Shown here: one piece after another, positions 1-64,000 of the stretch
Layout: the number at the start of each line of letters is the position of its first letter
Position numbering within the stretch: position 1 is the first letter of the stretch
Assembly: GCA_031400935.1 (NCBI GenBank)
Contig: JANNQV010000015.1
Coordinates: 62,001 to 126,000, forward strand
Direction: 5' to 3'
Length of the DNA: 64,000 nucleotides
DNA from: Armatimonadota bacterium
Lineage (GTDB): Bacteria; Armatimonadota; Fimbriimonadia; Fimbriimonadales; Fimbriimonadaceae
Made by a program: the position numbers and the translations under genes
The notes under the pieces: model-generated
Databases searched by the model: none
Told to the model about the DNA's origin: nothing
What the model saw: the letters and a program-made list of their open reading frames with translations, nothing else

Positions 1-605
1 TCTTGACCGCAGAAACCGGGGCAGCCACAGATAACCCGCTAGTGTTCGCCGAATCGGGCGATGTCATTTCGGGCGGCAATTTTCATGGCGCACCACTTGC
101 TTACGCTCTTGACTATGCAGCCATCGCGCTTACAGACCTGGCAAGCATTTGCGAAAGGCGGGTAGACCGCCTCGTCAATCCTGACTTGAACGAAGGCCTG
201 CCATCTTTTCTCACGGCTCATTCCGGAGAATCAAGCGGATTCATGATCGCTCACGTTACGGCGGCGGCATTGCTAAGCGAGTGCAAAGTGCTTGCTCATC
301 CCGCTTCGGTTGATAGTGTGCCTACCAGCGGTGGAAAGGAGGACCATGTATCAATGGGAATGACGTCTGCCAACAAGCTGCTCCAAGTCGTAACAAACTT
401 GGAGCGAATCGTCGCCATCGAGTTAGTTGCGGCCGTTCAAGCGGTTGAATTCCGCCGCCCTTTGAAAAGTAGCACTGGAATTGAGAAAGCCATTGCCGTT
501 GTTCGAAGCTTAGTTCCAAAACTCGAAGAGGACCGTTCAATGTCTTCTGAAATCCAACTGGTTGCAAACTCTGTTCGCAATGGAGAATTTCTCCTTTCAG
601 TCTAA
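1..605 (+). CDS. hutH: Histidine ammonia-lyase, C-terminal part (5' end outside window)
   Basis: ORF has DNPLVF, SGGNFHG and EDHVSMG motifs of the HAL/PAL family; hutI is also in the window. Confidence 0.93.
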   Translation, partial: LTAETGAATDNPLVFAESGDVISGGNFHGAPLAYALDYAAIALTDLASICERRVDRLVNPDLNEGLPSFLTAHSGESSGFMIAHVTAAALLSECKVLAHPASVDSVPTSGGKEDHVSMGMTSANKLLQVVTNLERIVAIELVAAVQAVEFRRPLKSSTGIEKAIAVVRSLVPKLEEDRSMSSEIQLVANSVRNGEFLLSV

Positions 606-621
606 ACCTTAGTAGGTTCTC

Positions 622-1194
622 ATGATCAAACTTGGAATCTTGATCGGACCAAAAGGCAGAGGGTCAAATATGCTGGCGATTGCAAATGCTTGTCAGTCTA
701 AGAGAATTGAAGCCTCGATTAAAGTTGTTGTTTCGCCGGTGTCCGAGTCCGATGCTGTGGCCAAGGCAACCGAAATGGGCCTGAGGATCAAGTTTGTGTC
801 ACCAACAAGTGCGAATTATGCGATTGGACTCTTGGCAAGTCTGGAAGGATGCGATCTTGTTTGTCTCGCAGGATTTATGAGACTTCTGCCAGCCGAGGTT
901 CTCAGCGCATTTCCAAACCGAATTCTGAACATTCACCCAGCACTTCTTCCCAAATTCGGCGGAAAAGGAATGTACGGGAATCACGTCCACGAGGCAGTTA
1001 TTGCGGCTGGCGAAACTGAGTCCGGTTGCACCGTTCATTTCGTCTCTGACAGATATGACGAAGGCGAAGTAATTTTGCAAAGGCGCTGCGCGGTCTTGCC
1101 GAGCGACACGATCGAAACCCTTGCAGCAAGAGTGCTAACTGAAGAGCATTTGGCTTATCCTGAGGCGATTCGAAAGGTGATTGAAAATCTGTGA
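622..1194 (+). CDS. purN: Phosphoribosylglycinamide formyltransferase
   Basis: GRGSNM, LAGFMRLL, NIHPALLPKFGG and GCTVHFV motifs; 190 aa. Confidence 0.95.
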   Translation: MIKLGILIGPKGRGSNMLAIANACQSKRIEASIKVVVSPVSESDAVAKATEMGLRIKFVSPTSANYAIGLLASLEGCDLVCLAGFMRLLPAEVLSAFPNRILNIHPALLPKFGGKGMYGNHVHEAVIAAGETESGCTVHFVSDRYDEGEVILQRRCAVLPSDTIETLAARVLTEEHLAYPEAIRKVIENL

Positions 1195-1811
1195 GCATTA
1201 ATCTTGAATTCCAAAAACCGTGGGTAACTAGGCTCCTATTGCCAATTTGCCGAGTGTTTGGATTTCTGCTTTTTCTCATCCTTGGACCGATACGGGCAAC
1301 TGGAAAATACAGAGTTCCAAAATCCGGCGGACTACTGATTCTTGCCAACCACCGTGCCGACATTGATCCTATAGTCATGCAGTTTGTTTGCCCGCGCGAA
1401 ATCTACTTTATGGCAAAGAGCGAACTGTTTGATATGAAGATTCTCGGTGAAGGAATTCGGTGGTTTTGCGCTTTTCCTGTCAAGAGAGGTGAGCCTGACC
1501 GCGATGCAATCAAGAAAGCTGTTGCATATCTTCAGGCTGGAAAGGTCGTTTGCGTATTCCCCGAAGGCCAGCTGAGCGAGACGGGCGAGCTTCAGGAATT
1601 AAAAGCAGGTGTTGCCCTGATCGCTCGAATGGCAGATTGTCCCGTGCTTTGTTGTAGATTGCAAAATACGGATTTGGTCATGCCGTATGGAGCGGTCATT
1701 CCTAGACCGTCACTTCATTTCGTTCGCGCTGGTTGGGGAGAGTGTCGCAAGTTCGACAAGCACGTTAAGGTAGAAGAATTTCTGGCATGGGTCACAGCGG
1801 AGTTGAGCTGA
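1191..1811 (+). CDS. plsC: 1-acyl-sn-glycerol-3-phosphate (lysophospholipid) acyltransferase
   Basis: NHxxxxD (NHRADID) and FPEG motifs; GTGA overlap with purN stop. Confidence 0.85.
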   Translation: MSINLEFQKPWVTRLLLPICRVFGFLLFLILGPIRATGKYRVPKSGGLLILANHRADIDPIVMQFVCPREIYFMAKSELFDMKILGEGIRWFCAFPVKRGEPDRDAIKKAVAYLQAGKVVCVFPEGQLSETGELQELKAGVALIARMADCPVLCCRLQNTDLVMPYGAVIPRPSLHFVRAGWGECRKFDKHVKVEEFLAWVTAELS

Positions 1812-1813
1812 CT

Positions 1814-2386
1814 TCAGCCCCGAAACTTGAACGGCTTTCCTAAAGCATCGTTGAAAATCTTGGTTTGTGCTTCGTCCAGAATTTTCAGTAAGTTCTGACC
1901 GTCTTCTATCCTCTTTTTTGCCATATTCTTCATAGTACTGTTCGAAACTTTACCACTAGTCATGGACTCCATCATGGCTTCCTGGGCAGCCTTTGTGCCT
2001 GCTGCAACTTGTTCCGCTTGTGCCTCAGTTAGCTTTAGAAGGGCCGCGATTCGAGCATCGGACAATGAAAACCCATTGTTCGCTTGCATGTAGATTCCGT
2101 CTAAGCGAAGCATCTGCTCTGGTGATAGAATCGTCAACAATTTGGGTTCAAGATGCGCCAGCGGATTCATCATATCAAATCCATCTGGCAGCTTGGTTTT
2201 CATTTCTTCAGCTCCGGTAGTCAAGAGATTCTGGATCGCTTTGTCTTGGTCTTTGGAAATCTTTACTTCCTTTTTGACGCTCGGGTCAGAAATCAGCATG
2301 ATTCGTGCTGTCAAGCCCATCGGGTTTCTCTGGGAAGTTGCGTAGCCAGCAATCGAAATTGCGAGAAGTGCAATTAGAACTTTCAT
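1814..2386 (-). CDS. Hypothetical secreted helical protein
   Basis: Signal-peptide-like N-terminus; two helical repeats of the L-x-L-T/S-x-x-Q type (Spy/CpxP-like pattern). Confidence 0.7.
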   Translation of the reverse strand: MKVLIALLAISIAGYATSQRNPMGLTARIMLISDPSVKKEVKISKDQDKAIQNLLTTGAEEMKTKLPDGFDMMNPLAHLEPKLLTILSPEQMLRLDGIYMQANNGFSLSDARIAALLKLTEAQAEQVAAGTKAAQEAMMESMTSGKVSNSTMKNMAKKRIEDGQNLLKILDEAQTKIFNDALGKPFKFRG

Positions 2387-2425
2387 GATTTTAGTCTAGT
2401 CGAAAACTACCGCAATATCCTACGT

Positions 2426-3424
2426 TTATTGAGAAATACCCATTAATTTGTCATAAGCATCATAAAACCGCTTCGCCTTTTCATTGCTTCGATTCCACTC
2501 AGGAGCCTTGGCGCTGTTCGCCAAATCTCGAATTCCAGCCGCTGTAGATTGCACGATTTTCGCCATGTTTTCTGAATGAATCTTAGTCCATTCGTCGCCT
2601 GGTTTATGATAGTCGGGAAAGGAGTAGGCCGTGCTGATTGTATGAGCGACCACCCCCGCGGCAGCAAAAGCAGCATTGTCGCTTGCCGAAAAATAGGGAG
2701 AAGAGAGCTTAGGATGCATCGTGACTTTTACTCCCAACGGCTTCGCTGCGCTTTCGAAAAAGGAGGCCATACTGCTGTAGTCAAATCCGGTCAAGTTAAA
2801 TTCGGCAACTCGGGGGCCTTCGTCGTCATCGGTGCGCCCGATCTGTTCTAAATTTACGTTGGCAATAGTCTGTTTCAATGGAAATGAAGGATTCTGAACA
2901 TAAGAGCGCGATCCTTGCAGTCCAGCCTCTTCGCCCCAAAAACAGATGAAAACTACGCTTCTTTTCAAGTTCAATGATTTGAGGGCACGAGCGACTTCGA
3001 TCACCCCGCTTGTGCCGCTACCGTTATCATTTGCGCCGTTCCAAATCTGGTCTCCTTCGCCTTCGCGTTTGCCAAGATGGTCGTAATGTGCCGTGACCAA
3101 AATGTAAGTGTCTTTCAGCTTTGGATCGGTGCCTCTCAAAAGGCCAATGACGTTGGAAACCTTGCCTGTAACATTGTTGCGTCGAGAAGTGAATTCAGAA
3201 GTGACGAAATAACTCTTTTCCGATACTGGTGCAAGCCCGATGGAGTGAAACTGCGATGCGATGTACTCGGCAGCCAGGTCAAGCCCTCTCGATGGTGTGC
3301 CTCTGCCTTCTAACAAATCGCTTGCTAAAAAGCGAATGTGCGAAAGGCATGACTCCGGCGTGATAGTTGGGAATGTCTGCTTTTGAGCTAAAGCAAGTGA
3401 AACAAGGGCTAGTGCGGTTGTCAT
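2426..3424 (-). CDS. M28 family metallopeptidase, secreted
   Basis: AHYDHLG, GANDNGSG, GEEAGL, SDNAAF and DYHKPGD motifs; signal peptide. Confidence 0.9.
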   Translation of the reverse strand: MTTALALVSLALAQKQTFPTITPESCLSHIRFLASDLLEGRGTPSRGLDLAAEYIASQFHSIGLAPVSEKSYFVTSEFTSRRNNVTGKVSNVIGLLRGTDPKLKDTYILVTAHYDHLGKREGEGDQIWNGANDNGSGTSGVIEVARALKSLNLKRSVVFICFWGEEAGLQGSRSYVQNPSFPLKQTIANVNLEQIGRTDDDEGPRVAEFNLTGFDYSSMASFFESAAKPLGVKVTMHPKLSSPYFSASDNAAFAAAGVVAHTISTAYSFPDYHKPGDEWTKIHSENMAKIVQSTAAGIRDLANSAKAPEWNRSNEKAKRFYDAYDKLMGISQ

Positions 3425-3462
3425 TGAAGTTTCATAGTATACGGATTCGCAAGCCTAAGAGT

Positions 3463-3658
3463 CTGCAAGTGGTTGGCAAGTTGTTGGCAGGTAGCCGGCA
3501 AGTGGTTGGCAGTTAGTGTTTGGCGCGTTGGGGTTTAGGGTTTGGGGTGTAGGTTCAATGCTCGGAATTACGACAAAATCCACGATCGGAATTTGTTTTC
3601 CAAGAACGAGTATTTCCCTAGTGATACTAAACCCCATACCCTATATCCTAATCCCCAA
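3463..3658. repeat. Polarised tandem arrays: 11-mer TTGGCAAGTGG and 7-mer GGGTTTA/G left; 7-mer A(A/T)ACCCC right
   Basis: Direct reading. Confidence 0.85.
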
Positions 3659-4564
3659 CTACTCTCCAACCATCTCCCAAATCGTCTTCGGCCAATCGTC
3701 TTTCAAGAGTCGCGAAAGCGACCGATCCGCCAAAACGCGTCCTTCGTTTTGGCACTTTACGCAGTAGTTGGTCTCATTTTCAGCATATTGGATTCGCTGA
3801 ATCGGCAGGCCGCAATCAGGACAAGGCTTTCCGAATTTCCCATGAGCTGCAAAATCGGGACGAAAAGCCGTGATTTGCCCGCGATCTGGAAATCTGCCCT
3901 TGAACTCCTTTCTGAGCCGATCTGTCCATTCGTTTAAGGTGCTTTGTGTCGCGATGTAAAGCCGTTCGATTTCGTCCGGCTTCAGTGCCTGAGTCAGTCT
4001 GACCGGCGAAAGTCTGGCGGCATGAAGAATTTCGTCGGAGTACGCATTCCCGATTCCAGAAAACGCTTTTGGATTTGTCAAAGCGCGCTTCAACGTTCGA
4101 TTTTCGCGGACCAAAACCTCCCGAAATTCCTCAATTGAGCAATCATGTGGTTCGATACCCTGCGCATTAAATTGAGTTAGGTTTTCTAAACCTTGAACCG
4201 CATGAAGCGTTGCCCTTTTGTGGGAGCTTGCTTCTGTGAACAGCAACATTCCATTTTCAAAATCAAATGCAGCTTGCCCCGGTTTCCCACCTGGTTTCCC
4301 ACCACCATCTCCCGGTTTTCGCCAAAGCAAACGCCCCGAAATCATCAAGTGGATCACCAAAAATAGCTCATCTTCGAACCCAAGAACAATGCGTTTGCCC
4401 ATTCGCTCAACGCTTTGAAGTTGCTTACCGCTGAATATGGAAATCGGCGGAGCTACTGATCGAAGGATGAAAGGAGTCAGGCATCGGACTCGACTAAGCT
4501 TTTGCCCAAGAACGAATTCGCGAAGCGATTCGACGTAGATGGTAACGTCGGGGAGTTCAGGCAT
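3659..4564 (-). CDS. Fpg/Nei family DNA glycosylase/AP lyase
   Basis: N-terminal PELPDV, HLMISG, H2TH motif GIGNAYSDE, C-terminal CxxC...CxxCQ zinc finger. Confidence 0.92.
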   Translation of the reverse strand: MPELPDVTIYVESLREFVLGQKLSRVRCLTPFILRSVAPPISIFSGKQLQSVERMGKRIVLGFEDELFLVIHLMISGRLLWRKPGDGGGKPGGKPGQAAFDFENGMLLFTEASSHKRATLHAVQGLENLTQFNAQGIEPHDCSIEEFREVLVRENRTLKRALTNPKAFSGIGNAYSDEILHAARLSPVRLTQALKPDEIERLYIATQSTLNEWTDRLRKEFKGRFPDRGQITAFRPDFAAHGKFGKPCPDCGLPIQRIQYAENETNYCVKCQNEGRVLADRSLSRLLKDDWPKTIWEMVGE

Positions 4565-4567
4565 GCC

Positions 4568-5821
4568 CTATTTCGCGATAACTTTTTCTACGATCCTCGC
4601 AGCCTCAACGAGTTCTTCTTCCGAATTAAGAATATCTGGCCCGAAACGAACGCAGTTGTTTCGCGAATCCGTGTTGACTCCCGCCGCCTTTAGCAATTTG
4701 CAAATTTCCGCGGGATCGGCTGCCGGAACAAGTGAGAATCCACCAAATGAGTCAGCATCAGCAGGAACAAAGCAAAAAACTCCATTCGCAACAAACGCCT
4801 CTCGGAGAATTGCCTGCTGCCTCAAATTGTATTCTCGCAAGCGTTCGACGCCAAGAGCAAGCGTTAACTCTAAGCCTGAAGCGGCCTGATACATGACGAG
4901 CACAGGCGGAGTTGATTCGAGCCAGGAATCGCCCCCTTCTGCAAGTTCAGGCTCGTCCGATCGTTTGTAAGAAAATTTGTCTTTCTTGGCAAACCAGCCG
5001 GTATCCAGAGTCCGCAACGGCGTGTTAAGATGCCGAGGATGTATGGCAAGCCAGCACGCGCCAGGGCCCCCGCGCGTGTATTTGTAGGAGCCTCCAATCA
5101 TAAAGTCCGCACCCGATGATTCAAACTCGACTGGAATGACCCCGACCGCGTGATAAGCGTCAATCAGGCACATCGCCCCAACTCGATGCGCCGCTTCAAT
5201 GATCTCATTTACATTTGAAACAATCTGCCCTGTCGAAAACATGACCAGGGAAACAACAACCAAATCTGTACCGTGGCGAATTGCCTCGAAAACTGATTCG
5301 GAATCAATGATTGGAACTCCTTGATCGTCACATGAAGGCTCTACCCAAGTCACGTCTGCCTTTCGTTTCTTTGTGTAGGTTTTCAATATGAAATCAATGC
5401 TGTCGAACTCGCCACGAGTGGCAACGACCCGAATTGGTCGAGAACTCCCATCCTTGGGCAAAGCGTTCAAGACCGCTCGTAAGCCCTGACCTGCCGATGT
5501 CTTCGGAATCACTGCGCTCGCATCGGAAAGTCCGATCAGTTGAGCAACCTGAGAGCGAAACAGTGATATTGCAGCTGGCCAAGCGTCGTCTTTCCACGAA
5601 TCGTCCATCCGCGAATACCAGAGGTCAAGCCCCTCGCGAATATCCTGTTCCATCTGGTCAAGCGGTCTGCCGAGTGAATGATTCGCCAGATAGATTTCGT
5701 TTCTCTTGCGATCACCTTCAAGCACTCTCGAAAATAGAGGCCAAATGTGCTCTTTCAGCCCATCTTCTGTTAGCGGGCCCGCTCCTACTTTTGCGACCTG
5801 AGTTTCGATGTCTAGGCTCAC
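4568..5821 (-). CDS. kynU: Kynureninase-like PLP enzyme (aminotransferase class V)
   Basis: [15 protein letters not shown] and [11 protein letters not shown] motifs; translationally coupled to kynA. Confidence 0.75.
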
Positions 5822-6660
5822 GTGCCGATTTCCGTCCTCACGTCCCAGAGTTCTGGAAACAGCCTAATCATAAGTCCTTGCCGAAGAAACGGAACTCCAG
5901 AACTACCTCCGGAGCCTCTTTTGAATCCAATGATTCGTTCTACAGTTTTGACGTGCCGGAATCGCCACAAAGCGAACTGTTCTTCAACATCAACAAGCTT
6001 TTCGCACATTTCGTACGCATCCCAATATTCTCTCGGATTGTCGTAAACGATCTTGAAGACTTGAATCAGTTCCTCGCTTTCTTCATAAGGCGCGGACCAA
6101 TCACGTTCTATCGAAGCTTGTGGAACCTTGAATCCTCGTCGGGCTAACAGTCGAAGAAACTCGTCGTACAAACTTGGTGTATTCAGCAATTCCATCAATT
6201 CTGAATGGATTTCTGGCTGATGCTGAAACACCTTTACCGACTTTGCATCTTTGTTTCCGAGAAGGAATTCAATCATCCGATTCTGAAACGACTGCAGCCC
6301 GCTTGCCTGTCCCAAAACGTGCCGAAATTGGCTGTACTCGCTGGGCGTAAGCGTTTCCAAAACCGCCCATTGTTCAAAGAGCATTCGCTGAATCTGCTTG
6401 ACGCGAGCGAGGATTTTGAAACAGGGTTCAAGTTCGTCCTTCTTTACATGTTCCACGGCAGCTCGAAGCTCGTGCACGGCTAATTTCATCCAGAGTTCCG
6501 AAGTCTGGTGCTGAATGATGAACAGCATCTCGTCGTGATGTTCGGGCACGGAAAGCGGCTCTTGGGCATTGAGAATGCGGTCGAGGTGCAAATACCCGCT
6601 GTAGTCGAGCCTCGACTTGAAATCGGTTTGTATCGTCTCTTCAAATTCTCGCTCAGCCAT
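5818..6660 (-). CDS. kynA: Tryptophan 2,3-dioxygenase
   Basis: [24 protein letters not shown] and [14 protein letters not shown] motifs. Confidence 0.95.
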
Positions 6661-6707
6661 GGGTTTCCTAGTGCAACGCTATCACTTATATTCTACTGAG
6701 CCTAGAT

Positions 6708-7151
6708 CTACCCAGGCATTGCAAAGAAGAACCCTAACATCGCAATGGCAAAATACCCTGCCAAGCTTGCCGCACCTGCATAGTCCTTTGCCATTCTTTG
6801 GCCAAGGAACAGTTGAAGCAACGCAAAGCTGACAATACAAAGAGCAAGATTCAATTCGGGCCATCCCATTATAGAGCTTGGATCGGGAAGTACTTGGTGA
6901 ATGACCTGCAAGGACACGAGTGCCCATACACATGCTGCCCCGGCTGCCAATTCAACAATAGTGATAATCGTCAACAAGAAGGGCACAAATTTCTTGAATG
7001 GAGATTTTGCGAAGTGTGGGATCATCCAATCCAAATTGCCTTTTCGGTCAATTACTTTATCTCCCCCGGATTGAAGGAATAAGATCGCAAAGAACACCAT
7101 GATTGCGACTTTGGCAAGGAAAATTGGTTGGATAGTCCGAAAAAACTCCAT
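6708..7151 (-). CDS. DoxX-family membrane protein
   Basis: FLQSGxDK..D.KGN and GQRMAKDY.GAA motifs; about 4 TM segments. Confidence 0.75.
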   Translation of the reverse strand: MEFFRTIQPIFLAKVAIMVFFAILFLQSGGDKVIDRKGNLDWMIPHFAKSPFKKFVPFLLTIITIVELAAGAACVWALVSLQVIHQVLPDPSSIMGWPELNLALCIVSFALLQLFLGQRMAKDYAGAASLAGYFAIAMLGFFFAMPG

Positions 7152-7175
7152 AAACTTGCGACGAGAAAGGGGGCT

Positions 7176-7324
7176 GTTTGTTATCGGTTGTCAGTTATCA
7201 GATGGCGGTTAGCAGTCGTCAGGCTGAGGAGACGCATTATGTTGTAACCAGGTTGCACTGTCGCTTCTCCGCTCTGCATCCAAGCATCTTCCTTCTCCAT
7301 CCAGTCCATCGAATCCATACAAAC
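7176..7324. repeat. Polarised arrays: 7-mer (GTTATCG/GTTGTCA) left; 9-mer TCCATCCAG right
   Basis: Direct reading. Confidence 0.7.
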
Positions 7325-7365
7325 AAAAAAGGAACCCGGACTAAGAGGGAGAGTTCTTAGCCGGG
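7325..7365 (-). terminator. Rho-independent terminator candidate downstream of msrB
   Basis: Minus strand CCCGG-CTAAGA(loop)TCTTAG-T-CCGGG stem followed by TTCCTTTTTT. Confidence 0.65.
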
Positions 7366-7417
7366 CCATTGAGAAAAAGGATAATCGACTGAATTCAAGT
7401 ACCAAAAGGCAAGAAAA

Positions 7418-7957
7418 TCATTCCTTCTTTTTTAAGAAGGTCAAACTGTCCGAATTGATACAAAATCTCTTTCCTGTCGGTTTTGGCCCGTCAGGAAATA
7501 CGTGTCCGAGGTGTCCGTCGCAACGTGCGCACATGACTTCGTCGCGGCTCATTCCGTAGCTAAAATCGCTCTTAACCCAGATGTTTTTGTCCAAAACTGG
7601 CTGGAAAAAGCTGGGCCAACCTGTTCCAGAATGAAATTTCGCATCGGACTTAAAAAGCTCCAACTTGCATCCAGCGCAAAAATAAGTGCCTTCTTCCTTG
7701 GTGTCGTGGAAAAGGCCGCAAAACGCTGCTTCCGTTCCTTTTTTCCTCAAAATCCGATACTGTTCCGGCTTCAAAATCTTCTGCCATTCGGCGTCAGATT
7801 TGATCACTTTGTCCTTTCGCTTAGGCGAACCTGCCTCGGTACCGGCGACCCCGCCTTCTTCGTCAACTTTCATAACTCTGGGCTCCCTTTGTTGTAGCAT
7901 GGCATATCCAAAAACGGCTGCCAAACCAACTCCTGCGATTAGTAACATTGTTTTCAT
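7418..7957 (-). CDS. msrB: Peptide-methionine (R)-S-oxide reductase with N-terminal signal/anchor
   Basis: GTE, CxxC, SGTGWPSF, HLGHVF.DGP and RFCINS motifs. Confidence 0.95.
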   Translation of the reverse strand: MKTMLLIAGVGLAAVFGYAMLQQREPRVMKVDEEGGVAGTEAGSPKRKDKVIKSDAEWQKILKPEQYRILRKKGTEAAFCGLFHDTKEEGTYFCAGCKLELFKSDAKFHSGTGWPSFFQPVLDKNIWVKSDFSYGMSRDEVMCARCDGHLGHVFPDGPKPTGKRFCINSDSLTFLKKKE

Positions 7958-8027
7958 GGCTGCTTCCTATTGTAGTTCAACATGAGAGGAAATGCGGATT
8001 TTGGTTTTAAGTTCCCTCCAATGGGAT

Positions 8028-8200
8028 TGTTGGCAAGTGCTGGCAAGTAGTTTGCAAGTAGCAGGCGGTGGGCGGTCAGCAGTTGGCAGTCTGCGGATGC
8101 CAGCAAGCAATTTGTCCAATTCGCAAGCAATGAAGCTAAACATTAGCTGTCAAATCCTTGCCGAATATTAAATTGCGGATACCGCCAACTGCCAACAAAC
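8028..8200. repeat. Polarised arrays: 10/11-mer TGGCAAGT.. and 7-mer GGCAGTT left; 7-mer AACTGCC right
   Basis: Direct reading. Confidence 0.8.
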
Positions 8201-8203
8201 CGG

Positions 8204-9070
8204 CTAGGATTTCGGATGCGCCTTGCCAACAGCCTCCCTGAGCCTTTCAATACTGACATGGGTATAGACTTGCGTTGTTGCCAGACTTTCATGACCAAGT
8301 AATTGCTGTACAGTCTTCAGATCGGCACCACGGTCAAGCAAATGCGTCGCAAAGCTATGCCGTAGGGTATGTGGTGAGGTGTCTTCTGGCAATCCCGCCT
8401 GAACTGCCCACCGCTTGATAATGTTTTGAATTGAACGAGTCGTTAATCTGCCGCCCCTTTGATTCGTAAAAAGCGGCTGCGATGGGTCGGTGCAACTCCG
8501 TTCAGCCGCTTCATATTCTTTGATCACAGCCTCCGCGGTTTTTCCAAACAGCACGATTCTTTCCTTGTTTCCCTTTCCAAAGACACGGATCGAACCCTCT
8601 CGAAAATCAATCTGATTGAGGTTCAATGAAGCAGTTTCGGCGGCACGAAGTCCGGTGGAATACATAATCTCAAGTAGGGCATGGTCACGCAAAGGAGTGG
8701 ACGAAAAGTCGCCGATCTGATCGAGCATCTGAGCCGTTTGAGGCTGGTTGAGTGCTTTGGGTAATCGTCTTCGGCGAATGGGTGCTTCAAGGAGCTCTGT
8801 CGGATCGTTTTCAAGCCAACCACGCTCGCGGCAAAACCTCGCAAATTGCCGAAGAACCGTCAGTTTTCTGGCTCTAGTAGATGCCTTTCCTCCATACGTC
8901 CGTAAATAAGATTGCAACAATTGTGCACTCCAGTCCCAATGACCTTCGAGATGCAGGGTTAACTGACTTAGATCGGCTCCATACGACTTAACAGTATGCG
9001 CCGATCTGCGCGCACCAAGATGCTCTAAAAATAGCTGGACTCTCTCTGCAAACAAATTTCGATCAGCCAT
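8204..9070 (-). CDS. xerC: XerC/XerD-type tyrosine recombinase
   Basis: Intact catalytic set: GLRAAE, GKGNKER, HTLRHSFATH, LGH, TTQVY; 288 aa. XerC versus XerD assignment is uncertain. Confidence 0.8.
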   Translation of the reverse strand: MADRNLFAERVQLFLEHLGARRSAHTVKSYGADLSQLTLHLEGHWDWSAQLLQSYLRTYGGKASTRARKLTVLRQFARFCRERGWLENDPTELLEAPIRRRRLPKALNQPQTAQMLDQIGDFSSTPLRDHALLEIMYSTGLRAAETASLNLNQIDFREGSIRVFGKGNKERIVLFGKTAEAVIKEYEAAERSCTDPSQPLFTNQRGGRLTTRSIQNIIKRWAVQAGLPEDTSPHTLRHSFATHLLDRGADLKTVQQLLGHESLATTQVYTHVSIERLREAVGKAHPKS

Positions 9071-9095
9071 GGCCTCTAAAGTAGGACGATTTAGA

Positions 9096-9461
9096 TTAGA
9101 CCCAGGTGCTTGCCCTTCTGAAAATCTTGGCGGTTACCGGCCTTCTCAAATGCGCAAACACAAAATCCGGCCAACCCGCCATGAAATCTAGCTCGTAGTC
9201 GTCGGGTGGTGCGATCAAAACGAGGGGTGTGTCGGCTGCGACGGAATGTGCCATTTTGAGTTGAGCAAATGCTTCATATCCGCTGATCTTGTGGGGTTCA
9301 TCGAGTGTAGCAAGCAGGTCAACAAACAGAATGTCGGTAGCGGAGCAGGCATCCAGTGCAGCTTCAATGCTGGAAAATATCTCAAACGTGTCAGAAGGAT
9401 GAAATCCTTCTCGCGCAGAATCTGCCATCTCTTCTTCCTGGGTCAGCAATATAAACTTCAT
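9096..9461 (-). CDS. Hypothetical protein with receiver-domain-like pattern
   Basis: MKFILLTQEE...DILFVDL...SGYE...TPLVLI resembles a CheY-like fold; start moved to ATG 9461. Confidence 0.6.
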   Translation of the reverse strand: MKFILLTQEEEMADSAREGFHPSDTFEIFSSIEAALDACSATDILFVDLLATLDEPHKISGYEAFAQLKMAHSVAADTPLVLIAPPDDYELDFMAGWPDFVFAHLRRPVTAKIFRRASTWV

Positions 9462-9531
9462 CGAAACACGAACTCCATGATACACCGGGAATCACAAAAG
9501 TCGGTGTTTCAGTAATGAAAAACAGAAACTT

Positions 9532-10452
9532 TCAACTAGTAACAATTTGAAGTTTCCCGCGTTTTTGACGCTTTCTGGTGGATGCCTTGCAAGGTTCAGA
9601 GCAGCATCGTTCATGCATAGTTTCACATGCGTTACAGCAGAAATAGAGCAAGTTGCAATCTACATTCGCGCAATTTACGTATGTTTCTGATGGAGTTCCG
9701 CATTGCCTGCATTGACTGACTATGGAGGGGTTTACATTGTTTATCTGAACCGATATCCGCTGATCGAACACAAAGCAACGGCCGTCAAAATCTTCGCCAT
9801 TTGTCTCGGTATCTTTCGAATAATTGATGATGCCGCCGTCTAGCTGGTAGACGTTTTCGTACCCTTCTTGAAGTAAGAGTGCCGTCAGTTTTTCGCACCG
9901 AATCCCGCCTGTACAATAGGTAAGAATGGGCTGAGTTTTCCCGATATGCTGTTCGCGAAGCCACTTAGGATAGTCGCGAAAAACTTCTGCGTCAGGCCGA
10001 ATTGCGCCACGAAATCGTCCCAAATCGAACTCATAGTCGCTTCGCCCGTCGAGGATAATCGCATCTTCATCTTGCATTTTTTCGCGAAATTCGGTCGGGG
10101 AAAGGTGCTTGCCAGTTCGTTCATGAACAGGAGTCTTCAGTTTCATGCCCAGCGTCACGATTTCCTTTCGAACTTTTACGGAAAGCTTTGGAAATTGATG
10201 TACTCTAACCGGGTCAATTTTGAATGGCATGTCAGCAAAACTGGGGTCGTTTGCAGCCCAATTGCGATACTCGTCGCAAGCACTTTGCGTGCCTGAGACC
10301 GTTCCGTTTAGGCCTTCTTCGCCGACCAGAATTCGGCCCAACAGGCCCAAAGATTCGCAAAGTTCCCGCTGAGACTTGGCAAGTGCGCCAGGGCATTCGA
10401 TAGGCACGAACTTGTAATAAAGCAAAATTTGAAATTGTTCGGTGCAAACCAT
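9532..10452 (-). CDS. trhO: tRNA uridine(34) hydroxylase / rhodanese-domain protein (YceA/UPF0176)
   Basis: LLYYKF, GRILVGEEGLNGT, YCTGGIRCEK, GRCFVFDQR; start moved to ATG 10452. Confidence 0.9.
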   Translation of the reverse strand: MVCTEQFQILLYYKFVPIECPGALAKSQRELCESLGLLGRILVGEEGLNGTVSGTQSACDEYRNWAANDPSFADMPFKIDPVRVHQFPKLSVKVRKEIVTLGMKLKTPVHERTGKHLSPTEFREKMQDEDAIILDGRSDYEFDLGRFRGAIRPDAEVFRDYPKWLREQHIGKTQPILTYCTGGIRCEKLTALLLQEGYENVYQLDGGIINYSKDTETNGEDFDGRCFVFDQRISVQINNVNPSIVSQCRQCGTPSETYVNCANVDCNLLYFCCNACETMHERCCSEPCKASTRKRQKRGKLQIVTS

Positions 10453-10511
10453 CAACCCTAAATTGTAGCAATTATGAGTTCCAAATTGAATCACATCGGT
10501 AAAATGACCCA

Positions 10512-10949
10512 ATGGTTTGCACTCGTTGCGGCAGAGATAACCCCGAAGAGAACGAATTTTGCGGACGATGCGGAACCGACCTGAAGGAGGTGATTGCTGC
10601 CGCTTCGGAAGCAGAAGGCGACTTGTTTTGCTTCAAACATAAACGCGAAAGGACTGCTCTGCGATGCGGCAGATGCGAGCGGCCGGTTTGCACAAAGTGT
10701 GTAATCATTGGTCCAGCGGGACCAAGGTGCCACGAATGTTCGAAGCAGAATATCGCTTTTCGGCCAGGTGCAGTTGTTCAAGAAGCGAAAGTGGGACTGC
10801 GCAGAGTTGGAAGGCTCGGCCCTTGGGGCATCTACATGATTCTCGTACTAGGCATGATGCTCTTTGGGTCGTTGCAAATGTGCGGTCGCCCCGATCCTAG
10901 ACCATCGGATTACGATTTCGAGCAATCGTCGAACCCGAGTCCAAACTAG
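10512..10949 (+). CDS. Zinc-ribbon / B-box-like membrane-anchored protein
   Basis: CxxC..CxxC ribbon, then CxxH...CxxCxxxxCxxC...CxxC, then one TM helix. Confidence 0.75.
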   Translation: MVCTRCGRDNPEENEFCGRCGTDLKEVIAAASEAEGDLFCFKHKRERTALRCGRCERPVCTKCVIIGPAGPRCHECSKQNIAFRPGAVVQEAKVGLRRVGRLGPWGIYMILVLGMMLFGSLQMCGRPDPRPSDYDFEQSSNPSPN

Positions 10950-10956
10950 AATCCGC

Positions 10957-11214
10957 TCATGGATTTGCAGTCGTTCCTGATAATTTGCGTTTTCGTTTCT
11001 TAACCAAATGCCATGCTAAAACGAGGAGCATCGAAATGACTGCAACGTCGTCTGACAAACCAAAAAGCGGAATAATGTCAATAATCAAATCTATTGGCGA
11101 AACCCCATAGATCAGTGCGGTTAAGATCGAAAAGAATGCCCCGATTGGCGACTTTCGGTACGTAGCGGGTTCAGATGCGGGTTCGAGGATTGCCACATGA
11201 TGTATGACGAACAT
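10957..11214 (-). CDS. YkvA/DUF1232 family membrane protein
   Basis: YGVSPIDLIIDIIPLFGLSDD motif; start is ATG 11214 or GTG 11196. The ORF-track extension upstream runs through repeats. Confidence 0.8.
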   Translation of the reverse strand: MFVIHHVAILEPASEPATYRKSPIGAFFSILTALIYGVSPIDLIIDIIPLFGLSDDVAVISMLLVLAWHLVKKRKRKLSGTTANP

Positions 11215-11224
11215 TCGGGAACTA

Positions 11225-11400
11225 GGGTTTCGGAATGGGACATTGGGGATGAACGGGGTGAAATGGGTGAATTGAATGGATTGAACGTAAGGAATTACCT
11301 CCCAATAGCCTCGCACTCAATTCACAATCCAAAATCTCACCTTAGTCACCCAGTTCACGAATCACCCACTTCACCCATTTCAAAATATCACCCATTTCAC
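11225..11400. repeat. Polarised arrays: 9-mer GGGTGAAAT left; 7-mer CAAAATC and 9-mer CATTTCACC right
   Basis: Direct reading. Confidence 0.85.
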
Positions 11401-11445
11401 GAGATTTCCCCGTCTTACCGATAGTAATGTTAGGAATCACTCTCC

Positions 11446-12774
11446 ATGCCAGTTTTTGAGTACAAAGCGACAAACGACGAAGGGCAAGCTGTCAACGGCA
11501 CAATGCTAAGCGGGTCGCTGTCTCAGGCTGCCGATGAACTTACGAAATTAGGCTTGAGCGTTAGTTCCATCGGCGCGCCTTCAGGTGTCGGTGATCCGCT
11601 TGTGGATTACATCCCTGAATCTGACAACCGACAACAAACAACTAATAACCAACAACCGACAACTGACTCCATTCCGCCCTCCGCTATACGCTCTCCGCCT
11701 TCTGAAGGTCCACAATCCGCACCTCCCCCCGCGGAGCCTCGTTCAAAATTCATGACCGAGGTGGTCGGCCCACTTGTAAACAAGATTTCGCTCACTCACC
11801 AAGTGATGTTCTTTCGACAGCTTCACACGATGCTGAAGGCTGGCGTACCAATCGTCCAAACCCTTGACACGCTTGCAGGCCAAACCCACGATCTCAGACT
11901 CAAAAGCGTTGTTTGGGAGTTAAAGGGACATGCAATGGAAGGTCGCCCCATTTCTGCTGGGCTTCAACGTTACCCAGAGATGTTCTCGCCATTGATTCTG
12001 AGCCTTATGCGGGTTGGCGAAAGCGGCGGAATGCTCGAAAACTCGTGCAAACAGATTGCTGATTATTTGGATCGGGAAATTGAATTACGGAATCTGGTTC
12101 GGCGGGTGACCATCTATCCGAAACTTGTTTTGGGTACCTCGATGGTTGTTATCTTGGCGGCCAATTTTCTCATCAAATTTATGGGAAAAGCGGGCGGACT
12201 GCAGTCACCCCTGACCGAGCTTTCTACATGGATCATTTTGGGGCCAGTCCTGATCGGGCTGTTTCTCTTCAATCGTGTCGGGCTTGCTAACCCAAGAACT
12301 CGCTTTAATTACGATCAAATCGTATTGAGAGTCCCCTATTTCGGAATCACAATCCAGCAGCTCTGCATGGCAAGGTTTGGGCGGGCGTTTGGGGCACTTT
12401 ACGCTGGTGGGGTAGCCGTCCCGGAAGCCCTTAAACTTGGGGCAGACGCATGCGGGAACGAATATATGCGAGCCTGTTTGCATCCACTATTTAAGAGGCT
12501 TGAAGAAGGCGATGGAATTCACGAAACCCTTCGTTCTTCGGGTGTATTTTCACCCATAGTATTAGACATGGTTCATACCGGAGAAACAACAGGCAATATC
12601 AACGAAATGCTTGTGAAAATGGCGGAGTTTTACGAGGATGAATCGAAGATGCGCTCCACTCAGTCGGCTTATGCCATCGGAGTTTTTGCGTTGGTGGTTG
12701 TCGGAGCTTACATCGGCTTCATCGTCTTTCAGTTCTATTCTCAATATGCGAACAGCATCTCCGTTGACCTGTAA
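11446..12774 (+). CDS. pilC: Type II secretion F family / type IV pilus platform protein
   Basis: MPVFEYKA N-terminus, FFRQLHTMLKAGVP, VGESGGML, TGETTG; repeat-derived linker insert. Confidence 0.9.
   Translation: MPVFEYKATNDEGQAVNGTMLSGSLSQAADELTKLGLSVSSIGAPSGVGDPLVDYIPESDNRQQTTNNQQPTTDSIPPSAIRSPPSEGPQSAPPPAEPRSKFMTEVVGPLVNKISLTHQVMFFRQLHTMLKAGVPIVQTLDTLAGQTHDLRLKSVVWELKGHAMEGRPISAGLQRYPEMFSPLILSLMRVGESGGMLENSCKQIADYLDREIELRNLVRRVTIYPKLVLGTSMVVILAANFLIKFMGKAGGLQSPLTELSTWIILGPVLIGLFLFNRVGLANPRTRFNYDQIVLRVPYFGITIQQLCMARFGRAFGALYAGGVAVPEALKLGADACGNEYMRACLHPLFKRLEEGDGIHETLRSSGVFSPIVLDMVHTGETTGNINEMLVKMAEFYEDESKMRSTQSAYAIGVFALVVVGAYIGFIVFQFYSQYANSISVDL
11623..11704 (+). repeat. In-frame 7-mer arrays inside pilC (ACAACCG x6, then TCCGCCC-type x4)
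   Basis: gacaacc gacaaca aacaact aataacc aacaacc gacaact ... ttccgcc ctccgct atacgct ctccgcc. Confidence 0.8.
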
Positions 12775-12785
12775 GAGATCTTAAA

Positions 12786-13871
12786 TTGAAAGCAACTTTT
12801 TACGACATTTTGAGTTTAAAGGAATCTGCATCGCCGGAAGAGATCAAGCGGGCGCACCGGAGATTGGTGATGGAATTTCACCCTGATCGAAATCCGTCAG
12901 CCGACGCCTCTACAAAATTCATTGAAATCACAAAGGCTTACGAGCTGCTTTCTGATCCGATTCGAAGAGCCGAATATGATCGCCTTCGCAAAATAAACGA
13001 AGAATTGCGGAAGAAGAAACAGAGTCAAAGACCGCCAACACCAAAACAACCAACAACTAACAACCAAAAACCAGAATCAAGCGCCGTCAGCCAGAAGCAC
13101 CTAGAAGACAAACTGCGAAAACTCATGACAGTCGGAAATGTCAACGAAGCTGAGATTTTTGCAGGAGAAATCCTGGCAGAAAATCCTCGATCTGCACTTA
13201 GTTATGCAGCATTAGGCGACATCGCAAGGTCTAAGGGGGACTGGAAATTGGCGAGCAAAATGTTTGCCTATGCTGCCCAATTCGACCCCAGGAACGAGCT
13301 TTACCTTCGAAAGCACGAAGAGATGCTGGATCAATTCAACCGTACCGAAATTTCCAGGCATAGCCAAAGCAATCAAGATGGCCGATGGGTTGCGCCCGTT
13401 GTTGGCACCGTGCTAACCGTTGTTGCGGCTTGCTTTGTTGCGTTGAGCCCCGAACAGTCAATATTTGTCAAAGGCACGATCATTTCGAGCTGGACCATGG
13501 GTTTGGTGAGCATGCTGTTCTTTTCAGGAGCAGTGATGGGTGCAACACTCTGTTTGGCAGATTATCTCGACCGTTTTGAAGTCACAACAGCGATGGGACG
13601 GATATCGCCGAACTTGCTCTTTCTCTTTTTGGGCGTAGTCAACTTGTGGCTAGCAGGTGCGATTTACATTGTCATTGGCGGCTTGATGCGTTCGTTTTCG
13701 ATCACACTTTCGCGCCTAATGTTGGGGCTTGTTGGCGTTGTTTCGATTCTGACAATTGGGGCGGCTGGTTCTCATACGATTGATCCCTACGAAGTTTTTC
13801 TTTGGGGTGGTTCTGTGGTTTCTGCTGGCGCATTAATCGGGTGGGCTTTCGGTGATGGGCTGAGGGGGTGA
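12786..13871 (+). CDS. DnaJ-domain protein with TPR-like region and C-terminal TM helices
   Basis: J-domain with HPD motif; five hydrophobic C-terminal segments; TTG start. Confidence 0.8.
   Translation: MKATFYDILSLKESASPEEIKRAHRRLVMEFHPDRNPSADASTKFIEITKAYELLSDPIRRAEYDRLRKINEELRKKKQSQRPPTPKQPTTNNQKPESSAVSQKHLEDKLRKLMTVGNVNEAEIFAGEILAENPRSALSYAALGDIARSKGDWKLASKMFAYAAQFDPRNELYLRKHEEMLDQFNRTEISRHSQSNQDGRWVAPVVGTVLTVVAACFVALSPEQSIFVKGTIISSWTMGLVSMLFFSGAVMGATLCLADYLDRFEVTTAMGRISPNLLFLFLGVVNLWLAGAIYIVIGGLMRSFSITLSRLMLGLVGVVSILTIGAAGSHTIDPYEVFLWGGSVVSAGALIGWAFGDGLRG
13030..13075 (+). repeat. In-frame 7-mer array inside the DnaJ gene
   Basis: aaacaac caacaac taacaac caaaaac. Confidence 0.7.
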
Positions 13872-13883
13872 CTCTTGAACTGA

Positions 13884-13995
13884 GTGAAATGGATGAATGG
13901 GGTGAAGTGGGACAGATTTTGGATTGTGGGTTTTGGGTGAGAGCGGATTGTTTCATTCGCCCATTTCACCCAATTCATCCTCTTCATCCCCTTCA
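13884..13995. repeat. Polarised arrays: 9-mer and 7-mer GATTTTG left; 9-mer right
   Basis: Direct reading. Confidence 0.85.
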
Positions 13996-14025
13996 GAAAT
14001 CATTCCGCAAGGCCAATAATTCCCA

Positions 14026-14211
14026 TTGATGAACGTATCAAGCTCAACTGTCGTCCAGCAAGCTCTTCGGGCCTATCAATCTGCTGAGACACAGCAGCCA
14101 GCTGCCCAAATTGCGATTCTAAAGAAAGCTCTTGATGCACAAAAGGGCGAGGCCGCGCAATTGCTTCAGGTGCTTCAAGGTAAAGGGCAAATCATAGATT
14201 TACAGGCTTAG
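14026..14211 (+). CDS. YjfB-like (putative motility) small protein
   Basis: IAILKKALDAQ...AAQLL...GKGQIID pattern. Confidence 0.7.
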   Translation: MMNVSSSTVVQQALRAYQSAETQQPAAQIAILKKALDAQKGEAAQLLQVLQGKGQIIDLQA

Positions 14212-14260
14212 TTTTGTTCGGTTTAGTTTGCTTTGGCTCGGATTAACTCGGGTTTGTTGG
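14211..14260. repeat. 10-mer array (GTTCGGTTTA type), G-arm only
   Basis: Direct reading; same family as 21190-21228. Confidence 0.7.
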
Positions 14261-14299
14261 AATCGGCATGAAAAATGAGTTCGACGAGTCCTACATGGC

Positions 14300-15538
14300 C
14301 TAAGTGTCCAACTTTTCCAGTTGCCACGCCACTCCACCGATCCATGTCTGATGCACAACAGGCGCCCCAACCCAATACGGAATTTCGCGCTCGTCATCGC
14401 AATCCCAGATCACTAGGTCGGCAGACTTTCCAGGTTCTAAAGAACCAACTTTCGCAGTCAGTCCGAGCGACTTTGCTGCATGAACAGTACACCCCGCCAA
14501 AGCTTCCATTGGTGTCATTTTCATTTGAGTGCAACCTAAAGACATTGCAAACGGCAAGCTTGGAGTTGGCGATGAGCCCGGATTGAAATCAGATGCAAGG
14601 ACCGTAGGCAAACCCGCATCCAGCATCCTTCTTGCATCCGGATATTTCGACTTCCCAAGGCAAAAAACGCTCGCCGGAAGTAAAATTGGGACTGTTCCCG
14701 ACTTCGCCAGGGCTTCAATTCCTAACACGTTGGAGTTTTCCAAATGGTCGGCTGAAACAGCGCCAAGTTCTGCTGCAAGCGCTGCACCATTTCCATCCGA
14801 AAGCTGATCAACGTGCATCTTCAATCCAAGCCCGTATTGCATGGCAGCCGTTGCCAATCTGCGAGCATCTTCATGGTCGAAGTAGTCATTCTCAAAGAAA
14901 ATATCAACCCATTGCGGACGAGCTGAATCTTCAAGTGCCATCGCCGCGGGCAGAATTTCGTTAAGCGCGTATTGGACATAGCCATTTTTGTTTCCCGCGA
15001 ATTCTGGAGGAACGGCATGGAGCGCGAGCAGAGTTTTCGAAATGGAAACACCCGTTTCCTTTTCGATTCTTGCTATTGCCCGAAGGCACTTCAATTCGCT
15101 TTCAATATCGAGTCCGTAGCCAGTTTTAGCTTCGATTCTAGTGGTTCCGTTTCGAACCATCCAGTCAATGCGCTTCTTTCCGAGTGCAACCAGATCGTCT
15201 TCAGTAGCCGCTCGTGTCGCCTTTACAGTTGAGAGAATCCCGCCTCCGCTGGCGGCAATTTCCTCGTAGGTTGCACCCTCAGATCGCATCTGGAATTCGT
15301 TCGCTCTATTTCCGGCAAAAACCAAATGGGCGTGCGCGTCAATTAGGCCCGGGGTTACAAGTCGCTTGCGTGCATCAAAAATGTCGGCGCTATGAGCTAG
15401 ACGTTCAACTTCGGATCGAAAACCAGCTGCGACTATCTTGCCGTCCTCGATCAAAAGCGCAGCGTCGTCATAAATTTCTAGGTTTTTTGCAGCAGCTCGG
15501 ACAATCAACCTTCCAATATTGGTGACAAGAGTATTCAC
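14300..15538 (-). CDS. hutI: Imidazolonepropionase
   Basis: PGLIDAHAHLVFAGNR, GGGILSTV, EAKTGYGL, HVDQL, SDFNPGSS. Confidence 0.95.
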   Translation of the reverse strand: MNTLVTNIGRLIVRAAAKNLEIYDDAALLIEDGKIVAAGFRSEVERLAHSADIFDARKRLVTPGLIDAHAHLVFAGNRANEFQMRSEGATYEEIAASGGGILSTVKATRAATEDDLVALGKKRIDWMVRNGTTRIEAKTGYGLDIESELKCLRAIARIEKETGVSISKTLLALHAVPPEFAGNKNGYVQYALNEILPAAMALEDSARPQWVDIFFENDYFDHEDARRLATAAMQYGLGLKMHVDQLSDGNGAALAAELGAVSADHLENSNVLGIEALAKSGTVPILLPASVFCLGKSKYPDARRMLDAGLPTVLASDFNPGSSPTPSLPFAMSLGCTQMKMTPMEALAGCTVHAAKSLGLTAKVGSLEPGKSADLVIWDCDDEREIPYWVGAPVVHQTWIGGVAWQLEKLDT

Positions 15539-15623
15539 GTACTTTTATCATGGCATGACATTCGGGAGTGCAACAGACTCCAAGTTCGCGCACTCCCAAT
15601 GGCAAAGATGGCAAAATCATATA

Positions 15624-16511
15624 ATGCCGCGAATCATAATCCCCGAGGCGGAGGCCCTTCTCGATAAAGAAATCAAAGTCCTCGATAAAGGCTTCGTGCG
15701 CCTTGTGGACTACATGGGTGGCGACGAGCGGATCGTGCAGTCTGCACGCGTGAGTTATGGTTCAGGAACGAAGTCGTTTCGCCAAGATCGCGGGTTGATT
15801 CACTATTTGCTTCGAAATGCGCACACTTCGCCCTTTGAGCAGGTTCAGCTTACTTTTCACACCAAAATGCCGATTTTCGTGGCTCGGCAATGGGTTCGGC
15901 ACCGAACAGCAAGGCTGAACGAGATTTCGGGGCGGTATTCCGTCATGAAGGACGAATTCTATCTGCCTGATGCCGAAAAGGTGTCTTTTCAAAGCGAATC
16001 GAACAAGCAAGGCCGAGCGGGTTCTTTGCCTTTTGATGAAGCCATGCAAGTGATTCGGCAAATGGAAGAAGAGCAAAAGGCGATGTACGCGGGCTATGAA
16101 GCTATGCTCGAAAAAGGCGTCGCTCGCGAACTCGCCAGGGCAAATCTGCCGATCAGCCTTTACACCGAATGGTATTGGCAGATTGATTTGCACAACCTTT
16201 TCCACTTCTTGCGATTGCGAATGGACGCTCATGCACAATACGAAATTCGGGTTTTTGCGGAAGCGATGGCGACCTGTGCGAAAGCTGTCGCTCCGATGGC
16301 ATACGAGGCGTTTGAAGAGCACATTTTGGGCTCGGTGAGTTTTAGTCGGGCAGAACTAATTGGTTTGCAAGCGATGCTGGAAGGCAAGCCTCATGGGCTT
16401 GAGGGAAGGGCGGTCGGAGTGTTTGAAGACAAGCTGGCAAAGATGAAATCGGCAACCGAGATAGAGGAACTAGAGGAGCCAGTTCTGCCCGAAATGCCTG
16501 TGAGTGGGTAG
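15624..16511 (+). CDS. thyX: FAD-dependent thymidylate synthase
   Basis: RQWVRHR...NEISGRY, LRMDAHAQYEIR; start moved to ATG 15624. Confidence 0.93.
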   Translation: MPRIIIPEAEALLDKEIKVLDKGFVRLVDYMGGDERIVQSARVSYGSGTKSFRQDRGLIHYLLRNAHTSPFEQVQLTFHTKMPIFVARQWVRHRTARLNEISGRYSVMKDEFYLPDAEKVSFQSESNKQGRAGSLPFDEAMQVIRQMEEEQKAMYAGYEAMLEKGVARELARANLPISLYTEWYWQIDLHNLFHFLRLRMDAHAQYEIRVFAEAMATCAKAVAPMAYEAFEEHILGSVSFSRAELIGLQAMLEGKPHGLEGRAVGVFEDKLAKMKSATEIEELEEPVLPEMPVSG

Positions 16512-16524
16512 TAGTACTGTAGAA

Positions 16525-16953
16525 TTATTTTTCCACGATTTTTGTAACACCCCACAAATCAGGCGTTGCGAATTCTAGAACATTCCCAGCAGGATCGTTG
16601 AAGTAAATAGACCGTGCCCCGTTTTTCCAGTTGATCTCCTTGATGATCTCGATGCCGCGAGCTCCCATGCGAGCCTTCCAAGCCTCTAGCTCGGCTTCAG
16701 AAGCGGAAAAGGCGACGTGCCCATTTCCAACCGTACCATGAGGTGGAACGATTGAATCTGGGATTTTCGTTCTGCTCGCTTTGAAGATGATCAGCACGCT
16801 GCCGTCCGCCTTTAAGAACAGGTCGCGATCTGGATCAAATGAAATCTCCTCGAAACAGAGAATGTCGACGTAGAACGAACGTGCTGTTTCTAGGTCTTCG
16901 GCGTAGAGGGCAGTTTCAAGAATTCGAGGGCAAGATAATTTTGCACTTCTCAT
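16525..16953 (-). CDS. VOC/glyoxalase family protein
   Basis: LETALYAEDL, HVAF, SIYFNDPAGNVLE; start moved to ATG 16953. Confidence 0.85.
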   Translation of the reverse strand: MRSAKLSCPRILETALYAEDLETARSFYVDILCFEEISFDPDRDLFLKADGSVLIIFKASRTKIPDSIVPPHGTVGNGHVAFSASEAELEAWKARMGARGIEIIKEINWKNGARSIYFNDPAGNVLEFATPDLWGVTKIVEK

Positions 16954-16960
16954 TTTAACT

Positions 16961-17007
16961 CCACCCCCAACCCCCTCCTCATTCTCGTACCTCGAATAAG
17001 GAGGGGG
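16961..17007. repeat. C-rich REP-like hairpin (CCACCCC..CCCCTCC...GGAGGGG family), intergenic copy
   Basis: ccccctcctcattc / gaataaggaggggg inverted pair, 13/14 match. Confidence 0.75.
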
Positions 17008-17014
17008 CTTATTA

Positions 17015-19099
17015 TCACCGCAAGAACCCTTCCCGATTTCCGCCATCTACCGGAACTACGCAACCCGTCGTCCTTGTTGAATGCGGCCCTGCCAGCCAGC
17101 AGATTGCATCGGCGCAGTCGTTTGTAGAAACCGTTACCCCGAGCATGGATCGCTTTCGATAATGGTCTTCGAGTTGATCTTCAGGAATGCCAAGGTTCGC
17201 CGCAGTTTGTTTTTTCCATTCGCCTGACCAAATTGCAGAGCCTTGCAGAACGGCGTCGGGATTGATCGCATTGCAACGAACTCCATCCTTCGCGTGATCT
17301 ACTGCAATGGTTCGCATTAGATGAAGTTCAAACGCCTTTGCAGCAGAATAGATCGCCGCGCCTGCGCCCGTAGCTGTTCCGTTCTTGCTTCCCACGATTA
17401 CGATGCTCCCGCCAGTTCCTTGGGCTTGCATGACCCGAATTCCCGCACGAGCGGCAAGGAAATAGCCTTTCATCAGCAGGTTGCTAAGGAAGTCGTAATC
17501 GGCATCTGTAGTATCGGCAACGGACCCTCGCCTTGCATTTCCAGCCGATATCACAAGCAAATCTACTCCCCCGAATGACTGGATTGCAGTTTCAAAAGCT
17601 GCATTAACTTGATCCAAGGACGTTACGTCACACACGGCCGTTGCCACTGATCCCGGAACTCCGCTCGCCTTTTGCACTTCTTCCTTGGCAGAGGTAAGGG
17701 CTACTTCGTTAATATCCAGAAGCACAACACACGCACCCTGCTCAGCCATCTTTTTGGCGGTCGCGAGCCCGATACCTTGCGCTCCACCAGTGATCACTGC
17801 AATTTGGCGTGAAAGGTCTTTCTCAGGCGGCATTCGCTTCAATTTGGCTTCTTCAAGCAACCAGTATTCGATATCGAACGCCTCTTGCTCAGGAAGAGAA
17901 ACATACTTTCCGAGCGTCTCTGCTCCGCGCATGACTTCGATCGCATTTCGATAGAACTGCCCGGTGACTTTGGCTTCTTGAGCGTTCTTGCCGAAGCTAA
18001 CCATGCCAAGTCCCGAAATCAAAACTACGCTTGGGTTCGGGTTCCGCATTGCTGGAGAATCAGGCCGTTTGCAGCGTTCGTAGTAGGCGGCGTAGCTCTT
18101 CTTGAATTTATCAATTTCTGTTTGAATGTCGCTCAGTCCAGAAAGAACCATTGGACAAATCTTCGTTCGCAAAAAGTGATCAGGGCAGCTTGTGCCAAGC
18201 GCTGCGAGTGCTTCCATTTTTTCACTATTTAGAAACTCGAGAAGTTTAGGGTCTTGGTCTACGCAAGCAATTAGGCGTTGGCCTTCGTGGGCAACTGCAC
18301 CTCGAAGGATCGGGAGGAGAGTCTCTAGCGCCCCCACCCCTGCCCCTCCCCCGTGGCTTCGCTCATTGGGGAGGGGTTTCAATGTGCCAAACGCCTTGTC
18401 TGGTCCTCGTGAATCAATGAATTCTTGTGCTTGATTGATCATTGTCAAAGTCAATTCGTAGCACTCTTCCCACGTGTCTGCCCAGCAGATAAATCCGTGT
18501 GACTGCATGAGCGCGCCTTTAAGATTTGGACTTTCTACGATGAGTTTTTCAAGCATCAATCCAAGATCGAAGCCGGGACGCTTCCAAGGAAGAAAGCCCA
18601 TTTCATCTCCCCATATTTCGTTGGTCAGTTCAAATGCCCGGTCGCACGCCGCGACTGCAATGACCGCGTCACTGTGCATGTGCGAAACGGCTCGAAACGG
18701 AACAAGCGCGTGAAGAGGCGTGTCTATGCTCGGCGCGGCTGGGTTCAGGTTGAAAATGCAGTGCTTGTAAAGGTCAACGATCTCGTCTTCATGAGTTCCC
18801 GATTCAGATTTCGCCTTAAGAGAAATGACCTTTGGCAAGTCCAAACTCGCGAAATTCTTCGCTGTTGCCGAACCCAAATCGCCTCCGCTCGCTTTCACCC
18901 AAAGAACAGTTGTCTGCCCTCCAGTGATAGGATCAGCGGCGTCAACTTTTGAGCTAGTATTTCCTCCTCCAAAGTTCGTGATGCGGGGATCGGAGCCTAG
19001 CAAATTTGAAGCGTAAACCAAGAGGTCGGGTTCAGCTAATGAGGATGCGATCGAAGAGTCCCAGCGAGAAATAATGGCGTTTGAAAGTGTGGAATTCAC
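17015..19099 (-). CDS. rhaD: Bifunctional rhamnulose-1-phosphate aldolase / short-chain dehydrogenase
   Basis: NFGGGNTSSK, PSIDTPLH, SCPDHFLRTK, EYWLLEEAKL; C-terminal SDR with TGGAQGIG and YSAAK. Confidence 0.9.
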   Translation of the reverse strand: MNSTLSNAIISRWDSSIASSLAEPDLLVYASNLLGSDPRITNFGGGNTSSKVDAADPITGGQTTVLWVKASGGDLGSATAKNFASLDLPKVISLKAKSESGTHEDEIVDLYKHCIFNLNPAAPSIDTPLHALVPFRAVSHMHSDAVIAVAACDRAFELTNEIWGDEMGFLPWKRPGFDLGLMLEKLIVESPNLKGALMQSHGFICWADTWEECYELTLTMINQAQEFIDSRGPDKAFGTLKPLPNERSHGGGAGVGALETLLPILRGAVAHEGQRLIACVDQDPKLLEFLNSEKMEALAALGTSCPDHFLRTKICPMVLSGLSDIQTEIDKFKKSYAAYYERCKRPDSPAMRNPNPSVVLISGLGMVSFGKNAQEAKVTGQFYRNAIEVMRGAETLGKYVSLPEQEAFDIEYWLLEEAKLKRMPPEKDLSRQIAVITGGAQGIGLATAKKMAEQGACVVLLDINEVALTSAKEEVQKASGVPGSVATAVCDVTSLDQVNAAFETAIQSFGGVDLLVISAGNARRGSVADTTDADYDFLSNLLMKGYFLAARAGIRVMQAQGTGGSIVIVGSKNGTATGAGAAIYSAAKAFELHLMRTIAVDHAKDGVRCNAINPDAVLQGSAIWSGEWKKQTAANLGIPEDQLEDHYRKRSMLGVTVSTNDCADAICWLAGPHSTRTTGCVVPVDGGNREGFLR
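18331..18376. repeat. C-rich REP-like hairpin, in-frame copy within the aldolase gene
   Basis: cccctcccc (18343-18351) / ggggagggg (18368-18376) preceded by cccccacccc; translates as PLPNERSHGGGAGVG. Confidence 0.7.
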
Positions 19100-19159
19100 A
19101 CTCTCATTGTGGCACCCATTGTGTTAAGTAACATGCTCGCTCCGGGTACGGTTACGTCC

Positions 19160-19495
19160 ATGAACCTCATCGAATGGTCGGACTTTGAAAAAGTCGAACT
19201 GCGAGTTGGAACAATCGTTCGCGCCGAACACTTTCCCGAAGCTAGAAAGTCCGCCTTCAAAGTTTGGGTTGATTTTGGTGAATTTGGAATCAGGCAATCT
19301 TCCGCACAAATTACGATTCATTACACTTGCGATTCTTTAGTTGGCTTGCAGGTGGTTGCAGTCTTGAACTTCCCACCTAAGCGAATTGCTGACTTCGAAT
19401 CTCAAGTTTTGGTATGCGGATTCGACGATGGCGAAGGAAACGTTGTGTTGGTTTCCCCAACAAAGAAGGTGACGAATGGAGCGAAGCTGTTCTAA
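19160..19495 (+). CDS. csaA: tRNA-binding domain / export chaperone CsaA
   Basis: DFEKVELRVGTI, FPEARK, SSAQIT, NFPPKRIA; start moved to ATG 19160. Confidence 0.88.
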   Translation: MNLIEWSDFEKVELRVGTIVRAEHFPEARKSAFKVWVDFGEFGIRQSSAQITIHYTCDSLVGLQVVAVLNFPPKRIADFESQVLVCGFDDGEGNVVLVSPTKKVTNGAKLF

Positions 19496-19836
19496 TCCTT
19501 CGGAGTAAAACTACTCCCGCAACCGCAACTTTTCTCTGAATTTGGATTCTGAAATCTCAGGCCTCGCATCAAATTATCAGACTGATCCAGAACCGAGCCT
19601 TCCAAAAATGTCGCAGACTTAGGATCGCAGCGAACTACGACGCCGTCAAGTTCAATAACGAGATCGGTCTCCCGCGGAACGTCTTCAACTTGCGTCACAT
19701 ACTCTAAGCCGGTGCATCCGCCGCCCTTAACACCGACGCGCAAAAACGCATTAGGGCGTCCGTCGCGCTCAATCAATCGCTTGATTCGACCGATAGCAGA
19801 TTCAGTGATCGTAACAGGGAATTTTATCTCATTCAT
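19492..19836 (-). CDS. HesB/IscA/SufA family Fe-S assembly accessory protein
   Basis: GGGCTGLEY and CGCGSSF motifs. Confidence 0.92.
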   Translation of the reverse strand: MNEIKFPVTITESAIGRIKRLIERDGRPNAFLRVGVKGGGCTGLEYVTQVEDVPRETDLVIELDGVVVRCDPKSATFLEGSVLDQSDNLMRGLRFQNPNSEKSCGCGSSFTPKD

Positions 19837-20294
19837 GATTTACCTGGATAGCTGCCAAGTTGTACAAGACTTCCTTTGTGAGAAAGTTCCAATAAGTCAG
19901 CGAGAGTTCGATGAAAAACGATCGAATCTATGGCTTCTTGTACGTCAATCCAAAGTCCGTTCAATCCGCAATCGCCGAGGTGAGAACATTCAGCGGATAG
20001 TCCCGAATGCCGGCTGCAGAATCCTTCGTCGTACACCCGACCTCCAAGCTCTTTGAGAACCTCACCAATGACGATTGCATTGGCAGGTTTGGCAAGCCGA
20101 TAGCCGCCAGTTTGCCCGCGAGAACTTTGAATAAAGCCGGTCTTACGAAGAATCATCAATAATTTGGCAACGTGAGGCTCGCTCAGTTCTTCCAGCCTCG
20201 CAAGCTCGGGAATAGTCACCGTTCTTCCTGGTTCGGCCTTGGCGATCTGCAGTAGCAATCGCAAACCGTATTCTTCTTGTGCGCTAAATTTCAT
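19833..20294 (-). CDS. Rrf2 family regulator (IscR/SufR-like, 3 Cys)
   Basis: EYGLR, SRGQTGGYRLA winged HTH; C-x9-C-x5-C. Confidence 0.9.
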   Translation of the reverse strand: MKFSAQEEYGLRLLLQIAKAEPGRTVTIPELARLEELSEPHVAKLLMILRKTGFIQSSRGQTGGYRLAKPANAIVIGEVLKELGGRVYDEGFCSRHSGLSAECSHLGDCGLNGLWIDVQEAIDSIVFHRTLADLLELSHKGSLVQLGSYPGKS

Positions 20295-20377
20295 GGCAAT
20301 CTCTACTAATTACTACTCTTTCGCTATGGAAAACATGATGTGTGTCATGTATCGGGTCATTTTGCCATTTGAAGCAG

Positions 20378-20743
20378 TCATAAAAGCCCCAACATTAACT
20401 TGACTTCATCCGATACCATATCGAGGCTGAAAGGAGGCTCCCAAGTCAGATTCACTTTCGCAGTTTTGACGCCCTTTGTGTCTCGAACGGAATCCTCCAC
20501 TTTGGCGGGCAACGCCTCTGCTACCGGGCACATGGGGGAAGTGAGGGTCATCGTAACAGTAACGTTCGCGTCATCGTCAATTGCAACTCCATAGATGAGT
20601 CCAAGATCGTAGACGTTGACCGGAATTTCGGGATCGTAGACGTAACGAATAGATTCGATTACTTCGTTTTCGAGCATTGATTTTTCGATGGCATTGAGCT
20701 TTTTCGGCTCATCCGGGATATGCTTTTCAACTGGGTGGGGCAT
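20378..20743 (-). CDS. sufT: DUF59 Fe-S assembly protein
   Basis: VYDPEIPVNVYDLGLIY and MTLTSPMCP motifs; start moved to ATG 20743. Confidence 0.88.
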   Translation of the reverse strand: MPHPVEKHIPDEPKKLNAIEKSMLENEVIESIRYVYDPEIPVNVYDLGLIYGVAIDDDANVTVTMTLTSPMCPVAEALPAKVEDSVRDTKGVKTAKVNLTWEPPFSLDMVSDEVKLMLGLL

Positions 20744-20747
20744 AGGA

Positions 20748-21188
20748 TTATTCGCTTGTAGCGGTCCCTCCACCTTCAAGAGCCTGCTTCAACGCATGCC
20801 AAGCCAAAACTGCACATTTGATTCTTACTGGAAACTCTCGTACTCCTGACAATGCCAAAAGCTCATCGTCTTCAAAATACGCTTCGCCTCCAGTTAGCAT
20901 ATCCTGCATCGAATTAAAGAGTTCACGGGCTTCAGCAACGGTTTTGCCCTTAACGGCTTCGGTCAACAACGAAGCACTTGCCATCGAAATCGCGCATCCG
21001 TGGCCGTCGAACTTGATGTCTTTCACGACGTCGTGGTCTACTTCCAGTTCCACATGAATCGTGTCGCCGCACAGTGGGTTGTATCCATCAGCTGAACCCG
21101 TGGCGTGTTCAAGCCTCCCCTTGTTTCGGGGGCGCTTATTGTGATCGAGGATCACTTCCTGATACAGTTCGCGGAGTTCGGGGTTCAT
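20748..21188 (-). CDS. sufU: SUF system NifU-family protein
   Basis: LYQEVILDH, NPLCGD, GCAIS, RIKCAVLAW. Confidence 0.92.
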   Translation of the reverse strand: MNPELRELYQEVILDHNKRPRNKGRLEHATGSADGYNPLCGDTIHVELEVDHDVVKDIKFDGHGCAISMASASLLTEAVKGKTVAEARELFNSMQDMLTGGEAYFEDDELLALSGVREFPVRIKCAVLAWHALKQALEGGGTATSE

Positions 21189-21189
21189 T

Positions 21190-21316
21190 GGGTTTTGTTC
21201 GGGTTAGTTCGGTGTGCTTCGGGTTCGTGTCTTCCTTTCAATTGAGCCAACGCCCCATAAGTCACATATGTCCTATATGTCCCATTTGTCCTACTACTGC
21301 AACCCATCCAGTCCAA
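21190..21316. repeat. Polarised arrays: 10-mer GTTCGGGTTA left; 9-mer GTCCTATAT right
   Basis: Direct reading. Confidence 0.8.
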
Positions 21317-21321
21317 ACAAC

Positions 21322-21504
21322 TCATACTTTTTTAGGTTTCTCCAAAAGTTCACGCAAATACGTTAGGATCCCATACCAAATTGACAGGCCGAAAAGAAAA
21401 ATTGCAAGTTTCATCACTGGTGATGAACCCACTTTTACCGCAAACCATAAGGAAGAGGCAATCACAATGACCATTACAATCGCAGATATTCTGGGCAGGC
21501 TCAT
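21322..21504 (-). CDS. Small hypothetical 2-TM protein
   Basis: 60 aa, two hydrophobic helices; ATGA overlap with sufS stop. Confidence 0.55.
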   Translation of the reverse strand: MSLPRISAIVMVIVIASSLWFAVKVGSSPVMKLAIFLFGLSIWYGILTYLRELLEKPKKV

Positions 21505-22802
21505 GCGAACATCCCCCTGACTTTGCCCACGGCTTCAACCAATCGGTCAACCTCCGATATTGTGTTGTAAAGTCCAAATGAAGCCCTTGTAGTTGAAACC
21601 AATCCGAAATGCTTCATAAGCGGCTGGCAGCAATGATGTCCCACACGAACAGCGATTCCAAAAGTATCCAACACTTGTCCAACATCGTGCGGATGAACTC
21701 CTTCGACGTCAAAGCAAAGGATTGCCGCCTTTTCTTTGGCTTTGCCAATGATACGTACATGCTCCAAATGCTCAAACTTTTCTTCAGCGTATTTTAGCAA
21801 ACCATGCTCGTGCTCAGCGATTCGATTCATTGCACGAAGCCACTGATTTCGTGCCCAGTTTTCATCGCCGCTTCCAAGGGAGGCAAGGTAATCCAGCGAA
21901 GCCCCGTAGCCAATAAAGCCCACAATATTCGGCGTTCCAGGTTCATATTTTGCGGGAGGTTTGGCATACGTCGAGGAGTCAATTTCAACTTGCTCGATCA
22001 TACTTCCGCCACCTTGGTATGGCGGCATTGCCTCGAGGTGTTTCATCTTGCCATACAAGATTCCTATCCCAGTTGGGGCATACATTTTGTGGCATGAAAG
22101 TGTGTAGAAATCGGCGTCTAACTCTTGCACATCTATCGGCAAATGAGGGCCGGCCTGTGCGCCGTCAACCACGCAAAGTGCGCCAACTCTTCGTGCTTCG
22201 GCGATCATCTCCTTCACAGGATTGATGGTTCCAATTGCGTTGCTTACATGAACAATTGCCAGAATTTTGGTTCTATCAGTAATTAGACTTCGAAACACTT
22301 CTAAATCTGTTTCTCCCTTTGGATTAACAGGGATTCCACGAACGACCGCACCAGTCTTCTTTGCAGCAAGGTGCCAAGGCACCAGATTAGAATGATGCTC
22401 GAGAGTTGAGACGAGGATTTCATCGCCCGGCTCCAGCCTTTCCTCAGCCCAACATTGAGCAATCAAATTCAGGCCTTCGGTACAGCCTTTTGTAAAAATG
22501 ATCTCGTTCTCAGAAGCCGCGTTAAGCACAATTTGAACTTTTTTTCGAACGGCTTCAAACTGAACGGTAGACCTTTGGCTGAGTTTGTGAACTCCGCGAT
22601 GCACATTTGAAAAGTCGTGGCTCAAGAAGCGCGTGGTCTCCTCGATCATCCGCCAAGGCTTTTGTGCGCTTGCGGCGTTGTCGAGGTATGCGAGAGGGTA
22701 ACCGTTGATTTGCTCGCGAAGCACAGGGAACTGTTCTCGAATTGCTTTGAGGTCGAAGGGTTCGGCCAAGTTGGAGTTGATTTCCAGTGGCATGCTTGAC
22801 AT
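21501..22802 (-). CDS. sufS: SufS family cysteine desulfurase
   Basis: YLDNAASAQKP, NVHRGVH, SCHKMYAPTGIG, RVGHHCCQP. Confidence 0.95.
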   Translation of the reverse strand: MSSMPLEINSNLAEPFDLKAIREQFPVLREQINGYPLAYLDNAASAQKPWRMIEETTRFLSHDFSNVHRGVHKLSQRSTVQFEAVRKKVQIVLNAASENEIIFTKGCTEGLNLIAQCWAEERLEPGDEILVSTLEHHSNLVPWHLAAKKTGAVVRGIPVNPKGETDLEVFRSLITDRTKILAIVHVSNAIGTINPVKEMIAEARRVGALCVVDGAQAGPHLPIDVQELDADFYTLSCHKMYAPTGIGILYGKMKHLEAMPPYQGGGSMIEQVEIDSSTYAKPPAKYEPGTPNIVGFIGYGASLDYLASLGSGDENWARNQWLRAMNRIAEHEHGLLKYAEEKFEHLEHVRIIGKAKEKAAILCFDVEGVHPHDVGQVLDTFGIAVRVGHHCCQPLMKHFGLVSTTRASFGLYNTISEVDRLVEAVGKVRGMFA

Positions 22803-22813
22803 TTTCGCTCCAG

Positions 22814-24088
22814 CTACTTTTCCAGTTTCGCAAACAGCAACTTTTCTAAGTACGTTCGCAATTCTTCAATTTCGATCTTTTCTAAAACTTCTGCGGCAAA
22901 AGCATAGACGAGCAAGCCCCTTGCCTCTGTTGCTGGAATTCCTCTTGCTTGCATATAGAAAAGCTGGTCGTCACGCATTTGCCCGATGGTCGCACCGTGT
23001 GTGCACTTCACATCGTCAGCAAAAATCTCAAGCTGAGGTTTTGTGTTGATTGTTGCCTTTGGCGAAAGAAGCAGCGCTTGATTTGTTTGCTTTGCGTCCG
23101 TCTTTTGAGCATCTTCATAGACGAAGATTTTGCCATTGAAAATGCCATGTGCTTCGTCGTCTAAGATTCCCTTGTAGACTTCAAAAGAATGGCAATTCGG
23201 CTTCGCGTGGTCAATTCGGGTCTTGTTGTCATGTAGCTGAGTGCCGTTTGCAACATACGTTCCATCTAGCCGGGTTTCGGTGTGCTCGCCATTAACCCAA
23301 ACGTTGATGTCAACACGTCCAACTGCCGCGCCGAACTGAACATTGAGCGAAGTGTAGTTCGACTCATCTTCTTGATGAACCCAAACCTGCCCGACGTGAA
23401 AAGATTCACGAGATTCGTTTTGGTAACGAATGTGTTGAAGGGAAGCGCTATTGGCTAATGTAACTTCCGAAATCGCGTTTGAAAAGTGAATCGAACCTTC
23501 GCCGATGTACGATTCAACGACGGTCGCTTTGGCGCACTCTCCAAGCTCAATTTGGATTCTTGTGTGAGAATTAGATATTTCCTTAGCCGTCGAAACATAT
23601 ATGAAATGAACGGGTTCTTCAACTTCCGTTCTGGCATCAATCTTCAAAACAGCTACTTCTTGGCAAAGGGCGGTATTTAGGTTTACGAATCGGTCGTCAT
23701 TGGTAGTCCCTAACTTCCCATCGTAAGATGCAATGGAATCGTATTTTGAATCAGCTTCAACGATTGAAAAGTGAACTGATGCAGTACTGGGAACCTCAGA
23801 AAGTTCTTCTGAGAAAAGGCCGTTTACAAATACGCATCGGTAGCCAGTCAGTTTGAATCCTACTAGAGATTCTAGCTTCGACTGAGAAATGTCAGATCGA
23901 ACGGACTCAGCAATTTCTAATTCCTGCAAACCACGAAGCGGAGTAAACCGAAACTCTTCATCCTTTACAGTAGGCCAACCTACGGCTAGGAACGCTTCCA
24001 GAGCGATCTTGCGATGTCCCGTTAGTACTTCCAATCGTGAGCGTAGCCTGGTTTCCCAATTCGATGTTCGTTCTTGAGCTTCCACCAT
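22814..24088 (-). CDS. sufD: Fe-S cluster assembly protein SufD
   Basis: FNGKIFVYEDAQKTDAKQ and PQLEIFADDVKCTHGATIG motifs. Confidence 0.93.
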   Translation of the reverse strand: MVEAQERTSNWETRLRSRLEVLTGHRKIALEAFLAVGWPTVKDEEFRFTPLRGLQELEIAESVRSDISQSKLESLVGFKLTGYRCVFVNGLFSEELSEVPSTASVHFSIVEADSKYDSIASYDGKLGTTNDDRFVNLNTALCQEVAVLKIDARTEVEEPVHFIYVSTAKEISNSHTRIQIELGECAKATVVESYIGEGSIHFSNAISEVTLANSASLQHIRYQNESRESFHVGQVWVHQEDESNYTSLNVQFGAAVGRVDINVWVNGEHTETRLDGTYVANGTQLHDNKTRIDHAKPNCHSFEVYKGILDDEAHGIFNGKIFVYEDAQKTDAKQTNQALLLSPKATINTKPQLEIFADDVKCTHGATIGQMRDDQLFYMQARGIPATEARGLLVYAFAAEVLEKIEIEELRTYLEKLLFAKLEK

Positions 24089-24093
24089 GTTTA

Positions 24094-24852
24094 TTAAGCC
24101 TTTGAGGCAAGCTCCTCTTCGATCCAGCCATAGCCCTTTTCTTCAAGCTCCAGAGCCAGATCTTTTCCACCCGATTTCACAATTCGGCCGTCTACCAATA
24201 CATGCACAAAATCTGGCACGATGTAGTTCAAAAGCCGTTGATAGTGGGTGATTACGAGGAAGCTTCGCTCGGGCGACCGAAGGGCGTTTACCCCATCGGC
24301 AACGACTTTTAAGGCGTCAATGTCAAGGCCAGAATCGGTTTCGTCAAGAACGCAGATTTTCGGTTCGAGAACCGCCATTTGAAAAATCTCGTTTCGTTTC
24401 TTTTCCCCGCCGGAAAAACCTTCATTAACCGAGCGATTGAGCATAGTTGGATCGAGATCAAGTTGGGAAGCCTTCAGCTTGGCAAACTTAAGAAATTCCA
24501 TAGCCCCCATTTCTTCTTCGCCACGATACTTTCTAATGGCGTTTACTGCAGCACGGAGGAAGTAGACATTGGCTACGCCAGGAATCTCAACTGGGTATTG
24601 AAATGCCATGAATAAGCCTTCGCCAGCCCGCTCCTCTGGAGACATTTCCATCACAGATTGTCCTGAAAAAAGAATGTCTCCTGAGGAGACTTCATAGCCT
24701 GGTTTTCCAGAAAGTACGTTGGCAAGCGTGCTCTTTCCAGAGCCGTTTGGCCCCATAACAGCGTGGACTTCGCCAGGACTTACGGTGAGGGAAAGCCCTT
24801 TCAGGATTTCCTTTTCTTCAACCGATGCAAAAAGATTCGAAATTTCAAGCAT
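24094..24852 (-). CDS. sufC: Fe-S cluster assembly ATPase SufC
   Basis: GPNGSGKST, FQYPVEIPGV, FSGGEKKRNE, LDETDSGLDID. Confidence 0.96.
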   Translation of the reverse strand: MLEISNLFASVEEKEILKGLSLTVSPGEVHAVMGPNGSGKSTLANVLSGKPGYEVSSGDILFSGQSVMEMSPEERAGEGLFMAFQYPVEIPGVANVYFLRAAVNAIRKYRGEEEMGAMEFLKFAKLKASQLDLDPTMLNRSVNEGFSGGEKKRNEIFQMAVLEPKICVLDETDSGLDIDALKVVADGVNALRSPERSFLVITHYQRLLNYIVPDFVHVLVDGRIVKSGGKDLALELEEKGYGWIEEELASKA

Positions 24853-24947
24853 GACTCTGTTTAGTATCTCCGATCAAGGGATTTTCCGGCAGGAACCATC
24901 GTGGCCCTCTGACGCAAAACTGCGCAAATTTTCTCCGGTAGTAAATT

Positions 24948-24976
24948 ATGACATGAAACTATACAAAGTTGTATAG
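24948..24976. promoter_or_regulatory. Candidate operator upstream of sufC
   Basis: Perfect 8-bp inverted repeat ctatacaa-ag-ttgtatag (24959-24976); overlapping 18-mer is 12/18 identical to the reverse complement of 20343-20360 upstream of the Rrf2 gene. Confidence 0.35.
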
Positions 24977-24985
24977 ATTGGGATC

Positions 24986-25139
24986 AATGCTAGGAATTGT
25001 TGGGTATTGCTGGGGGTAGTTGGGCTTTGTCCACTTTCCGAATTCTCAGATAGCTGAACTGATCAAGCCAATTCAAGCAATTCGCGGCAGCCCCGCCATT
25101 CCTAGCAACTCCCAGCCATCCCCAACAAATCCTAGCAAC
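24986..25139. repeat. Polarised inverted 10-mer arrays (TGCTAGGAAT / ATTCCTAGCA)
   Basis: Direct reading. Confidence 0.85.
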
Positions 25140-25190
25140 GCCACGCTTTTTAAGCAGGAACCTCTTGTAGAAACATCGAAACCAATTCTC

Positions 25191-26288
25191 ATGTCCATCT
25201 CACGCCGAAAACTGCTTCTTGGCGCCGCGGCCGCGGCAGTCGCTCCGAGTGCAAAAAGCCTCGAATTGCCTCATATTTGGATTCCCGGCCAATCATTCAA
25301 GCCAATAATCGTTGCCTCAAGCAACGGCCAAAACCTGAAAAACGACAAAGGCGAAACTTGTATCGAAACCGCTTTTCGGCAGATGATGGCTGGCACCGAT
25401 GTTCTCGATGCGCTCATTTCCGGAGTCAATATCGTCGAACTTGACCCTAGGGATTCTTCGGTGGGCTATGGCGGCTTGCCAAATGCCGATGGAGTCGTTC
25501 AACTGGATTCTTGCTGCATGCATGGCCCAAATCGCTGGGCGGGAGGAGTTGCAAGCCTTGAAGGAGTTCGAACCCCCAGCAAGATCGCTCAGCTAGTGGC
25601 CTCATCCACCGACCATCACCTATTGGTTGGAAAGGGAGCGCAAGTTTTTGCGAAGGGAATGGGCTTCGCCATAGAAGAAGATTTGAACACTGAAGGCTCC
25701 AGAAAGACGTGGCTGGAATGGAAGCGACGAACCGACCCAAGCCACTATTTGGACCCGACAAAGCGTGACCGCATAGGGATGGAAGCGACCTTAGCGATGG
25801 CGAGAGAAGGCTGGATTGACCCGGAGCACGTTTGGGGAACGATCAATTGCGACGGCATGAATGCCAGAGGCGATGTCTGTGGGGTTACAACAACCAGCGG
25901 GCTTGTGTTCAAAATTCCTGGCAGAGTCGGTGATTCCCCAATTTTGGGAGCCGGGTTGTACGTGGACAACGAAGTCGGCGCGGCAGGCTCGACGGGGCGC
26001 GGCGAAGCCAATTTGTATGGGCTTTGCTCGTTCCTCATAGTGGACGAAATGCGAAGGGGAGCCCACCCCAAAGATGCTGGCTTGGAAGCACTTCGCAGAG
26101 TGACCTCGAATACAAAGGAAAAGAGGCTCTTGGGTGATAACGGCAAGCCAAATTTCGGGCTGAATTTCTATGTTTTCGACAAAAAGGGCCGCCACGCCGG
26201 GGTCTGTCTTTCAGGCGGAGGGAAGTATGCAGTTTGCGATGAAAATGGGCCGAAGTTAGAAGATTTAGTGGCGTTGCACTCAAATTAG
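25191..26288 (+). CDS. N(4)-(beta-N-acetylglucosaminyl)-L-asparaginase family (Ntn hydrolase), Tat-exported
   Basis: SRRKLL twin-arginine signal, SVGYGGLPN, GTINC nucleophile, GRVGDSP; start moved to ATG 25191. Confidence 0.88.
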   Translation: MSISRRKLLLGAAAAAVAPSAKSLELPHIWIPGQSFKPIIVASSNGQNLKNDKGETCIETAFRQMMAGTDVLDALISGVNIVELDPRDSSVGYGGLPNADGVVQLDSCCMHGPNRWAGGVASLEGVRTPSKIAQLVASSTDHHLLVGKGAQVFAKGMGFAIEEDLNTEGSRKTWLEWKRRTDPSHYLDPTKRDRIGMEATLAMAREGWIDPEHVWGTINCDGMNARGDVCGVTTTSGLVFKIPGRVGDSPILGAGLYVDNEVGAAGSTGRGEANLYGLCSFLIVDEMRRGAHPKDAGLEALRRVTSNTKEKRLLGDNGKPNFGLNFYVFDKKGRHAGVCLSGGGKYAVCDENGPKLEDLVALHSN

Positions 26289-26289
26289 T

Positions 26290-26418
26290 TGGGAGAGTCG
26301 GGGAGTCAGAGAGTGGAGAGTGAGGAGAGCTGAGAACGGATTGTCGGATGAATTAAGCCTAGGTTCCGTCCGACCTGTCCTAAAAATCCCACAAATCCGC
26401 TCACCGCCAACTGCTAAA
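26290..26418. repeat. Polarised arrays: GAGAGT-type left; AAATCC and AACTGC types right
   Basis: Direct reading. Confidence 0.7.
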
Positions 26419-26422
26419 GCAC

Positions 26423-27325
26423 CTACCGCCCCGCTCGGTACGTGGTCCAGTTGCTGTCCATTCGTGCGCTTTGACCTGTCGTGAACTGGTACTTGCAAGG
26501 GTCAACCGTATAATCCATGAAGTTCATGGTCGGATCGTTCCCTGGATATGCGCCAGCTGTGCAAGTGTTTACGGTCCCAGTCGGACAACCCCACGTTGGG
26601 TTTTTTTGAGCCGGAGTGTCGTTCACAAAGTCGTTCTTCTTACTGCAACCGTCCTGGAACGTGTGGTACAGCCCTAACCAGTGCCCAACTTCGTGAACTG
26701 CCAAATCGCCAGCAAAATTTGGGTTGGAACCGCCAGGCACTCCGGTGTAATCTATCACCGGGCCGTCCATATGGGGTGCTCCAGCGTACCACCATGGAAA
26801 ACCACCATAACCCAAAAGGTCACCCGGCAAATCTCTTATGTAGAGGTTCAGATCGTCCGCCGAGCCTTGGCGAAGTGCCGTCTTCATAGCCACTTCGTCG
26901 GGGCTGTCCCGCAAGGAAACCCACCACGCCGTGTTGGCGGTACGGTCCGTGCTGACAAACTGGAACCGAAACGATGTGTTGAAGCCCCCCGGTGCGTCTT
27001 GCCCTGCAAAAGCGGTGTTGAGGATGCTTATCTGCTGAGCAATCACAGTTTCTGAAACATCGCCGACACCCGTGTTATTGGTTATAACATGAACATACAC
27101 GGGTATCGTGATGTCCCCTCCGCCCCTTCCAGTAGGCGCGGCGGCTAGTTCCGCTTCTACGCGCAGCATCTCTGCTGGTGAAGGAGCTGTGGTGCCGCAG
27201 ATGTCCCCTCGTGATTGGTTCGAGGAAGCGTCGCTCCCATTCAATGCACCGCCGCAACCGATAACGACCAAAGTCGAAATCGTAACGCCAATAGCTGCAA
27301 TCTGAATTACATTTTGAGTTTTCAT
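26423..27325 (-). CDS. M43 (pappalysin/ulilysin-type) zinc metalloprotease, probable lipoprotein
   Basis: HEVGHWLGLYHTF, Met-turn NFMDYT, CGT cysteine switch, lipobox-like VIGC. Confidence 0.9.
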   Translation of the reverse strand: MKTQNVIQIAAIGVTISTLVVIGCGGALNGSDASSNQSRGDICGTTAPSPAEMLRVEAELAAAPTGRGGGDITIPVYVHVITNNTGVGDVSETVIAQQISILNTAFAGQDAPGGFNTSFRFQFVSTDRTANTAWWVSLRDSPDEVAMKTALRQGSADDLNLYIRDLPGDLLGYGGFPWWYAGAPHMDGPVIDYTGVPGGSNPNFAGDLAVHEVGHWLGLYHTFQDGCSKKNDFVNDTPAQKNPTWGCPTGTVNTCTAGAYPGNDPTMNFMDYTVDPCKYQFTTGQSARMDSNWTTYRAGR

Positions 27326-27526
27326 AGTATCTGTCCTAGGCTACATCTCTATAAAGTGAATGCCAATGTCGAATTGTAGCATTACGGCTTTCAGGCTGGG
27401 TACAAGCTTCCAAAGTTCTTCTCCGCAGCACTCATAACATTCGCGCCACTCGAAGCGTCAATGGCATATATCTCTAAAACCTCAAATCTCCCCAGCATTC
27501 GAATTTGCCAAATCATGGTTACTTTT

Positions 27527-29131
27527 TTAGTCTAACCCTAACTGGTCTGCCACCGCACTCACGACCATCCGAAAATCCAGCCTCACCTCATACGCCCTCG
27601 GCCACGGCAAACCGATCTTGATCGAATTCAGTCCAATGAACTCGAACTGCTGGGCTCCTGCAAAGAATTTCTTCCCCATAAATTGGTCGGCAAAGAACTT
27701 CTGCAAATGCTTTTCCATTTCCTTTCGGACAAAGCTGTTGACGACCGCAAACTCCTCGCCAAACGTCTCTTCGCGGCTTCCATGCTTGAAAGAATCAATC
27801 AGCTTGTACGCCTCCGGACGGGTGTATTTATGATAGGCGAAATCGTTAACAAATCGGTGAAGAACGAACTCGCGCTGAGCCAATTCTCGCTTCAATGGAT
27901 CGGTTCCTTTTCGCCTGGCCAAAAGGTAGACGTTCGCCGCCGGGATGGAGGTGCCCATTGTGTTTCCGGCAGTGTTCCAGCCCGCATAGCTAAGAAGGCG
28001 AATCATGCGGTCGTTCTGCCAAAGGTCTGCAAAAAGTCGCGGATCAGCAGTGCCAGATTTGCCAAGGTTGATGTCGGCGACGCCGGATGGAAATCCTTGA
28101 TCTACTTCGGCAATCAGTTCTTCTGTAAATTTTTGAAATTCGCCTGGCCGAGGATTCGGGGCGTTCAGCCAGAGCGTGTAGTCGTAATCGCCGCTTACCC
28201 AGGGTCGTGCGCCGCTGGCAAAGAGCTGGTCGCGCAGGCTGAGCTCAATGTTCTTTGATTCGTAATTTGCGATTCGCTTCCGTGCCGCATCATCGGAATA
28301 TACGATTCTCACTCTAGGAACCCAGCCACTTTGCCGAAGTAACGCGCGGCTTAGAAGCACATTTGCAAGCTGATCCACCCCTTCGCAAAAATAGACTTTG
28401 CCGCCAATTCCAAGGCCATCAACAATGGATCGCAAGTTAACAGTCTCAGAAATATGAGGGCCGAAGGGCTGGGCGTCGTCTTGTCCCAGAATCAAATAAT
28501 CGAAGACATTTTTCGCTGCCATTTGAATCAAAACCCGTTGCATCAAGTGGTTTCGGCTCCTCGCGGCTTCGTAGTTTGTAACTTCGATTGGCGGTATTTT
28601 CTTTTGGTAAGACGCCACCTGGTGGAGAGCAGTTTTAGAGTTCGTTCGCCTGTACCGGTCCTTCGTTTCGGCGAGTTTGCCAAGTTGAATTCTCCAAGTT
28701 GCAGCACCTCTTGTGGCTGTTGGATAAAGCCGCATTACTGCGCTAAAAGCATAAAATTGCTTGCCCTCATAGCGTTTTCGAATCTCGGCAAGCCGGGTAA
28801 GTCTTGTCATCGCTATCTCTTCCGAAGTATCGGGCAAACGGCTGTTGATCAAACCCCCGTAAGCGATCATGTCGGTATTGACGATGATTGCGGTTACGTC
28901 CGTAAGGTCTTGCTTTTCCAGCCAGTCAAGAATCAATTCCGGCTTGCCTGGGGTCGTGTATCTTCCCAAGAACTCGATTGGCGGAAGCACGACGTTCACG
29001 TTCGCCATGCGCCCGATGAGCTGCGGAAATTGGCCAGCCGCCGGACGTGAATCGAGCGGAATCAGAATTACTTTTTGAGCAATTGCGGCCACCGAAGCAA
29101 GACTCAAAAGTACACAAGTTACAAGCCGCAT
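27527..29131 (-). CDS. DUF4127 family protein, secreted
   Basis: IPLDSRP, DMIAYGGLINSR, GQDD and YAGWNTAGNTMG motifs. Confidence 0.8.
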   Translation of the reverse strand: MRLVTCVLLSLASVAAIAQKVILIPLDSRPAAGQFPQLIGRMANVNVVLPPIEFLGRYTTPGKPELILDWLEKQDLTDVTAIIVNTDMIAYGGLINSRLPDTSEEIAMTRLTRLAEIRKRYEGKQFYAFSAVMRLYPTATRGAATWRIQLGKLAETKDRYRRTNSKTALHQVASYQKKIPPIEVTNYEAARSRNHLMQRVLIQMAAKNVFDYLILGQDDAQPFGPHISETVNLRSIVDGLGIGGKVYFCEGVDQLANVLLSRALLRQSGWVPRVRIVYSDDAARKRIANYESKNIELSLRDQLFASGARPWVSGDYDYTLWLNAPNPRPGEFQKFTEELIAEVDQGFPSGVADINLGKSGTADPRLFADLWQNDRMIRLLSYAGWNTAGNTMGTSIPAANVYLLARRKGTDPLKRELAQREFVLHRFVNDFAYHKYTRPEAYKLIDSFKHGSREETFGEEFAVVNSFVRKEMEKHLQKFFADQFMGKKFFAGAQQFEFIGLNSIKIGLPWPRAYEVRLDFRMVVSAVADQLGLD

Positions 29132-29214
29132 CGAAGGATAAGATACCTTTCCAAGGTCATTTGTTTCGCAAGAAATCTTTCAATTTGGCAATTCTGTCAG
29201 ACTCGTTAGATTCA

Positions 29215-29985
29215 ATGAGCAACGAAGAAAACAATTTGACAATTCTCAAAAGCCTGCAGGACAGCCTGATCGAAGCGACTGCGCCGCACCGAAAATCGGC
29301 GTTTATTGGGACGTATGTTGCGATGATCAACCCGAACGAGTCGTTGATTTATTACAACTATGCAGTTCCGGTGGTGACTCCGAATCCATCAACGCTGGAT
29401 GCGCTCATCGAATATTTCCGAAGTAATATTCGTTCGCCGAGATTCGAATTCTTCCCTGAACTTTGGCCTGCCTTTGAATTCATCCTGGTTGAAGCAGGAT
29501 TTGAGTGTGAATCAAAAACTCCGGTTATGGTCATGAGCCCGAACGTACTAACGCCAAGAGACGACTCGTTGGTGAAGGACATTTCGGTCAGATTGGAACT
29601 CGTAGAATCCTCAAAGTGTTCTTCGCTAGCATTTGAGCGCGATGCCGGTGGAAGCGATGCTGAAATTGAATCAAGCATAGCAGCGATCCAGGCTGGAAAT
29701 TCCCGGTGCGCAGGAATTTGGGAAGACGGGAAAATAGTCTCAAACGGCTGGACTATCGGCGGAGGGCCAATATGCGAACTAGCTGGAGTTGGGACTCATC
29801 CCGAATACCGAAAAAAGGGCCTTGCCTCTCAAGTGTCCAGCTTTCTATGTCGCAAACACTTTGAGAGTGGGGGCGAGCATGTTTGGCTTTCGGCAGGTTC
29901 TCCCGAATCTGAGGCCGTGTATTCGAAACTTGGATTTCGGCATATAGGGGTGCAAGCGAATTACAGTCTATTGAGAGCGGAGTGA
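29215..29985 (+). CDS. GNAT family N-acetyltransferase
   Basis: VGTHPEYRKKGLA and VYSKLGF acetyl-CoA motifs; start moved to ATG 29215. Confidence 0.85.
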   Translation: MSNEENNLTILKSLQDSLIEATAPHRKSAFIGTYVAMINPNESLIYYNYAVPVVTPNPSTLDALIEYFRSNIRSPRFEFFPELWPAFEFILVEAGFECESKTPVMVMSPNVLTPRDDSLVKDISVRLELVESSKCSSLAFERDAGGSDAEIESSIAAIQAGNSRCAGIWEDGKIVSNGWTIGGGPICELAGVGTHPEYRKKGLASQVSSFLCRKHFESGGEHVWLSAGSPESEAVYSKLGFRHIGVQANYSLLRAE

Positions 29986-29997
29986 AGAGTTCAAATC

Positions 29998-30122
29998 ATT
30001 TTGGATTTTGGATTGCTGATTGAGGATTGGCAAAATAAGCAGAAAATGGAGATTCCCGAACCACCAACCGCAATCTGCTACCTGCCAACAACCTGCAAAC
30101 CACCTGCCAACCACTTGCCAAC
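29998..30122. repeat. Polarised arrays: 7-mer GATTTTG left; 11-mer CCACTTGCCAA right
   Basis: Direct reading. Confidence 0.8.
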
Positions 30123-30150
30123 GCACCCCTTTCCCGCCTATCATAAGGAA

Positions 30151-31188
30151 ATGAAACGAATCTCACGCCGAACTGTCTTGAAAACCGCTGCAACAGCTGC
30201 CGCGGCAATGGGCCCATTGCGTGGGTTTGGAGAAGTACTAATGCAAAGACGTCCAATTGTCGGTTCAGGCGAGTTCACATACGAAGTCATTCACGATTGG
30301 CTCGAAGCACCCAAGCATCTGCTTTGGGGAGATACGCATGGGGTTGCCCAGGATTCCCATGGACGAATCTATATTGCACATACGGTGAATGGTGCAAGCG
30401 TCAGCAAAGATGCGATTTGCGTTTTTGATTCCAAAGGCAAGTTCATCAGCTCATGGGGATCGGTTTTTGCTGGTGGTGCGCACGGCCTTGACGTTCGAAA
30501 AGAAGGCCGGGACGAATTCCTCTACCATTGCGATACTCGCCGAAGACTCGTTGTGAAAACGGATTTGGTTGGCAAAGTAATATGGGAAAGGGGCGTGCCA
30601 ATGGAATCTGGCGTGTACCAACGTGAAGACCAATGGTGCCCGACAAATGTAGCTTTTGCTCCGAATGGCGATGTATTTGTAGGCGACGGCTACGGCAGTA
30701 GCTATATCCACAAGTATTCGGGCGATGGCGAGTACAAAGGAGTGATTGCAAAACCAGGGTCAGGCCAAGGCGAAGTTCGCCAGCCGCATGGTTTGTGGGT
30801 TGATGATCGGCAAACAAAGCCTCGTTTAGCTGTTGCGGATCGCGCCAATCGGCGAATCCAATATTTGACTCTTGAAGGCAAACATCTTGGATTTGTGACC
30901 GAAGGGATTCGGCTGCCTTGCCATTTTAAGACCAAAGATGGATTCCTTTTGATCCCAGACTTAGAAAGCGTCATAACAATTTTAGATAAAAACGACAGGG
31001 TAGTGGCATCGCTAGGCGACGGACGGCCTAGCAGCTTGCGAGATGTCCCCCGCGAAAAATTTGTTCAAGGGCAGTTTGTTCATCCGCATTCGGCCATGTG
31101 GCTCAACAAGCGCGATATTTTGGTGGTCGAGTGGGTGCCTATTGGTCGAGTTACTTTGTTGAGGAATGTGAATTTCGGAAAGGATTGA
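30151..31188 (+). CDS. NHL-repeat beta-propeller protein, Tat-exported
   Basis: SRRTVL signal; PTNVAFAPNGDVFVGDGY, QPHGL..D, VADRANRRIQ repeats; start moved to ATG 30151. Confidence 0.85.
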   Translation: MKRISRRTVLKTAATAAAAMGPLRGFGEVLMQRRPIVGSGEFTYEVIHDWLEAPKHLLWGDTHGVAQDSHGRIYIAHTVNGASVSKDAICVFDSKGKFISSWGSVFAGGAHGLDVRKEGRDEFLYHCDTRRRLVVKTDLVGKVIWERGVPMESGVYQREDQWCPTNVAFAPNGDVFVGDGYGSSYIHKYSGDGEYKGVIAKPGSGQGEVRQPHGLWVDDRQTKPRLAVADRANRRIQYLTLEGKHLGFVTEGIRLPCHFKTKDGFLLIPDLESVITILDKNDRVVASLGDGRPSSLRDVPREKFVQGQFVHPHSAMWLNKRDILVVEWVPIGRVTLLRNVNFGKD

Positions 31189-31228
31189 GTTCGAGCAAGC
31201 TCAAATGCAGTTGCCTATTAAACGAGTT

Positions 31229-31358
31229 GGCACTTTTGTTTCATAGCAAGAAGCACTATGAAAGATTTGTTTCATAGTTTGGGCCGCTATTATACTTTTG
31301 TGCCAAAAAGTATTATAACGACGGGCGCTACGATACCAAACTATAATAGCGGCACTTT
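31229..31358. repeat. AT-rich nested inverted-repeat element
   Basis: gccgctattata (31283-31294) / tataatagcggc (31342-31353), inner inverted repeats, duplicated tttgtttcatag, and ggcacttt at both ends. Confidence 0.6.
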
Positions 31359-31399
31359 GACTTACTTCCAAAACGACGCCAATCGTGTAAAATGTCGCC

Positions 31400-31690
31400 A
31401 TGTCTATTTCGATTGACGAAGTGCGCCACGTCGCGAAATTAGCGCGTCTAGAACTCGACGAAGCCGAAATTCTCGCCTTGCAAGGCGAGCTCAATGCGTT
31501 GCTCGGCCATTTCAGCGACATTCGCGATCTGAATGTAGACGGAATCGAGCCGCAATCGCACGCTGTCGCAGTTCAAAACGTCTGGTCAGAAGACATTATC
31601 GGCGCATCGCTGAGTCGCGAGTGGGCACTCAAAAACGCTCCGATGACCAAGGCCGGCCTGTTCGTCGTGCCGCAGATCATCGAGGACTAG
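31400..31690 (+). CDS. gatC: Asp/Glu-tRNA amidotransferase subunit C
   Basis: EVRHVAKLARL...NAP....LFVVP; directly upstream of gatA. Confidence 0.93.
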   Translation: MSISIDEVRHVAKLARLELDEAEILALQGELNALLGHFSDIRDLNVDGIEPQSHAVAVQNVWSEDIIGASLSREWALKNAPMTKAGLFVVPQIIED

Positions 31691-31693
31691 GCA

Positions 31694-33139
31694 TTGCTAA
31701 CCCAGCTTTCCGCAACCGAGCTTCGTAAGAAGCTGGATTCACGCGAAGTTTCTGCAATTGAAATCGCTCAGGCACACTTGGATCGAATTGCGTCTCAAAA
31801 TTCAAAGCTAAATGCGTACTTACATGTGAACCCCGAACTCACGCTAGAAATGGCGGAATCAGCGCAAAAGACGATAAACCAGGGAAATGCAAGTGCTGTA
31901 ACTGGAATCCCAATCGCTCTAAAGGACAATTTGAATTTTGGGGGAATGCCAACGACGTGCGCTTCTAAAATTCTTGGCCAATTTCAACCGCCGTTCGACG
32001 CCCATGTATCCAAAAGAGTTCGCGATGAAGGCATGGTCGTCCTTGGAAAAACGAACCTAGACGAGTTCGCAATGGGAACTTCGACTGAGAACAGCGCATT
32101 CGGCCCGACAAGGAATCCTTGGGATTTGGAACGCTCGCCAGGAGGAAGCTCCGGCGGATCAGCTTCTGCGGTTGCAGCGGAAATGGCGACTTTGGCACTC
32201 GGTTCTGATACTGGCGGCTCGATCCGCCAACCTGCTTCTCTAAGTGGAATTGTTGGTTTCAAACCGACTTACGGAAGGTGTTCGAGATATGGATTGGTGG
32301 CATTTGGCTCATCTTTGGATCAAATTGGCCCTTTTGCCAGAAATGTCGAAGACGCCGCACTTTGCGTCTCAGCCTTAACTGGCCACGACCCAATGGACAG
32401 CACTTCGTTGAATATGGCGCCCATCCAACGATCTGTTGAAGGCGGCAATGTGAAAGGCAAAAAATTTGGTTTGCCTAAGCAGCTATTTGGCGAAGGAATG
32501 CAGCCTGGCGTGATCGAAAGCGTGCTAAAAGCGATCGAAACATTGAGACAAGCTGGGGCTGAATTCGTCGAACTCGACTTGCCCAGCATCGCGTACGGCG
32601 TAACAACTTATTACATCATTGCTCCCGCCGAAGCCAGCAGCAATTTGGCTCGATTCGATGGAGTTCGGTACGGTTTGCGCGTTGATGGCGCAGGCCACAT
32701 CGAAACCACCGAAAAGTCCCGAGCTCAAGGATTTGGACATGAAGTAAAGCAGCGCATCATGATCGGAACCTATGCTCTTTCCGCTGGTTATTACGATGCT
32801 TATTATGTAAAAGCTCAGCAGGTTCGTGGGCTCATGCAGCGAGAATTCAATGCTGCTTTCCAAATGGTAGACCATATTTTAGGGCCGACAAGCCCTGTTG
32901 TCGCTTTCAAAATAGGAGAATTGATCAACGACCCAATGGCATTAAAGCAGCTTGATTTCTGCACGATTCCCGCAAATATGGGCGGATTTCCAGCAATTTC
33001 GTTGCCTTGCGGATTGAGCGAAGGATTACCCGTTGGATTGCAGTTAATGAGCCCAAATTTGGAAGATGACGCACTTTTGAAAACGGCATGGGCGGTAGAA
33101 AAGGCGTTGGATGCCACGCTCCGGCCCTCTTTTGCGTAA
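31694..33139 (+). CDS. gatA: Asp/Glu-tRNA amidotransferase subunit A
   Basis: Amidase signature GGSSGGS, GSDTGGSIRQPA, EASSNLARFDG. Confidence 0.96.
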   Translation: MLTQLSATELRKKLDSREVSAIEIAQAHLDRIASQNSKLNAYLHVNPELTLEMAESAQKTINQGNASAVTGIPIALKDNLNFGGMPTTCASKILGQFQPPFDAHVSKRVRDEGMVVLGKTNLDEFAMGTSTENSAFGPTRNPWDLERSPGGSSGGSASAVAAEMATLALGSDTGGSIRQPASLSGIVGFKPTYGRCSRYGLVAFGSSLDQIGPFARNVEDAALCVSALTGHDPMDSTSLNMAPIQRSVEGGNVKGKKFGLPKQLFGEGMQPGVIESVLKAIETLRQAGAEFVELDLPSIAYGVTTYYIIAPAEASSNLARFDGVRYGLRVDGAGHIETTEKSRAQGFGHEVKQRIMIGTYALSAGYYDAYYVKAQQVRGLMQREFNAAFQMVDHILGPTSPVVAFKIGELINDPMALKQLDFCTIPANMGGFPAISLPCGLSEGLPVGLQLMSPNLEDDALLKTAWAVEKALDATLRPSFA

Positions 33140-33143
33140 GGAA

Positions 33144-33962
33144 ATGAATATGGATGACATTCGTCTCCAAGATCGAAGGCAACTCACTCAAGAAATGATG
33201 CGTTCAGGACGCGTCGTGGGAACTGCCTTTCTTTCCGTATTTGCACTTCTCATCTTGGCTGCCTCAGAGGGCGCACCGATCGAAGTTTGGTTATGGGTTT
33301 TTGGACCCATATTTGGCTTTCATTTTCTAAGAGGCTACAACGCTGCTTTAAAAAAGCGATGGCTCATGCGCCGGTTTGAAGCACTCTGGAATGGATGCGT
33401 TGATCGTTTGAAGCTGTTTGACGAAGTTCGAGACCGCATGAAGCGCGACAAAGTCGGCGATTGGGAAGAAATGCCGAAAACGGTTTCGCGTGTTGCAAAG
33501 TCACTCTATTGTGCTCTCCGCCGTGCAGATATGATTTCTCACGAAGTTTCGCAAACCGAAAAGGGACTCTACACTGATCCGCCACCTTGGATGGCACCTT
33601 CGCATGATGCACAGGCCAAAGAGCTTTATCGAATTGCGGACAAAAACATTGCTGAATACCGTCAACAGTTTGGTGCGGTAATGGCTGGTGTTCAACGCAC
33701 AGAAGCCCAATGCGCGGTTTTCATGACTACAGTGGACACTCTGCGAATGAAGATGATAGGTTACCGTCTCGTTGGAAGATCGCCGGAATTGTCGTCTCAG
33801 GAATTCTTGGAAGCCATGTCGGAAGCTAAAATGCAGCTGCATGCGATAGACTTGGCGCTTGAAGAGTTGGAGCTTCAGCCCTACCCGACTATGATTGCCG
33901 CAATGCCACCGCCGATTCCGAATGACGCCCAGGACCCAAGCCGATTGGGGCGCGACATTTAG
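33144..33962 (+). CDS. Hypothetical protein, 2 N-terminal TM plus coiled-coil
   Basis: Long ORF filling the gap between gatA and ispE; AAGGA upstream of ATG 33144. Confidence 0.75.
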   Translation: MNMDDIRLQDRRQLTQEMMRSGRVVGTAFLSVFALLILAASEGAPIEVWLWVFGPIFGFHFLRGYNAALKKRWLMRRFEALWNGCVDRLKLFDEVRDRMKRDKVGDWEEMPKTVSRVAKSLYCALRRADMISHEVSQTEKGLYTDPPPWMAPSHDAQAKELYRIADKNIAEYRQQFGAVMAGVQRTEAQCAVFMTTVDTLRMKMIGYRLVGRSPELSSQEFLEAMSEAKMQLHAIDLALEELELQPYPTMIAAMPPPIPNDAQDPSRLGRDI

Positions 33963-34778
33963 ATGCGCGTTACAGTTCGTTGCCCGGCAAAAGTCAATCT
34001 GTTCCTGTCTGTGGGTCCGAGAGATGAAGTAGGCTATCACCCGATTCGTACTATTTTTCAGGCCATAGATTTGTTCGATACACTGACGATTGAATCAGCA
34101 AATGAAGACCGATTGACTTGCAATTGGCCCGATTTGCCAGTTTCCAACACCGTTGCGATGGCTCAAAACTTGTTACGAGAATTTGGCGATGTGCCACCAC
34201 TTTCAGTGCATTTAGAGAAGCGAATTCCGAGTCAAGCAGGACTCGGCGGAGGTTCTAGTGATGCCGCAGGCCTTTTGCGGGCGATCAATCGTTTTGCGCC
34301 AATTCCATTTTCAAATGAAAAGCTTCTCGAAGTTGCCTGTGCAGTTGGCGCAGATGTTCCGTTTTTCTTAGTCGGGGGAAGAGCAATTGGCGAAGGATAC
34401 GGCGAATTGTTGTCTGCACTTGATGACGCTCCAGAGAATTGGCTTGTTGTAGTAAAGCCAGATGTTTCCATTTCGACTGCTGAAGCTTATCGAGCTTTAG
34501 ATGAAGATCCGTTTCCTTGGCTCGGCTTTCCACTTGATGGCACAAATCATAACGACTTTGAACGTGTGATGCCTCGAGAATGCGAGTTTTGGATGAAGCA
34601 CCTTCAGTTTCTTGGTGCAAAGCAAGTGCAGCTTTGCGGTTCTGGGTCGGCGGTTTTTGGGATTTTTGTATCGAAATCGGCTGCCGAAACTGCGAACCAC
34701 AACCTAAGATCAAGGCCCAGGATTCAGAGCTGGGTCTGCCGGACGATGACTAGAGCGGAATCGCTTTCGATTGAGTAG
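33963..34778 (+). CDS. ispE: 4-diphosphocytidyl-2-C-methyl-D-erythritol kinase
   Basis: PAKVNLFL, KRIPSQAGLGGGSSDAA, GADVPFF, GSGSAVF. Confidence 0.95.
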   Translation: MRVTVRCPAKVNLFLSVGPRDEVGYHPIRTIFQAIDLFDTLTIESANEDRLTCNWPDLPVSNTVAMAQNLLREFGDVPPLSVHLEKRIPSQAGLGGGSSDAAGLLRAINRFAPIPFSNEKLLEVACAVGADVPFFLVGGRAIGEGYGELLSALDDAPENWLVVVKPDVSISTAEAYRALDEDPFPWLGFPLDGTNHNDFERVMPRECEFWMKHLQFLGAKQVQLCGSGSAVFGIFVSKSAAETANHNLRSRPRIQSWVCRTMTRAESLSIE

Positions 34779-34784
34779 GGAATT

Positions 34785-34924
34785 GTTATCGGTTGTTGGT
34801 TGTTGGTTGTCGGTTATTAGTTATTGGTTATTGCTTCTTGGTTGTTGGAAAGCAGTTCAAACTGGCGTGAAATGCCGTCTGCTAACTGCTAACTGCCTAC
34901 TGCTAACAACCAACAACCGATAAC
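34785..34924. repeat. Polarised 7-mer arrays with a perfect 20-bp terminal inverted repeat
   Basis: gttatcggttgttggttgtt (34785-34804) / aacaaccaacaaccgataac (34905-34924). Confidence 0.9.
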
Positions 34925-34928
34925 CCAA

Positions 34929-35750
34929 TCACACTTCCCTAAGCTCATCTACCCTAACAATCATCACTGTGCAGTTGTCGCTTCCGCCATCGAAAAGCGC
35001 TTTGCCAACCAGTTTCCAAGCCGCCTCGCTAGGACCCATAGTGGTAAGGACTTCTAGCATTTCGTGATCCTTCACATGGTTCGTGAGTCCATCGGAGCAT
35101 AACAAATACACATCGCCAGCCTTTGAGTCAAATTCAAAGAGGTCTGGCTCGACGGAATCTTCTGTTCCAACTGCACGAGTCAGAACGTGCTTGTAGGGGT
35201 GGTCTTCAGCTGCTTCTGGAGGGATTTCGCCGCGGGCAATCGCCTCTTCCACCCACCCATGATCATTTGTCAATTGCTCGTAAATTCCTTCTCTCAAACG
35301 GTAAACGCGGGAATCGCCAACTTGAACGATATGCGCTTTGTCTTGCAAAAGAATCAGGCCGCTCATCGTGGTCCCCATGCCACGACGCGATGGCACGGCA
35401 CGGGCAACATCGAGAACAAACCTGTTTGCGGCTTTGATTGCCGCCGCGAGAGCTTCTTCGGTATTGGCGGATGGATGATTTAAATAAACATCTATAAAGG
35501 TTTTTGTGGCGAGTTCGCTTGCGATTTGTCCTGCTGCGTGGCCGCCCATCCCATCGCAAACTAAGAAAATATGCCCCCGAAACGCCAAGGTCGCATCATC
35601 GCCTGCGAGGAAGTATTCGAACTTGTCTTCGTTGTTCTCCCGCACTCTGCCCAGGTCAGATTTGCAAGCGACGGTCACTTGCGGCGAGATTCGGAGTGGG
35701 GGACGATCTGCAAGCTCTTTCGCGGCGTATTCGGCAGTAATTTCTTCCAT
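34929..35750 (-). CDS. PP2C-type Ser/Thr phosphatase
   Basis: RENNED, VCDGMGGH, MGTT, VGDSR, LCSDGL, GGSDN. Confidence 0.93.
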   Translation of the reverse strand: MEEITAEYAAKELADRPPLRISPQVTVACKSDLGRVRENNEDKFEYFLAGDDATLAFRGHIFLVCDGMGGHAAGQIASELATKTFIDVYLNHPSANTEEALAAAIKAANRFVLDVARAVPSRRGMGTTMSGLILLQDKAHIVQVGDSRVYRLREGIYEQLTNDHGWVEEAIARGEIPPEAAEDHPYKHVLTRAVGTEDSVEPDLFEFDSKAGDVYLLCSDGLTNHVKDHEMLEVLTTMGPSEAAWKLVGKALFDGGSDNCTVMIVRVDELREV

Positions 35751-35774
35751 GATGCTGATTGTATTATGGATGAC

Positions 35775-35945
35775 GTTGTTGGGTCATGGGGTTACTGCGT
35801 CGTAGGGTCGCTGACGGATTTTGGATTTTTTTGAAGCATACGTCCCTTATGACACTTTTGTCCCATGCGTCACAATCTGCCAACTGCCAAACTAATGACC
35901 CAATGACCCAATGACCTACCTCGCATCCCTATACAACCCATACCT
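35775..35945. repeat. Polarised multi-family stack (8-mer, 7-mer, 9-mer arrays)
   Basis: gggtcatg gggttact gcgtcgta gggtcgct, ggatttt; then gtcccttat.., aactgcc, caatgacc x3, ccctatac. Confidence 0.8.
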
Positions 35946-35946
35946 C

Positions 35947-38097
35947 TTAGGAAGCCCGCTTCAAAAATCCCGGCGCCTTGTACTTCGCCATATCTTTGCG
36001 AATCTGTTGCAGAATTTCAGAGGGGAGTTTGTCTATGGAATCAACAAATGGAGAATTACCTCGCACTTCCGTCGCCTCAAATTTCATCGCAATTTCCTTG
36101 TCAAGCTGAATCAAAATAGTAAGTGTTCTGCGATTTAGAACCCGAAACTTCTTTAATTGAGCTCCCTCTTGCGCCTCTGCTTCGAGGCCTTTGAGAAGTT
36201 CACTTGGGGAGAAATTACGACTTATCTGATCTCCATCGGAGTCAGCTCCTAATGCCTCGACAATTGGATTCGGATTGAATGCCACTTTCATCCGAGCGTT
36301 AGGGTGGATGTCAGGGGCGTAACGTTCTGTAGGTTCCAAGTAGCCAAGCTCATTAGACAGGAAATCACCGCCAAAAAGTGATCTCTCTTCCCCGCCCATA
36401 GTTAGCGGAGGCATTAGCTTTACAAAAAGCTCGTATCGAAGTATTGTCTTTTGCTTTTCGCTCAAGTTCTTGAAGCCAAGTTCTTCACCGTTCCTGATTG
36501 CTACCATTTGCAATGGGCTTAGTGACGAAAAGAGTTGCAGAGCTGTTATGGAGCTGGAGTCATCCAATATTTCCGAGTTAATTTGCAATCTATCGAGCGG
36601 GAATGCAACTGAAAGATAGGAAACTGACGATGGATCAGGTTGCAGAGCTTCAAAGAAGGTGGATGCAGTTTCAATGCTCACGAAATTATCTTTGATGACT
36701 TGTCGCAGAAAAGGGCCAGAGCTATTTCGGGGCATCCTTTTCAGGGCTGAATATCCAGTTAAACTGATCGGAGTAATTAAGCCGATCGTAATCCAACCAT
36801 CGCGATTCTCAACTCTGTAGTCTCTATTTCCTGGCCGAAACCAACGAAGAAAGCGGCTTTGGTCGAGAACGCCCTCTGGGTTTGCTCGAATACCGTAAGT
36901 TTGCGAATCGCTCAAAACAGCAACAAGCTGTTCACCTTTCTCTTCAGCGTACTGGATCAAAGTGGGGCCTGCTGAAATTGCCAAAGGGTCAGTAATTTCA
37001 GGGTGTGTCAATGCATTCAAAAATTCTTTTGAAAATTTTGGTGGATTGTAATCGCCAACGTCCGATGAAAGGGCTAGCTGCCACGACGCAATTAGGTTTG
37101 ACAGTTCGAGTGCCAGCGATCTAATGACAATCGGTTTCTCCATGGGCTTCAAAACTGGATCTGGAAGCGGACTCGAAATTGAGCCTGTTGGTTCCGAAAA
37201 CATGGAAAATGACTCTTGAACTACTTTGGAATTCTGGTTCAAAAATGTCATTTGTAAGATTATTGATCTTCCGCTAAAAGAGTAGGTTTCGATGTTCAAC
37301 TTTATCGGTTGCGTTAAAGATCGAGAGCTTTGTAGCGATTCATCTAAGTAATAGGGAATCAGGTGGCTAAAGGCATACGAATATTCGTTGAGCCTTCCTA
37401 AAAGATCGGAGTTTCTTTGGAGTTGATTTCGCCACAACAACGATTGTTGGAGATACGATACGGCCAGTTTCCACACTCCTGGAGGCGCAGGTCGCTGCCT
37501 CGCTGTGGGGTGAGTGCTCCAAACGATTCGTTCACGATTCTCAGATTCAGCTAGTCTCTTTGGATCCAGCATTAGGAGTATCTGTTTGCCAAAGACAATG
37601 TCGGGACCACGTTCCTCAAACTCGTTACCCGACTCATAGGGAGTGCTTTCATCTAACTGCTGAGAATTGAGTTTCTTAAAATATGCCTCAAGTTCGCTGA
37701 CGAGTGTAGAGGCCGATTTTGCATCGAAAGGCTTGGTAGTTGCCAGTTCATCCTTTGCTGCCTTTTGCATAGCAATAATTTTCTTAAGTCGCAAATTGTA
37801 AGGAGTTTCTTCTGGTGATAGCTTCTTCGCGACCAGTCTTGTTCCCTCTTTTTCCTTCACCCATTCCCCATTCAGTGCAAAGGCCAGGCGATCCATAGTC
37901 TTGGCAAGTGGAGCTTTGTCGAGCCTCAAAATGATCGGCTCTTCTGCCAAACTTTGCCCGATCAGCAACGTTTGCCCAGCCTGTTTGGAAAGCTCTTCGA
38001 ACACCAACTTCGCGCGAACGCCGGGGCAGGTGTAAGTGATCGTGGGTTCGGATTGCGTACCGAATCCAAGAAGCGCGGCAACGATTAGGCAATTCAT
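35947..38097 (-). CDS. Large hypothetical secreted protein
   Basis: 716 aa ORF with signal peptide and GAGGA RBS; N-terminal region is secretin/STN-like by pattern only. Confidence 0.75.
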   Translation of the reverse strand: MNCLIVAALLGFGTQSEPTITYTCPGVRAKLVFEELSKQAGQTLLIGQSLAEEPIILRLDKAPLAKTMDRLAFALNGEWVKEKEGTRLVAKKLSPEETPYNLRLKKIIAMQKAAKDELATTKPFDAKSASTLVSELEAYFKKLNSQQLDESTPYESGNEFEERGPDIVFGKQILLMLDPKRLAESENRERIVWSTHPTARQRPAPPGVWKLAVSYLQQSLLWRNQLQRNSDLLGRLNEYSYAFSHLIPYYLDESLQSSRSLTQPIKLNIETYSFSGRSIILQMTFLNQNSKVVQESFSMFSEPTGSISSPLPDPVLKPMEKPIVIRSLALELSNLIASWQLALSSDVGDYNPPKFSKEFLNALTHPEITDPLAISAGPTLIQYAEEKGEQLVAVLSDSQTYGIRANPEGVLDQSRFLRWFRPGNRDYRVENRDGWITIGLITPISLTGYSALKRMPRNSSGPFLRQVIKDNFVSIETASTFFEALQPDPSSVSYLSVAFPLDRLQINSEILDDSSSITALQLFSSLSPLQMVAIRNGEELGFKNLSEKQKTILRYELFVKLMPPLTMGGEERSLFGGDFLSNELGYLEPTERYAPDIHPNARMKVAFNPNPIVEALGADSDGDQISRNFSPSELLKGLEAEAQEGAQLKKFRVLNRRTLTILIQLDKEIAMKFEATEVRGNSPFVDSIDKLPSEILQQIRKDMAKYKAPGFLKRAS

Positions 38098-38129
38098 GCG
38101 AGAAGTCCTCTGCTATATGGTAGCGCGTT

Positions 38130-38252
38130 TTTGGGTTTGGGGTCTGGGTTTGGGGTTTGGAAATCGATTGGATGAGTTGAATGACTTGATTGCAGGCTAC
38201 GCCTTCGACGCTTAGCTATTCCAAGACCCTATACCCCATACCCAAAACCCTA
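38130..38252. repeat. Polarised inverted 7-mer arrays (GGGTTTG / ATACCCC)
   Basis: Direct reading. Confidence 0.85.
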
Positions 38253-38256
38253 CAAT

Positions 38257-39471
38257 TCACCTAGCATCCCAAACTCGAAATGCCAACAAATAAAGCTCCC
38301 TTTTGATCGCCCTTGCCGCTGCGCCCGTTAGATCGTCCAGGCTAACTTTCGTGGCAGCTGCGTCCTCTTCCGTCAATGTCAAAAGAGGCTGTCTACGGTA
38401 AGTGATTGTAGAAGTTCCCGAAACGCTAACTTCAAAAAGGTCGGGCACATTGTCAAAGAATTCATTCAAGACTGGAACCATGGCTTCCGCCCTAGTTTTC
38501 GCGAGTTCGCCGCCCAATGTGAACAGCGATCGAGTCGCAAATTTGATGCTAACGACTCCTGAAACGTCAACGGCTACAGTAGCACGATAGTCTGTTGAAA
38601 CTTGGCTTCGTCTGACAGGCAATTGCGCGCCCAAAATGTAAGATTCAATCGCCGATGCACGTTCTTTTGATGGCGGGTGAGTTCGATAAATTCCCCAATC
38701 AATGGCTTCAATGGTGCGCTGGTTTCTTCCCAGTTTTTCCATGAAAGTCAGCATTCCAACTGGGTTGTATTTGCTCTTTAACGTATACTGGAAACCAGCA
38801 TAATCGGCAGCCCTCTCAGCATTTTGGCCCCAACCGCTTGCGAGTGCCTGATTCGCCAATGTGCCAAGCAAAATCCCACCCTGGCCGGCTTCACCGCCAG
38901 AAAGCAAAGAAATAAGAATTAGCGGGAGGGTAAAGATGTCAACCTTGCTTTGTTCTTTCTGCAGTGTTGCCAAATGGCGGCATGAAGCGTGTGCGATTTC
39001 ATGTGCCAATACACCCGCCAGTTCGTCATCACTTTCGCAAAATTTGAGGAGGCCATCGTAAACGTAAATGTATCCTCCAGGAAGTGAAAAAGCATTGACC
39101 TCATCCTTTTCAACAACCTTGATCTGGTAGGCGTAGGGGTTCAGTCGTTTGTCACCCCAAAGAACTGTGATTGGATTTGCATTGGCAATTGCCGCTAGTT
39201 CTCCGGCGACACGATTTACGCGATCAATTGCTTCTTGGTTTTTTGAGGCCTTGAGTTCTTTGTCGGCTTTTTCGGCATACTTCTTTCCCATCTCGACGTC
39301 GCCTTTCAGGTCTTCTTGATGGCGAGCTTCCTCTTTTGATTTCTGGTCTTGCCATTCTGCCCATGCGGCCGATTCGATGGCGGCAATTTTAGGATCGGCT
39401 GGGTGCAATAGGCACACGGACGCCTGACTCATGGAGCCAAAAGTCAATAGGGCGAGTGCGGAAGTGATCAT
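38257..39471 (-). CDS. M48 family metalloprotease, secreted
   Basis: NAFSLPGG, ELAGVLAHEIAH, ERAAD, THP motifs. Confidence 0.9.
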   Translation of the reverse strand: MITSALALLTFGSMSQASVCLLHPADPKIAAIESAAWAEWQDQKSKEEARHQEDLKGDVEMGKKYAEKADKELKASKNQEAIDRVNRVAGELAAIANANPITVLWGDKRLNPYAYQIKVVEKDEVNAFSLPGGYIYVYDGLLKFCESDDELAGVLAHEIAHASCRHLATLQKEQSKVDIFTLPLILISLLSGGEAGQGGILLGTLANQALASGWGQNAERAADYAGFQYTLKSKYNPVGMLTFMEKLGRNQRTIEAIDWGIYRTHPPSKERASAIESYILGAQLPVRRSQVSTDYRATVAVDVSGVVSIKFATRSLFTLGGELAKTRAEAMVPVLNEFFDNVPDLFEVSVSGTSTITYRRQPLLTLTEEDAAATKVSLDDLTGAAARAIKRELYLLAFRVWDAR

Positions 39472-39516
39472 CCTTATAATTCTACGTTTGAAATCGAGTT
39501 TTGAGTCTATCCAATT

Positions 39517-39591
39517 GTGTGCTTCGTGCGTCTCGCACGAGAGTTCTTGAACTTAAGGATGGGGAAACTCGTGCGAGACGCACGAGCAACA
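39517..39591. repeat. REP doublet (REPIN-like)
   Basis: Perfect 18-bp inverted pair tcgtgcgtctcgcacgag (39524-39541) / ctcgtgcgagacgcacga (39568-39585); each copy is itself a 7-bp hairpin. Confidence 0.8.
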
Positions 39592-40545
39592 TCACGAGAA
39601 AATCACCATCGCCTTCAAGATGTCGCCATTCTTCATTGCTGCATAAGCCTTTGGAAGCTCCTCAATCTCAATAAAATCACTTACCAAACTTTCAGCTCGA
39701 ATCGCTCCTATTTGCATGAAACGAAGAGCAGATTCCATATCGTCAGGGCCACACGAATAGCTCGGCACAATCTGAATTTCGTCAAAATATATCTGATCCC
39801 AATTCAATTTCGCCGATTCGCTAGGAGAAAACGGTGCAAACATTACAAGAGTTCCGCCGGGCTTTACGATGTCAAGCCCCTTTTGAAATGCATCCGGAGT
39901 TCCCGGGCAAACTACGACAGCATCAGCCTTTTCAGAACTTGTCTCCGCCCGAAAACCTTGTTTTTTCGCCCAGTAAACACGCTTTTCAGAAGTGTCAATC
40001 CCAAATGCGTTCCGATCCAAAACCGCTAAATGCATGAGTCCCATTACGCCCAATCCGATCACACAGACCGAACCTGCGCTTTCGAGATTGCCGCGAGAGA
40101 TAGATTTCATCACGCACGCCAACGGTTCAAGAAGTGCCGCGTCTCGAGGTCTAAAATTATCAACGCGGTAGGTGTCGTTCAAATTCTCTTTTGGCACCGC
40201 GGCGAATTCGCACATGCCGCCAGGGATTAGCTTGGTTTCGCGCCATTGTCGGCAATGAACGTGTCTGCCATTGTTGCAATCTTCGCATTCGAGGCAAGGC
40301 GCATGATGATGCGGAGCAACTCTTGATCCGATAGGGAAACGAGCATCGTCAGACTCGACGACGATCCCACAAATCTCGTGCCCCAAAACGTGAGGCAATT
40401 TGCGATCCATGTACCAATCCATCAGCTCGCCGCTGCAAAGCCCACAGGCTTCGGTTCGAAGGACTAGCCCGCCGCATGGCAGGGAAGGGCGTTGTTCATC
40501 AACGATTTCGACTTGGCCGTTGCCGATGTATCGGGCGAGTTTCAT
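39592..40545 (-). CDS. Zinc-dependent alcohol dehydrogenase (MDR family)
   Basis: CGLC, GHE, structural Cys cluster, GLGVMG. Confidence 0.88.
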   Translation of the reverse strand: MKLARYIGNGQVEIVDEQRPSLPCGGLVLRTEACGLCSGELMDWYMDRKLPHVLGHEICGIVVESDDARFPIGSRVAPHHHAPCLECEDCNNGRHVHCRQWRETKLIPGGMCEFAAVPKENLNDTYRVDNFRPRDAALLEPLACVMKSISRGNLESAGSVCVIGLGVMGLMHLAVLDRNAFGIDTSEKRVYWAKKQGFRAETSSEKADAVVVCPGTPDAFQKGLDIVKPGGTLVMFAPFSPSESAKLNWDQIYFDEIQIVPSYSCGPDDMESALRFMQIGAIRAESLVSDFIEIEELPKAYAAMKNGDILKAMVIFS

Positions 40546-41540
40546 GGCCGAAAAACGTATTTCAACCCTTTCCCATCCTTAAGCAATTCAAAAACTTCGC
40601 TAGCTTCTTCCAGCGATTTTTCGCCCGAAAGAAGAGGTGAAAGGTCCATCGTTGGGTCCATCAGCCATCTTCGAGCTGAACGAACTGCCTGCGTTCCGAA
40701 ATGAAATGGGCTGATCAGTTTGATCTGGTCGTAATGCAACTTCTTAGTGTCATACGTGGCAGTAGTTCCCGAAGGGCATCCGCCGAATAGCACGATTGTG
40801 CCACCTCTTCGAGCGTATTTCGGAGTGGATTCCCAAATTTCAACACTTCCAGTACATTCGATTACAACGTCAAAACCTTGTCCAATATGCGAATCCAGAT
40901 CGCCGTTGTATACGGTCTTTACTCCTAACGATTCGCCAACCTCAAGGCGGGCTCTGTTGCGTCCTGCAAGCGTCACATCGTTGATCCCGATATGTTTTAG
41001 GGCGGCGGCAAACATGAGCCCAATCGAACCAGGACCGATAATCAAAACTCGGTCGGCAGGATCGGGTTTCAAGTTGTCAATCCCTTGTGCGACGCAGCTC
41101 AGCGGTTCCAAAAGCGATGCCTGAGCAAATGGAAGCGAGGCCGGCTTCGGAAAAACATTGAGCCTAGCAATGCGTTCTGGAACTAAAAGAAATTCGGCGT
41201 AGCTGCCCAAAACTTTCGTTGCCATAATACTTTCGCAAAGATTTTCTTGCCCCTTGAAGCACCAAAAACAGGTTTGGCATGGCGCCGAATGGACGCCCAT
41301 GACTGCATCGCCGACGGCAAACGGGGCACCCTCGCCAATAGCTGCGACAACTCCGGAATATTCATGACCAAGTACGCCAGGCATTGGAATCTGAGGATGG
41401 CCCCTTAGATAAGCCTTGAGGTCAGTTCCGCAAGTAGTTGCCGCCCGAACTTCAATGAGAATTTCGCCAGGCCCGGGAGTTGGAATCGGAATCGAATCGA
41501 GAAGGATCGCGCCAGGCTTTTGCAAAATCAAGGCTTGCAT
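40542..41540 (-). CDS. Zinc-dependent alcohol dehydrogenase (MDR family)
   Basis: CGTD, GHE, CxxCxxC..C, GPGSIG; start moved to ATG 41540. Confidence 0.9.
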   Translation of the reverse strand: MQALILQKPGAILLDSIPIPTPGPGEILIEVRAATTCGTDLKAYLRGHPQIPMPGVLGHEYSGVVAAIGEGAPFAVGDAVMGVHSAPCQTCFWCFKGQENLCESIMATKVLGSYAEFLLVPERIARLNVFPKPASLPFAQASLLEPLSCVAQGIDNLKPDPADRVLIIGPGSIGLMFAAALKHIGINDVTLAGRNRARLEVGESLGVKTVYNGDLDSHIGQGFDVVIECTGSVEIWESTPKYARRGGTIVLFGGCPSGTTATYDTKKLHYDQIKLISPFHFGTQAVRSARRWLMDPTMDLSPLLSGEKSLEEASEVFELLKDGKGLKYVFRP

Positions 41541-41718
41541 GTATGTTTTTGACGGAGTAAGTGCTGTTTCTTTCGATTGCACACTTGCCGCTGAACTCGT
41601 TTCGATAAGAAATCCTCGCTTGTTTTCACGTGATCACGCGAAAGTCTTAACTTGGAGTTTACCGAATTTGGATAAATCCGAACAAAACCGGGAAGTGAAT
41701 CTCCGTTCACAATATGAC

Positions 41719-41949
41719 GTGCGACGAGTACTTCTTATCGTTTTTCAGAGCTTCTCATCAATCGTTGCATTTGGATTTGCAGCGGAAGCATTTTCGTCTT
41801 CCTTTAAACTGACAGGAGCTAGTTCTCTCATTTGGATAGGTCTGTTTCGAGCTCTTTGTCTATTCCTTATTGGAGTTGTCTTCATCATTTTCGCTTGTCG
41901 AAATTTCCTAAAATTGGGAAAGGCTTATAGCCAAGAAGAACCAGAGTGA
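41719..41949 (+). CDS. Small hypothetical 2-TM protein
   Basis: Hydrophobic C-terminal part of ORF 41416-41949; GTGA overlap with prmC; start uncertain. Confidence 0.5.
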   Translation: MRRVLLIVFQSFSSIVAFGFAAEAFSSSFKLTGASSLIWIGLFRALCLFLIGVVFIIFACRNFLKLGKAYSQEEPE

Positions 41950-42773
41950 GAGCGGACGAATGGATTGCTCTAGCAGAAAGCCGCTTCAAAACTGCTGGAA
42001 TTGAGAGCGCAAGGCTAGAAGCGCAGGTTCTAGCCGCACACATTCTTGGCGAAAGCAGGTCTTGGGTGATCGCGCATCCAGAAGCAGAATTATCTGGCTT
42101 AAAGGGAGAACAACTCTTGCAAAGAAGGGTAGCAAGGGAGCCTCTTGCCTACATTACTGGCAAAAGGGAGTTTTATGGTCATGAGTTTCATGTTGGTCCG
42201 GGTGTCTTGATTCCGCGTCAAGAAACCGAATGTTTGGTTGATGCTGCGATCGAGTTCATCAAAAGCGACAGTTCCATCCAATCTGTTCTCGATCTCTGCA
42301 CTGGGAGCGGGTGCATCGCAATTAGCCTCGATCTTGAAACAGAAGCCAGAATTGTCGGTTCCGAAATGAGCCAATCAGCACTTGAAATTGCTCGTCAAAA
42401 CGGAGATTCGCTTTCTGCCAAGGTCGAATGGTTGGAAGGCGATGGTTTTACAGAAATAGTCGGCCGCAAGTTCGACTTGATCGTTTCAAATCCGCCCTAC
42501 CTTAAGAGAGGTGAGATTTTTATGCCCGAAGTCGCCAAATTTGAACCTGAAATTGCCCTGTATGCGGGACTAGATGGACTAGATGCTTATCGGTGGATTG
42601 CGAGAGATTCCCCAAAGTGCTTGAATATGCCTGGGTTTGTTCTGATAGAAACGGGATGGGGAATGGCCGATGACGTTCGCAAGATATTTGCAGGGTGTGG
42701 TTTTGAGTTCTTAAATTCGACAAAAGACCTGATGAGGATCGAGCGGGCATTGCTGTTTCGACGCGAAAGCTAG
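41946..42773 (+). CDS. prmC: Release factor glutamine methyltransferase
   Basis: EPLAYITG, VLIPRQETE, DLCTGSGCIA, SNPPY. Confidence 0.95.
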   Translation: MRADEWIALAESRFKTAGIESARLEAQVLAAHILGESRSWVIAHPEAELSGLKGEQLLQRRVAREPLAYITGKREFYGHEFHVGPGVLIPRQETECLVDAAIEFIKSDSSIQSVLDLCTGSGCIAISLDLETEARIVGSEMSQSALEIARQNGDSLSAKVEWLEGDGFTEIVGRKFDLIVSNPPYLKRGEIFMPEVAKFEPEIALYAGLDGLDAYRWIARDSPKCLNMPGFVLIETGWGMADDVRKIFAGCGFEFLNSTKDLMRIERALLFRRES

Positions 42774-42794
42774 CTAAGCGGGTTTAATTCTCTT

Positions 42795-43322
42795 ATGCAA
42801 ATCGTCGTGCCTGACGAATACAAATTCCTTTACGAACTCAGCGCCGAACGTCCTGTCATTAAGATTCCAGACCCGGTGCTGCGAAAGAGTGCTGAACCGG
42901 TCTCGAAGCTGACTAAAAAGGTCGGTCTGGTTCTCGATGACATGATTCGCATTATGAAGCGGGCAAATGGCGTCGGGTTGGCGGCTCCGCAGCTTGGAAT
43001 CTTGCAGCGAATGATTGTTGTCGCCCCCGCCGGGCATAAGCCGATGGCGTTAATCAATCCTGTAGTCACAAAATCGGAAGGCGAGCAAATCGCCGAGGAG
43101 GGCTGCCTTTCGATACCGGGACTTTATGGCGACGTCATTCGAGCAGAATTTGTCGAAGTCGAGGCTTTTGACCGAAAGGGAAACGAAGTCGTCTTAGAAC
43201 TTGAAGGAATGCCTGCTCGAATTGTCTTGCACGAAATTGACCATCTCGACGGAATTCTTTTTATTGACAAAGTTGATTTGGCGACTCTCCATTGGATGAA
43301 TCCGGAAGCGCCCGAAGAATGA
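42795..43322 (+). CDS. def: Peptide deformylase
   Basis: GVGLAAPQ, EGCLS, HEIDHLDG. Confidence 0.96.
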   Translation: MQIVVPDEYKFLYELSAERPVIKIPDPVLRKSAEPVSKLTKKVGLVLDDMIRIMKRANGVGLAAPQLGILQRMIVVAPAGHKPMALINPVVTKSEGEQIAEEGCLSIPGLYGDVIRAEFVEVEAFDRKGNEVVLELEGMPARIVLHEIDHLDGILFIDKVDLATLHWMNPEAPEE

Positions 43323-44239
43323 AAATCGCTTTTTTTGGCACCGCAAGCTTTGCAGTTCCGACATTGGAGCGTTTGTCAGATTCGATCAGTTTGGTTGTTT
43401 CTCAGCCAGACCGCCAATCTGGGCGCGGCTTAAAACTGCAGTGTAGCCCAGTTAAACAAGCTGCCATTCAATTGGGCTTGCCAGTGGAAACTCCCGAAAA
43501 GTGTCGTTCCGCTGAGTTCATTGAGAGAATCCGGAGCGAGGAATTTGATGTCTTATTGGTGGCTGCATACGGTCAAATTCTTCCTCAAGCTCTATTGGAA
43601 GCAGCCCGTTGCGGTGCCATCAATCTCCATGGCTCGATCTTGCCAAAATATCGGGGTGCCGCTCCAATTCAGCGAGCCATTCAAAATGGGGAAGCGGAAA
43701 CTGGCGTGACCCTAATGCAAATGGATCGGGGAATGGACACTGGCGACATAATTTCCATTTCAACTTGCCCAATTGAGCCGGACGAAACGTATGGCGAAGT
43801 TGAATTGAAACTCGGAGGAATAGCAGCCAAGTTAGCGCAAGACTGGATGCCCAAAATCGTATCAGGGAACTACTCGAGGACGCCTCAAAATTCCGTAGAG
43901 GCAACGTATGCGCCCAAGGTCGAACGAATTGAAGGGGAACTTTCATTTAGCGGCGATGTTAGTATCGAATACAACCGATTTCGAGCCTTCACGCCTTCGC
44001 CTGGAGCATTCCTTGTGACAAAATTGGGCAGATTGAAACTCGCCGAAGTGAGAAATAGCGAGGAAACTGGTATCCCCGGGACGATTTTGAGACGGTCGCC
44101 TGATCCAATCGTTGCTTTTGAAGGTGGAAGCTTAATCTTTGTGGCCGTTTCGCCTGAAGGCAAACCGCGGATGCGTGGCTTAGATTGGCTGAACGGGGTA
44201 CGGTTGAAAGAAGACGATTCCCTCTTACCATCTGGATAG
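43319..44239 (+). CDS. fmt: Methionyl-tRNA formyltransferase
   Basis: QPDR..GRG, AYGQIL, NLHGSILPKYRGAAPIQ; ATGA overlap with def. Confidence 0.95.
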   Translation: MKIAFFGTASFAVPTLERLSDSISLVVSQPDRQSGRGLKLQCSPVKQAAIQLGLPVETPEKCRSAEFIERIRSEEFDVLLVAAYGQILPQALLEAARCGAINLHGSILPKYRGAAPIQRAIQNGEAETGVTLMQMDRGMDTGDIISISTCPIEPDETYGEVELKLGGIAAKLAQDWMPKIVSGNYSRTPQNSVEATYAPKVERIEGELSFSGDVSIEYNRFRAFTPSPGAFLVTKLGRLKLAEVRNSEETGIPGTILRRSPDPIVAFEGGSLIFVAVSPEGKPRMRGLDWLNGVRLKEDDSLLPSG

Positions 44240-44244
44240 TAACT

Positions 44245-45525
44245 ATGTCGAAACTGACTCAACCAAAAAATCTGCGAAAGATGATCTCTCGTTCAGCCAT
44301 TCTTGCGCTCGTAGTAGCGTGCCTCATCTACGGTTATCAATTTTATGGGCAGTGGAGCCGCGACATTGACATGCCTGCCGAAAATCACACCGTTGGCTTT
44401 ATTGCGTCAACCCAAATGCTGGACGACGGCTCGAAAGTCGTTCTTTTCAAACCAGACGGGACAATGGTCGAAAGCCCTGAGTACAAAGCCGGATATTCAG
44501 ACAAAGATCCTGTATGGCGGCCGGACGGCAACAGGCTATTCTTTATCAGCGATCGCGTCGAAAATGCTCAAAACATCTTTCGATGGAACATAGATGCCGC
44601 CCACCTTTCTCGCAAGACTTATAATTCTCGAAGTAAAGGCAACCTAAGCTTCTTGCCAAACAGTTCACCGAATGCAAACAAAAAGGCGCTGGTTATTTCG
44701 GGAGGATTTGTTCTTGAATTCAATCCTGTTACAGCCACCACGCAGCAAGTCCTTCCCCCAGTTGCAAAAGATCGAGTTGCGACTGACGACCAGAGTGGCG
44801 CAGCAGGTCAATTTGATACTGCTTATCAAAAACTTGGTATGAGCTTTAAGGAAGCACGTTGGACGCCTGACGAAAAATTTGTCGTAGCAATCATGCGTCG
44901 CGAAATTGGCGAAACGCTCATGCTTCAAGAACTGAATTCCACAAACCCTCCGATCCCGCTCGTTGCGGGCGACAAAGTTGAATTCGACATTGATCCCGTA
45001 ACAGGAAAAATTTTGTTCTTGGTGCTCAATTTTCGACTTTTTGACGAGCAAAATCCGCCGAGCGAATATATCAAAGGTGGCAAGCTGGTCTTGCCATTTC
45101 GGCACATGATTGCGATGGTTGACCCGGCAAAAATGAGTTCACCGCAGACAGCCAACGAGGCAACCACTGTGATGATTCAATCGAAATCTGACGACAACGC
45201 GTTTCACCGTTTAAGCATTTCTCCCGATGGTTCAATGTTCATGATCGTAGATGGTCGCCTTGATATGACAAGGGGACAAGTCGAACCTAGAACTTTGGTT
45301 GTGATGCCTTTCACAGAAAACGCTGCAAGCGCTCCGACTCCTATAGTTCAGGACAAAATTTATGAACCGGCTTGGTCGCCGGATTCGAACAAGATCGTAT
45401 TCATCAAATACAACGAAAAGGATCAAAGAGCGATTTGGACGATCAACCGAGATGGCAGCGAAATGAAATCCGTATCTAAGGATTTAGGGGATTTTTCATT
45501 CCCGAGATTTAGTCCGCAAAAGTAG
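44245..45525 (+). CDS. TolB-like / PD40 beta-propeller protein with N-terminal anchor
   Basis: PVWRPDG, WTPD, ISPDG, PAWSPDS, PRFSP repeats; start moved to ATG 44245. Confidence 0.8.
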   Translation: MSKLTQPKNLRKMISRSAILALVVACLIYGYQFYGQWSRDIDMPAENHTVGFIASTQMLDDGSKVVLFKPDGTMVESPEYKAGYSDKDPVWRPDGNRLFFISDRVENAQNIFRWNIDAAHLSRKTYNSRSKGNLSFLPNSSPNANKKALVISGGFVLEFNPVTATTQQVLPPVAKDRVATDDQSGAAGQFDTAYQKLGMSFKEARWTPDEKFVVAIMRREIGETLMLQELNSTNPPIPLVAGDKVEFDIDPVTGKILFLVLNFRLFDEQNPPSEYIKGGKLVLPFRHMIAMVDPAKMSSPQTANEATTVMIQSKSDDNAFHRLSISPDGSMFMIVDGRLDMTRGQVEPRTLVVMPFTENAASAPTPIVQDKIYEPAWSPDSNKIVFIKYNEKDQRAIWTINRDGSEMKSVSKDLGDFSFPRFSPQK

Positions 45526-45540
45526 GACAGAATTTCTCCT

Positions 45541-45650
45541 GTTTTTGGTTATTTGTTGTTGGTTATTGGTTGTTGGTTGTCTCGACTTGGAATAAGGGTT
45601 GCTGGACCTGGGTCAAATTAGTTCGAGGATAACGGAAAACCGACAACCGA
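45541..45650. repeat. Polarised 7-mer arrays (GGTTGTT / ACAACCG) at the tRNA 3' flank
   Basis: Direct reading. Confidence 0.8.
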
Positions 45651-45655
45651 GCGTT

Positions 45656-45731
45656 TGGTGAGTCGGCTGGGACTCGAACCCAGGACCCACGCCTTAAAAG
45701 GGCGTTGCTCTACCAACTGAGCTACCGACTC
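45656..45731 (-). tRNA. tRNA-Lys(UUU)
   Basis: Reverse complement GAGTCGG TAGCTCAGTTGGTAGAGC A ACGCC-CTTTTAA-GGCGT ... GGTTCGAGTCC ... CCGACTC ACCA; 76 nt with encoded CCA. Confidence 0.97.
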
Positions 45732-45770
45732 ACAGTCCAAGATGGTACCCGGAGAAGGCTTCTGAGCGCG

Positions 45771-45858
45771 GAATGGAGCGCTGAGCTCAATGTCTACAAA
45801 ACTCACTCACTCCTGAATTTCGGCTCCGCATTCTGGTGCCCGGACGTCCACGTCCGGC
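45771..45858 (+). repeat. Composite REP-like element, copy A
   Basis: gaatggagcgc..gagct-[variable]-gctccgcatt-tggt-ccggacgt-cc-acgtccgg. Confidence 0.75.
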
Positions 45859-45975
45859 TGATCATGATTCAAACTTACTAAAGTAGATCGTGCATGTTTG
45901 CAATAGAAAGTGCAACTCGTGTTCTGAGTTTTACTCAGACAGTTCTATGCAGTTAAGCGAAATGTTATGCTGTTG

Positions 45976-46064
45976 GCCGGAGGTGGACGTCCGGGGACCC
46001 AAAAATGCGGAGCTGAGGCAAATGAACTAGAAAGCTGCGACCAATTTGAGCCTGCGCTCCATTC
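45976..46064 (-). repeat. Composite REP-like element, copy B (inverted relative to A)
   Basis: Reverse complement reads gaatggagcgcaggctcaa-[variable]-gcctcagctccgcattt-ttgggt-ccccggacgtccacctccggc. Confidence 0.75.
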
Positions 46065-46078
46065 ATTGCAGCAAGTAA

Positions 46079-46324
46079 AATCGCGCAAAAGTAAATTTGA
46101 AGGCAATAGGAGACGGCTACTTGGATTTGTCCGGCTGGACAAAAGGCGTAATGTGGGTAAACGCTCACAACCTTGGGCGGTATTGGAAGATTGGGGCGCA
46201 ACAGGCACTTTTTGTACCGGGATGCTGGCTGTGGAAAAGCGAAAATGTGATCGAAGTATTAGAACTCGAAAATGCAGGAACGGCAACCATTCCTGGCGGG
46301 ACTCAGCCGATTTGGAAGAAGTGA
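46079..46324 (+). pseudogene. C-terminal remnant of a GH35 beta-galactosidase
   Basis: GDGYLDLSGWTKGVMWVNAHNLGRYWKIGAQQALFVPGCWL matches the GH35 C-terminal beta-domain; in-frame stop at 46076; no catalytic domain. Confidence 0.8.
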
Positions 46325-46425
46325 CGGTCCCTCTATTTAAAAGATTTCGGTCTCTTTGGGTTCGAGTCCAACTTTGATGTGATTCAACCTATACAACTTG
46401 CCAATAGTACCGATAACTAATTTGG

Positions 46426-48621
46426 ATGAATGGGTTTTTGGCATTTTGGAGAACGTGGGTTGGCACGGTCCTTTTAGTCGCATTGGCGTACTACATCTCA
46501 GGTCGGCTAGGGCTTCTGCTCGCTGTTCCACCCGGATACGCGACAGCCGTGTGGCCGCCATCGGGCATCGCCTTAGCTTGTTTACTAGTGTTTGGATATA
46601 GGGCTTGGCCAGGGGTTCTCCTCGGTTCCTTCCTTGTAAACATTGGTACTTCGTTCGATTCAAGCACAACCGAGGCCACATTGCGATCAGTCGCATTAGC
46701 GGTGAGCATCGCTGGCGGTGCAAGTCTTCAAGCAATTGCGTCGGCATGGCTAGTCCGAAGGTTTGTTGGGTTTCCGGCGATGCTGAATCGAGATTCAGAC
46801 ATCGTCAAACTTCTCTTGCTCGGTGGTCCGATCGGATGCGTGGTCAACGCTACCATCGGGGTCGGAGCCCTAATGTTGCTTGGAGTGTTTCCATCCGCTA
46901 CTGGCCTTTTTAGCTGGTGGACATGGTGGGTTGGCAATACCATCGGTGTGCTCGTTTTTACGCCGCTTGCATTGATCTGGACTGGGGAGCCAAGGGCAAT
47001 TTGGAAAGAACGCCGACTGACCGTTGGCTTGCCGCTTGTTGTTACTTTCGGTGCGGCTGTTCTGTGCTTTTTCCTTGTTAGCTCAAGAGAGCGGGGAATT
47101 GCAAAGGCAGATTTTGAAAGGGTTGCCCAAAGGACTGAATCCAGACTTTCAAAAAACCTCGATAACTATGTTGAGGTGCTTCATTCGATTCAGGACTTAT
47201 TTAGGGCATCGAAAGAAGTTGACCGTAAAGAATTTAAAGCATTCGTCGAGAGTATTCTCAAGCGTTACCCTGCGATCAGCGCACTTTCGTTTACCAAGGT
47301 CATTCAGCATTCCGAGCGCGTAGCCTTCGAACAGGCGATGCGGGCGGAGGCTCCTGGATTTCGTATCACCGAGATTTCAGAAGAGGGCAAACTGTCCATA
47401 GCCAAACCAATGGAAGAATACGTGGTGATCTCATATGTTGAGCCCCTCGCGGAAAACAAAAGGGTATTGGGGCTAAATGTTAGACAAGCACCTGGGCGCG
47501 AAGAGCCGTTGCAGCTTGCTGCGAAGTCTGGCAGTCAAGTTGGCACGCGACCGATTCACCTTGCCCAATCAATTCGTGATGAATATGGAATGGTCGTTTT
47601 CGCTCCGATTTACGAGAACAAGCAAGACGCGGTCAAACCAGTCTTGTTGGGCTACGTATCTGCAGTATTCAAACTAGAAAATATGCTAAGCACAGCAATT
47701 GAACTTGACAAGAATGACGACCTCATGGCCGTAGTTTCTGACATTGATTCTAGCGGTAAGCGGCAGATCATTTTCGGAAATTCTGCTGAATCGGCACCGA
47801 TTCTGGGCGAACTTGGATGGAGCAGTACTTTGCAAGTTGCTAGGCGAAATTGGGAGTTGCAGCTCACACCATCGGCTGGCTTCATCGCCACCCATCAGAG
47901 CATGATGACCTACTTCGTGCTCGCTGGCGGATTGCTGTTTACCGGCATTCTTGGCGCCTTTCTCCTAGTCGTATCGGGCCGGGTGACGGCAATCGAGGAT
48001 ATTGTTGTGCAACGGACCGCCGAGTTGACGGAGACTAAAGTGGCGCTTGAACAATATGCTTCGGTTCTGACTATGCAGAAGAATGCCCTTCTCGATAATC
48101 GTAGCAAATTGAAGGAAGAAGCAATGACAGACCTTTTGACTAGCCTTGCGAATCGCAGGGCGTTCAACGAATTTGTAGAAATGCACATGGTACGTGCTTC
48201 CAATTCGATATGTACGTTTCTTATTTTGACCCTAGACATTGACCACTTTAAGAGCTTTAACGACAATTTTGGCCATGCCGTCGGTGACGAAGTTCTAATC
48301 AAGGTTGCCAATACAATGGTCAGTCAATCTCGGCACACAGACCTTTGCGCCCGCATTGGCGGCGAAGAAATGGCGATTGTTCTACCGCAAAGTAGCCTGG
48401 CTGACGGCCTCTTCTTTGCCGAAAAACTCCGAGCGGCAATCGAAGGGATAGAAAACGACTATCGGCCGATTACCGCTAGTTTTGGCGTAGTGGCTTATTC
48501 AAAGGAATTTGAGAATTTGGATGCAATGATGGCGGCGGCGGACCAAGCATTATATGAAGCTAAAGCAGCCGGACGAAACCAAGTTCGGGCATGGCATCCG
48601 AAAACAGTTGAGGCAGCATAG
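46426..48621 (+). CDS. MASE1-CHASE-GGDEF diguanylate cyclase
   Basis: WPPSGIALA (MASE1), periplasmic CHASE-like region, DIDHFKSFND.FGH, GGEEM active site, RHTD I-site. Confidence 0.88.
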   Translation: MNGFLAFWRTWVGTVLLVALAYYISGRLGLLLAVPPGYATAVWPPSGIALACLLVFGYRAWPGVLLGSFLVNIGTSFDSSTTEATLRSVALAVSIAGGASLQAIASAWLVRRFVGFPAMLNRDSDIVKLLLLGGPIGCVVNATIGVGALMLLGVFPSATGLFSWWTWWVGNTIGVLVFTPLALIWTGEPRAIWKERRLTVGLPLVVTFGAAVLCFFLVSSRERGIAKADFERVAQRTESRLSKNLDNYVEVLHSIQDLFRASKEVDRKEFKAFVESILKRYPAISALSFTKVIQHSERVAFEQAMRAEAPGFRITEISEEGKLSIAKPMEEYVVISYVEPLAENKRVLGLNVRQAPGREEPLQLAAKSGSQVGTRPIHLAQSIRDEYGMVVFAPIYENKQDAVKPVLLGYVSAVFKLENMLSTAIELDKNDDLMAVVSDIDSSGKRQIIFGNSAESAPILGELGWSSTLQVARRNWELQLTPSAGFIATHQSMMTYFVLAGGLLFTGILGAFLLVVSGRVTAIEDIVVQRTAELTETKVALEQYASVLTMQKNALLDNRSKLKEEAMTDLLTSLANRRAFNEFVEMHMVRASNSICTFLILTLDIDHFKSFNDNFGHAVGDEVLIKVANTMVSQSRHTDLCARIGGEEMAIVLPQSSLADGLFFAEKLRAAIEGIENDYRPITASFGVVAYSKEFENLDAMMAAADQALYEAKAAGRNQVRAWHPKTVEAA

Positions 48622-48631
48622 GTGCAAGAAT

Positions 48632-48751
48632 GGTGGCGGTTAGCAGTTGGCGGTAGGCAGTTAGCGGTTGGCAGTTGTCGGTTGTCGGATGTCAGTAATT
48701 CTGTTCCCAATACCCTTCACCCAATACCCAAAACCCTTCACCCTTCATCCT
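48632..48751. repeat. Polarised arrays: 7-mer GGCAGTT left; 7-mer ATACCCA/TTCACCC right
   Basis: Direct reading. Confidence 0.85.
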
Positions 48752-49408
48752 TCACCCGACCCTAACCATCGTAACCACACCATAATCAAGCCGAATGGGA
48801 AGCCCCTTATCATCAAGAACGGCTTCACCTTCTGGCGAACGAACTAGATGCCCTGCAACCTGAACGCCGGCGACTTTCACCTTTGTCGGACCCATATAAG
48901 TCAGTTCTGATATCCGCCACTCTAGCTTCGTTGCATCGAAGTGGTAGTACTTCTCTCTTTGCCCCACCTTTGGCTTGTCCCTCAAAAACCAGAACTCGTT
49001 CGTGCACTTGCGCGGCGCAGTATTCACGAGCGGAATATCTTTGACCGTTCGTTTCCCGCGTTCGTCAACCACTGCGTGAGCTCCTTTGGCATCAAAGGTG
49101 ACCGTCACGGAAACTCGAAAAGCTGGCCTTTGGGAAATTGTTTCTTGAAAGACACGGACCGGAGAACCATCTTTGGCGTAAGTACGTTCGGTTCGAACTC
49201 TCACGGTACGTCCTTCTCGCCCAGAAAAGTCCATGGTCAGGGAAATTACTTTTGAACCTTCTGCGGTTAGCTTGTGCGAATACGTAACGACAGATTCAGG
49301 AAGGCCCGAAGAAGTGGCTTTGAGCCTAACCTGAGAAATTGCTTGTGATGCGATAATGAAAGTGAGGAATACCGTTGCAATTAGGGCACATTTTCGATGT
49401 AGTCTCAT
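48752..49408 (-). CDS. Hypothetical secreted protein
   Basis: Signal peptide; ATGA overlap with the upstream oxidoreductase. Confidence 0.7.
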   Translation of the reverse strand: MRLHRKCALIATVFLTFIIASQAISQVRLKATSSGLPESVVTYSHKLTAEGSKVISLTMDFSGREGRTVRVRTERTYAKDGSPVRVFQETISQRPAFRVSVTVTFDAKGAHAVVDERGKRTVKDIPLVNTAPRKCTNEFWFLRDKPKVGQREKYYHFDATKLEWRISELTYMGPTKVKVAGVQVAGHLVRSPEGEAVLDDKGLPIRLDYGVVTMVRVG

Positions 49409-50388
49409 CTTAATTTTACAAGCATCATAGCAGCCTTATAGCCAGATTCAAAGGCGTTCTCTACTCGACCCCCGGTTACGCCATCGCCAGCGACCAAAAG
49501 ATTTGTGCTGCCTGCATTAACAGTCTCAAATATCGCGCTCATTTCGGGTTGGCTCCATCTCCACCTTTTGATATCTGTAACCGCGGGAGAACTCCATTCC
49601 GCACCAAAAAGACGTTGGATATAAACGCCAGTTTCTTCAACAATCTTTTCTTCTTTGGAATCGAAATGCATTTCGCTAAATTGAGAGCTCATTTGTGCGA
49701 CGATCGAAGTGCATCCTTGAGGAGCGCGGCCTGGGCATTTCGCCGATTCTAGACACATCCATGTCAATGGATGGCGTTGTTCGATGTCTAACAAGGCGTG
49801 GTACTTAGTCTCTGGAGTCGGTAACTCATAGCCGAGCATAACGCTGATGCATTTACGATAGTAAATGTTGTTGATAGGACGGAACTCTCCAATTGAAGCC
49901 AAAAGCATTTGGCACATCTTTTCCGGAGGAGTGAGAATGACTGCATCGAAATCCTCGTTAAGAACTCGAAAGCCTCCTTCAATTCGCTTCCGAAGCTCAA
50001 GCACCGTCGAACCGTAACGAACGTCAATTCCTCGTGACAAAAGCTGCGGAAGGGTAACGTTTCCCGTTCGGTACGTGTAACGTACAGTTTGATTTTTTGC
50101 CGGATCGCCTTCCGCAACACGCAAAGATTCATGGATGTATATGGGTTTAGTTATCTGTACAAGTTGCTTATCATCAATCTCATCAAGCATTACTGTCTCA
50201 AGTGTTTTGCCTCTTGGCGCGATGTTTGTTGCTCCCTGGTCGAAAACGTATCCATCAATGGTTCGCGTGCTGCATCGCCCGCCGCAAAAGTCGTTTCTTT
50301 CAAATACAACGCTCGAAATCCCCTTTCTAGCGAGAGTGTAGGCAGCGCCTAACCCAGCTATTCCCCCACCAACAATTCCTACTTTCAT
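49405..50388 (-). CDS. Renalase-like FAD/NAD(P)-dependent oxidoreductase
   Basis: GGGIAG, GGRCSTR, FDQGA, RWRWSQP, AGD...GGRVE.A. Confidence 0.85.
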   Translation of the reverse strand: MKVGIVGGGIAGLGAAYTLARKGISSVVFERNDFCGGRCSTRTIDGYVFDQGATNIAPRGKTLETVMLDEIDDKQLVQITKPIYIHESLRVAEGDPAKNQTVRYTYRTGNVTLPQLLSRGIDVRYGSTVLELRKRIEGGFRVLNEDFDAVILTPPEKMCQMLLASIGEFRPINNIYYRKCISVMLGYELPTPETKYHALLDIEQRHPLTWMCLESAKCPGRAPQGCTSIVAQMSSQFSEMHFDSKEEKIVEETGVYIQRLFGAEWSSPAVTDIKRWRWSQPEMSAIFETVNAGSTNLLVAGDGVTGGRVENAFESGYKAAMMLVKLR

Positions 50389-50402
50389 TATAATTACTCA
50401 GA

Positions 50403-51146
50403 TTAGATGAATAGCCCACCGTCAATTGTTATAGTTTGACCCGTTATGTATGCCGCTTCCTTTGAAGCCAAAAAGAGGACTGCCGGAGCGACGTCATCGG
50501 GCGTTCCAAGCCTTCCTGCTGGTGCAGATTTTTCGACGTATGCCTTGAATTCTTCGGGAAGTTCGCCTGTCATGTCAGTTTGAATGAAACCCGGCGCGAC
50601 AGCGTTGCAGGTAATCCCGCGAGTTCCGAGTTCTTTTGCAACTGACATTGTCAATCCGATCAATCCAGCCTTGGCTGCCGCATAATTGGATTGTCCTGCC
50701 GCACCATGTAGGCCGACAACACTTGATACATTCACAATTCTGCCATACCGCTCTTTCATCATAGGGCGACTTAGTGCTCTAATCAGCAGAAATGCCCCTT
50801 TTAAATTCACATTGAGGACTCGATCCCAATCGTCATCTTTCATCCTCATCATTAGATTATCGGCGGTGATCCCCGCATTGTTTACGAGAACCGTTGGTGT
50901 TCCTAAATCTCCGATAACTTCTGAAACAAACGCTTCAACGGAAGCGGAATCTCCAATATCGCAAGCATAAGAAGCAGCTTTGCCACCACTTCTGATAATT
51001 TCGTTCGAGGTCTTTGCCGCACCTTGCACTGTGGTGGCTACACAGGCCACCTGCGCCCCGGAATTTGCAAAGGCCACAGCTATAGACTTGCCAATTCCAC
51101 GGCTGGCTCCGGTCACTACTACGACTTGGCCTGTAAAGTCCATCAT
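50403..51146 (-). CDS. fabG: 3-oxoacyl-ACP reductase
   Basis: TGASRGIG, NNAGIT, NYAAAKAG, VAPGFI; coupled to fabD. Confidence 0.93.
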   Translation of the reverse strand: MMDFTGQVVVVTGASRGIGKSIAVAFANSGAQVACVATTVQGAAKTSNEIIRSGGKAASYACDIGDSASVEAFVSEVIGDLGTPTVLVNNAGITADNLMMRMKDDDWDRVLNVNLKGAFLLIRALSRPMMKERYGRIVNVSSVVGLHGAAGQSNYAAAKAGLIGLTMSVAKELGTRGITCNAVAPGFIQTDMTGELPEEFKAYVEKSAPAGRLGTPDDVAPAVLFLASKEAAYITGQTITIDGGLFI

Positions 51147-52090
51147 GCTTGAATCGCCTCGCTTTGGAGCGCTAGAATTGTAGATTGAAGGGAGGCGGAA
51201 TCTCCAACTTTCAAGGTTCGTATCGAAGGATCAGTTCTTCGAGCAAGCCCGCAGAGTACTTCTCCTGGCCCGCATTCGATGATCGTATCTACCCCTTCTT
51301 TTGACATATTTTGAATCGTTTCTGTCCACCGAACAGGGTTCAATAGTTGTTTTTCAAAAAGATTGGCCCATTCCATGCCGTGTTCAATAGGGCTCGCTGT
51401 TACGTTTGCGAAAACAATCAATTTCTGTTCATTCCATGCGGCGCCTCGAAGCGCCTCGCCCATTTTCCGTGCTGATTCTAGCATCAATGGCGAATGAAAT
51501 GCGCCGCTCACCTTGAGTGGAAGAACGCGCTTGGCACCAGCTTCAGACGCCATTCCACTAGCTCGTTCGACAGCAGTTTTGTCGCCAGAAATCACTAACT
51601 GCCCTGGACAATTGTCATTCGCGATCACAACAACATCGTTTGGCTGCGAAGCGGATTGACAAACCGATTCAAGCTTTTCTCTTTCAAGTCCCAGCACTGC
51701 TGCCATTCCGCCAGGGCGTTCGGAACCTGCCGAGGCCATTAGATTTCCTCGAATCTGAACCAATTTTGCGCCTTGCTCGATAAATAGCGCTCCCGAAGCC
51801 ACGACCGCAGCGTATTCTCCAACCGAATGCCCCGCAAGAAAGTGCTCGGTTGGAAGGTTTGCTTTTAATGCCTCGTAGGATGCAATTCCGCAAGTGAAAA
51901 GTGCAAGTTGAGCGTTTTGAGTTTGGCGGAGAGTTTCTTCATCGGAATCGAAACAGAGACTTGCGATATCGGTTCCAGTCGCTAGCTGAACGGCATCGAA
52001 AACAGCTTTGGACTCAGAATGCGATTCAAAAAGGTCTTTGCCCATGCCCGGAACTTGCGATCCTTGGCCTGGAAACACGACTGCAATCAT
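51143..52090 (-). CDS. fabD: Malonyl-CoA:ACP transacylase
   Basis: FPGQGSQ, GHSVGE, VSGAFHS. Confidence 0.96.
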   Translation of the reverse strand: MIAVVFPGQGSQVPGMGKDLFESHSESKAVFDAVQLATGTDIASLCFDSDEETLRQTQNAQLALFTCGIASYEALKANLPTEHFLAGHSVGEYAAVVASGALFIEQGAKLVQIRGNLMASAGSERPGGMAAVLGLEREKLESVCQSASQPNDVVVIANDNCPGQLVISGDKTAVERASGMASEAGAKRVLPLKVSGAFHSPLMLESARKMGEALRGAAWNEQKLIVFANVTASPIEHGMEWANLFEKQLLNPVRWTETIQNMSKEGVDTIIECGPGEVLCGLARRTDPSIRTLKVGDSASLQSTILALQSEAIQA

Positions 52091-52109
52091 GAATGAGGGT
52101 TTACCCTAG

Positions 52110-52242
52110 ATGGGGATGAAAGGGGTGAACTCGTGACGGGGGTGAAGCGGGTGAATTGGGTGACTTGAGCGATTCGGTCAGATCATTCCGGTCATCAACC
52201 TCACCCACTTCACCTACTTCACCCAAATCACAACGTCATCCC
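52110..52242. repeat. Polarised inverted 9-mer arrays (GGGTGAANN / NNTTCACCC)
   Basis: Direct reading. Confidence 0.85.
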
Positions 52243-52245
52243 AGA

Positions 52246-53748
52246 TCAGCTCCCATCTCTCTTGCTCGCAGGGCGCGTTCGCATCGAAGCCCATTCTCTC
52301 AGCTCTTCAATCTCTTCTTTCATCATTACGCTTAGAGGTACGATGGCGTCTGATTCGTCAATGAGGTCTTGCTGGGCGAGTTCTTTCTTCTTTGCAAATG
52401 CGCGATACAACGCGCCAACAACAACTTGCTCAATTTCGGCACCGCTGAACCCGATCGCAACTTTGCCTAATGCTTTGACGTCGAAGTTCTTTGGATCGCG
52501 CTTTCTCTTTTTGATGTGAATGGCAAAAATGACTTCTCGTTCTGGCTGGTCCGGAAGATCAACAAAGAAGATCTCATCGAATCGTCCTTTTCGTAACATT
52601 TCAGGCGGCAATTTTGAAACATCATTGGCAGTTGCGATGAGGAAAACTGGCTTCTGTTTTTCTTGCATCCAGGTCAAGAATGTAGCGAAAACTCGGGCTG
52701 TCGTTCCCGAATCGCTGACCCCACTGCCCGACATTCCTGCAAAACCCTTTTCGAGTTCATCTGCCCACAAAATACAGGGAGCAACAGATTCGGCGACCTT
52801 GATCGCACGGCGCATGTTTTCCTCGCTTTGACCAACCAATGAACCGAATATTCGCCCCACATCCATCTTCAGCATTGGCAGTTGCCAATGTGCTGCGACA
52901 GCTTTAGCCAGCAGAGATTTTCCGCAGCCCTGAACACCCAAAAGTAGAATTCCCTTTGGCGCCGGAATGCCAAATTCTTTGGCGCGATCGGTAAAGCTTT
53001 CTGTTCGCTGTTCGAGCCACTCTTTAAGCAGTTCCATCCCCCCAACATCTGACAAATTGTTTTCGGCTTCGTGGTATTCCAAGAGTCCAGATTTTCTAAC
53101 AATCTGTTTCTTTTCCTCCATGATTACTTCGACATCAAATTTCTTTTTCTCGACAAAGCTTCGAGCAAAAACATTTTCGATTTCGTCAATAGTCAGGCCT
53201 TGAGCGGACTTAATCAGCGTCTCCCTTTGGAGCTTTGTGAGCTTCGCATTGATTTTTTCGTCACCTTTGACGGCTTCAACAACTTGGTCGAGGCATTGGC
53301 CGATTTCCGCTTGGTTCGGCATTCCAAAATCAATCACTGTGATGTCCTTTTCTAGCTCGACAGGGAGATTGAGGACGGGCCCCATTAGGACAATTGTTTG
53401 CGCCCGATCCTTTAGCCTTACGCTTAGATCACGTAGCAACCGAATGACTCGATAGTCTTTGAGATAGTTATGAAAATCTTTGAGGAGAAAGACGGTGTAT
53501 TCAGATGATTCATGGATTGTTGCAAGGACTTCGAGTTCAGATGGAAGGGTCGTCGGTTTGCTTGGGCCGCTTGTTCGAACGACTGCCGGCTTCATCCCTT
53601 GGGTTACGGACCAAGTATGCAGCGTCCGATTTAGCCCTTTGCAGATGGTTGAAAGGGCATCTTCAACCCGTCGTTCTTCCCACGAGACCATGTAGAGAAT
53701 TGAGTACTTGGCCCGTATCAGGATTTCGATTTCTGCGGTAGCTTCCAT
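52246..53748 (-). CDS. Ycf46-like AAA ATPase
   Basis: N-terminal LKDFH domain, Walker [28 protein letters not shown]. Confidence 0.85.
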
Positions 53749-53797
53749 TTGCCAATGATGCTACCTTGGTGGAGTTGAAAGGGTTGCATGAGCCCGG

Positions 53798-55336
53798 TCA
53801 CCTTCCACGAAACAAGCCCCCGAGAACCCCACGAATCAATTGCCGCCCAACTTGCGAACCGGCACTGCGAAGAACGCTTTTTGTCAAAGATTCCAGCATA
53901 GTGTCAGACCTTCGGGCAGGCTGGCGTTCCGATTTTGCCTCTTGGCGGGCGTCAACTTCCGCCTGATGTTCAGCTTGCTTTTGCTGCCTTTCGTATTGAA
54001 CCTGAAATTCCTTGTTTTTCTGTGCCTCTTCTGCCTGCAAAGTAGCTGCTTCGGCACGAACTTTCAAAACTTCAAAAGCAGATTCTCGATCAATCGTTTC
54101 CTCATACTTGCCGCTTACCGGGCTGCCTCCTAAAACGGTTTGCCTTTCTTCAGGAGTCAACGGCCCTAGTCGGCTGGCGGGAGGGCGAATCAGGGTCTTT
54201 TGGACGATTGAAGGAATGCCTTTGTCTTCAAGTAGCGAGACCAATGCTTCGCCCACACCCAAGTTCAAAATCGCTTCTGCGGTATCGAAATCAGGGTTTG
54301 CCCTGAAATTTTCAGCAGTTGCACGAACGTCCTTTTGATCCTTAGGTGTGAAGGCGCGAAGGGCGTGCTGTACCCGGTTTCCAAGTTGAGATAAAACTGA
54401 TTCTGGGATGTCCATCGGGTTTTGGCTGATGAAGAAAATCCCAATTCCTTTCGATCGAATGAGGCGAACCACTTGCTCAATCTTTTGAACAAGAGCAGTT
54501 GGGGCGTCCGCAAACAGTAGATGCGCTTCGTCAAAGAAGAAAACGAGCTTCGGTTTGTCCAGATCGCCGACTTCAGGCAAGTCTTCAAAAAGTTCAGAAA
54601 GCAGCCAAAGCAGAAACGTGGAATAAAGTCGCGGACTTTGCATCAGCTTGTCCGCCGCAAGGATGTTTACAATTCCTTTGCCGTCGAATGAAGTTCGCAT
54701 TAGGTCCTTTAAATCTAGCGCAGGTTCGCCAAAGAACTCCTCGGCGCCCTGTTGTTCGAGAACCAAGAGTGCTCTCTGAATTGCACCGACTGTCGCTGGA
54801 GCAACGTTGCCGTATAGAGTCGTAATTTCATCTGCATGTTCCGCAACGTGCTGGAGCATCGCACGAAGGTCCTTCAGATCAAGGAGCAACATCCCATTGT
54901 CATCCGCAATTTTGAATGCCAGGTTCAGAACGCCTTCTTGAATGTCGTTAAGGTCCAAAAGCCGCGAAAGAAGCAAAGGCCCCATTTCTGAAATTGTCGT
55001 CCGAATCCGGTGTCCTTGCTCTCCAAACAAGTCCCAAAAAACGGTCGGAAATCCTGAATAAGTGTAAGGATCAAGCCCGATCAGTTTTGCTCGTTCCTCG
55101 AGTTTCGGCTTTCCGCCACCAGGTTGCGACATACCTGCCAAATCACCCTTTACGTCCGCCATAAACACGGGCACTCCTCGTGAAACAAAGCCCTCAGCGA
55201 GCACTTGAAGTGTTACAGTCTTACCTGTGCCAGTAGCTCCCGCGATCAGGCCATGCCTGTTTCCGTATTTCGTCAAAAGCTCAACTGGAACGGAGCCAAG
55301 TCCAAGAAAAATCCTTTCGGGAGCAAGCAAATCCAT
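53798..55336 (-). CDS. DUF853/YjgR-like HerA-family ATPase
   Basis: [43 protein letters not shown]. Confidence 0.9.
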
Positions 55337-55474
55337 GAGTAGTGTAGGGTACCAGACTGAATTTAGAGAAGCACATCTCGGCCGTTGGCAGTTGCGATGC
55401 GTTTGGGTGATGCCAACATCTGAACTACTTCCGAAATTCCAAAGTTCTGCTACCGAAATAGTGCAAAAGCGAGT

Positions 55475-56476
55475 CTAAGCACGAGTACGTCCAAAGTCTT
55501 TCCCAAACGACCCTTCTTCATCCGTCCTGCCGTATCCGATCCAAAACATCGCCCAAGCAATGATTGAAACCAAAATCACGATTCCCCTTAGCCAGTCAGG
55601 AACCTTAGGATTGAAACTAAAAAATCCTTCGATAGGGGCGGCAACGAACATCAGAACAGTAGCAGTGCAAAGCAAAACAATCGCATCCTTGCCATTTTCC
55701 TTAAGAGCTTGACCGCGAGTTCTTCTGCCCGGCGCGATAAGTGCCAAAGCCATTACAAACCCTGCGGCGCCAGCTACGATAATCCCGGAAAGCTCCGGCA
55801 CTCCGTGTGGAAAAACGTGAATCAAAAGATATCCAACCCTTCCAACAGGTTCCAGTTCGAAAGCTAAAGCACCCAGCAATGCGCCGTTGTCGTACAAGAG
55901 CTTTGCAGTCATCACTCCGAAAGTGCTTGCTGCAAGTGCTCCTGTGATAATGGAAGCCCTAGGATTATTTGACAAATAAAACCCAGTCATTTCTCCCGAT
56001 TTCGCAAAGTTCCTCTCTTCCATTTCGCCGTCTCTCCAATGTTCCACTGTCTCCTGCATTTGAGGGTTGACAAAATGATCCTTTGATTCAGGAACAAATC
56101 GCAAAATCGTATTTGCAAAAAATGCCGAACCAAAGAACAAAACCGCACTCACTGCAACGGCGCCGAATCGCCTGCGAACGGTCTGGGCTGAAAGTGCAAT
56201 CGCATCCAAAAAAGCCTGTCCTAGAGGGCGGCTTCGGCTTCGGTAAAGCGTGCCATAGGCTGTAGCGAGCAAGTCGTTCAGGAATTGAGCAAGTTGAATG
56301 TTTGAAGATTTGGTTCGAACTGCAGACAGGTCGTTGGATACTCGTTTGTAAAGTCGAAAGAATTCCCGAAGTTCAATTGAAGTCAATTGAGTCGGAGACG
56401 CATCGGCCTTGGCACAAAGAATGGTCAATCTTTGCCAATCGGGCTCTCGCTTTGCGACAAACTGCTGCTCGTTCAT
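55475..56476 (-). CDS. Stage II sporulation protein M (SpoIIM/DUF95) family membrane protein
   Basis: NN...S, NGALLG, PHGVPELS, AAPIEGF motifs. Confidence 0.85.
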   Translation of the reverse strand: MNEQQFVAKREPDWQRLTILCAKADASPTQLTSIELREFFRLYKRVSNDLSAVRTKSSNIQLAQFLNDLLATAYGTLYRSRSRPLGQAFLDAIALSAQTVRRRFGAVAVSAVLFFGSAFFANTILRFVPESKDHFVNPQMQETVEHWRDGEMEERNFAKSGEMTGFYLSNNPRASIITGALAASTFGVMTAKLLYDNGALLGALAFELEPVGRVGYLLIHVFPHGVPELSGIIVAGAAGFVMALALIAPGRRTRGQALKENGKDAIVLLCTATVLMFVAAPIEGFFSFNPKVPDWLRGIVILVSIIAWAMFWIGYGRTDEEGSFGKDFGRTRA

Positions 56477-56557
56477 GTCGAAATTTCGTAGAAGGAAATA
56501 CAGTCTATCACGTTGAATCCGTTAAATGAGAGATTTTGAACGCATGGGACAAGCGGG

Positions 56558-57421
56558 ATGCGACTATTTATTGTTGGACTATTTATTGTTACGACCCAAT
56601 TTGCAAGCGCCGAAACGCTGATTACTGCGGCCAAAGTGCTTGGAATAACTGAGCATGGCCTTGTGCTTACGGTTGGAACCGAACCCCTTGCGGTGGAAGA
56701 TTCGGCAACCACAAGACGTTGGTATTCTAAGGCTCCTGCACAGCGAGAAAATTTTAAGATCGGTGATGTCGTTCAGGTTCGAATCAAAACCGATTCTGAT
56801 CCTCCAATGCTTCGCGAAATTGCAGATGCAGCAACATGGAAATGGCTTGAATCGGTTCGAAAAAGCACAATGAAAGCGACAGTCGAAAAGCTTGATTCCA
56901 GGATGCTTCATGTCAAGTTCGCAGACGGATCAAGGTTTTCATACCGAATCACGGAAAAATCTGACATAAAGCTATCGGGCAAAACTACGGCGGGACTGAA
57001 CGATATTGCTGTTGGAATGACGGTTTATGTAAAAGGACGCCTTCTTCCGACCCTTGATACTTGGGTGGATGAACTGACCGACGTCGCTCCATTGGCTAAG
57101 CCTGCAACTGGTGCAAATCCGGCCGGCAGCTCCGCCACAGCCAAAAATGCAAAGGCAGTAAAGCTTCCAGCAACAGGCAAACTGGAGGCAGTCATCATCG
57201 CCGACATGCCCGGCCTCAAAATGTTTGACATCTTGGTTGATGAAGCTCGAACCTATCACATTTCGTGCAATCAAGAAACCAAGTACTTTTTGAACGGCAA
57301 AGTAGCTGATCGTACTGTTATTCAGAAAAAGGCAAAGTGCTCCGTCACCTACAAACGAGACCAGTTTGGAAGGCTGATCGCATCAAAAGTGGAAATATTT
57401 ACGGAAAACCAGCACGATTGA
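56558..57421 (+). CDS. Hypothetical secreted protein with repeated OB-like (DUF5666-type) units
   Basis: Signal peptide; repeated FKIGDVVQV / IAVGMTVYVKG patterns. Confidence 0.65.
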   Translation: MRLFIVGLFIVTTQFASAETLITAAKVLGITEHGLVLTVGTEPLAVEDSATTRRWYSKAPAQRENFKIGDVVQVRIKTDSDPPMLREIADAATWKWLESVRKSTMKATVEKLDSRMLHVKFADGSRFSYRITEKSDIKLSGKTTAGLNDIAVGMTVYVKGRLLPTLDTWVDELTDVAPLAKPATGANPAGSSATAKNAKAVKLPATGKLEAVIIADMPGLKMFDILVDEARTYHISCNQETKYFLNGKVADRTVIQKKAKCSVTYKRDQFGRLIASKVEIFTENQHD

Positions 57422-57515
57422 TGCGAACACGACATATTAAATTGTCGTCAATCATGTGTATACGAAGCCGATAGAGTGCTATTGAGCATTTTTGGCATGA
57501 TTATTGTAGGCATTT

Positions 57516-58454
57516 GTGTTTGTGCAACGCATTGTTTTGAAACAAAAGGAAGGCGTCGCTCTGAATTTACAGAGTGGCCAGAAAGCGGCGGCACATTCAA
57601 TTGAACACGAAGACGGTTTGCCTAGCTATCTCAGCCGGCTCACAAAAGTACCGCTCTTAACGGCAGAAGAAGAAGCTTCAATTACACTTGCAGTGCAAAG
57701 AGGCGATCCACAGGCACGTCAACGGCTAATTGAATCGAACATGCGCTTGGTTATCAACATCGCAAGAACTTACCGAAGCCGAACGATGCCGCTTGAGGAC
57801 TTGATTCAAGAAGGTGCAATTGGTCTCATGCACGCCGCAACTCGCTTCGATCCGGCGAAGGGATTTCGATTTTCGACGTACGCGACTCACTGGATTCGGC
57901 AGACAATAGGCCGTGCTATTGACTACAAGAGCAAGGCGATAAGACTTCCTTCGCACGTTTCCCAATCTCTAAGGAGAATCGAACGAGAACGGCTTAGAAT
58001 GGCTCGAGAAATGGGCATGGATCCAACATCAGATCAGCTAGCACATGCGCTCGGCATAAGTTCCAAAAAACTTAGTTCCCTTATTCAATCTTCCCACGAT
58101 CTCTTAAGCCTTGATATGGCAGTCGGCGACGGTTATGGCACCACTCTCGGAGGATTGATTCGTGACGATAGGGCAGACGATCCGGAAGAAAGTGTTGTTT
58201 CAAGCGAACTTATCGAAGAACTCGCGGAGATTATTTGCGAGCTAAATGAGCGAGAGCAGAAGGTCATGAGACTCCGTTTTCAAATGGATGTTACGCCATT
58301 TGGAATTGAAGAGCAAGAATTGGCGGACGAATTGAACATCTCTCGCGAACGAGTTCGCCAGATCGAAATTCAAGCAATAAAGAAACTCCGGATGCTTGCC
58401 TCACGGCGGCGACTGAACGAAGAGCTATCTGTAGAGCAAGCTATTGATCCATAA
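57516..58454 (+). CDS. Sigma-70 family (RpoD/RpoS-like, no region 1.1) sigma factor
   Basis: SNMRLVINIA, DLIQEGAIGL, FSTYATHWIRQ, SRERVRQIE; start uncertain. Confidence 0.9.
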   Translation: MFVQRIVLKQKEGVALNLQSGQKAAAHSIEHEDGLPSYLSRLTKVPLLTAEEEASITLAVQRGDPQARQRLIESNMRLVINIARTYRSRTMPLEDLIQEGAIGLMHAATRFDPAKGFRFSTYATHWIRQTIGRAIDYKSKAIRLPSHVSQSLRRIERERLRMAREMGMDPTSDQLAHALGISSKKLSSLIQSSHDLLSLDMAVGDGYGTTLGGLIRDDRADDPEESVVSSELIEELAEIICELNEREQKVMRLRFQMDVTPFGIEEQELADELNISRERVRQIEIQAIKKLRMLASRRRLNEELSVEQAIDP

Positions 58455-58460
58455 GCCATG

Positions 58461-60851
58461 TCAGGGCTTTGATTGCACTACCCCAAACACCTTAAGATCA
58501 TAGAGCTTAGCGATACCCAACTCGGCTTTGAGGTTGCGAATTCGAATGTATCGAAATCGTTGCGCAGGAGCGCGAAAAGGGACGCCGCGTCCTACCACTG
58601 AATGAAAGTAACCCAAGAATAGTGCTGTTCTCATCGAGTCCTTCACTTTCGCCCAAAGTACGGCTTCCTCAGGTTTTTGGCCCGTGTTGTATCCCACGAT
58701 TTCAAATTCTTGCCAGAATTCGTCCGGACCGTAGTGAAGCAAGACCTCACCGATTGCACGATCTCTGCCAAGGTCAATTTCAACCCAGCTTCCCACGGCT
58801 CCCGGCAACACTCGATAAGTTAGTTTGTCGCGATTTGGGATGGTGATGAATCCCGTTATCTGGCTGTTATCGGAAACAGTAGTAATACGATTCACGGCTA
58901 GATTTGTGGTTTCGATAGGAGCATCTGAGGTGTTGAATCTAACTTCAAAAATCGCCGGGTTTGTACCTGCTCGTGCAAATAAATCAACTATTTGCCAGGA
59001 CTTGATGAAACTGAATGCGAGGTGCTCCGATTCCAATTGAAGCAGAATAATGCTGTTTGAACCATCTAGAAGGACCTTGCCAAAAGGGTTTGAAGATGGT
59101 TTGCCATCAACAATCTGTTTTGGAAGTTGAAAGCCTCCCGTTGAATCCGTCGTCAATTTTGCGAATGGCTCCGCATCTTGCTTACCGCTACCATTGAATC
59201 TGAATGCGCTGATTTTCGCCCCGATGAGTGGATTGCCCACCATGTCTAGGGCTTTGAAAAAGGTTGCGATTGGGCAATTCTGAATGTATGTGCCCCGTTG
59301 TACTCCTCTCTTTCCTACATCCTGATTTAGGCCATATACATCAGTCATTGAAAGGAGGTTCGTCGGTTCAGGCAATGCAATACTCAAGAGTGGATGGTAA
59401 ATGGGTTCGCGAGGGATAAAAAATGTTCTTGGAAGTGCACCGTCAAATCGCGTTTCTCCTCGAACAGTAATTGAACCAAACGGGTCATGAATTGATGCCC
59501 ACAAAAAGTCAGTTTTTGGATCAAGCAACGGCGAAGAAATCAGCTTTGCAAGTCGAAAGACGTTTGATTCCCAATCCGGTAAAAGTTCCATCGTGAAATC
59601 AGCAGAATTGCTTGACACAGATTCAAAACCGGTGATATACATCCTTTCATTTGTTCCACCTGGTGCAAAAGAAAATCTTGATTGCGGAAACACAACCCGA
59701 TTGAAATACCTGACAAGAGCTTGTGCCATATCCGTTGCGTAGGCTGTCCGATGGGGGTTGATGTCAGATTTCCATTCTTTTGAAATCTGAATCGCGATTC
59801 CTAAACCTGCGATAGGCACTTCAAGGGCATTGTTGGCACGGTTCGCTTCAGGTTGCAATGCTTCCACTTCAAATGAAAGTGAATCTTGAAGCCATGAATT
59901 CTTCGACTGCTCAAATGGAATCGAAATGGCTGCTTCCTTGATCGCCCCTGGTGCAATCGAAGAACTTTCTTGAACCCAGCCTCCCCACGAGCCTTCTCTT
60001 TTCCATCGAAATCGAAACCCCGAGCATGGCAAATCCCCAATGTTTTGAATCTCTGCGCGATGCTCGATCATGTCTCCTTGAATTGGAAATGCTGGTTCGT
60101 TTGGTGCAACAGGCGGCTTGGGCCAAGGTGATCTCTTGATGCAAGATACGCTTAAATCAAAACTCGGAATCTGAGCAACCTCTTCCAGTTCTAGTTTGAG
60201 TACCGGGCTGAACTGCGGCGATTGCGCACTATAGAATTCACAGGACGCCGAGAACTGCAATGCGACTCCGCCAACCTCAAAGGGCGAATCATAAGTTCTC
60301 TGAATCGCAGACTCAATGCCAGAAATTGAGAGTCGCCCATCATCCAAAGTGGTCAATCGAGCTTGGGGTAGAGCTGTTGTTTCCCCAAGGCCAGATGCCC
60401 CCAATCCCTTCCACGACTCAGGATTTGGGCCACCAGACCTCCACCGATAAGTGGCCGTCCCCGAAGGAGCTTTGCCAGAATCAGCGTTCAAATTTCCAAA
60501 ATTCACGACAAATGCAGGTCCCTCATGCCATTCGACAAGAACATCTGACGCCTTATCCATTTTTGCTTGCGTCGGCGATGTGGGAGTAAGCAAAAGAGTT
60601 GCTGAACGAATCCGTTTGTTGGTTCCAATTGAGCGTCGAAGGTCGCCGAATCGAATCAAGATCACCCTGCCGGATCCGCCTTTTAGAAACGCGATTCCTC
60701 CTTGAGAAGACTCGGGCTGGCTTGGGTCGAGAGTCGTGTCTTCGACTCCAAAATATTTTGCCGCTGACTCCCATGGTCGTACCCCCCGTGAGAGTTCAAT
60801 ATTTATCAGGATATGAGGCACGCTTGCAGCTAAAAGGAGCGAATGGATCAT
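58461..60851 (-). CDS. Large hypothetical secreted multidomain protein
   Basis: 796 aa; CARDB-like DLSV...QNIG...EANRANN, C-terminal discoidin-like WVEIDLG...RYIRI. Confidence 0.7.
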   Translation of the reverse strand: MIHSLLLAASVPHILINIELSRGVRPWESAAKYFGVEDTTLDPSQPESSQGGIAFLKGGSGRVILIRFGDLRRSIGTNKRIRSATLLLTPTSPTQAKMDKASDVLVEWHEGPAFVVNFGNLNADSGKAPSGTATYRWRSGGPNPESWKGLGASGLGETTALPQARLTTLDDGRLSISGIESAIQRTYDSPFEVGGVALQFSASCEFYSAQSPQFSPVLKLELEEVAQIPSFDLSVSCIKRSPWPKPPVAPNEPAFPIQGDMIEHRAEIQNIGDLPCSGFRFRWKREGSWGGWVQESSSIAPGAIKEAAISIPFEQSKNSWLQDSLSFEVEALQPEANRANNALEVPIAGLGIAIQISKEWKSDINPHRTAYATDMAQALVRYFNRVVFPQSRFSFAPGGTNERMYITGFESVSSNSADFTMELLPDWESNVFRLAKLISSPLLDPKTDFLWASIHDPFGSITVRGETRFDGALPRTFFIPREPIYHPLLSIALPEPTNLLSMTDVYGLNQDVGKRGVQRGTYIQNCPIATFFKALDMVGNPLIGAKISAFRFNGSGKQDAEPFAKLTTDSTGGFQLPKQIVDGKPSSNPFGKVLLDGSNSIILLQLESEHLAFSFIKSWQIVDLFARAGTNPAIFEVRFNTSDAPIETTNLAVNRITTVSDNSQITGFITIPNRDKLTYRVLPGAVGSWVEIDLGRDRAIGEVLLHYGPDEFWQEFEIVGYNTGQKPEEAVLWAKVKDSMRTALFLGYFHSVVGRGVPFRAPAQRFRYIRIRNLKAELGIAKLYDLKVFGVVQSKP

Positions 60852-60872
60852 TGGTCAAAGTGTACCGGTGCG

Positions 60873-61889
60873 TTACTTGCAAAACCTTGCGATTGATTCA
60901 GGTTCCATTTTCCCTTCAGCCATATCCGCCATTCGCTCACCGATCCATGGTCCAAATTTGAATCCGTGCCCGCTGCAAGCACTTACGTAAAACCCCTTCT
61001 CGCCAATTCGTCCCCATCGAAAGTCCTCGTTTGAAGTTGATGTATAGAGGCATGTTACGACTTCGACGATTTCTGGTTCCGTGATTCGGAAACGCCGTTT
61101 TGCAAAATAGCGGATCATGTCAATCAAATCTTCATCCGCACCGGGTCTTTCTTCGCCTTCGTGCCAGGTGGTTGCCCTAAGATGGACGCCGATCTTGACA
61201 GTATCCTCCCCAGGTGCGTTTGGAAAACCGTAAAGCAAATCGGGGCCGTCTTCAATCCAAACTGGACCGTCGTAGCGATGCTTTAGGTATGCAACTGTTT
61301 GGACTCTTACTTCGACATCTAGGTTTACATATTCACGAATCCACGCTCCTGGAGCAGCTACTATCCTGTCAAATTGCCTTTCCAAATCAAGAAAAGATGG
61401 GGCCTGATCTTGAACGAAAACTGTTCCGAGTTCAATCGCCTGAAACAGAGTTGCTCGAACCGCGTTGTCGGCATGAACCCAGCCGCCATCATCAGAATGG
61501 ATCGCTATTTCACCATCATTAAGCCTAAAATTCTCAAAGTCATTTGGCTCAAGAATTCGGTGTTCCACTCTGTTTTGAACTAACGACTCGCGAACTGAAA
61601 CTACATCTCTTGCACCATGTGGCCCAAAATAGAGCACGCCCGAATGATGGACGATTGGCAGTTCGGATCGAAGCTGCAACTGATCCCACATGGGATATCC
61701 TTCGAGCATGATCTGGGTGTAAAACGGATCGGGATACGCCTTGCGAATGATACGGGATCGGCCGTGCGAGCTTCCATGAACATGCCCGAGCGGATGACGG
61801 TCAAAAACAGTCACGGCGTGGCCGCGTTTCGCTAGTGCCAAAGCGGCCGATGAGCCATGAATTCCTGCTCCGATGACTGCTACATTCAT
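60873..61889 (-). CDS. Sarcosine oxidase / N-methyltryptophan oxidase family FAD enzyme
   Basis: GAGIHG, GSSHGRSRIIR, CLYT, ACSGHGFKF; start moved to ATG 61889. Confidence 0.88.
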   Translation of the reverse strand: MNVAVIGAGIHGSSAALALAKRGHAVTVFDRHPLGHVHGSSHGRSRIIRKAYPDPFYTQIMLEGYPMWDQLQLRSELPIVHHSGVLYFGPHGARDVVSVRESLVQNRVEHRILEPNDFENFRLNDGEIAIHSDDGGWVHADNAVRATLFQAIELGTVFVQDQAPSFLDLERQFDRIVAAPGAWIREYVNLDVEVRVQTVAYLKHRYDGPVWIEDGPDLLYGFPNAPGEDTVKIGVHLRATTWHEGEERPGADEDLIDMIRYFAKRRFRITEPEIVEVVTCLYTSTSNEDFRWGRIGEKGFYVSACSGHGFKFGPWIGERMADMAEGKMEPESIARFCK

Positions 61890-62641
61890 TCTTGCCCCTT
61901 CAAACAAATCACATGAACCCTGTCGCTCTTTGCCCGAACCGGGTCCAAACTATACGAATGGAACATTTGAACCTGCTCGAACCCTGCGTCGAACAGCATA
62001 TCCCGAACATCTTCGAGTGGGTACGCTCTTTGCCGATGCGTTTCATGAAGCTCAACTCCGTCTTTCCAGAACGTCATATCCACCCGAATTAGCATCGTCT
62101 CAGGGTCCCAATGGCCTGTCCAATCGTATCGGAGACTTGCTTTCTGACTCAGCTTTTTTTGAGTGAACATCTCCTTCTGAAAGGCATATTCGGTGTTCAA
62201 ATCGAAGATCCAGGAAGCGCCTTCAGGCAAATGCGCAGCCACTCTATGAAACGCCCTTTGCAGGTTTTCAGGCTCCAAAATGTAGTTTAGGCTATCGAAA
62301 AATGAGAATGCGGCTTCGAATTGTCTCCCCATATCAAAATAGGCAGCATCGGCGACTTCATAGCGAATGTTGAAAAGACCGAGTTTTGCCTTTTCGCGTG
62401 CTTTAGAAATCATCGCCTCGCTAAGGTCAAAGCCTTCTAACTGAAAGCCTTCTTGGGTCAAAAGCTCAGCTACAGTGCCTGTCCCACAGCACACATCGAG
62501 AATCTGCTTGGGCTTAACTCCTTGATGCGATAGAAGCAGTAAATAGTAGCCGACCCACATCCGGTAGGGGACGTTGTCCATCAGCTCATCGTAAATTGGC
62601 GCGACTGGGCCAAATTCTTCTGTTCCGACTCGCGCTTCCAT
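61886..62641 (-). CDS. Class I SAM-dependent methyltransferase
   Basis: YDELM..VPY, LDVCCGTG, DSLNY, FDLNT; start moved to ATG 62641. Confidence 0.88.
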   Translation of the reverse strand: MEARVGTEEFGPVAPIYDELMDNVPYRMWVGYYLLLLSHQGVKPKQILDVCCGTGTVAELLTQEGFQLEGFDLSEAMISKAREKAKLGLFNIRYEVADAAYFDMGRQFEAAFSFFDSLNYILEPENLQRAFHRVAAHLPEGASWIFDLNTEYAFQKEMFTQKKLSQKASLRYDWTGHWDPETMLIRVDMTFWKDGVELHETHRQRAYPLEDVRDMLFDAGFEQVQMFHSYSLDPVRAKSDRVHVICLKGQE

Positions 62642-62651
62642 CGAAATGAAT

Positions 62652-63008
62652 CTAACCCGATTTCCAGTAAGTTTCTCTTGGCATCTCACGAGTTTCGAGA
62701 GTAACTTTTGCTTCACCAGCTTCTAAGGACTCTGAAAATAACCTCTTCAAAACTTTGAACATCTCATCTCCGATCTTCTTTAGAAGTTCAGGATCACGAC
62801 CAGAAACGAGGCTCAAAGTGACATGGGTAAAGCCTTCTGGAGCACGCTCATCGGTCACCCAGTTCGTGTGAAGCGTGTGATATGCCTTGACGGAAGCTGG
62901 GTCAATCGAGTCGTGCTGACAAAGCTCTCCTGCCAGCGCAACCAAGATATCGGGGATATCCATGTTTTCCGTGAGGTTGGCACTGGTTCGAAGGTGGATA
63001 TGGGGCAT
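62652..63008 (-). CDS. 5-carboxymethyl-2-hydroxymuconate isomerase (tautomerase) family protein
   Basis: N-terminal MPHI..SANL with catalytic Pro, FTHV...GR; start moved to ATG 63008. Confidence 0.8.
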   Translation of the reverse strand: MPHIHLRTSANLTENMDIPDILVALAGELCQHDSIDPASVKAYHTLHTNWVTDERAPEGFTHVTLSLVSGRDPELLKKIGDEMFKVLKRLFSESLEAGEAKVTLETREMPRETYWKSG

Positions 63009-63038
63009 ACAGTTATTTGATACCATGAAGGGGCGGGA

Positions 63039-63097
63039 AGTTGTTGGTTGTTGGTTGTTGGTTGTTTGTTGTGGGTTTGGAAGTTGTTGGCAGGTTG
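63039..63097. repeat. 7-mer GTTGTTG array followed by an 11-mer unit, G-arm
   Basis: Direct reading. Confidence 0.8.
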
Positions 63098-63230
63098 CGA
63101 GACGGCAAATGCGTCTTTTCGCTATCCCCACATTAGAAGACGAGATTCGTTCCGAAAATCTCACGCAACGGTTGCCCCGATTCACTTCGTTCATTTCCCT
63201 TCGGCGGGATCTTCGACAAAGGTTCGCAAC

Positions 63231-63316
63231 GAATGGAGCGCGGAGCTAAGAACTCGCCAAACTTGAAACTACAGAAGCCTCAGCTCCGCATTTGGTCCTC
63301 GGACGTTCCCGTCCGG
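63231..63316 (+). repeat. Composite REP-like element, copy C
   Basis: gaatggagcgcggagctaag-[variable]-gcctcagctccgcattt-ggt-cctcggacgttcccgtccgg. Confidence 0.75.
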
Positions 63317-63454
63317 TTTCGACGAGGAACAAAACTATTCTCCGATAGAACGGACGGTATTTCCGCCCACTTGTGCGTTTACGCCGAAACGTAAATTACA
63401 GATTAGAGTATAGAATTCTAAGTGTTCCTCAATTCCGAACTTTTGGACTAACAA

Positions 63455-63658
63455 ATGTCTTTTCTTGATGCCGACTCTTGGCCGTTTTGGATCGTCTATC
63501 ATTGGCGAGTATCGGCTCCTTTCGCTGTGATAGCGGGTGGATTCTGGCTCGCATATCACGATCAGCAAATTGCTGGAATTGCTGTCCTATTTTTTGGGCT
63601 CCTAGCTGCGCTCTGGGGACTCCTGTGGACCTTGGAAAGAAATGTAGATGATTTTTAG
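63455..63658 (+). CDS. Small hypothetical membrane protein
   Basis: 67 aa with two hydrophobic segments; fills the gap between repeat and DUF2784 gene. Confidence 0.45.
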   Translation: MSFLDADSWPFWIVYHWRVSAPFAVIAGGFWLAYHDQQIAGIAVLFFGLLAALWGLLWTLERNVDDF

Positions 63659-63665
63659 TTCGAAC

Positions 63666-64000
63666 TCAAATGCCTACTTTGATATTCGTTTTTCGTCGAA
63701 GGTCATCCACATTCGTCCAAATACTCAAAGTCAGGCTCGCCACAATCACTAAAAGGGCAACATTGTTGACCAATTCCAAAGGCGGATTCCACCCGCTGAT
63801 ATTCCGAACGAGCAAAACAAGGTAGCTGTCTGCCGTCTCCTCAATCCCCATTGCACGGCGAATCTGCCAATGCCAATCCGTGCATATGCAGTACCCCATG
63901 CCCTTCCACGCACCCATAATCAGCCAACTGAAAACTGTGAGCAGCAACGTAATCAGGTTCCATTTTCGAGTCCTCGGGTGCGCCCAACCGAAGATGTTGA
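63666..64000 (-). CDS. DUF2784 family membrane protein (5' end outside window)
   Basis: Frame is open to the window edge (NIFGWAHPRTRKWNL...); GYCICTDWHW motif. Confidence 0.8.
   Translation of the reverse strand, partial: NIFGWAHPRTRKWNLITLLLTVFSWLIMGAWKGMGYCICTDWHWQIRRAMGIEETADSYLVLLVRNISGWNPPLELVNNVALLVIVASLTLSIWTNVDDLRRKTNIKVGI

Follow-up and report, generated by a model that had tools for sequence, protein, structure and literature searches.

What are the short tandem repeats that recur between the genes of this Armatimonadota genome, and why do they always face the same way? In the window, by which we mean the whole 64,000-nucleotide stretch that was analysed, the original prediction had listed 15 intergenic gaps with degenerate arrays, each two-armed site running from a G-rich arm through a spacer to a C-rich arm. 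It read them either as head-to-head fusions of repeat-extended ends or as the ends of a small mobile cassette. Heptameric repeats of cyanobacteria are known as STRR. We found no PF00124 match in this genome (95.6% complete), so the arrays fall outside STRR in the strict sense, which implies a cyanobacterial host; they belong to the class of polarised heptamer inverted repeats (intergenic 7-mers, about four units, convergent pairs), which periods of 8-11 extend. All 15 gaps carry the arrays described, and Table 1 adds further ones. A separately assembled contig, which may derive from the window's own source run, is identical over 20600-31175, so four of the window arrays are not assembly artefacts.

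Table 1. Arrays in the window, with folding z-scores and the state of the corresponding gap in the same-genus genome G001.
Position	Strand	Arrangement	z	G001
3464..3655		11-mer G-arm (3464-3518), then matched GGGTTTA pair (G-arm 3531-3553, C-arm 3628-3655)	-5.1 (inner pair)	Matched 11-mer pair retained, so one 11-mer arm overwritten in window
7174..7322		GGTTGTC/GGCAGTT G-arm and 9-mer C-arm, unmatched
8027..8201		11-mer and 7-mer G-arms, short 7-mer C-arm		Matched 11-mer pair
11246..11400		Matched GGGTGAAAT 9-mer pair	-3.2	Filled by different families
11621..11667	+	7-mer C-arm, in frame, N-terminal linker of PilC/GspF-like ORF (added here)		Another 7-mer family
13045..13073	+	7-mer C-arm, in frame, within DnaJ-domain ORF (added here)		Common to G001
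13882..13995		Nested: 9-mer G- and C-arms enclosing a GATTTTG G-arm that has lost its C-arm	-3.3
14212..14311		10-mer GTTCGG-type G-arm and 9-mer GTCCTA-type C-arm (added here)		REP doublet around 10-mer pair
21196..21293		10-mer G-arm and 9-mer C-arm; partial form of recurring 10-mer[9-mer/9-mer]10-mer composite		Short gap without arrays
24988..25136		Matched TGCTAGGAAT 10-mer pair		Half REP in its place
26292..26417		GGAGAG-type G-arm and mixed 7-mer C-arms
29998..30127		GATTTTG G-arm and 11-mer C-arm, unmatched	-1.5	Identical combination
34785..34923		Matched GGTTGTT pair; strongest hairpin of ten folded	-7.8
35780..35945		Stack: 8-mer and 7-mer G-arms; 9-, 7-, 8- and 7-mer C-arms
38129..38250		Matched GGGTTT(A/G) pair	-3.2	Present, interior differs
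45540..45650		GGTTGTT G-arm and remnant C-arm		Both arms, homologous spacer between
48633..48757		GGCAGTT G-arm and CCCAATA/ACCCTTC C-arms, unmatched; no hairpin	+2.0
52113..52225		Matched 9-mer pair	-3.9	C-arm missing between short direct repeats
63040..63090		Lone GGTTGTT G-arm (added here)

Arrays of this kind are abundant throughout the genome. On contig C15, a family-free period detector found 58 arrays, compared with 5 in a fourth-order Markov copy. Ten family patterns, derived from arrays of this same genome, gave 521 hits genome-wide (436 of them with 3-5 units) against 19 in a fifth-order Markov genome; GCGATCGC alone occupies 58 sites in 2.97 Mb. When clustered at 200 nt, the hits formed 338 sites, of which 105 were G-then-C, none C-then-G, one C-G-C and 232 single-armed; the family-free detector returned 84, 0, 1 and 263 in the same categories among 348 sites. 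The predicted order of arms at two-armed sites therefore holds well beyond the window, and sites combining several families keep it in all but one of 69 cases. Gene orientation at two-armed sites (46 tandem, 25 divergent and 23 convergent gaps, with 6 more inside ORFs) is similar to background (616/289/233). With 25 two-armed sites between divergent genes and no enrichment after 3' ends or between convergent genes, intrinsic terminators do not explain the arrays, as had been argued from the window.

The two arms had also been described as often belonging to different families. Such mismatched sites exist, but they are not the ground state: both arms come from one family in 65 of the 105 two-armed sites (10,000 shuffles gave a mean of 29 and at most 45), and the median folding z is -4.2 for matched sites compared with -0.4 for the 40 unmatched ones. 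In its basic form an element consists of two inverted arms of the same family, not two unrelated arms.

Arms of these families, in this polarity, flank four-helix-bundle genes (TIGR02436/PF05635, named '23S rRNA IVS protein'), and such loci mostly lie after the stop codon of one host gene and before the start codon of the following one. The original prediction had suggested such a link, and it is borne out both in relatives and in other phyla. Among 70 of the 89 PF05635 matches in 61 related genomes, 66 could be labelled by eye with an arm unit, at periods of 7-11. G001 has four such genes, flanked by families also found in the window (L001, 11-mer; L031, 10-mer; L032, GGTTGTT; L033, GATTTTC). 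The genome studied here has a single one (G000:C25), which lies between GGGTTTA-family arms and is fused to an N-terminal 240 aa without a Pfam family that match unnamed clusters only; the window holds neither such a gene nor a remnant, in agreement with the first reading of it. The best structural hit was PDB 2GSC (XCC0516), a pentamer of the same family. Across phyla, 75 of 80 loci had enough flanking sequence; 41 were two-armed and 34 of these were matched (shuffle mean 7.2, maximum 16). G exceeded C upstream at 43 loci versus 8, C exceeded G downstream at 41 versus 7, and arm-like periodicity within the gene was seen in 3 of 80. Outside the host family nearly all arms are 7-mers (50/54 upstream).

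Gene and arms also keep company in other ways. The GGCAGTT/GGTTGTT triple occurs in 9 of 60 relatives, all 9 of which have a PF05635 gene above the cut-off, a gene present in 24 of the 60 (p about 9e-5, with kin not independent). Arm period requires 13 changes on the protein tree, compared with 20.3 on shuffling (minimum 18 of 300); this was a quick tree of 123 columns with period labels assigned by eye, and relatedness alone can yield few changes. Cassette arms include the 7-, 9-, 10- (TGCTAGGAAT) and 11-mer types, and none with 8-mer GGTCATTG or 10-mer GTTCGG arms was seen among the loci inspected. Across 300 genomes of the phylum, the 11-mer family appeared in two others, as single arms with no cassette gene adjoining. 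Arm pairing was not biased to the sense strand of the gene (23/56; 18/41), and thus lends no support to selection at the RNA level.

If the arrays are the ends of a repeat-flanked cassette that reuses the same sites, alleles with and without it should be found at one place, and single operon junctions do occur empty, with a full cassette or with gene-less arms in different genomes. At a junction resembling that of E1 alpha/beta dehydrogenase genes, whose stop and start overlap in this genome, 30 genomes yielded 2 cassettes, 3 gene-less arrays and 25 junctions without arrays. groES and groEL are adjacent at 26 of 30 loci, with 9 cassettes and 3 gene-less pairs; one of these pairs belongs to this genome and another, which is nested, to G019 (these gene names were read from translated sequences, not from family searches). 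No target-site duplication was evident at the empty and filled junctions inspected by eye. A single clade of all 16 groES-groEL four-helix-bundle genes was rejected (p-AU 3e-9) and one of the 13 core genes was not (p-AU 0.41), so that rewriting of the arms in place is as possible as repeated invasion.

Within the genus the arrays turn over. Among 213 gaps orthologous with G001, 34 and 30 carry arrays in the respective genomes and 25 do so in both; the family set is the same in 8 of these, overlapping in 15 and disjoint in 2. Comparisons with other contigs offered no usable strain-level empty alleles, as joins at arrays came from other repeat copies. Stacked, mismatched and one-armed sites arise through deletions and through the overwriting of part of an older element by a newer one, and the comparison with G001 places this overwriting inside the loop of the older element. 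As the newer element replaces part of the older, all G-arms stay on the left and all C-arms on the right.

The polarity, the degenerate units and the unique spacers would equally be predicted, whatever the gene orientation, if a telomerase-like or terminal-transferase activity extended the two 3' ends at a break with G-rich repeats and these ends were joined head to head around filler DNA. We regard this as extremely improbable. The arms of an element mirror each other, sharing variants beyond what independent addition predicts (they were the more alike, relative to same-family arms elsewhere, in 41 versus 20 of 63 pairs, p=0.008), and mismatched arms are secondary in the light of G001. Spacers at 45541 and 52110 are orthologous between the genomes while their arms change, arm period tracks the phylogeny of the protein encoded between the arms, and other phyla show the arm-gene-arm layout as well, with units specific to the gene. 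Nor is there a dedicated reverse transcriptase for telomerase-like or DRT tandem-repeat synthesis: the only PF00078 match in the genome is best modelled as a retron/anti-phage enzyme and lies in an unrelated context. An origin within the host would have slippage make an array, template switching mirror it into a hairpin and selection keep it as an mRNA-processing or terminator element, with four-helix-bundle genes merely sitting inside. The 25 gaps shared between congeners, the near-perfect long runs that betray slippage, the slightly raised likeness of paired arms and the start of G-arms a median of 13.5 nt after the stop codon (198 arms) all fit, as do the conserved locations that Rehm et al. 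(PMC4692102) report for repeats in Xcc. It gives no reason, however, for a polarity of 105:0 or a closed set of about ten families, does not account for arm period following the protein tree or for abrupt whole-element replacement at one gap, and convergent gaps are not enriched; we judge it improbable.

One 10-mer family is copied as part of RAYT-type REP doublets: five places, spread over two genomes, have 10-mer units between REPs that resemble one another to about 80% along their length, and whole-element copying was seen only for 10-mer composites. The arrays could then be another class of REPIN, hairpins moved by RAYT (HUH tyrosine) transposases, with the four-helix-bundle gene as occasional cargo. 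The genome has three RAYT-like matches, and its REP doublets, a family separate from the arrays, share their architecture (15 pairs face inward and none the other way, and each spacer is unique). The RAYT at C15:229355 is flanked by REPs in a gap where G001 has a four-helix-bundle cassette; no arms were seen beside the gene on C50, and the weak match on C63 adjoins one arm in host-gene orientation. We nevertheless consider this reading quite improbable, because RAYT-like matches occur in 57 of the 61 related genomes and two tested array families in only 6 and 10, the GGCAGTT type co-occurs with PF05635, and the arms are tandem words rather than short palindromes. The neighbourhood of most arrays is free of REPs (of 75 REP motif hits, 5 lie within 200 nt of arrays), and array-bearing gaps are not enriched in REPs (3/35 versus 12/71, p=0.38).

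We also searched for other cargo. Between distant G- and C-arms we found 13 candidate intervals below 2.5 kb, which hold ordinary genes or nothing apart from the fused four-helix-bundle gene. GxxExxY genes had been named as having similar arrays; this genome has none, and at the 20 loci detected in 12 of the 61 related genomes the repeats are, by eye, CACAGAG/CGCAGAG-like and outside the window's families. Uma2 genes are absent from the genome, and its one DUF559 gene sits among CCCCTCC-type hairpins of another family.

Parts of this system have been described before. Polarised pairs were published for Xanthomonas, without a gene link (Rehm et al. 2015, PMC4692102), in a study of GGGAATC in Xanthomonas and GGGGA(C/T)T in Nostoc that discusses G-quadruplexes and whose main text does not contain the term 'four helix'. 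Xcc has 70 convergent GGGAATC pairs and a pair in groES-groEL, and a table in that paper places an array directly upstream of XCC0516. As here, those repeats are intergenic, mostly of four units and in convergent G-/C-arm pairs at any gene orientation, with spacers of 20-135 nt among the rows listed and some mismatched partners ('other'); Xanthomonas has one family of period 7, whereas this genome has about ten of periods 7-11, stacked and nested. In the 23S rRNA intervening sequence of Coxiella burnetii, the S23p ORF of the same protein family lies between terminal inverted repeats, tandem heptamers of strain-variable copy number precede it and the first repeat is where RNase III cleaves (Warrier et al. 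2016, PMC4990558). Our sites, in contrast, are junctions of protein-coding genes, nearly all without an ORF, and RNase III cleavage is hypothetical here; Rfam identified one tRNA only in the window, and the sites are flanked by protein-coding genes. Like REPINs (Bertels and Rainey 2011, PMC3116915), the arrays are non-autonomous, hairpin-forming inverted doublets with spacers, present in hundreds per genome, with singlets as decay remnants and few associated genes. They differ in having tandem 7-11-mer arms instead of palindromic REPs and an associated gene without a known catalytic site, and alongside them this genome has a distinct set of true REPs and RAYTs. Avd of diversity-generating retroelements, a structural relative of PF05635, forms a pentameric barrel in which all five protomers touch one RNA stem-loop (bioRxiv 10.1101/2023.10.23.563531, PMC10053308); no such retroelement reverse transcriptase was found in this genome, and nucleic-acid binding by the cassette proteins is hypothetical. 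Searches of the open-access literature yielded no paper that connects these repeats with the gene.

Cassette arms together with gene-less spread explain the observations best, and we put the probability of this reading as a whole at roughly two in three. It is likely that what we see are the inverted arms belonging to a small selfish cassette, mostly as gene-less derivatives. The cassette would comprise a G-rich tandem arm, a four-helix-bundle gene and a complementary C-rich arm, and the window sites would descend from gene-bearing copies. Counting against such descent for each site, no coding remnant was found in the window or in any other spacer of the genome, and 75 spacers of at least 25 nt were unique apart from arm-like sequence. 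Gene-less pairs may have spread in the manner of REPINs, as non-autonomous hairpins (about 340 sites for one gene), by a nuclease or recombination activity acting in trans and entering existing hairpin loops; this route is somewhat doubtful, and no mobilising enzyme or activity was found. Slippage would alter arm copy number, and conserved operon flanks probably let full cassettes move from one genome to another through homologous recombination. In transcripts the arms would form a long stem, cleavable by RNase III by analogy with 23S rRNA intervening sequences, and the pentameric protein plausibly binds its own arm of 3-6 units.

The polarised pairs were already known from Xanthomonas; what this genome contributes is alleles in three states, nested elements and periods of 8-11. 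Long bacterial 7-mer repeats and the PF05635 family are two old puzzles, now tied together by comparable alleles (empty, cassette and arms only). More speculatively, and on balance unlikely, four-helix-bundle pentamers may be the sequence-reading subunit of a widespread, previously undescribed mobile-element system that lacks its own enzyme, in which each protein lineage would recognise a particular word of 7-11 nt, with each protomer reading one unit, and recruit a host or borrowed enzyme for loop-targeted insertion of cassettes and gene-less hairpins at operon junctions, both arms being rewritten together when the word changes. Conserved junctions and cognate pairs of protein and word, with differing periods in one genus, mean that small constructs could be used to test binding specificity, processing by RNase III, and mobility. 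If true, a sequence-reading pentamer would explain the heptamer repeats of bacteria and reveal what the '23S rRNA IVS protein' does.

All arrays named in the original prediction were recovered by Tandem Repeats Finder and direct reading. The genes of the window are ordinary housekeeping genes, and no photosynthetic reaction-centre gene was found in its genome (G000). On contig C15, a family-free detector returned 58 arrays compared with 5 in a Markov control, and ten degenerate family patterns, derived from G000's own arrays, gave 521 matches in G000 versus 19 in a Markov genome. Clustering pattern matches at 200 nt yielded 338 sites: 105 had a G-rich arm followed by a C-rich arm, none was reversed, one read C–G–C and 232 had one detected arm. 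The family-free array set gave 84, 0 and 1, respectively, and the polarity is therefore no artefact of the chosen patterns; the arm order predicted from the window holds genome-wide. Flanking-gene orientation at two-armed sites was close to background.

Mismatched arms, stressed in the original prediction, do exist (40 of 105 two-armed sites), but arms of the same family prevail, occurring at 65 sites against a shuffle mean of 29 and a maximum of 45. Matched sites fold strongly, whereas unmatched sites do not; ten of the window's sites were also folded individually. Within families, the two arms of a site were more alike than arms elsewhere (41 versus 20 of 63, P = 0.008). Spacers are unique in sequence, as are those of the true REP (short palindromic repeat) doublets of G000. 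C-arms inside long ORFs lay on the coding strand in 36 cases and on the opposite strand in 15, by crude gene calls.

To compare alleles, we paired 213 orthologous gaps over about 385 kb with the same-genus genome G001. Arrays occupied 34 gaps in G000, 30 in G001 and 25 in both; among these 25, 8 had identical family content in the two genomes, 15 shared some families and 2 shared none. Empty and filled versions of the same gap, the comparison originally proposed, were both found: site 21190 has no array in G001. At 3463 and 8028, G001 has a matched pair of 11-mer arms, whose C-arm is lost or replaced in G000; at 52110 the C-arm is missing in G001, between short direct repeats; at 45541 the spacer is homologous in both genomes and most of the C-arm is gone in G000; and at 11225 the element has been completely exchanged. 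The order G before C was broken in just 1 of 69 multi-family sites, a pattern that insertion of new elements into the loop, and not next to the older element, would produce.

The same families and polarity flank genes for a four-helix-bundle protein (TIGR02436/PF05635, '23S rRNA IVS protein'), bearing out a link suggested with the prediction; the GxxExxY genes named alongside are flanked by other repeat families. G000 has a single such gene, with GGGTTTA-family arms in the expected polarity. PF05635 matches occurred in 32 of 61 related genomes, and 66 of the 70 matches examined (out of 89) were labelled, by eye, with tandem arms, G-rich upstream and complementary downstream, with periods of 7 to 11. 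The four copies in G001 carry arms of the window's 11-mer, TGCTAGGAAT-type 10-mer, GGTTGTT and GATTTTC families; in other genera, some copies lie between 9-mers resembling GGGTGAAAT and TATAGGAC (loci L018, L046; L027–L029); and all nine relatives with the GGCAGTT/GGTTGTT triple also carry the gene. Across other phyla (75 of 80 loci compared), both arms were present at 41 loci and matched at 34 of these (mean of 7.2 after shuffling); polarity agreed in about five-sixths, and the period was almost always 7. The nearest structure is 2GSC, the XCC0516 pentamer. Many cassette proteins (L001–L070) have a VRE(E/D)xxxY-like peptide, seen by eye, at the C terminus, and some at the N terminus. DUF559 was rejected as the gene of the window's arrays, its flanking repeats being of another family.

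Two junctions were found with, without and partly filled by the cassette of gene and arms. The E1 alpha/beta-like junction was array-free in 25 of 30 genomes, held full cassettes with differing arms in two and gene-less arrays in three; in G000 it is array-free, with overlapping stop and start codons. Between groES and groEL, 9 of 26 adjacent pairs had a cassette and 3 had gene-less arm pairs. The remnant in G000 shares an arm junction with the cassette of G001, and the related genome G019 has a nested gene-less pair of two families. Arm period requires 13 changes on the protein tree, compared with 20.3 after shuffling. A single clade was rejected for all 16 groES–groEL four-helix-bundle genes, but not for a 13-gene core; either re-invasion or in-place rewriting of both arms may apply at this site.

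A 10-mer[9-mer|9-mer]10-mer composite recurred at 4 of 25 9-mer sites under a strict test (P = 0.0015), and more were seen by eye. Pairs of 10-mers inside REP doublets of the type associated with RAYT (an HUH tyrosine transposase) were about 80% alike in the two genomes, at five places in all; no other observation points directly to the copying of entire units. G000 has 15 inward-facing REP doublets, and a test for co-location of REPs and arrays in this genome showed none.

Features by position (window numbering unless a contig or locus is named)
Position	Feature	Remarks
G000:C15:62001-126000	Window	Genome 2.97 Mb, 95.6% complete
11621-11667; 13045-13073	C-arms read in frame	Linkers of PilC/GspF-like and DnaJ-domain proteins; family in PilC-like linker differs between G000 and G001
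15530-15600; 14200-14320	RAYT-type REP doublet remnant	Both places carry complete doublets around 10-mer arms in G001
16954-17010	CCCCTCC...GGAGGGG hairpin family	23 motif matches
45659-45731	tRNA gene adjoining 45541 array	Gene content after tRNA differs from G001
45760-46080; 63200-63320	Third palindromic family	GCGGAGC / GGACGTCC words
52246-55336	AAA+ ATPase beside HerA/CedD-like ATPase	Weak model matches
C15:229139-229906	RAYT-like gene with REP flanks	Gap holds four-helix-bundle cassette in G001
C17:73765-75276 (L091:3265-4776)	Retron-like reverse transcriptase	C-terminal extension; all matches below model cut-offs; probably an anti-phage gene
C20:71869-72177	Single DUF559 gene of G000	Flanked by CCCCTCC...GGAGGGG-type hairpins
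C25:66287-67406 (L016)	Four-helix-bundle gene of G000, inside arms	372-aa fusion; unnamed widespread 240-aa domain in front, possibly cargo taken up by the cassette
C63:17200-17400	Set related to third palindromic family	Adjoins weak RAYT-like match
L084:4735-4985 (G001:C294)	250-nt insert absent from G000	Further palindromic family and 11-mer C-arm

The arrays are best read as the arms of a selfish four-helix-bundle cassette together with gene-less derivatives resembling REPINs (inverted REP doublets). Arms would be lengthened by slippage and overwritten by nesting and deletion. Telomere-like addition of repeats to ends, also put forward originally, is disfavoured, since the sole reverse transcriptase in G000 is retron-like and the arms of a site resemble each other. 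A search of the spacers for four-helix-bundle coding remnants found none, and a test for RNA-strand preference of arm pairing showed none. By analogy with the Coxiella IVS, in which heptamers lie ahead of the ORF and mark where RNase III cuts (PMC4990558), transcribed arms of the cassette may form an RNase III substrate; in Avd, a relative of the four-helix-bundle protein, all five protomers are reported to grip an RNA stem-loop (bioRxiv 10.1101/2023.10.23.563531).

Repeats of this class have been described before. Rehm et al. (2015, PMC4692102) reported 70 convergent GGGAATC pairs in Xcc, and their table places one pair in groES–groEL and an array over the start of XCC0516, a protein on which their main text does not comment; nor does the accessible text of the Beggiatoaceae TAACTGA paper (PMC4679880) mention the four-helix-bundle family. 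We found no published link between such repeats and this gene in the open-access literature. The arrays are a multi-family, nested variant of this described but unexplained class, to which the present comparison adds evidence at the level of alleles.
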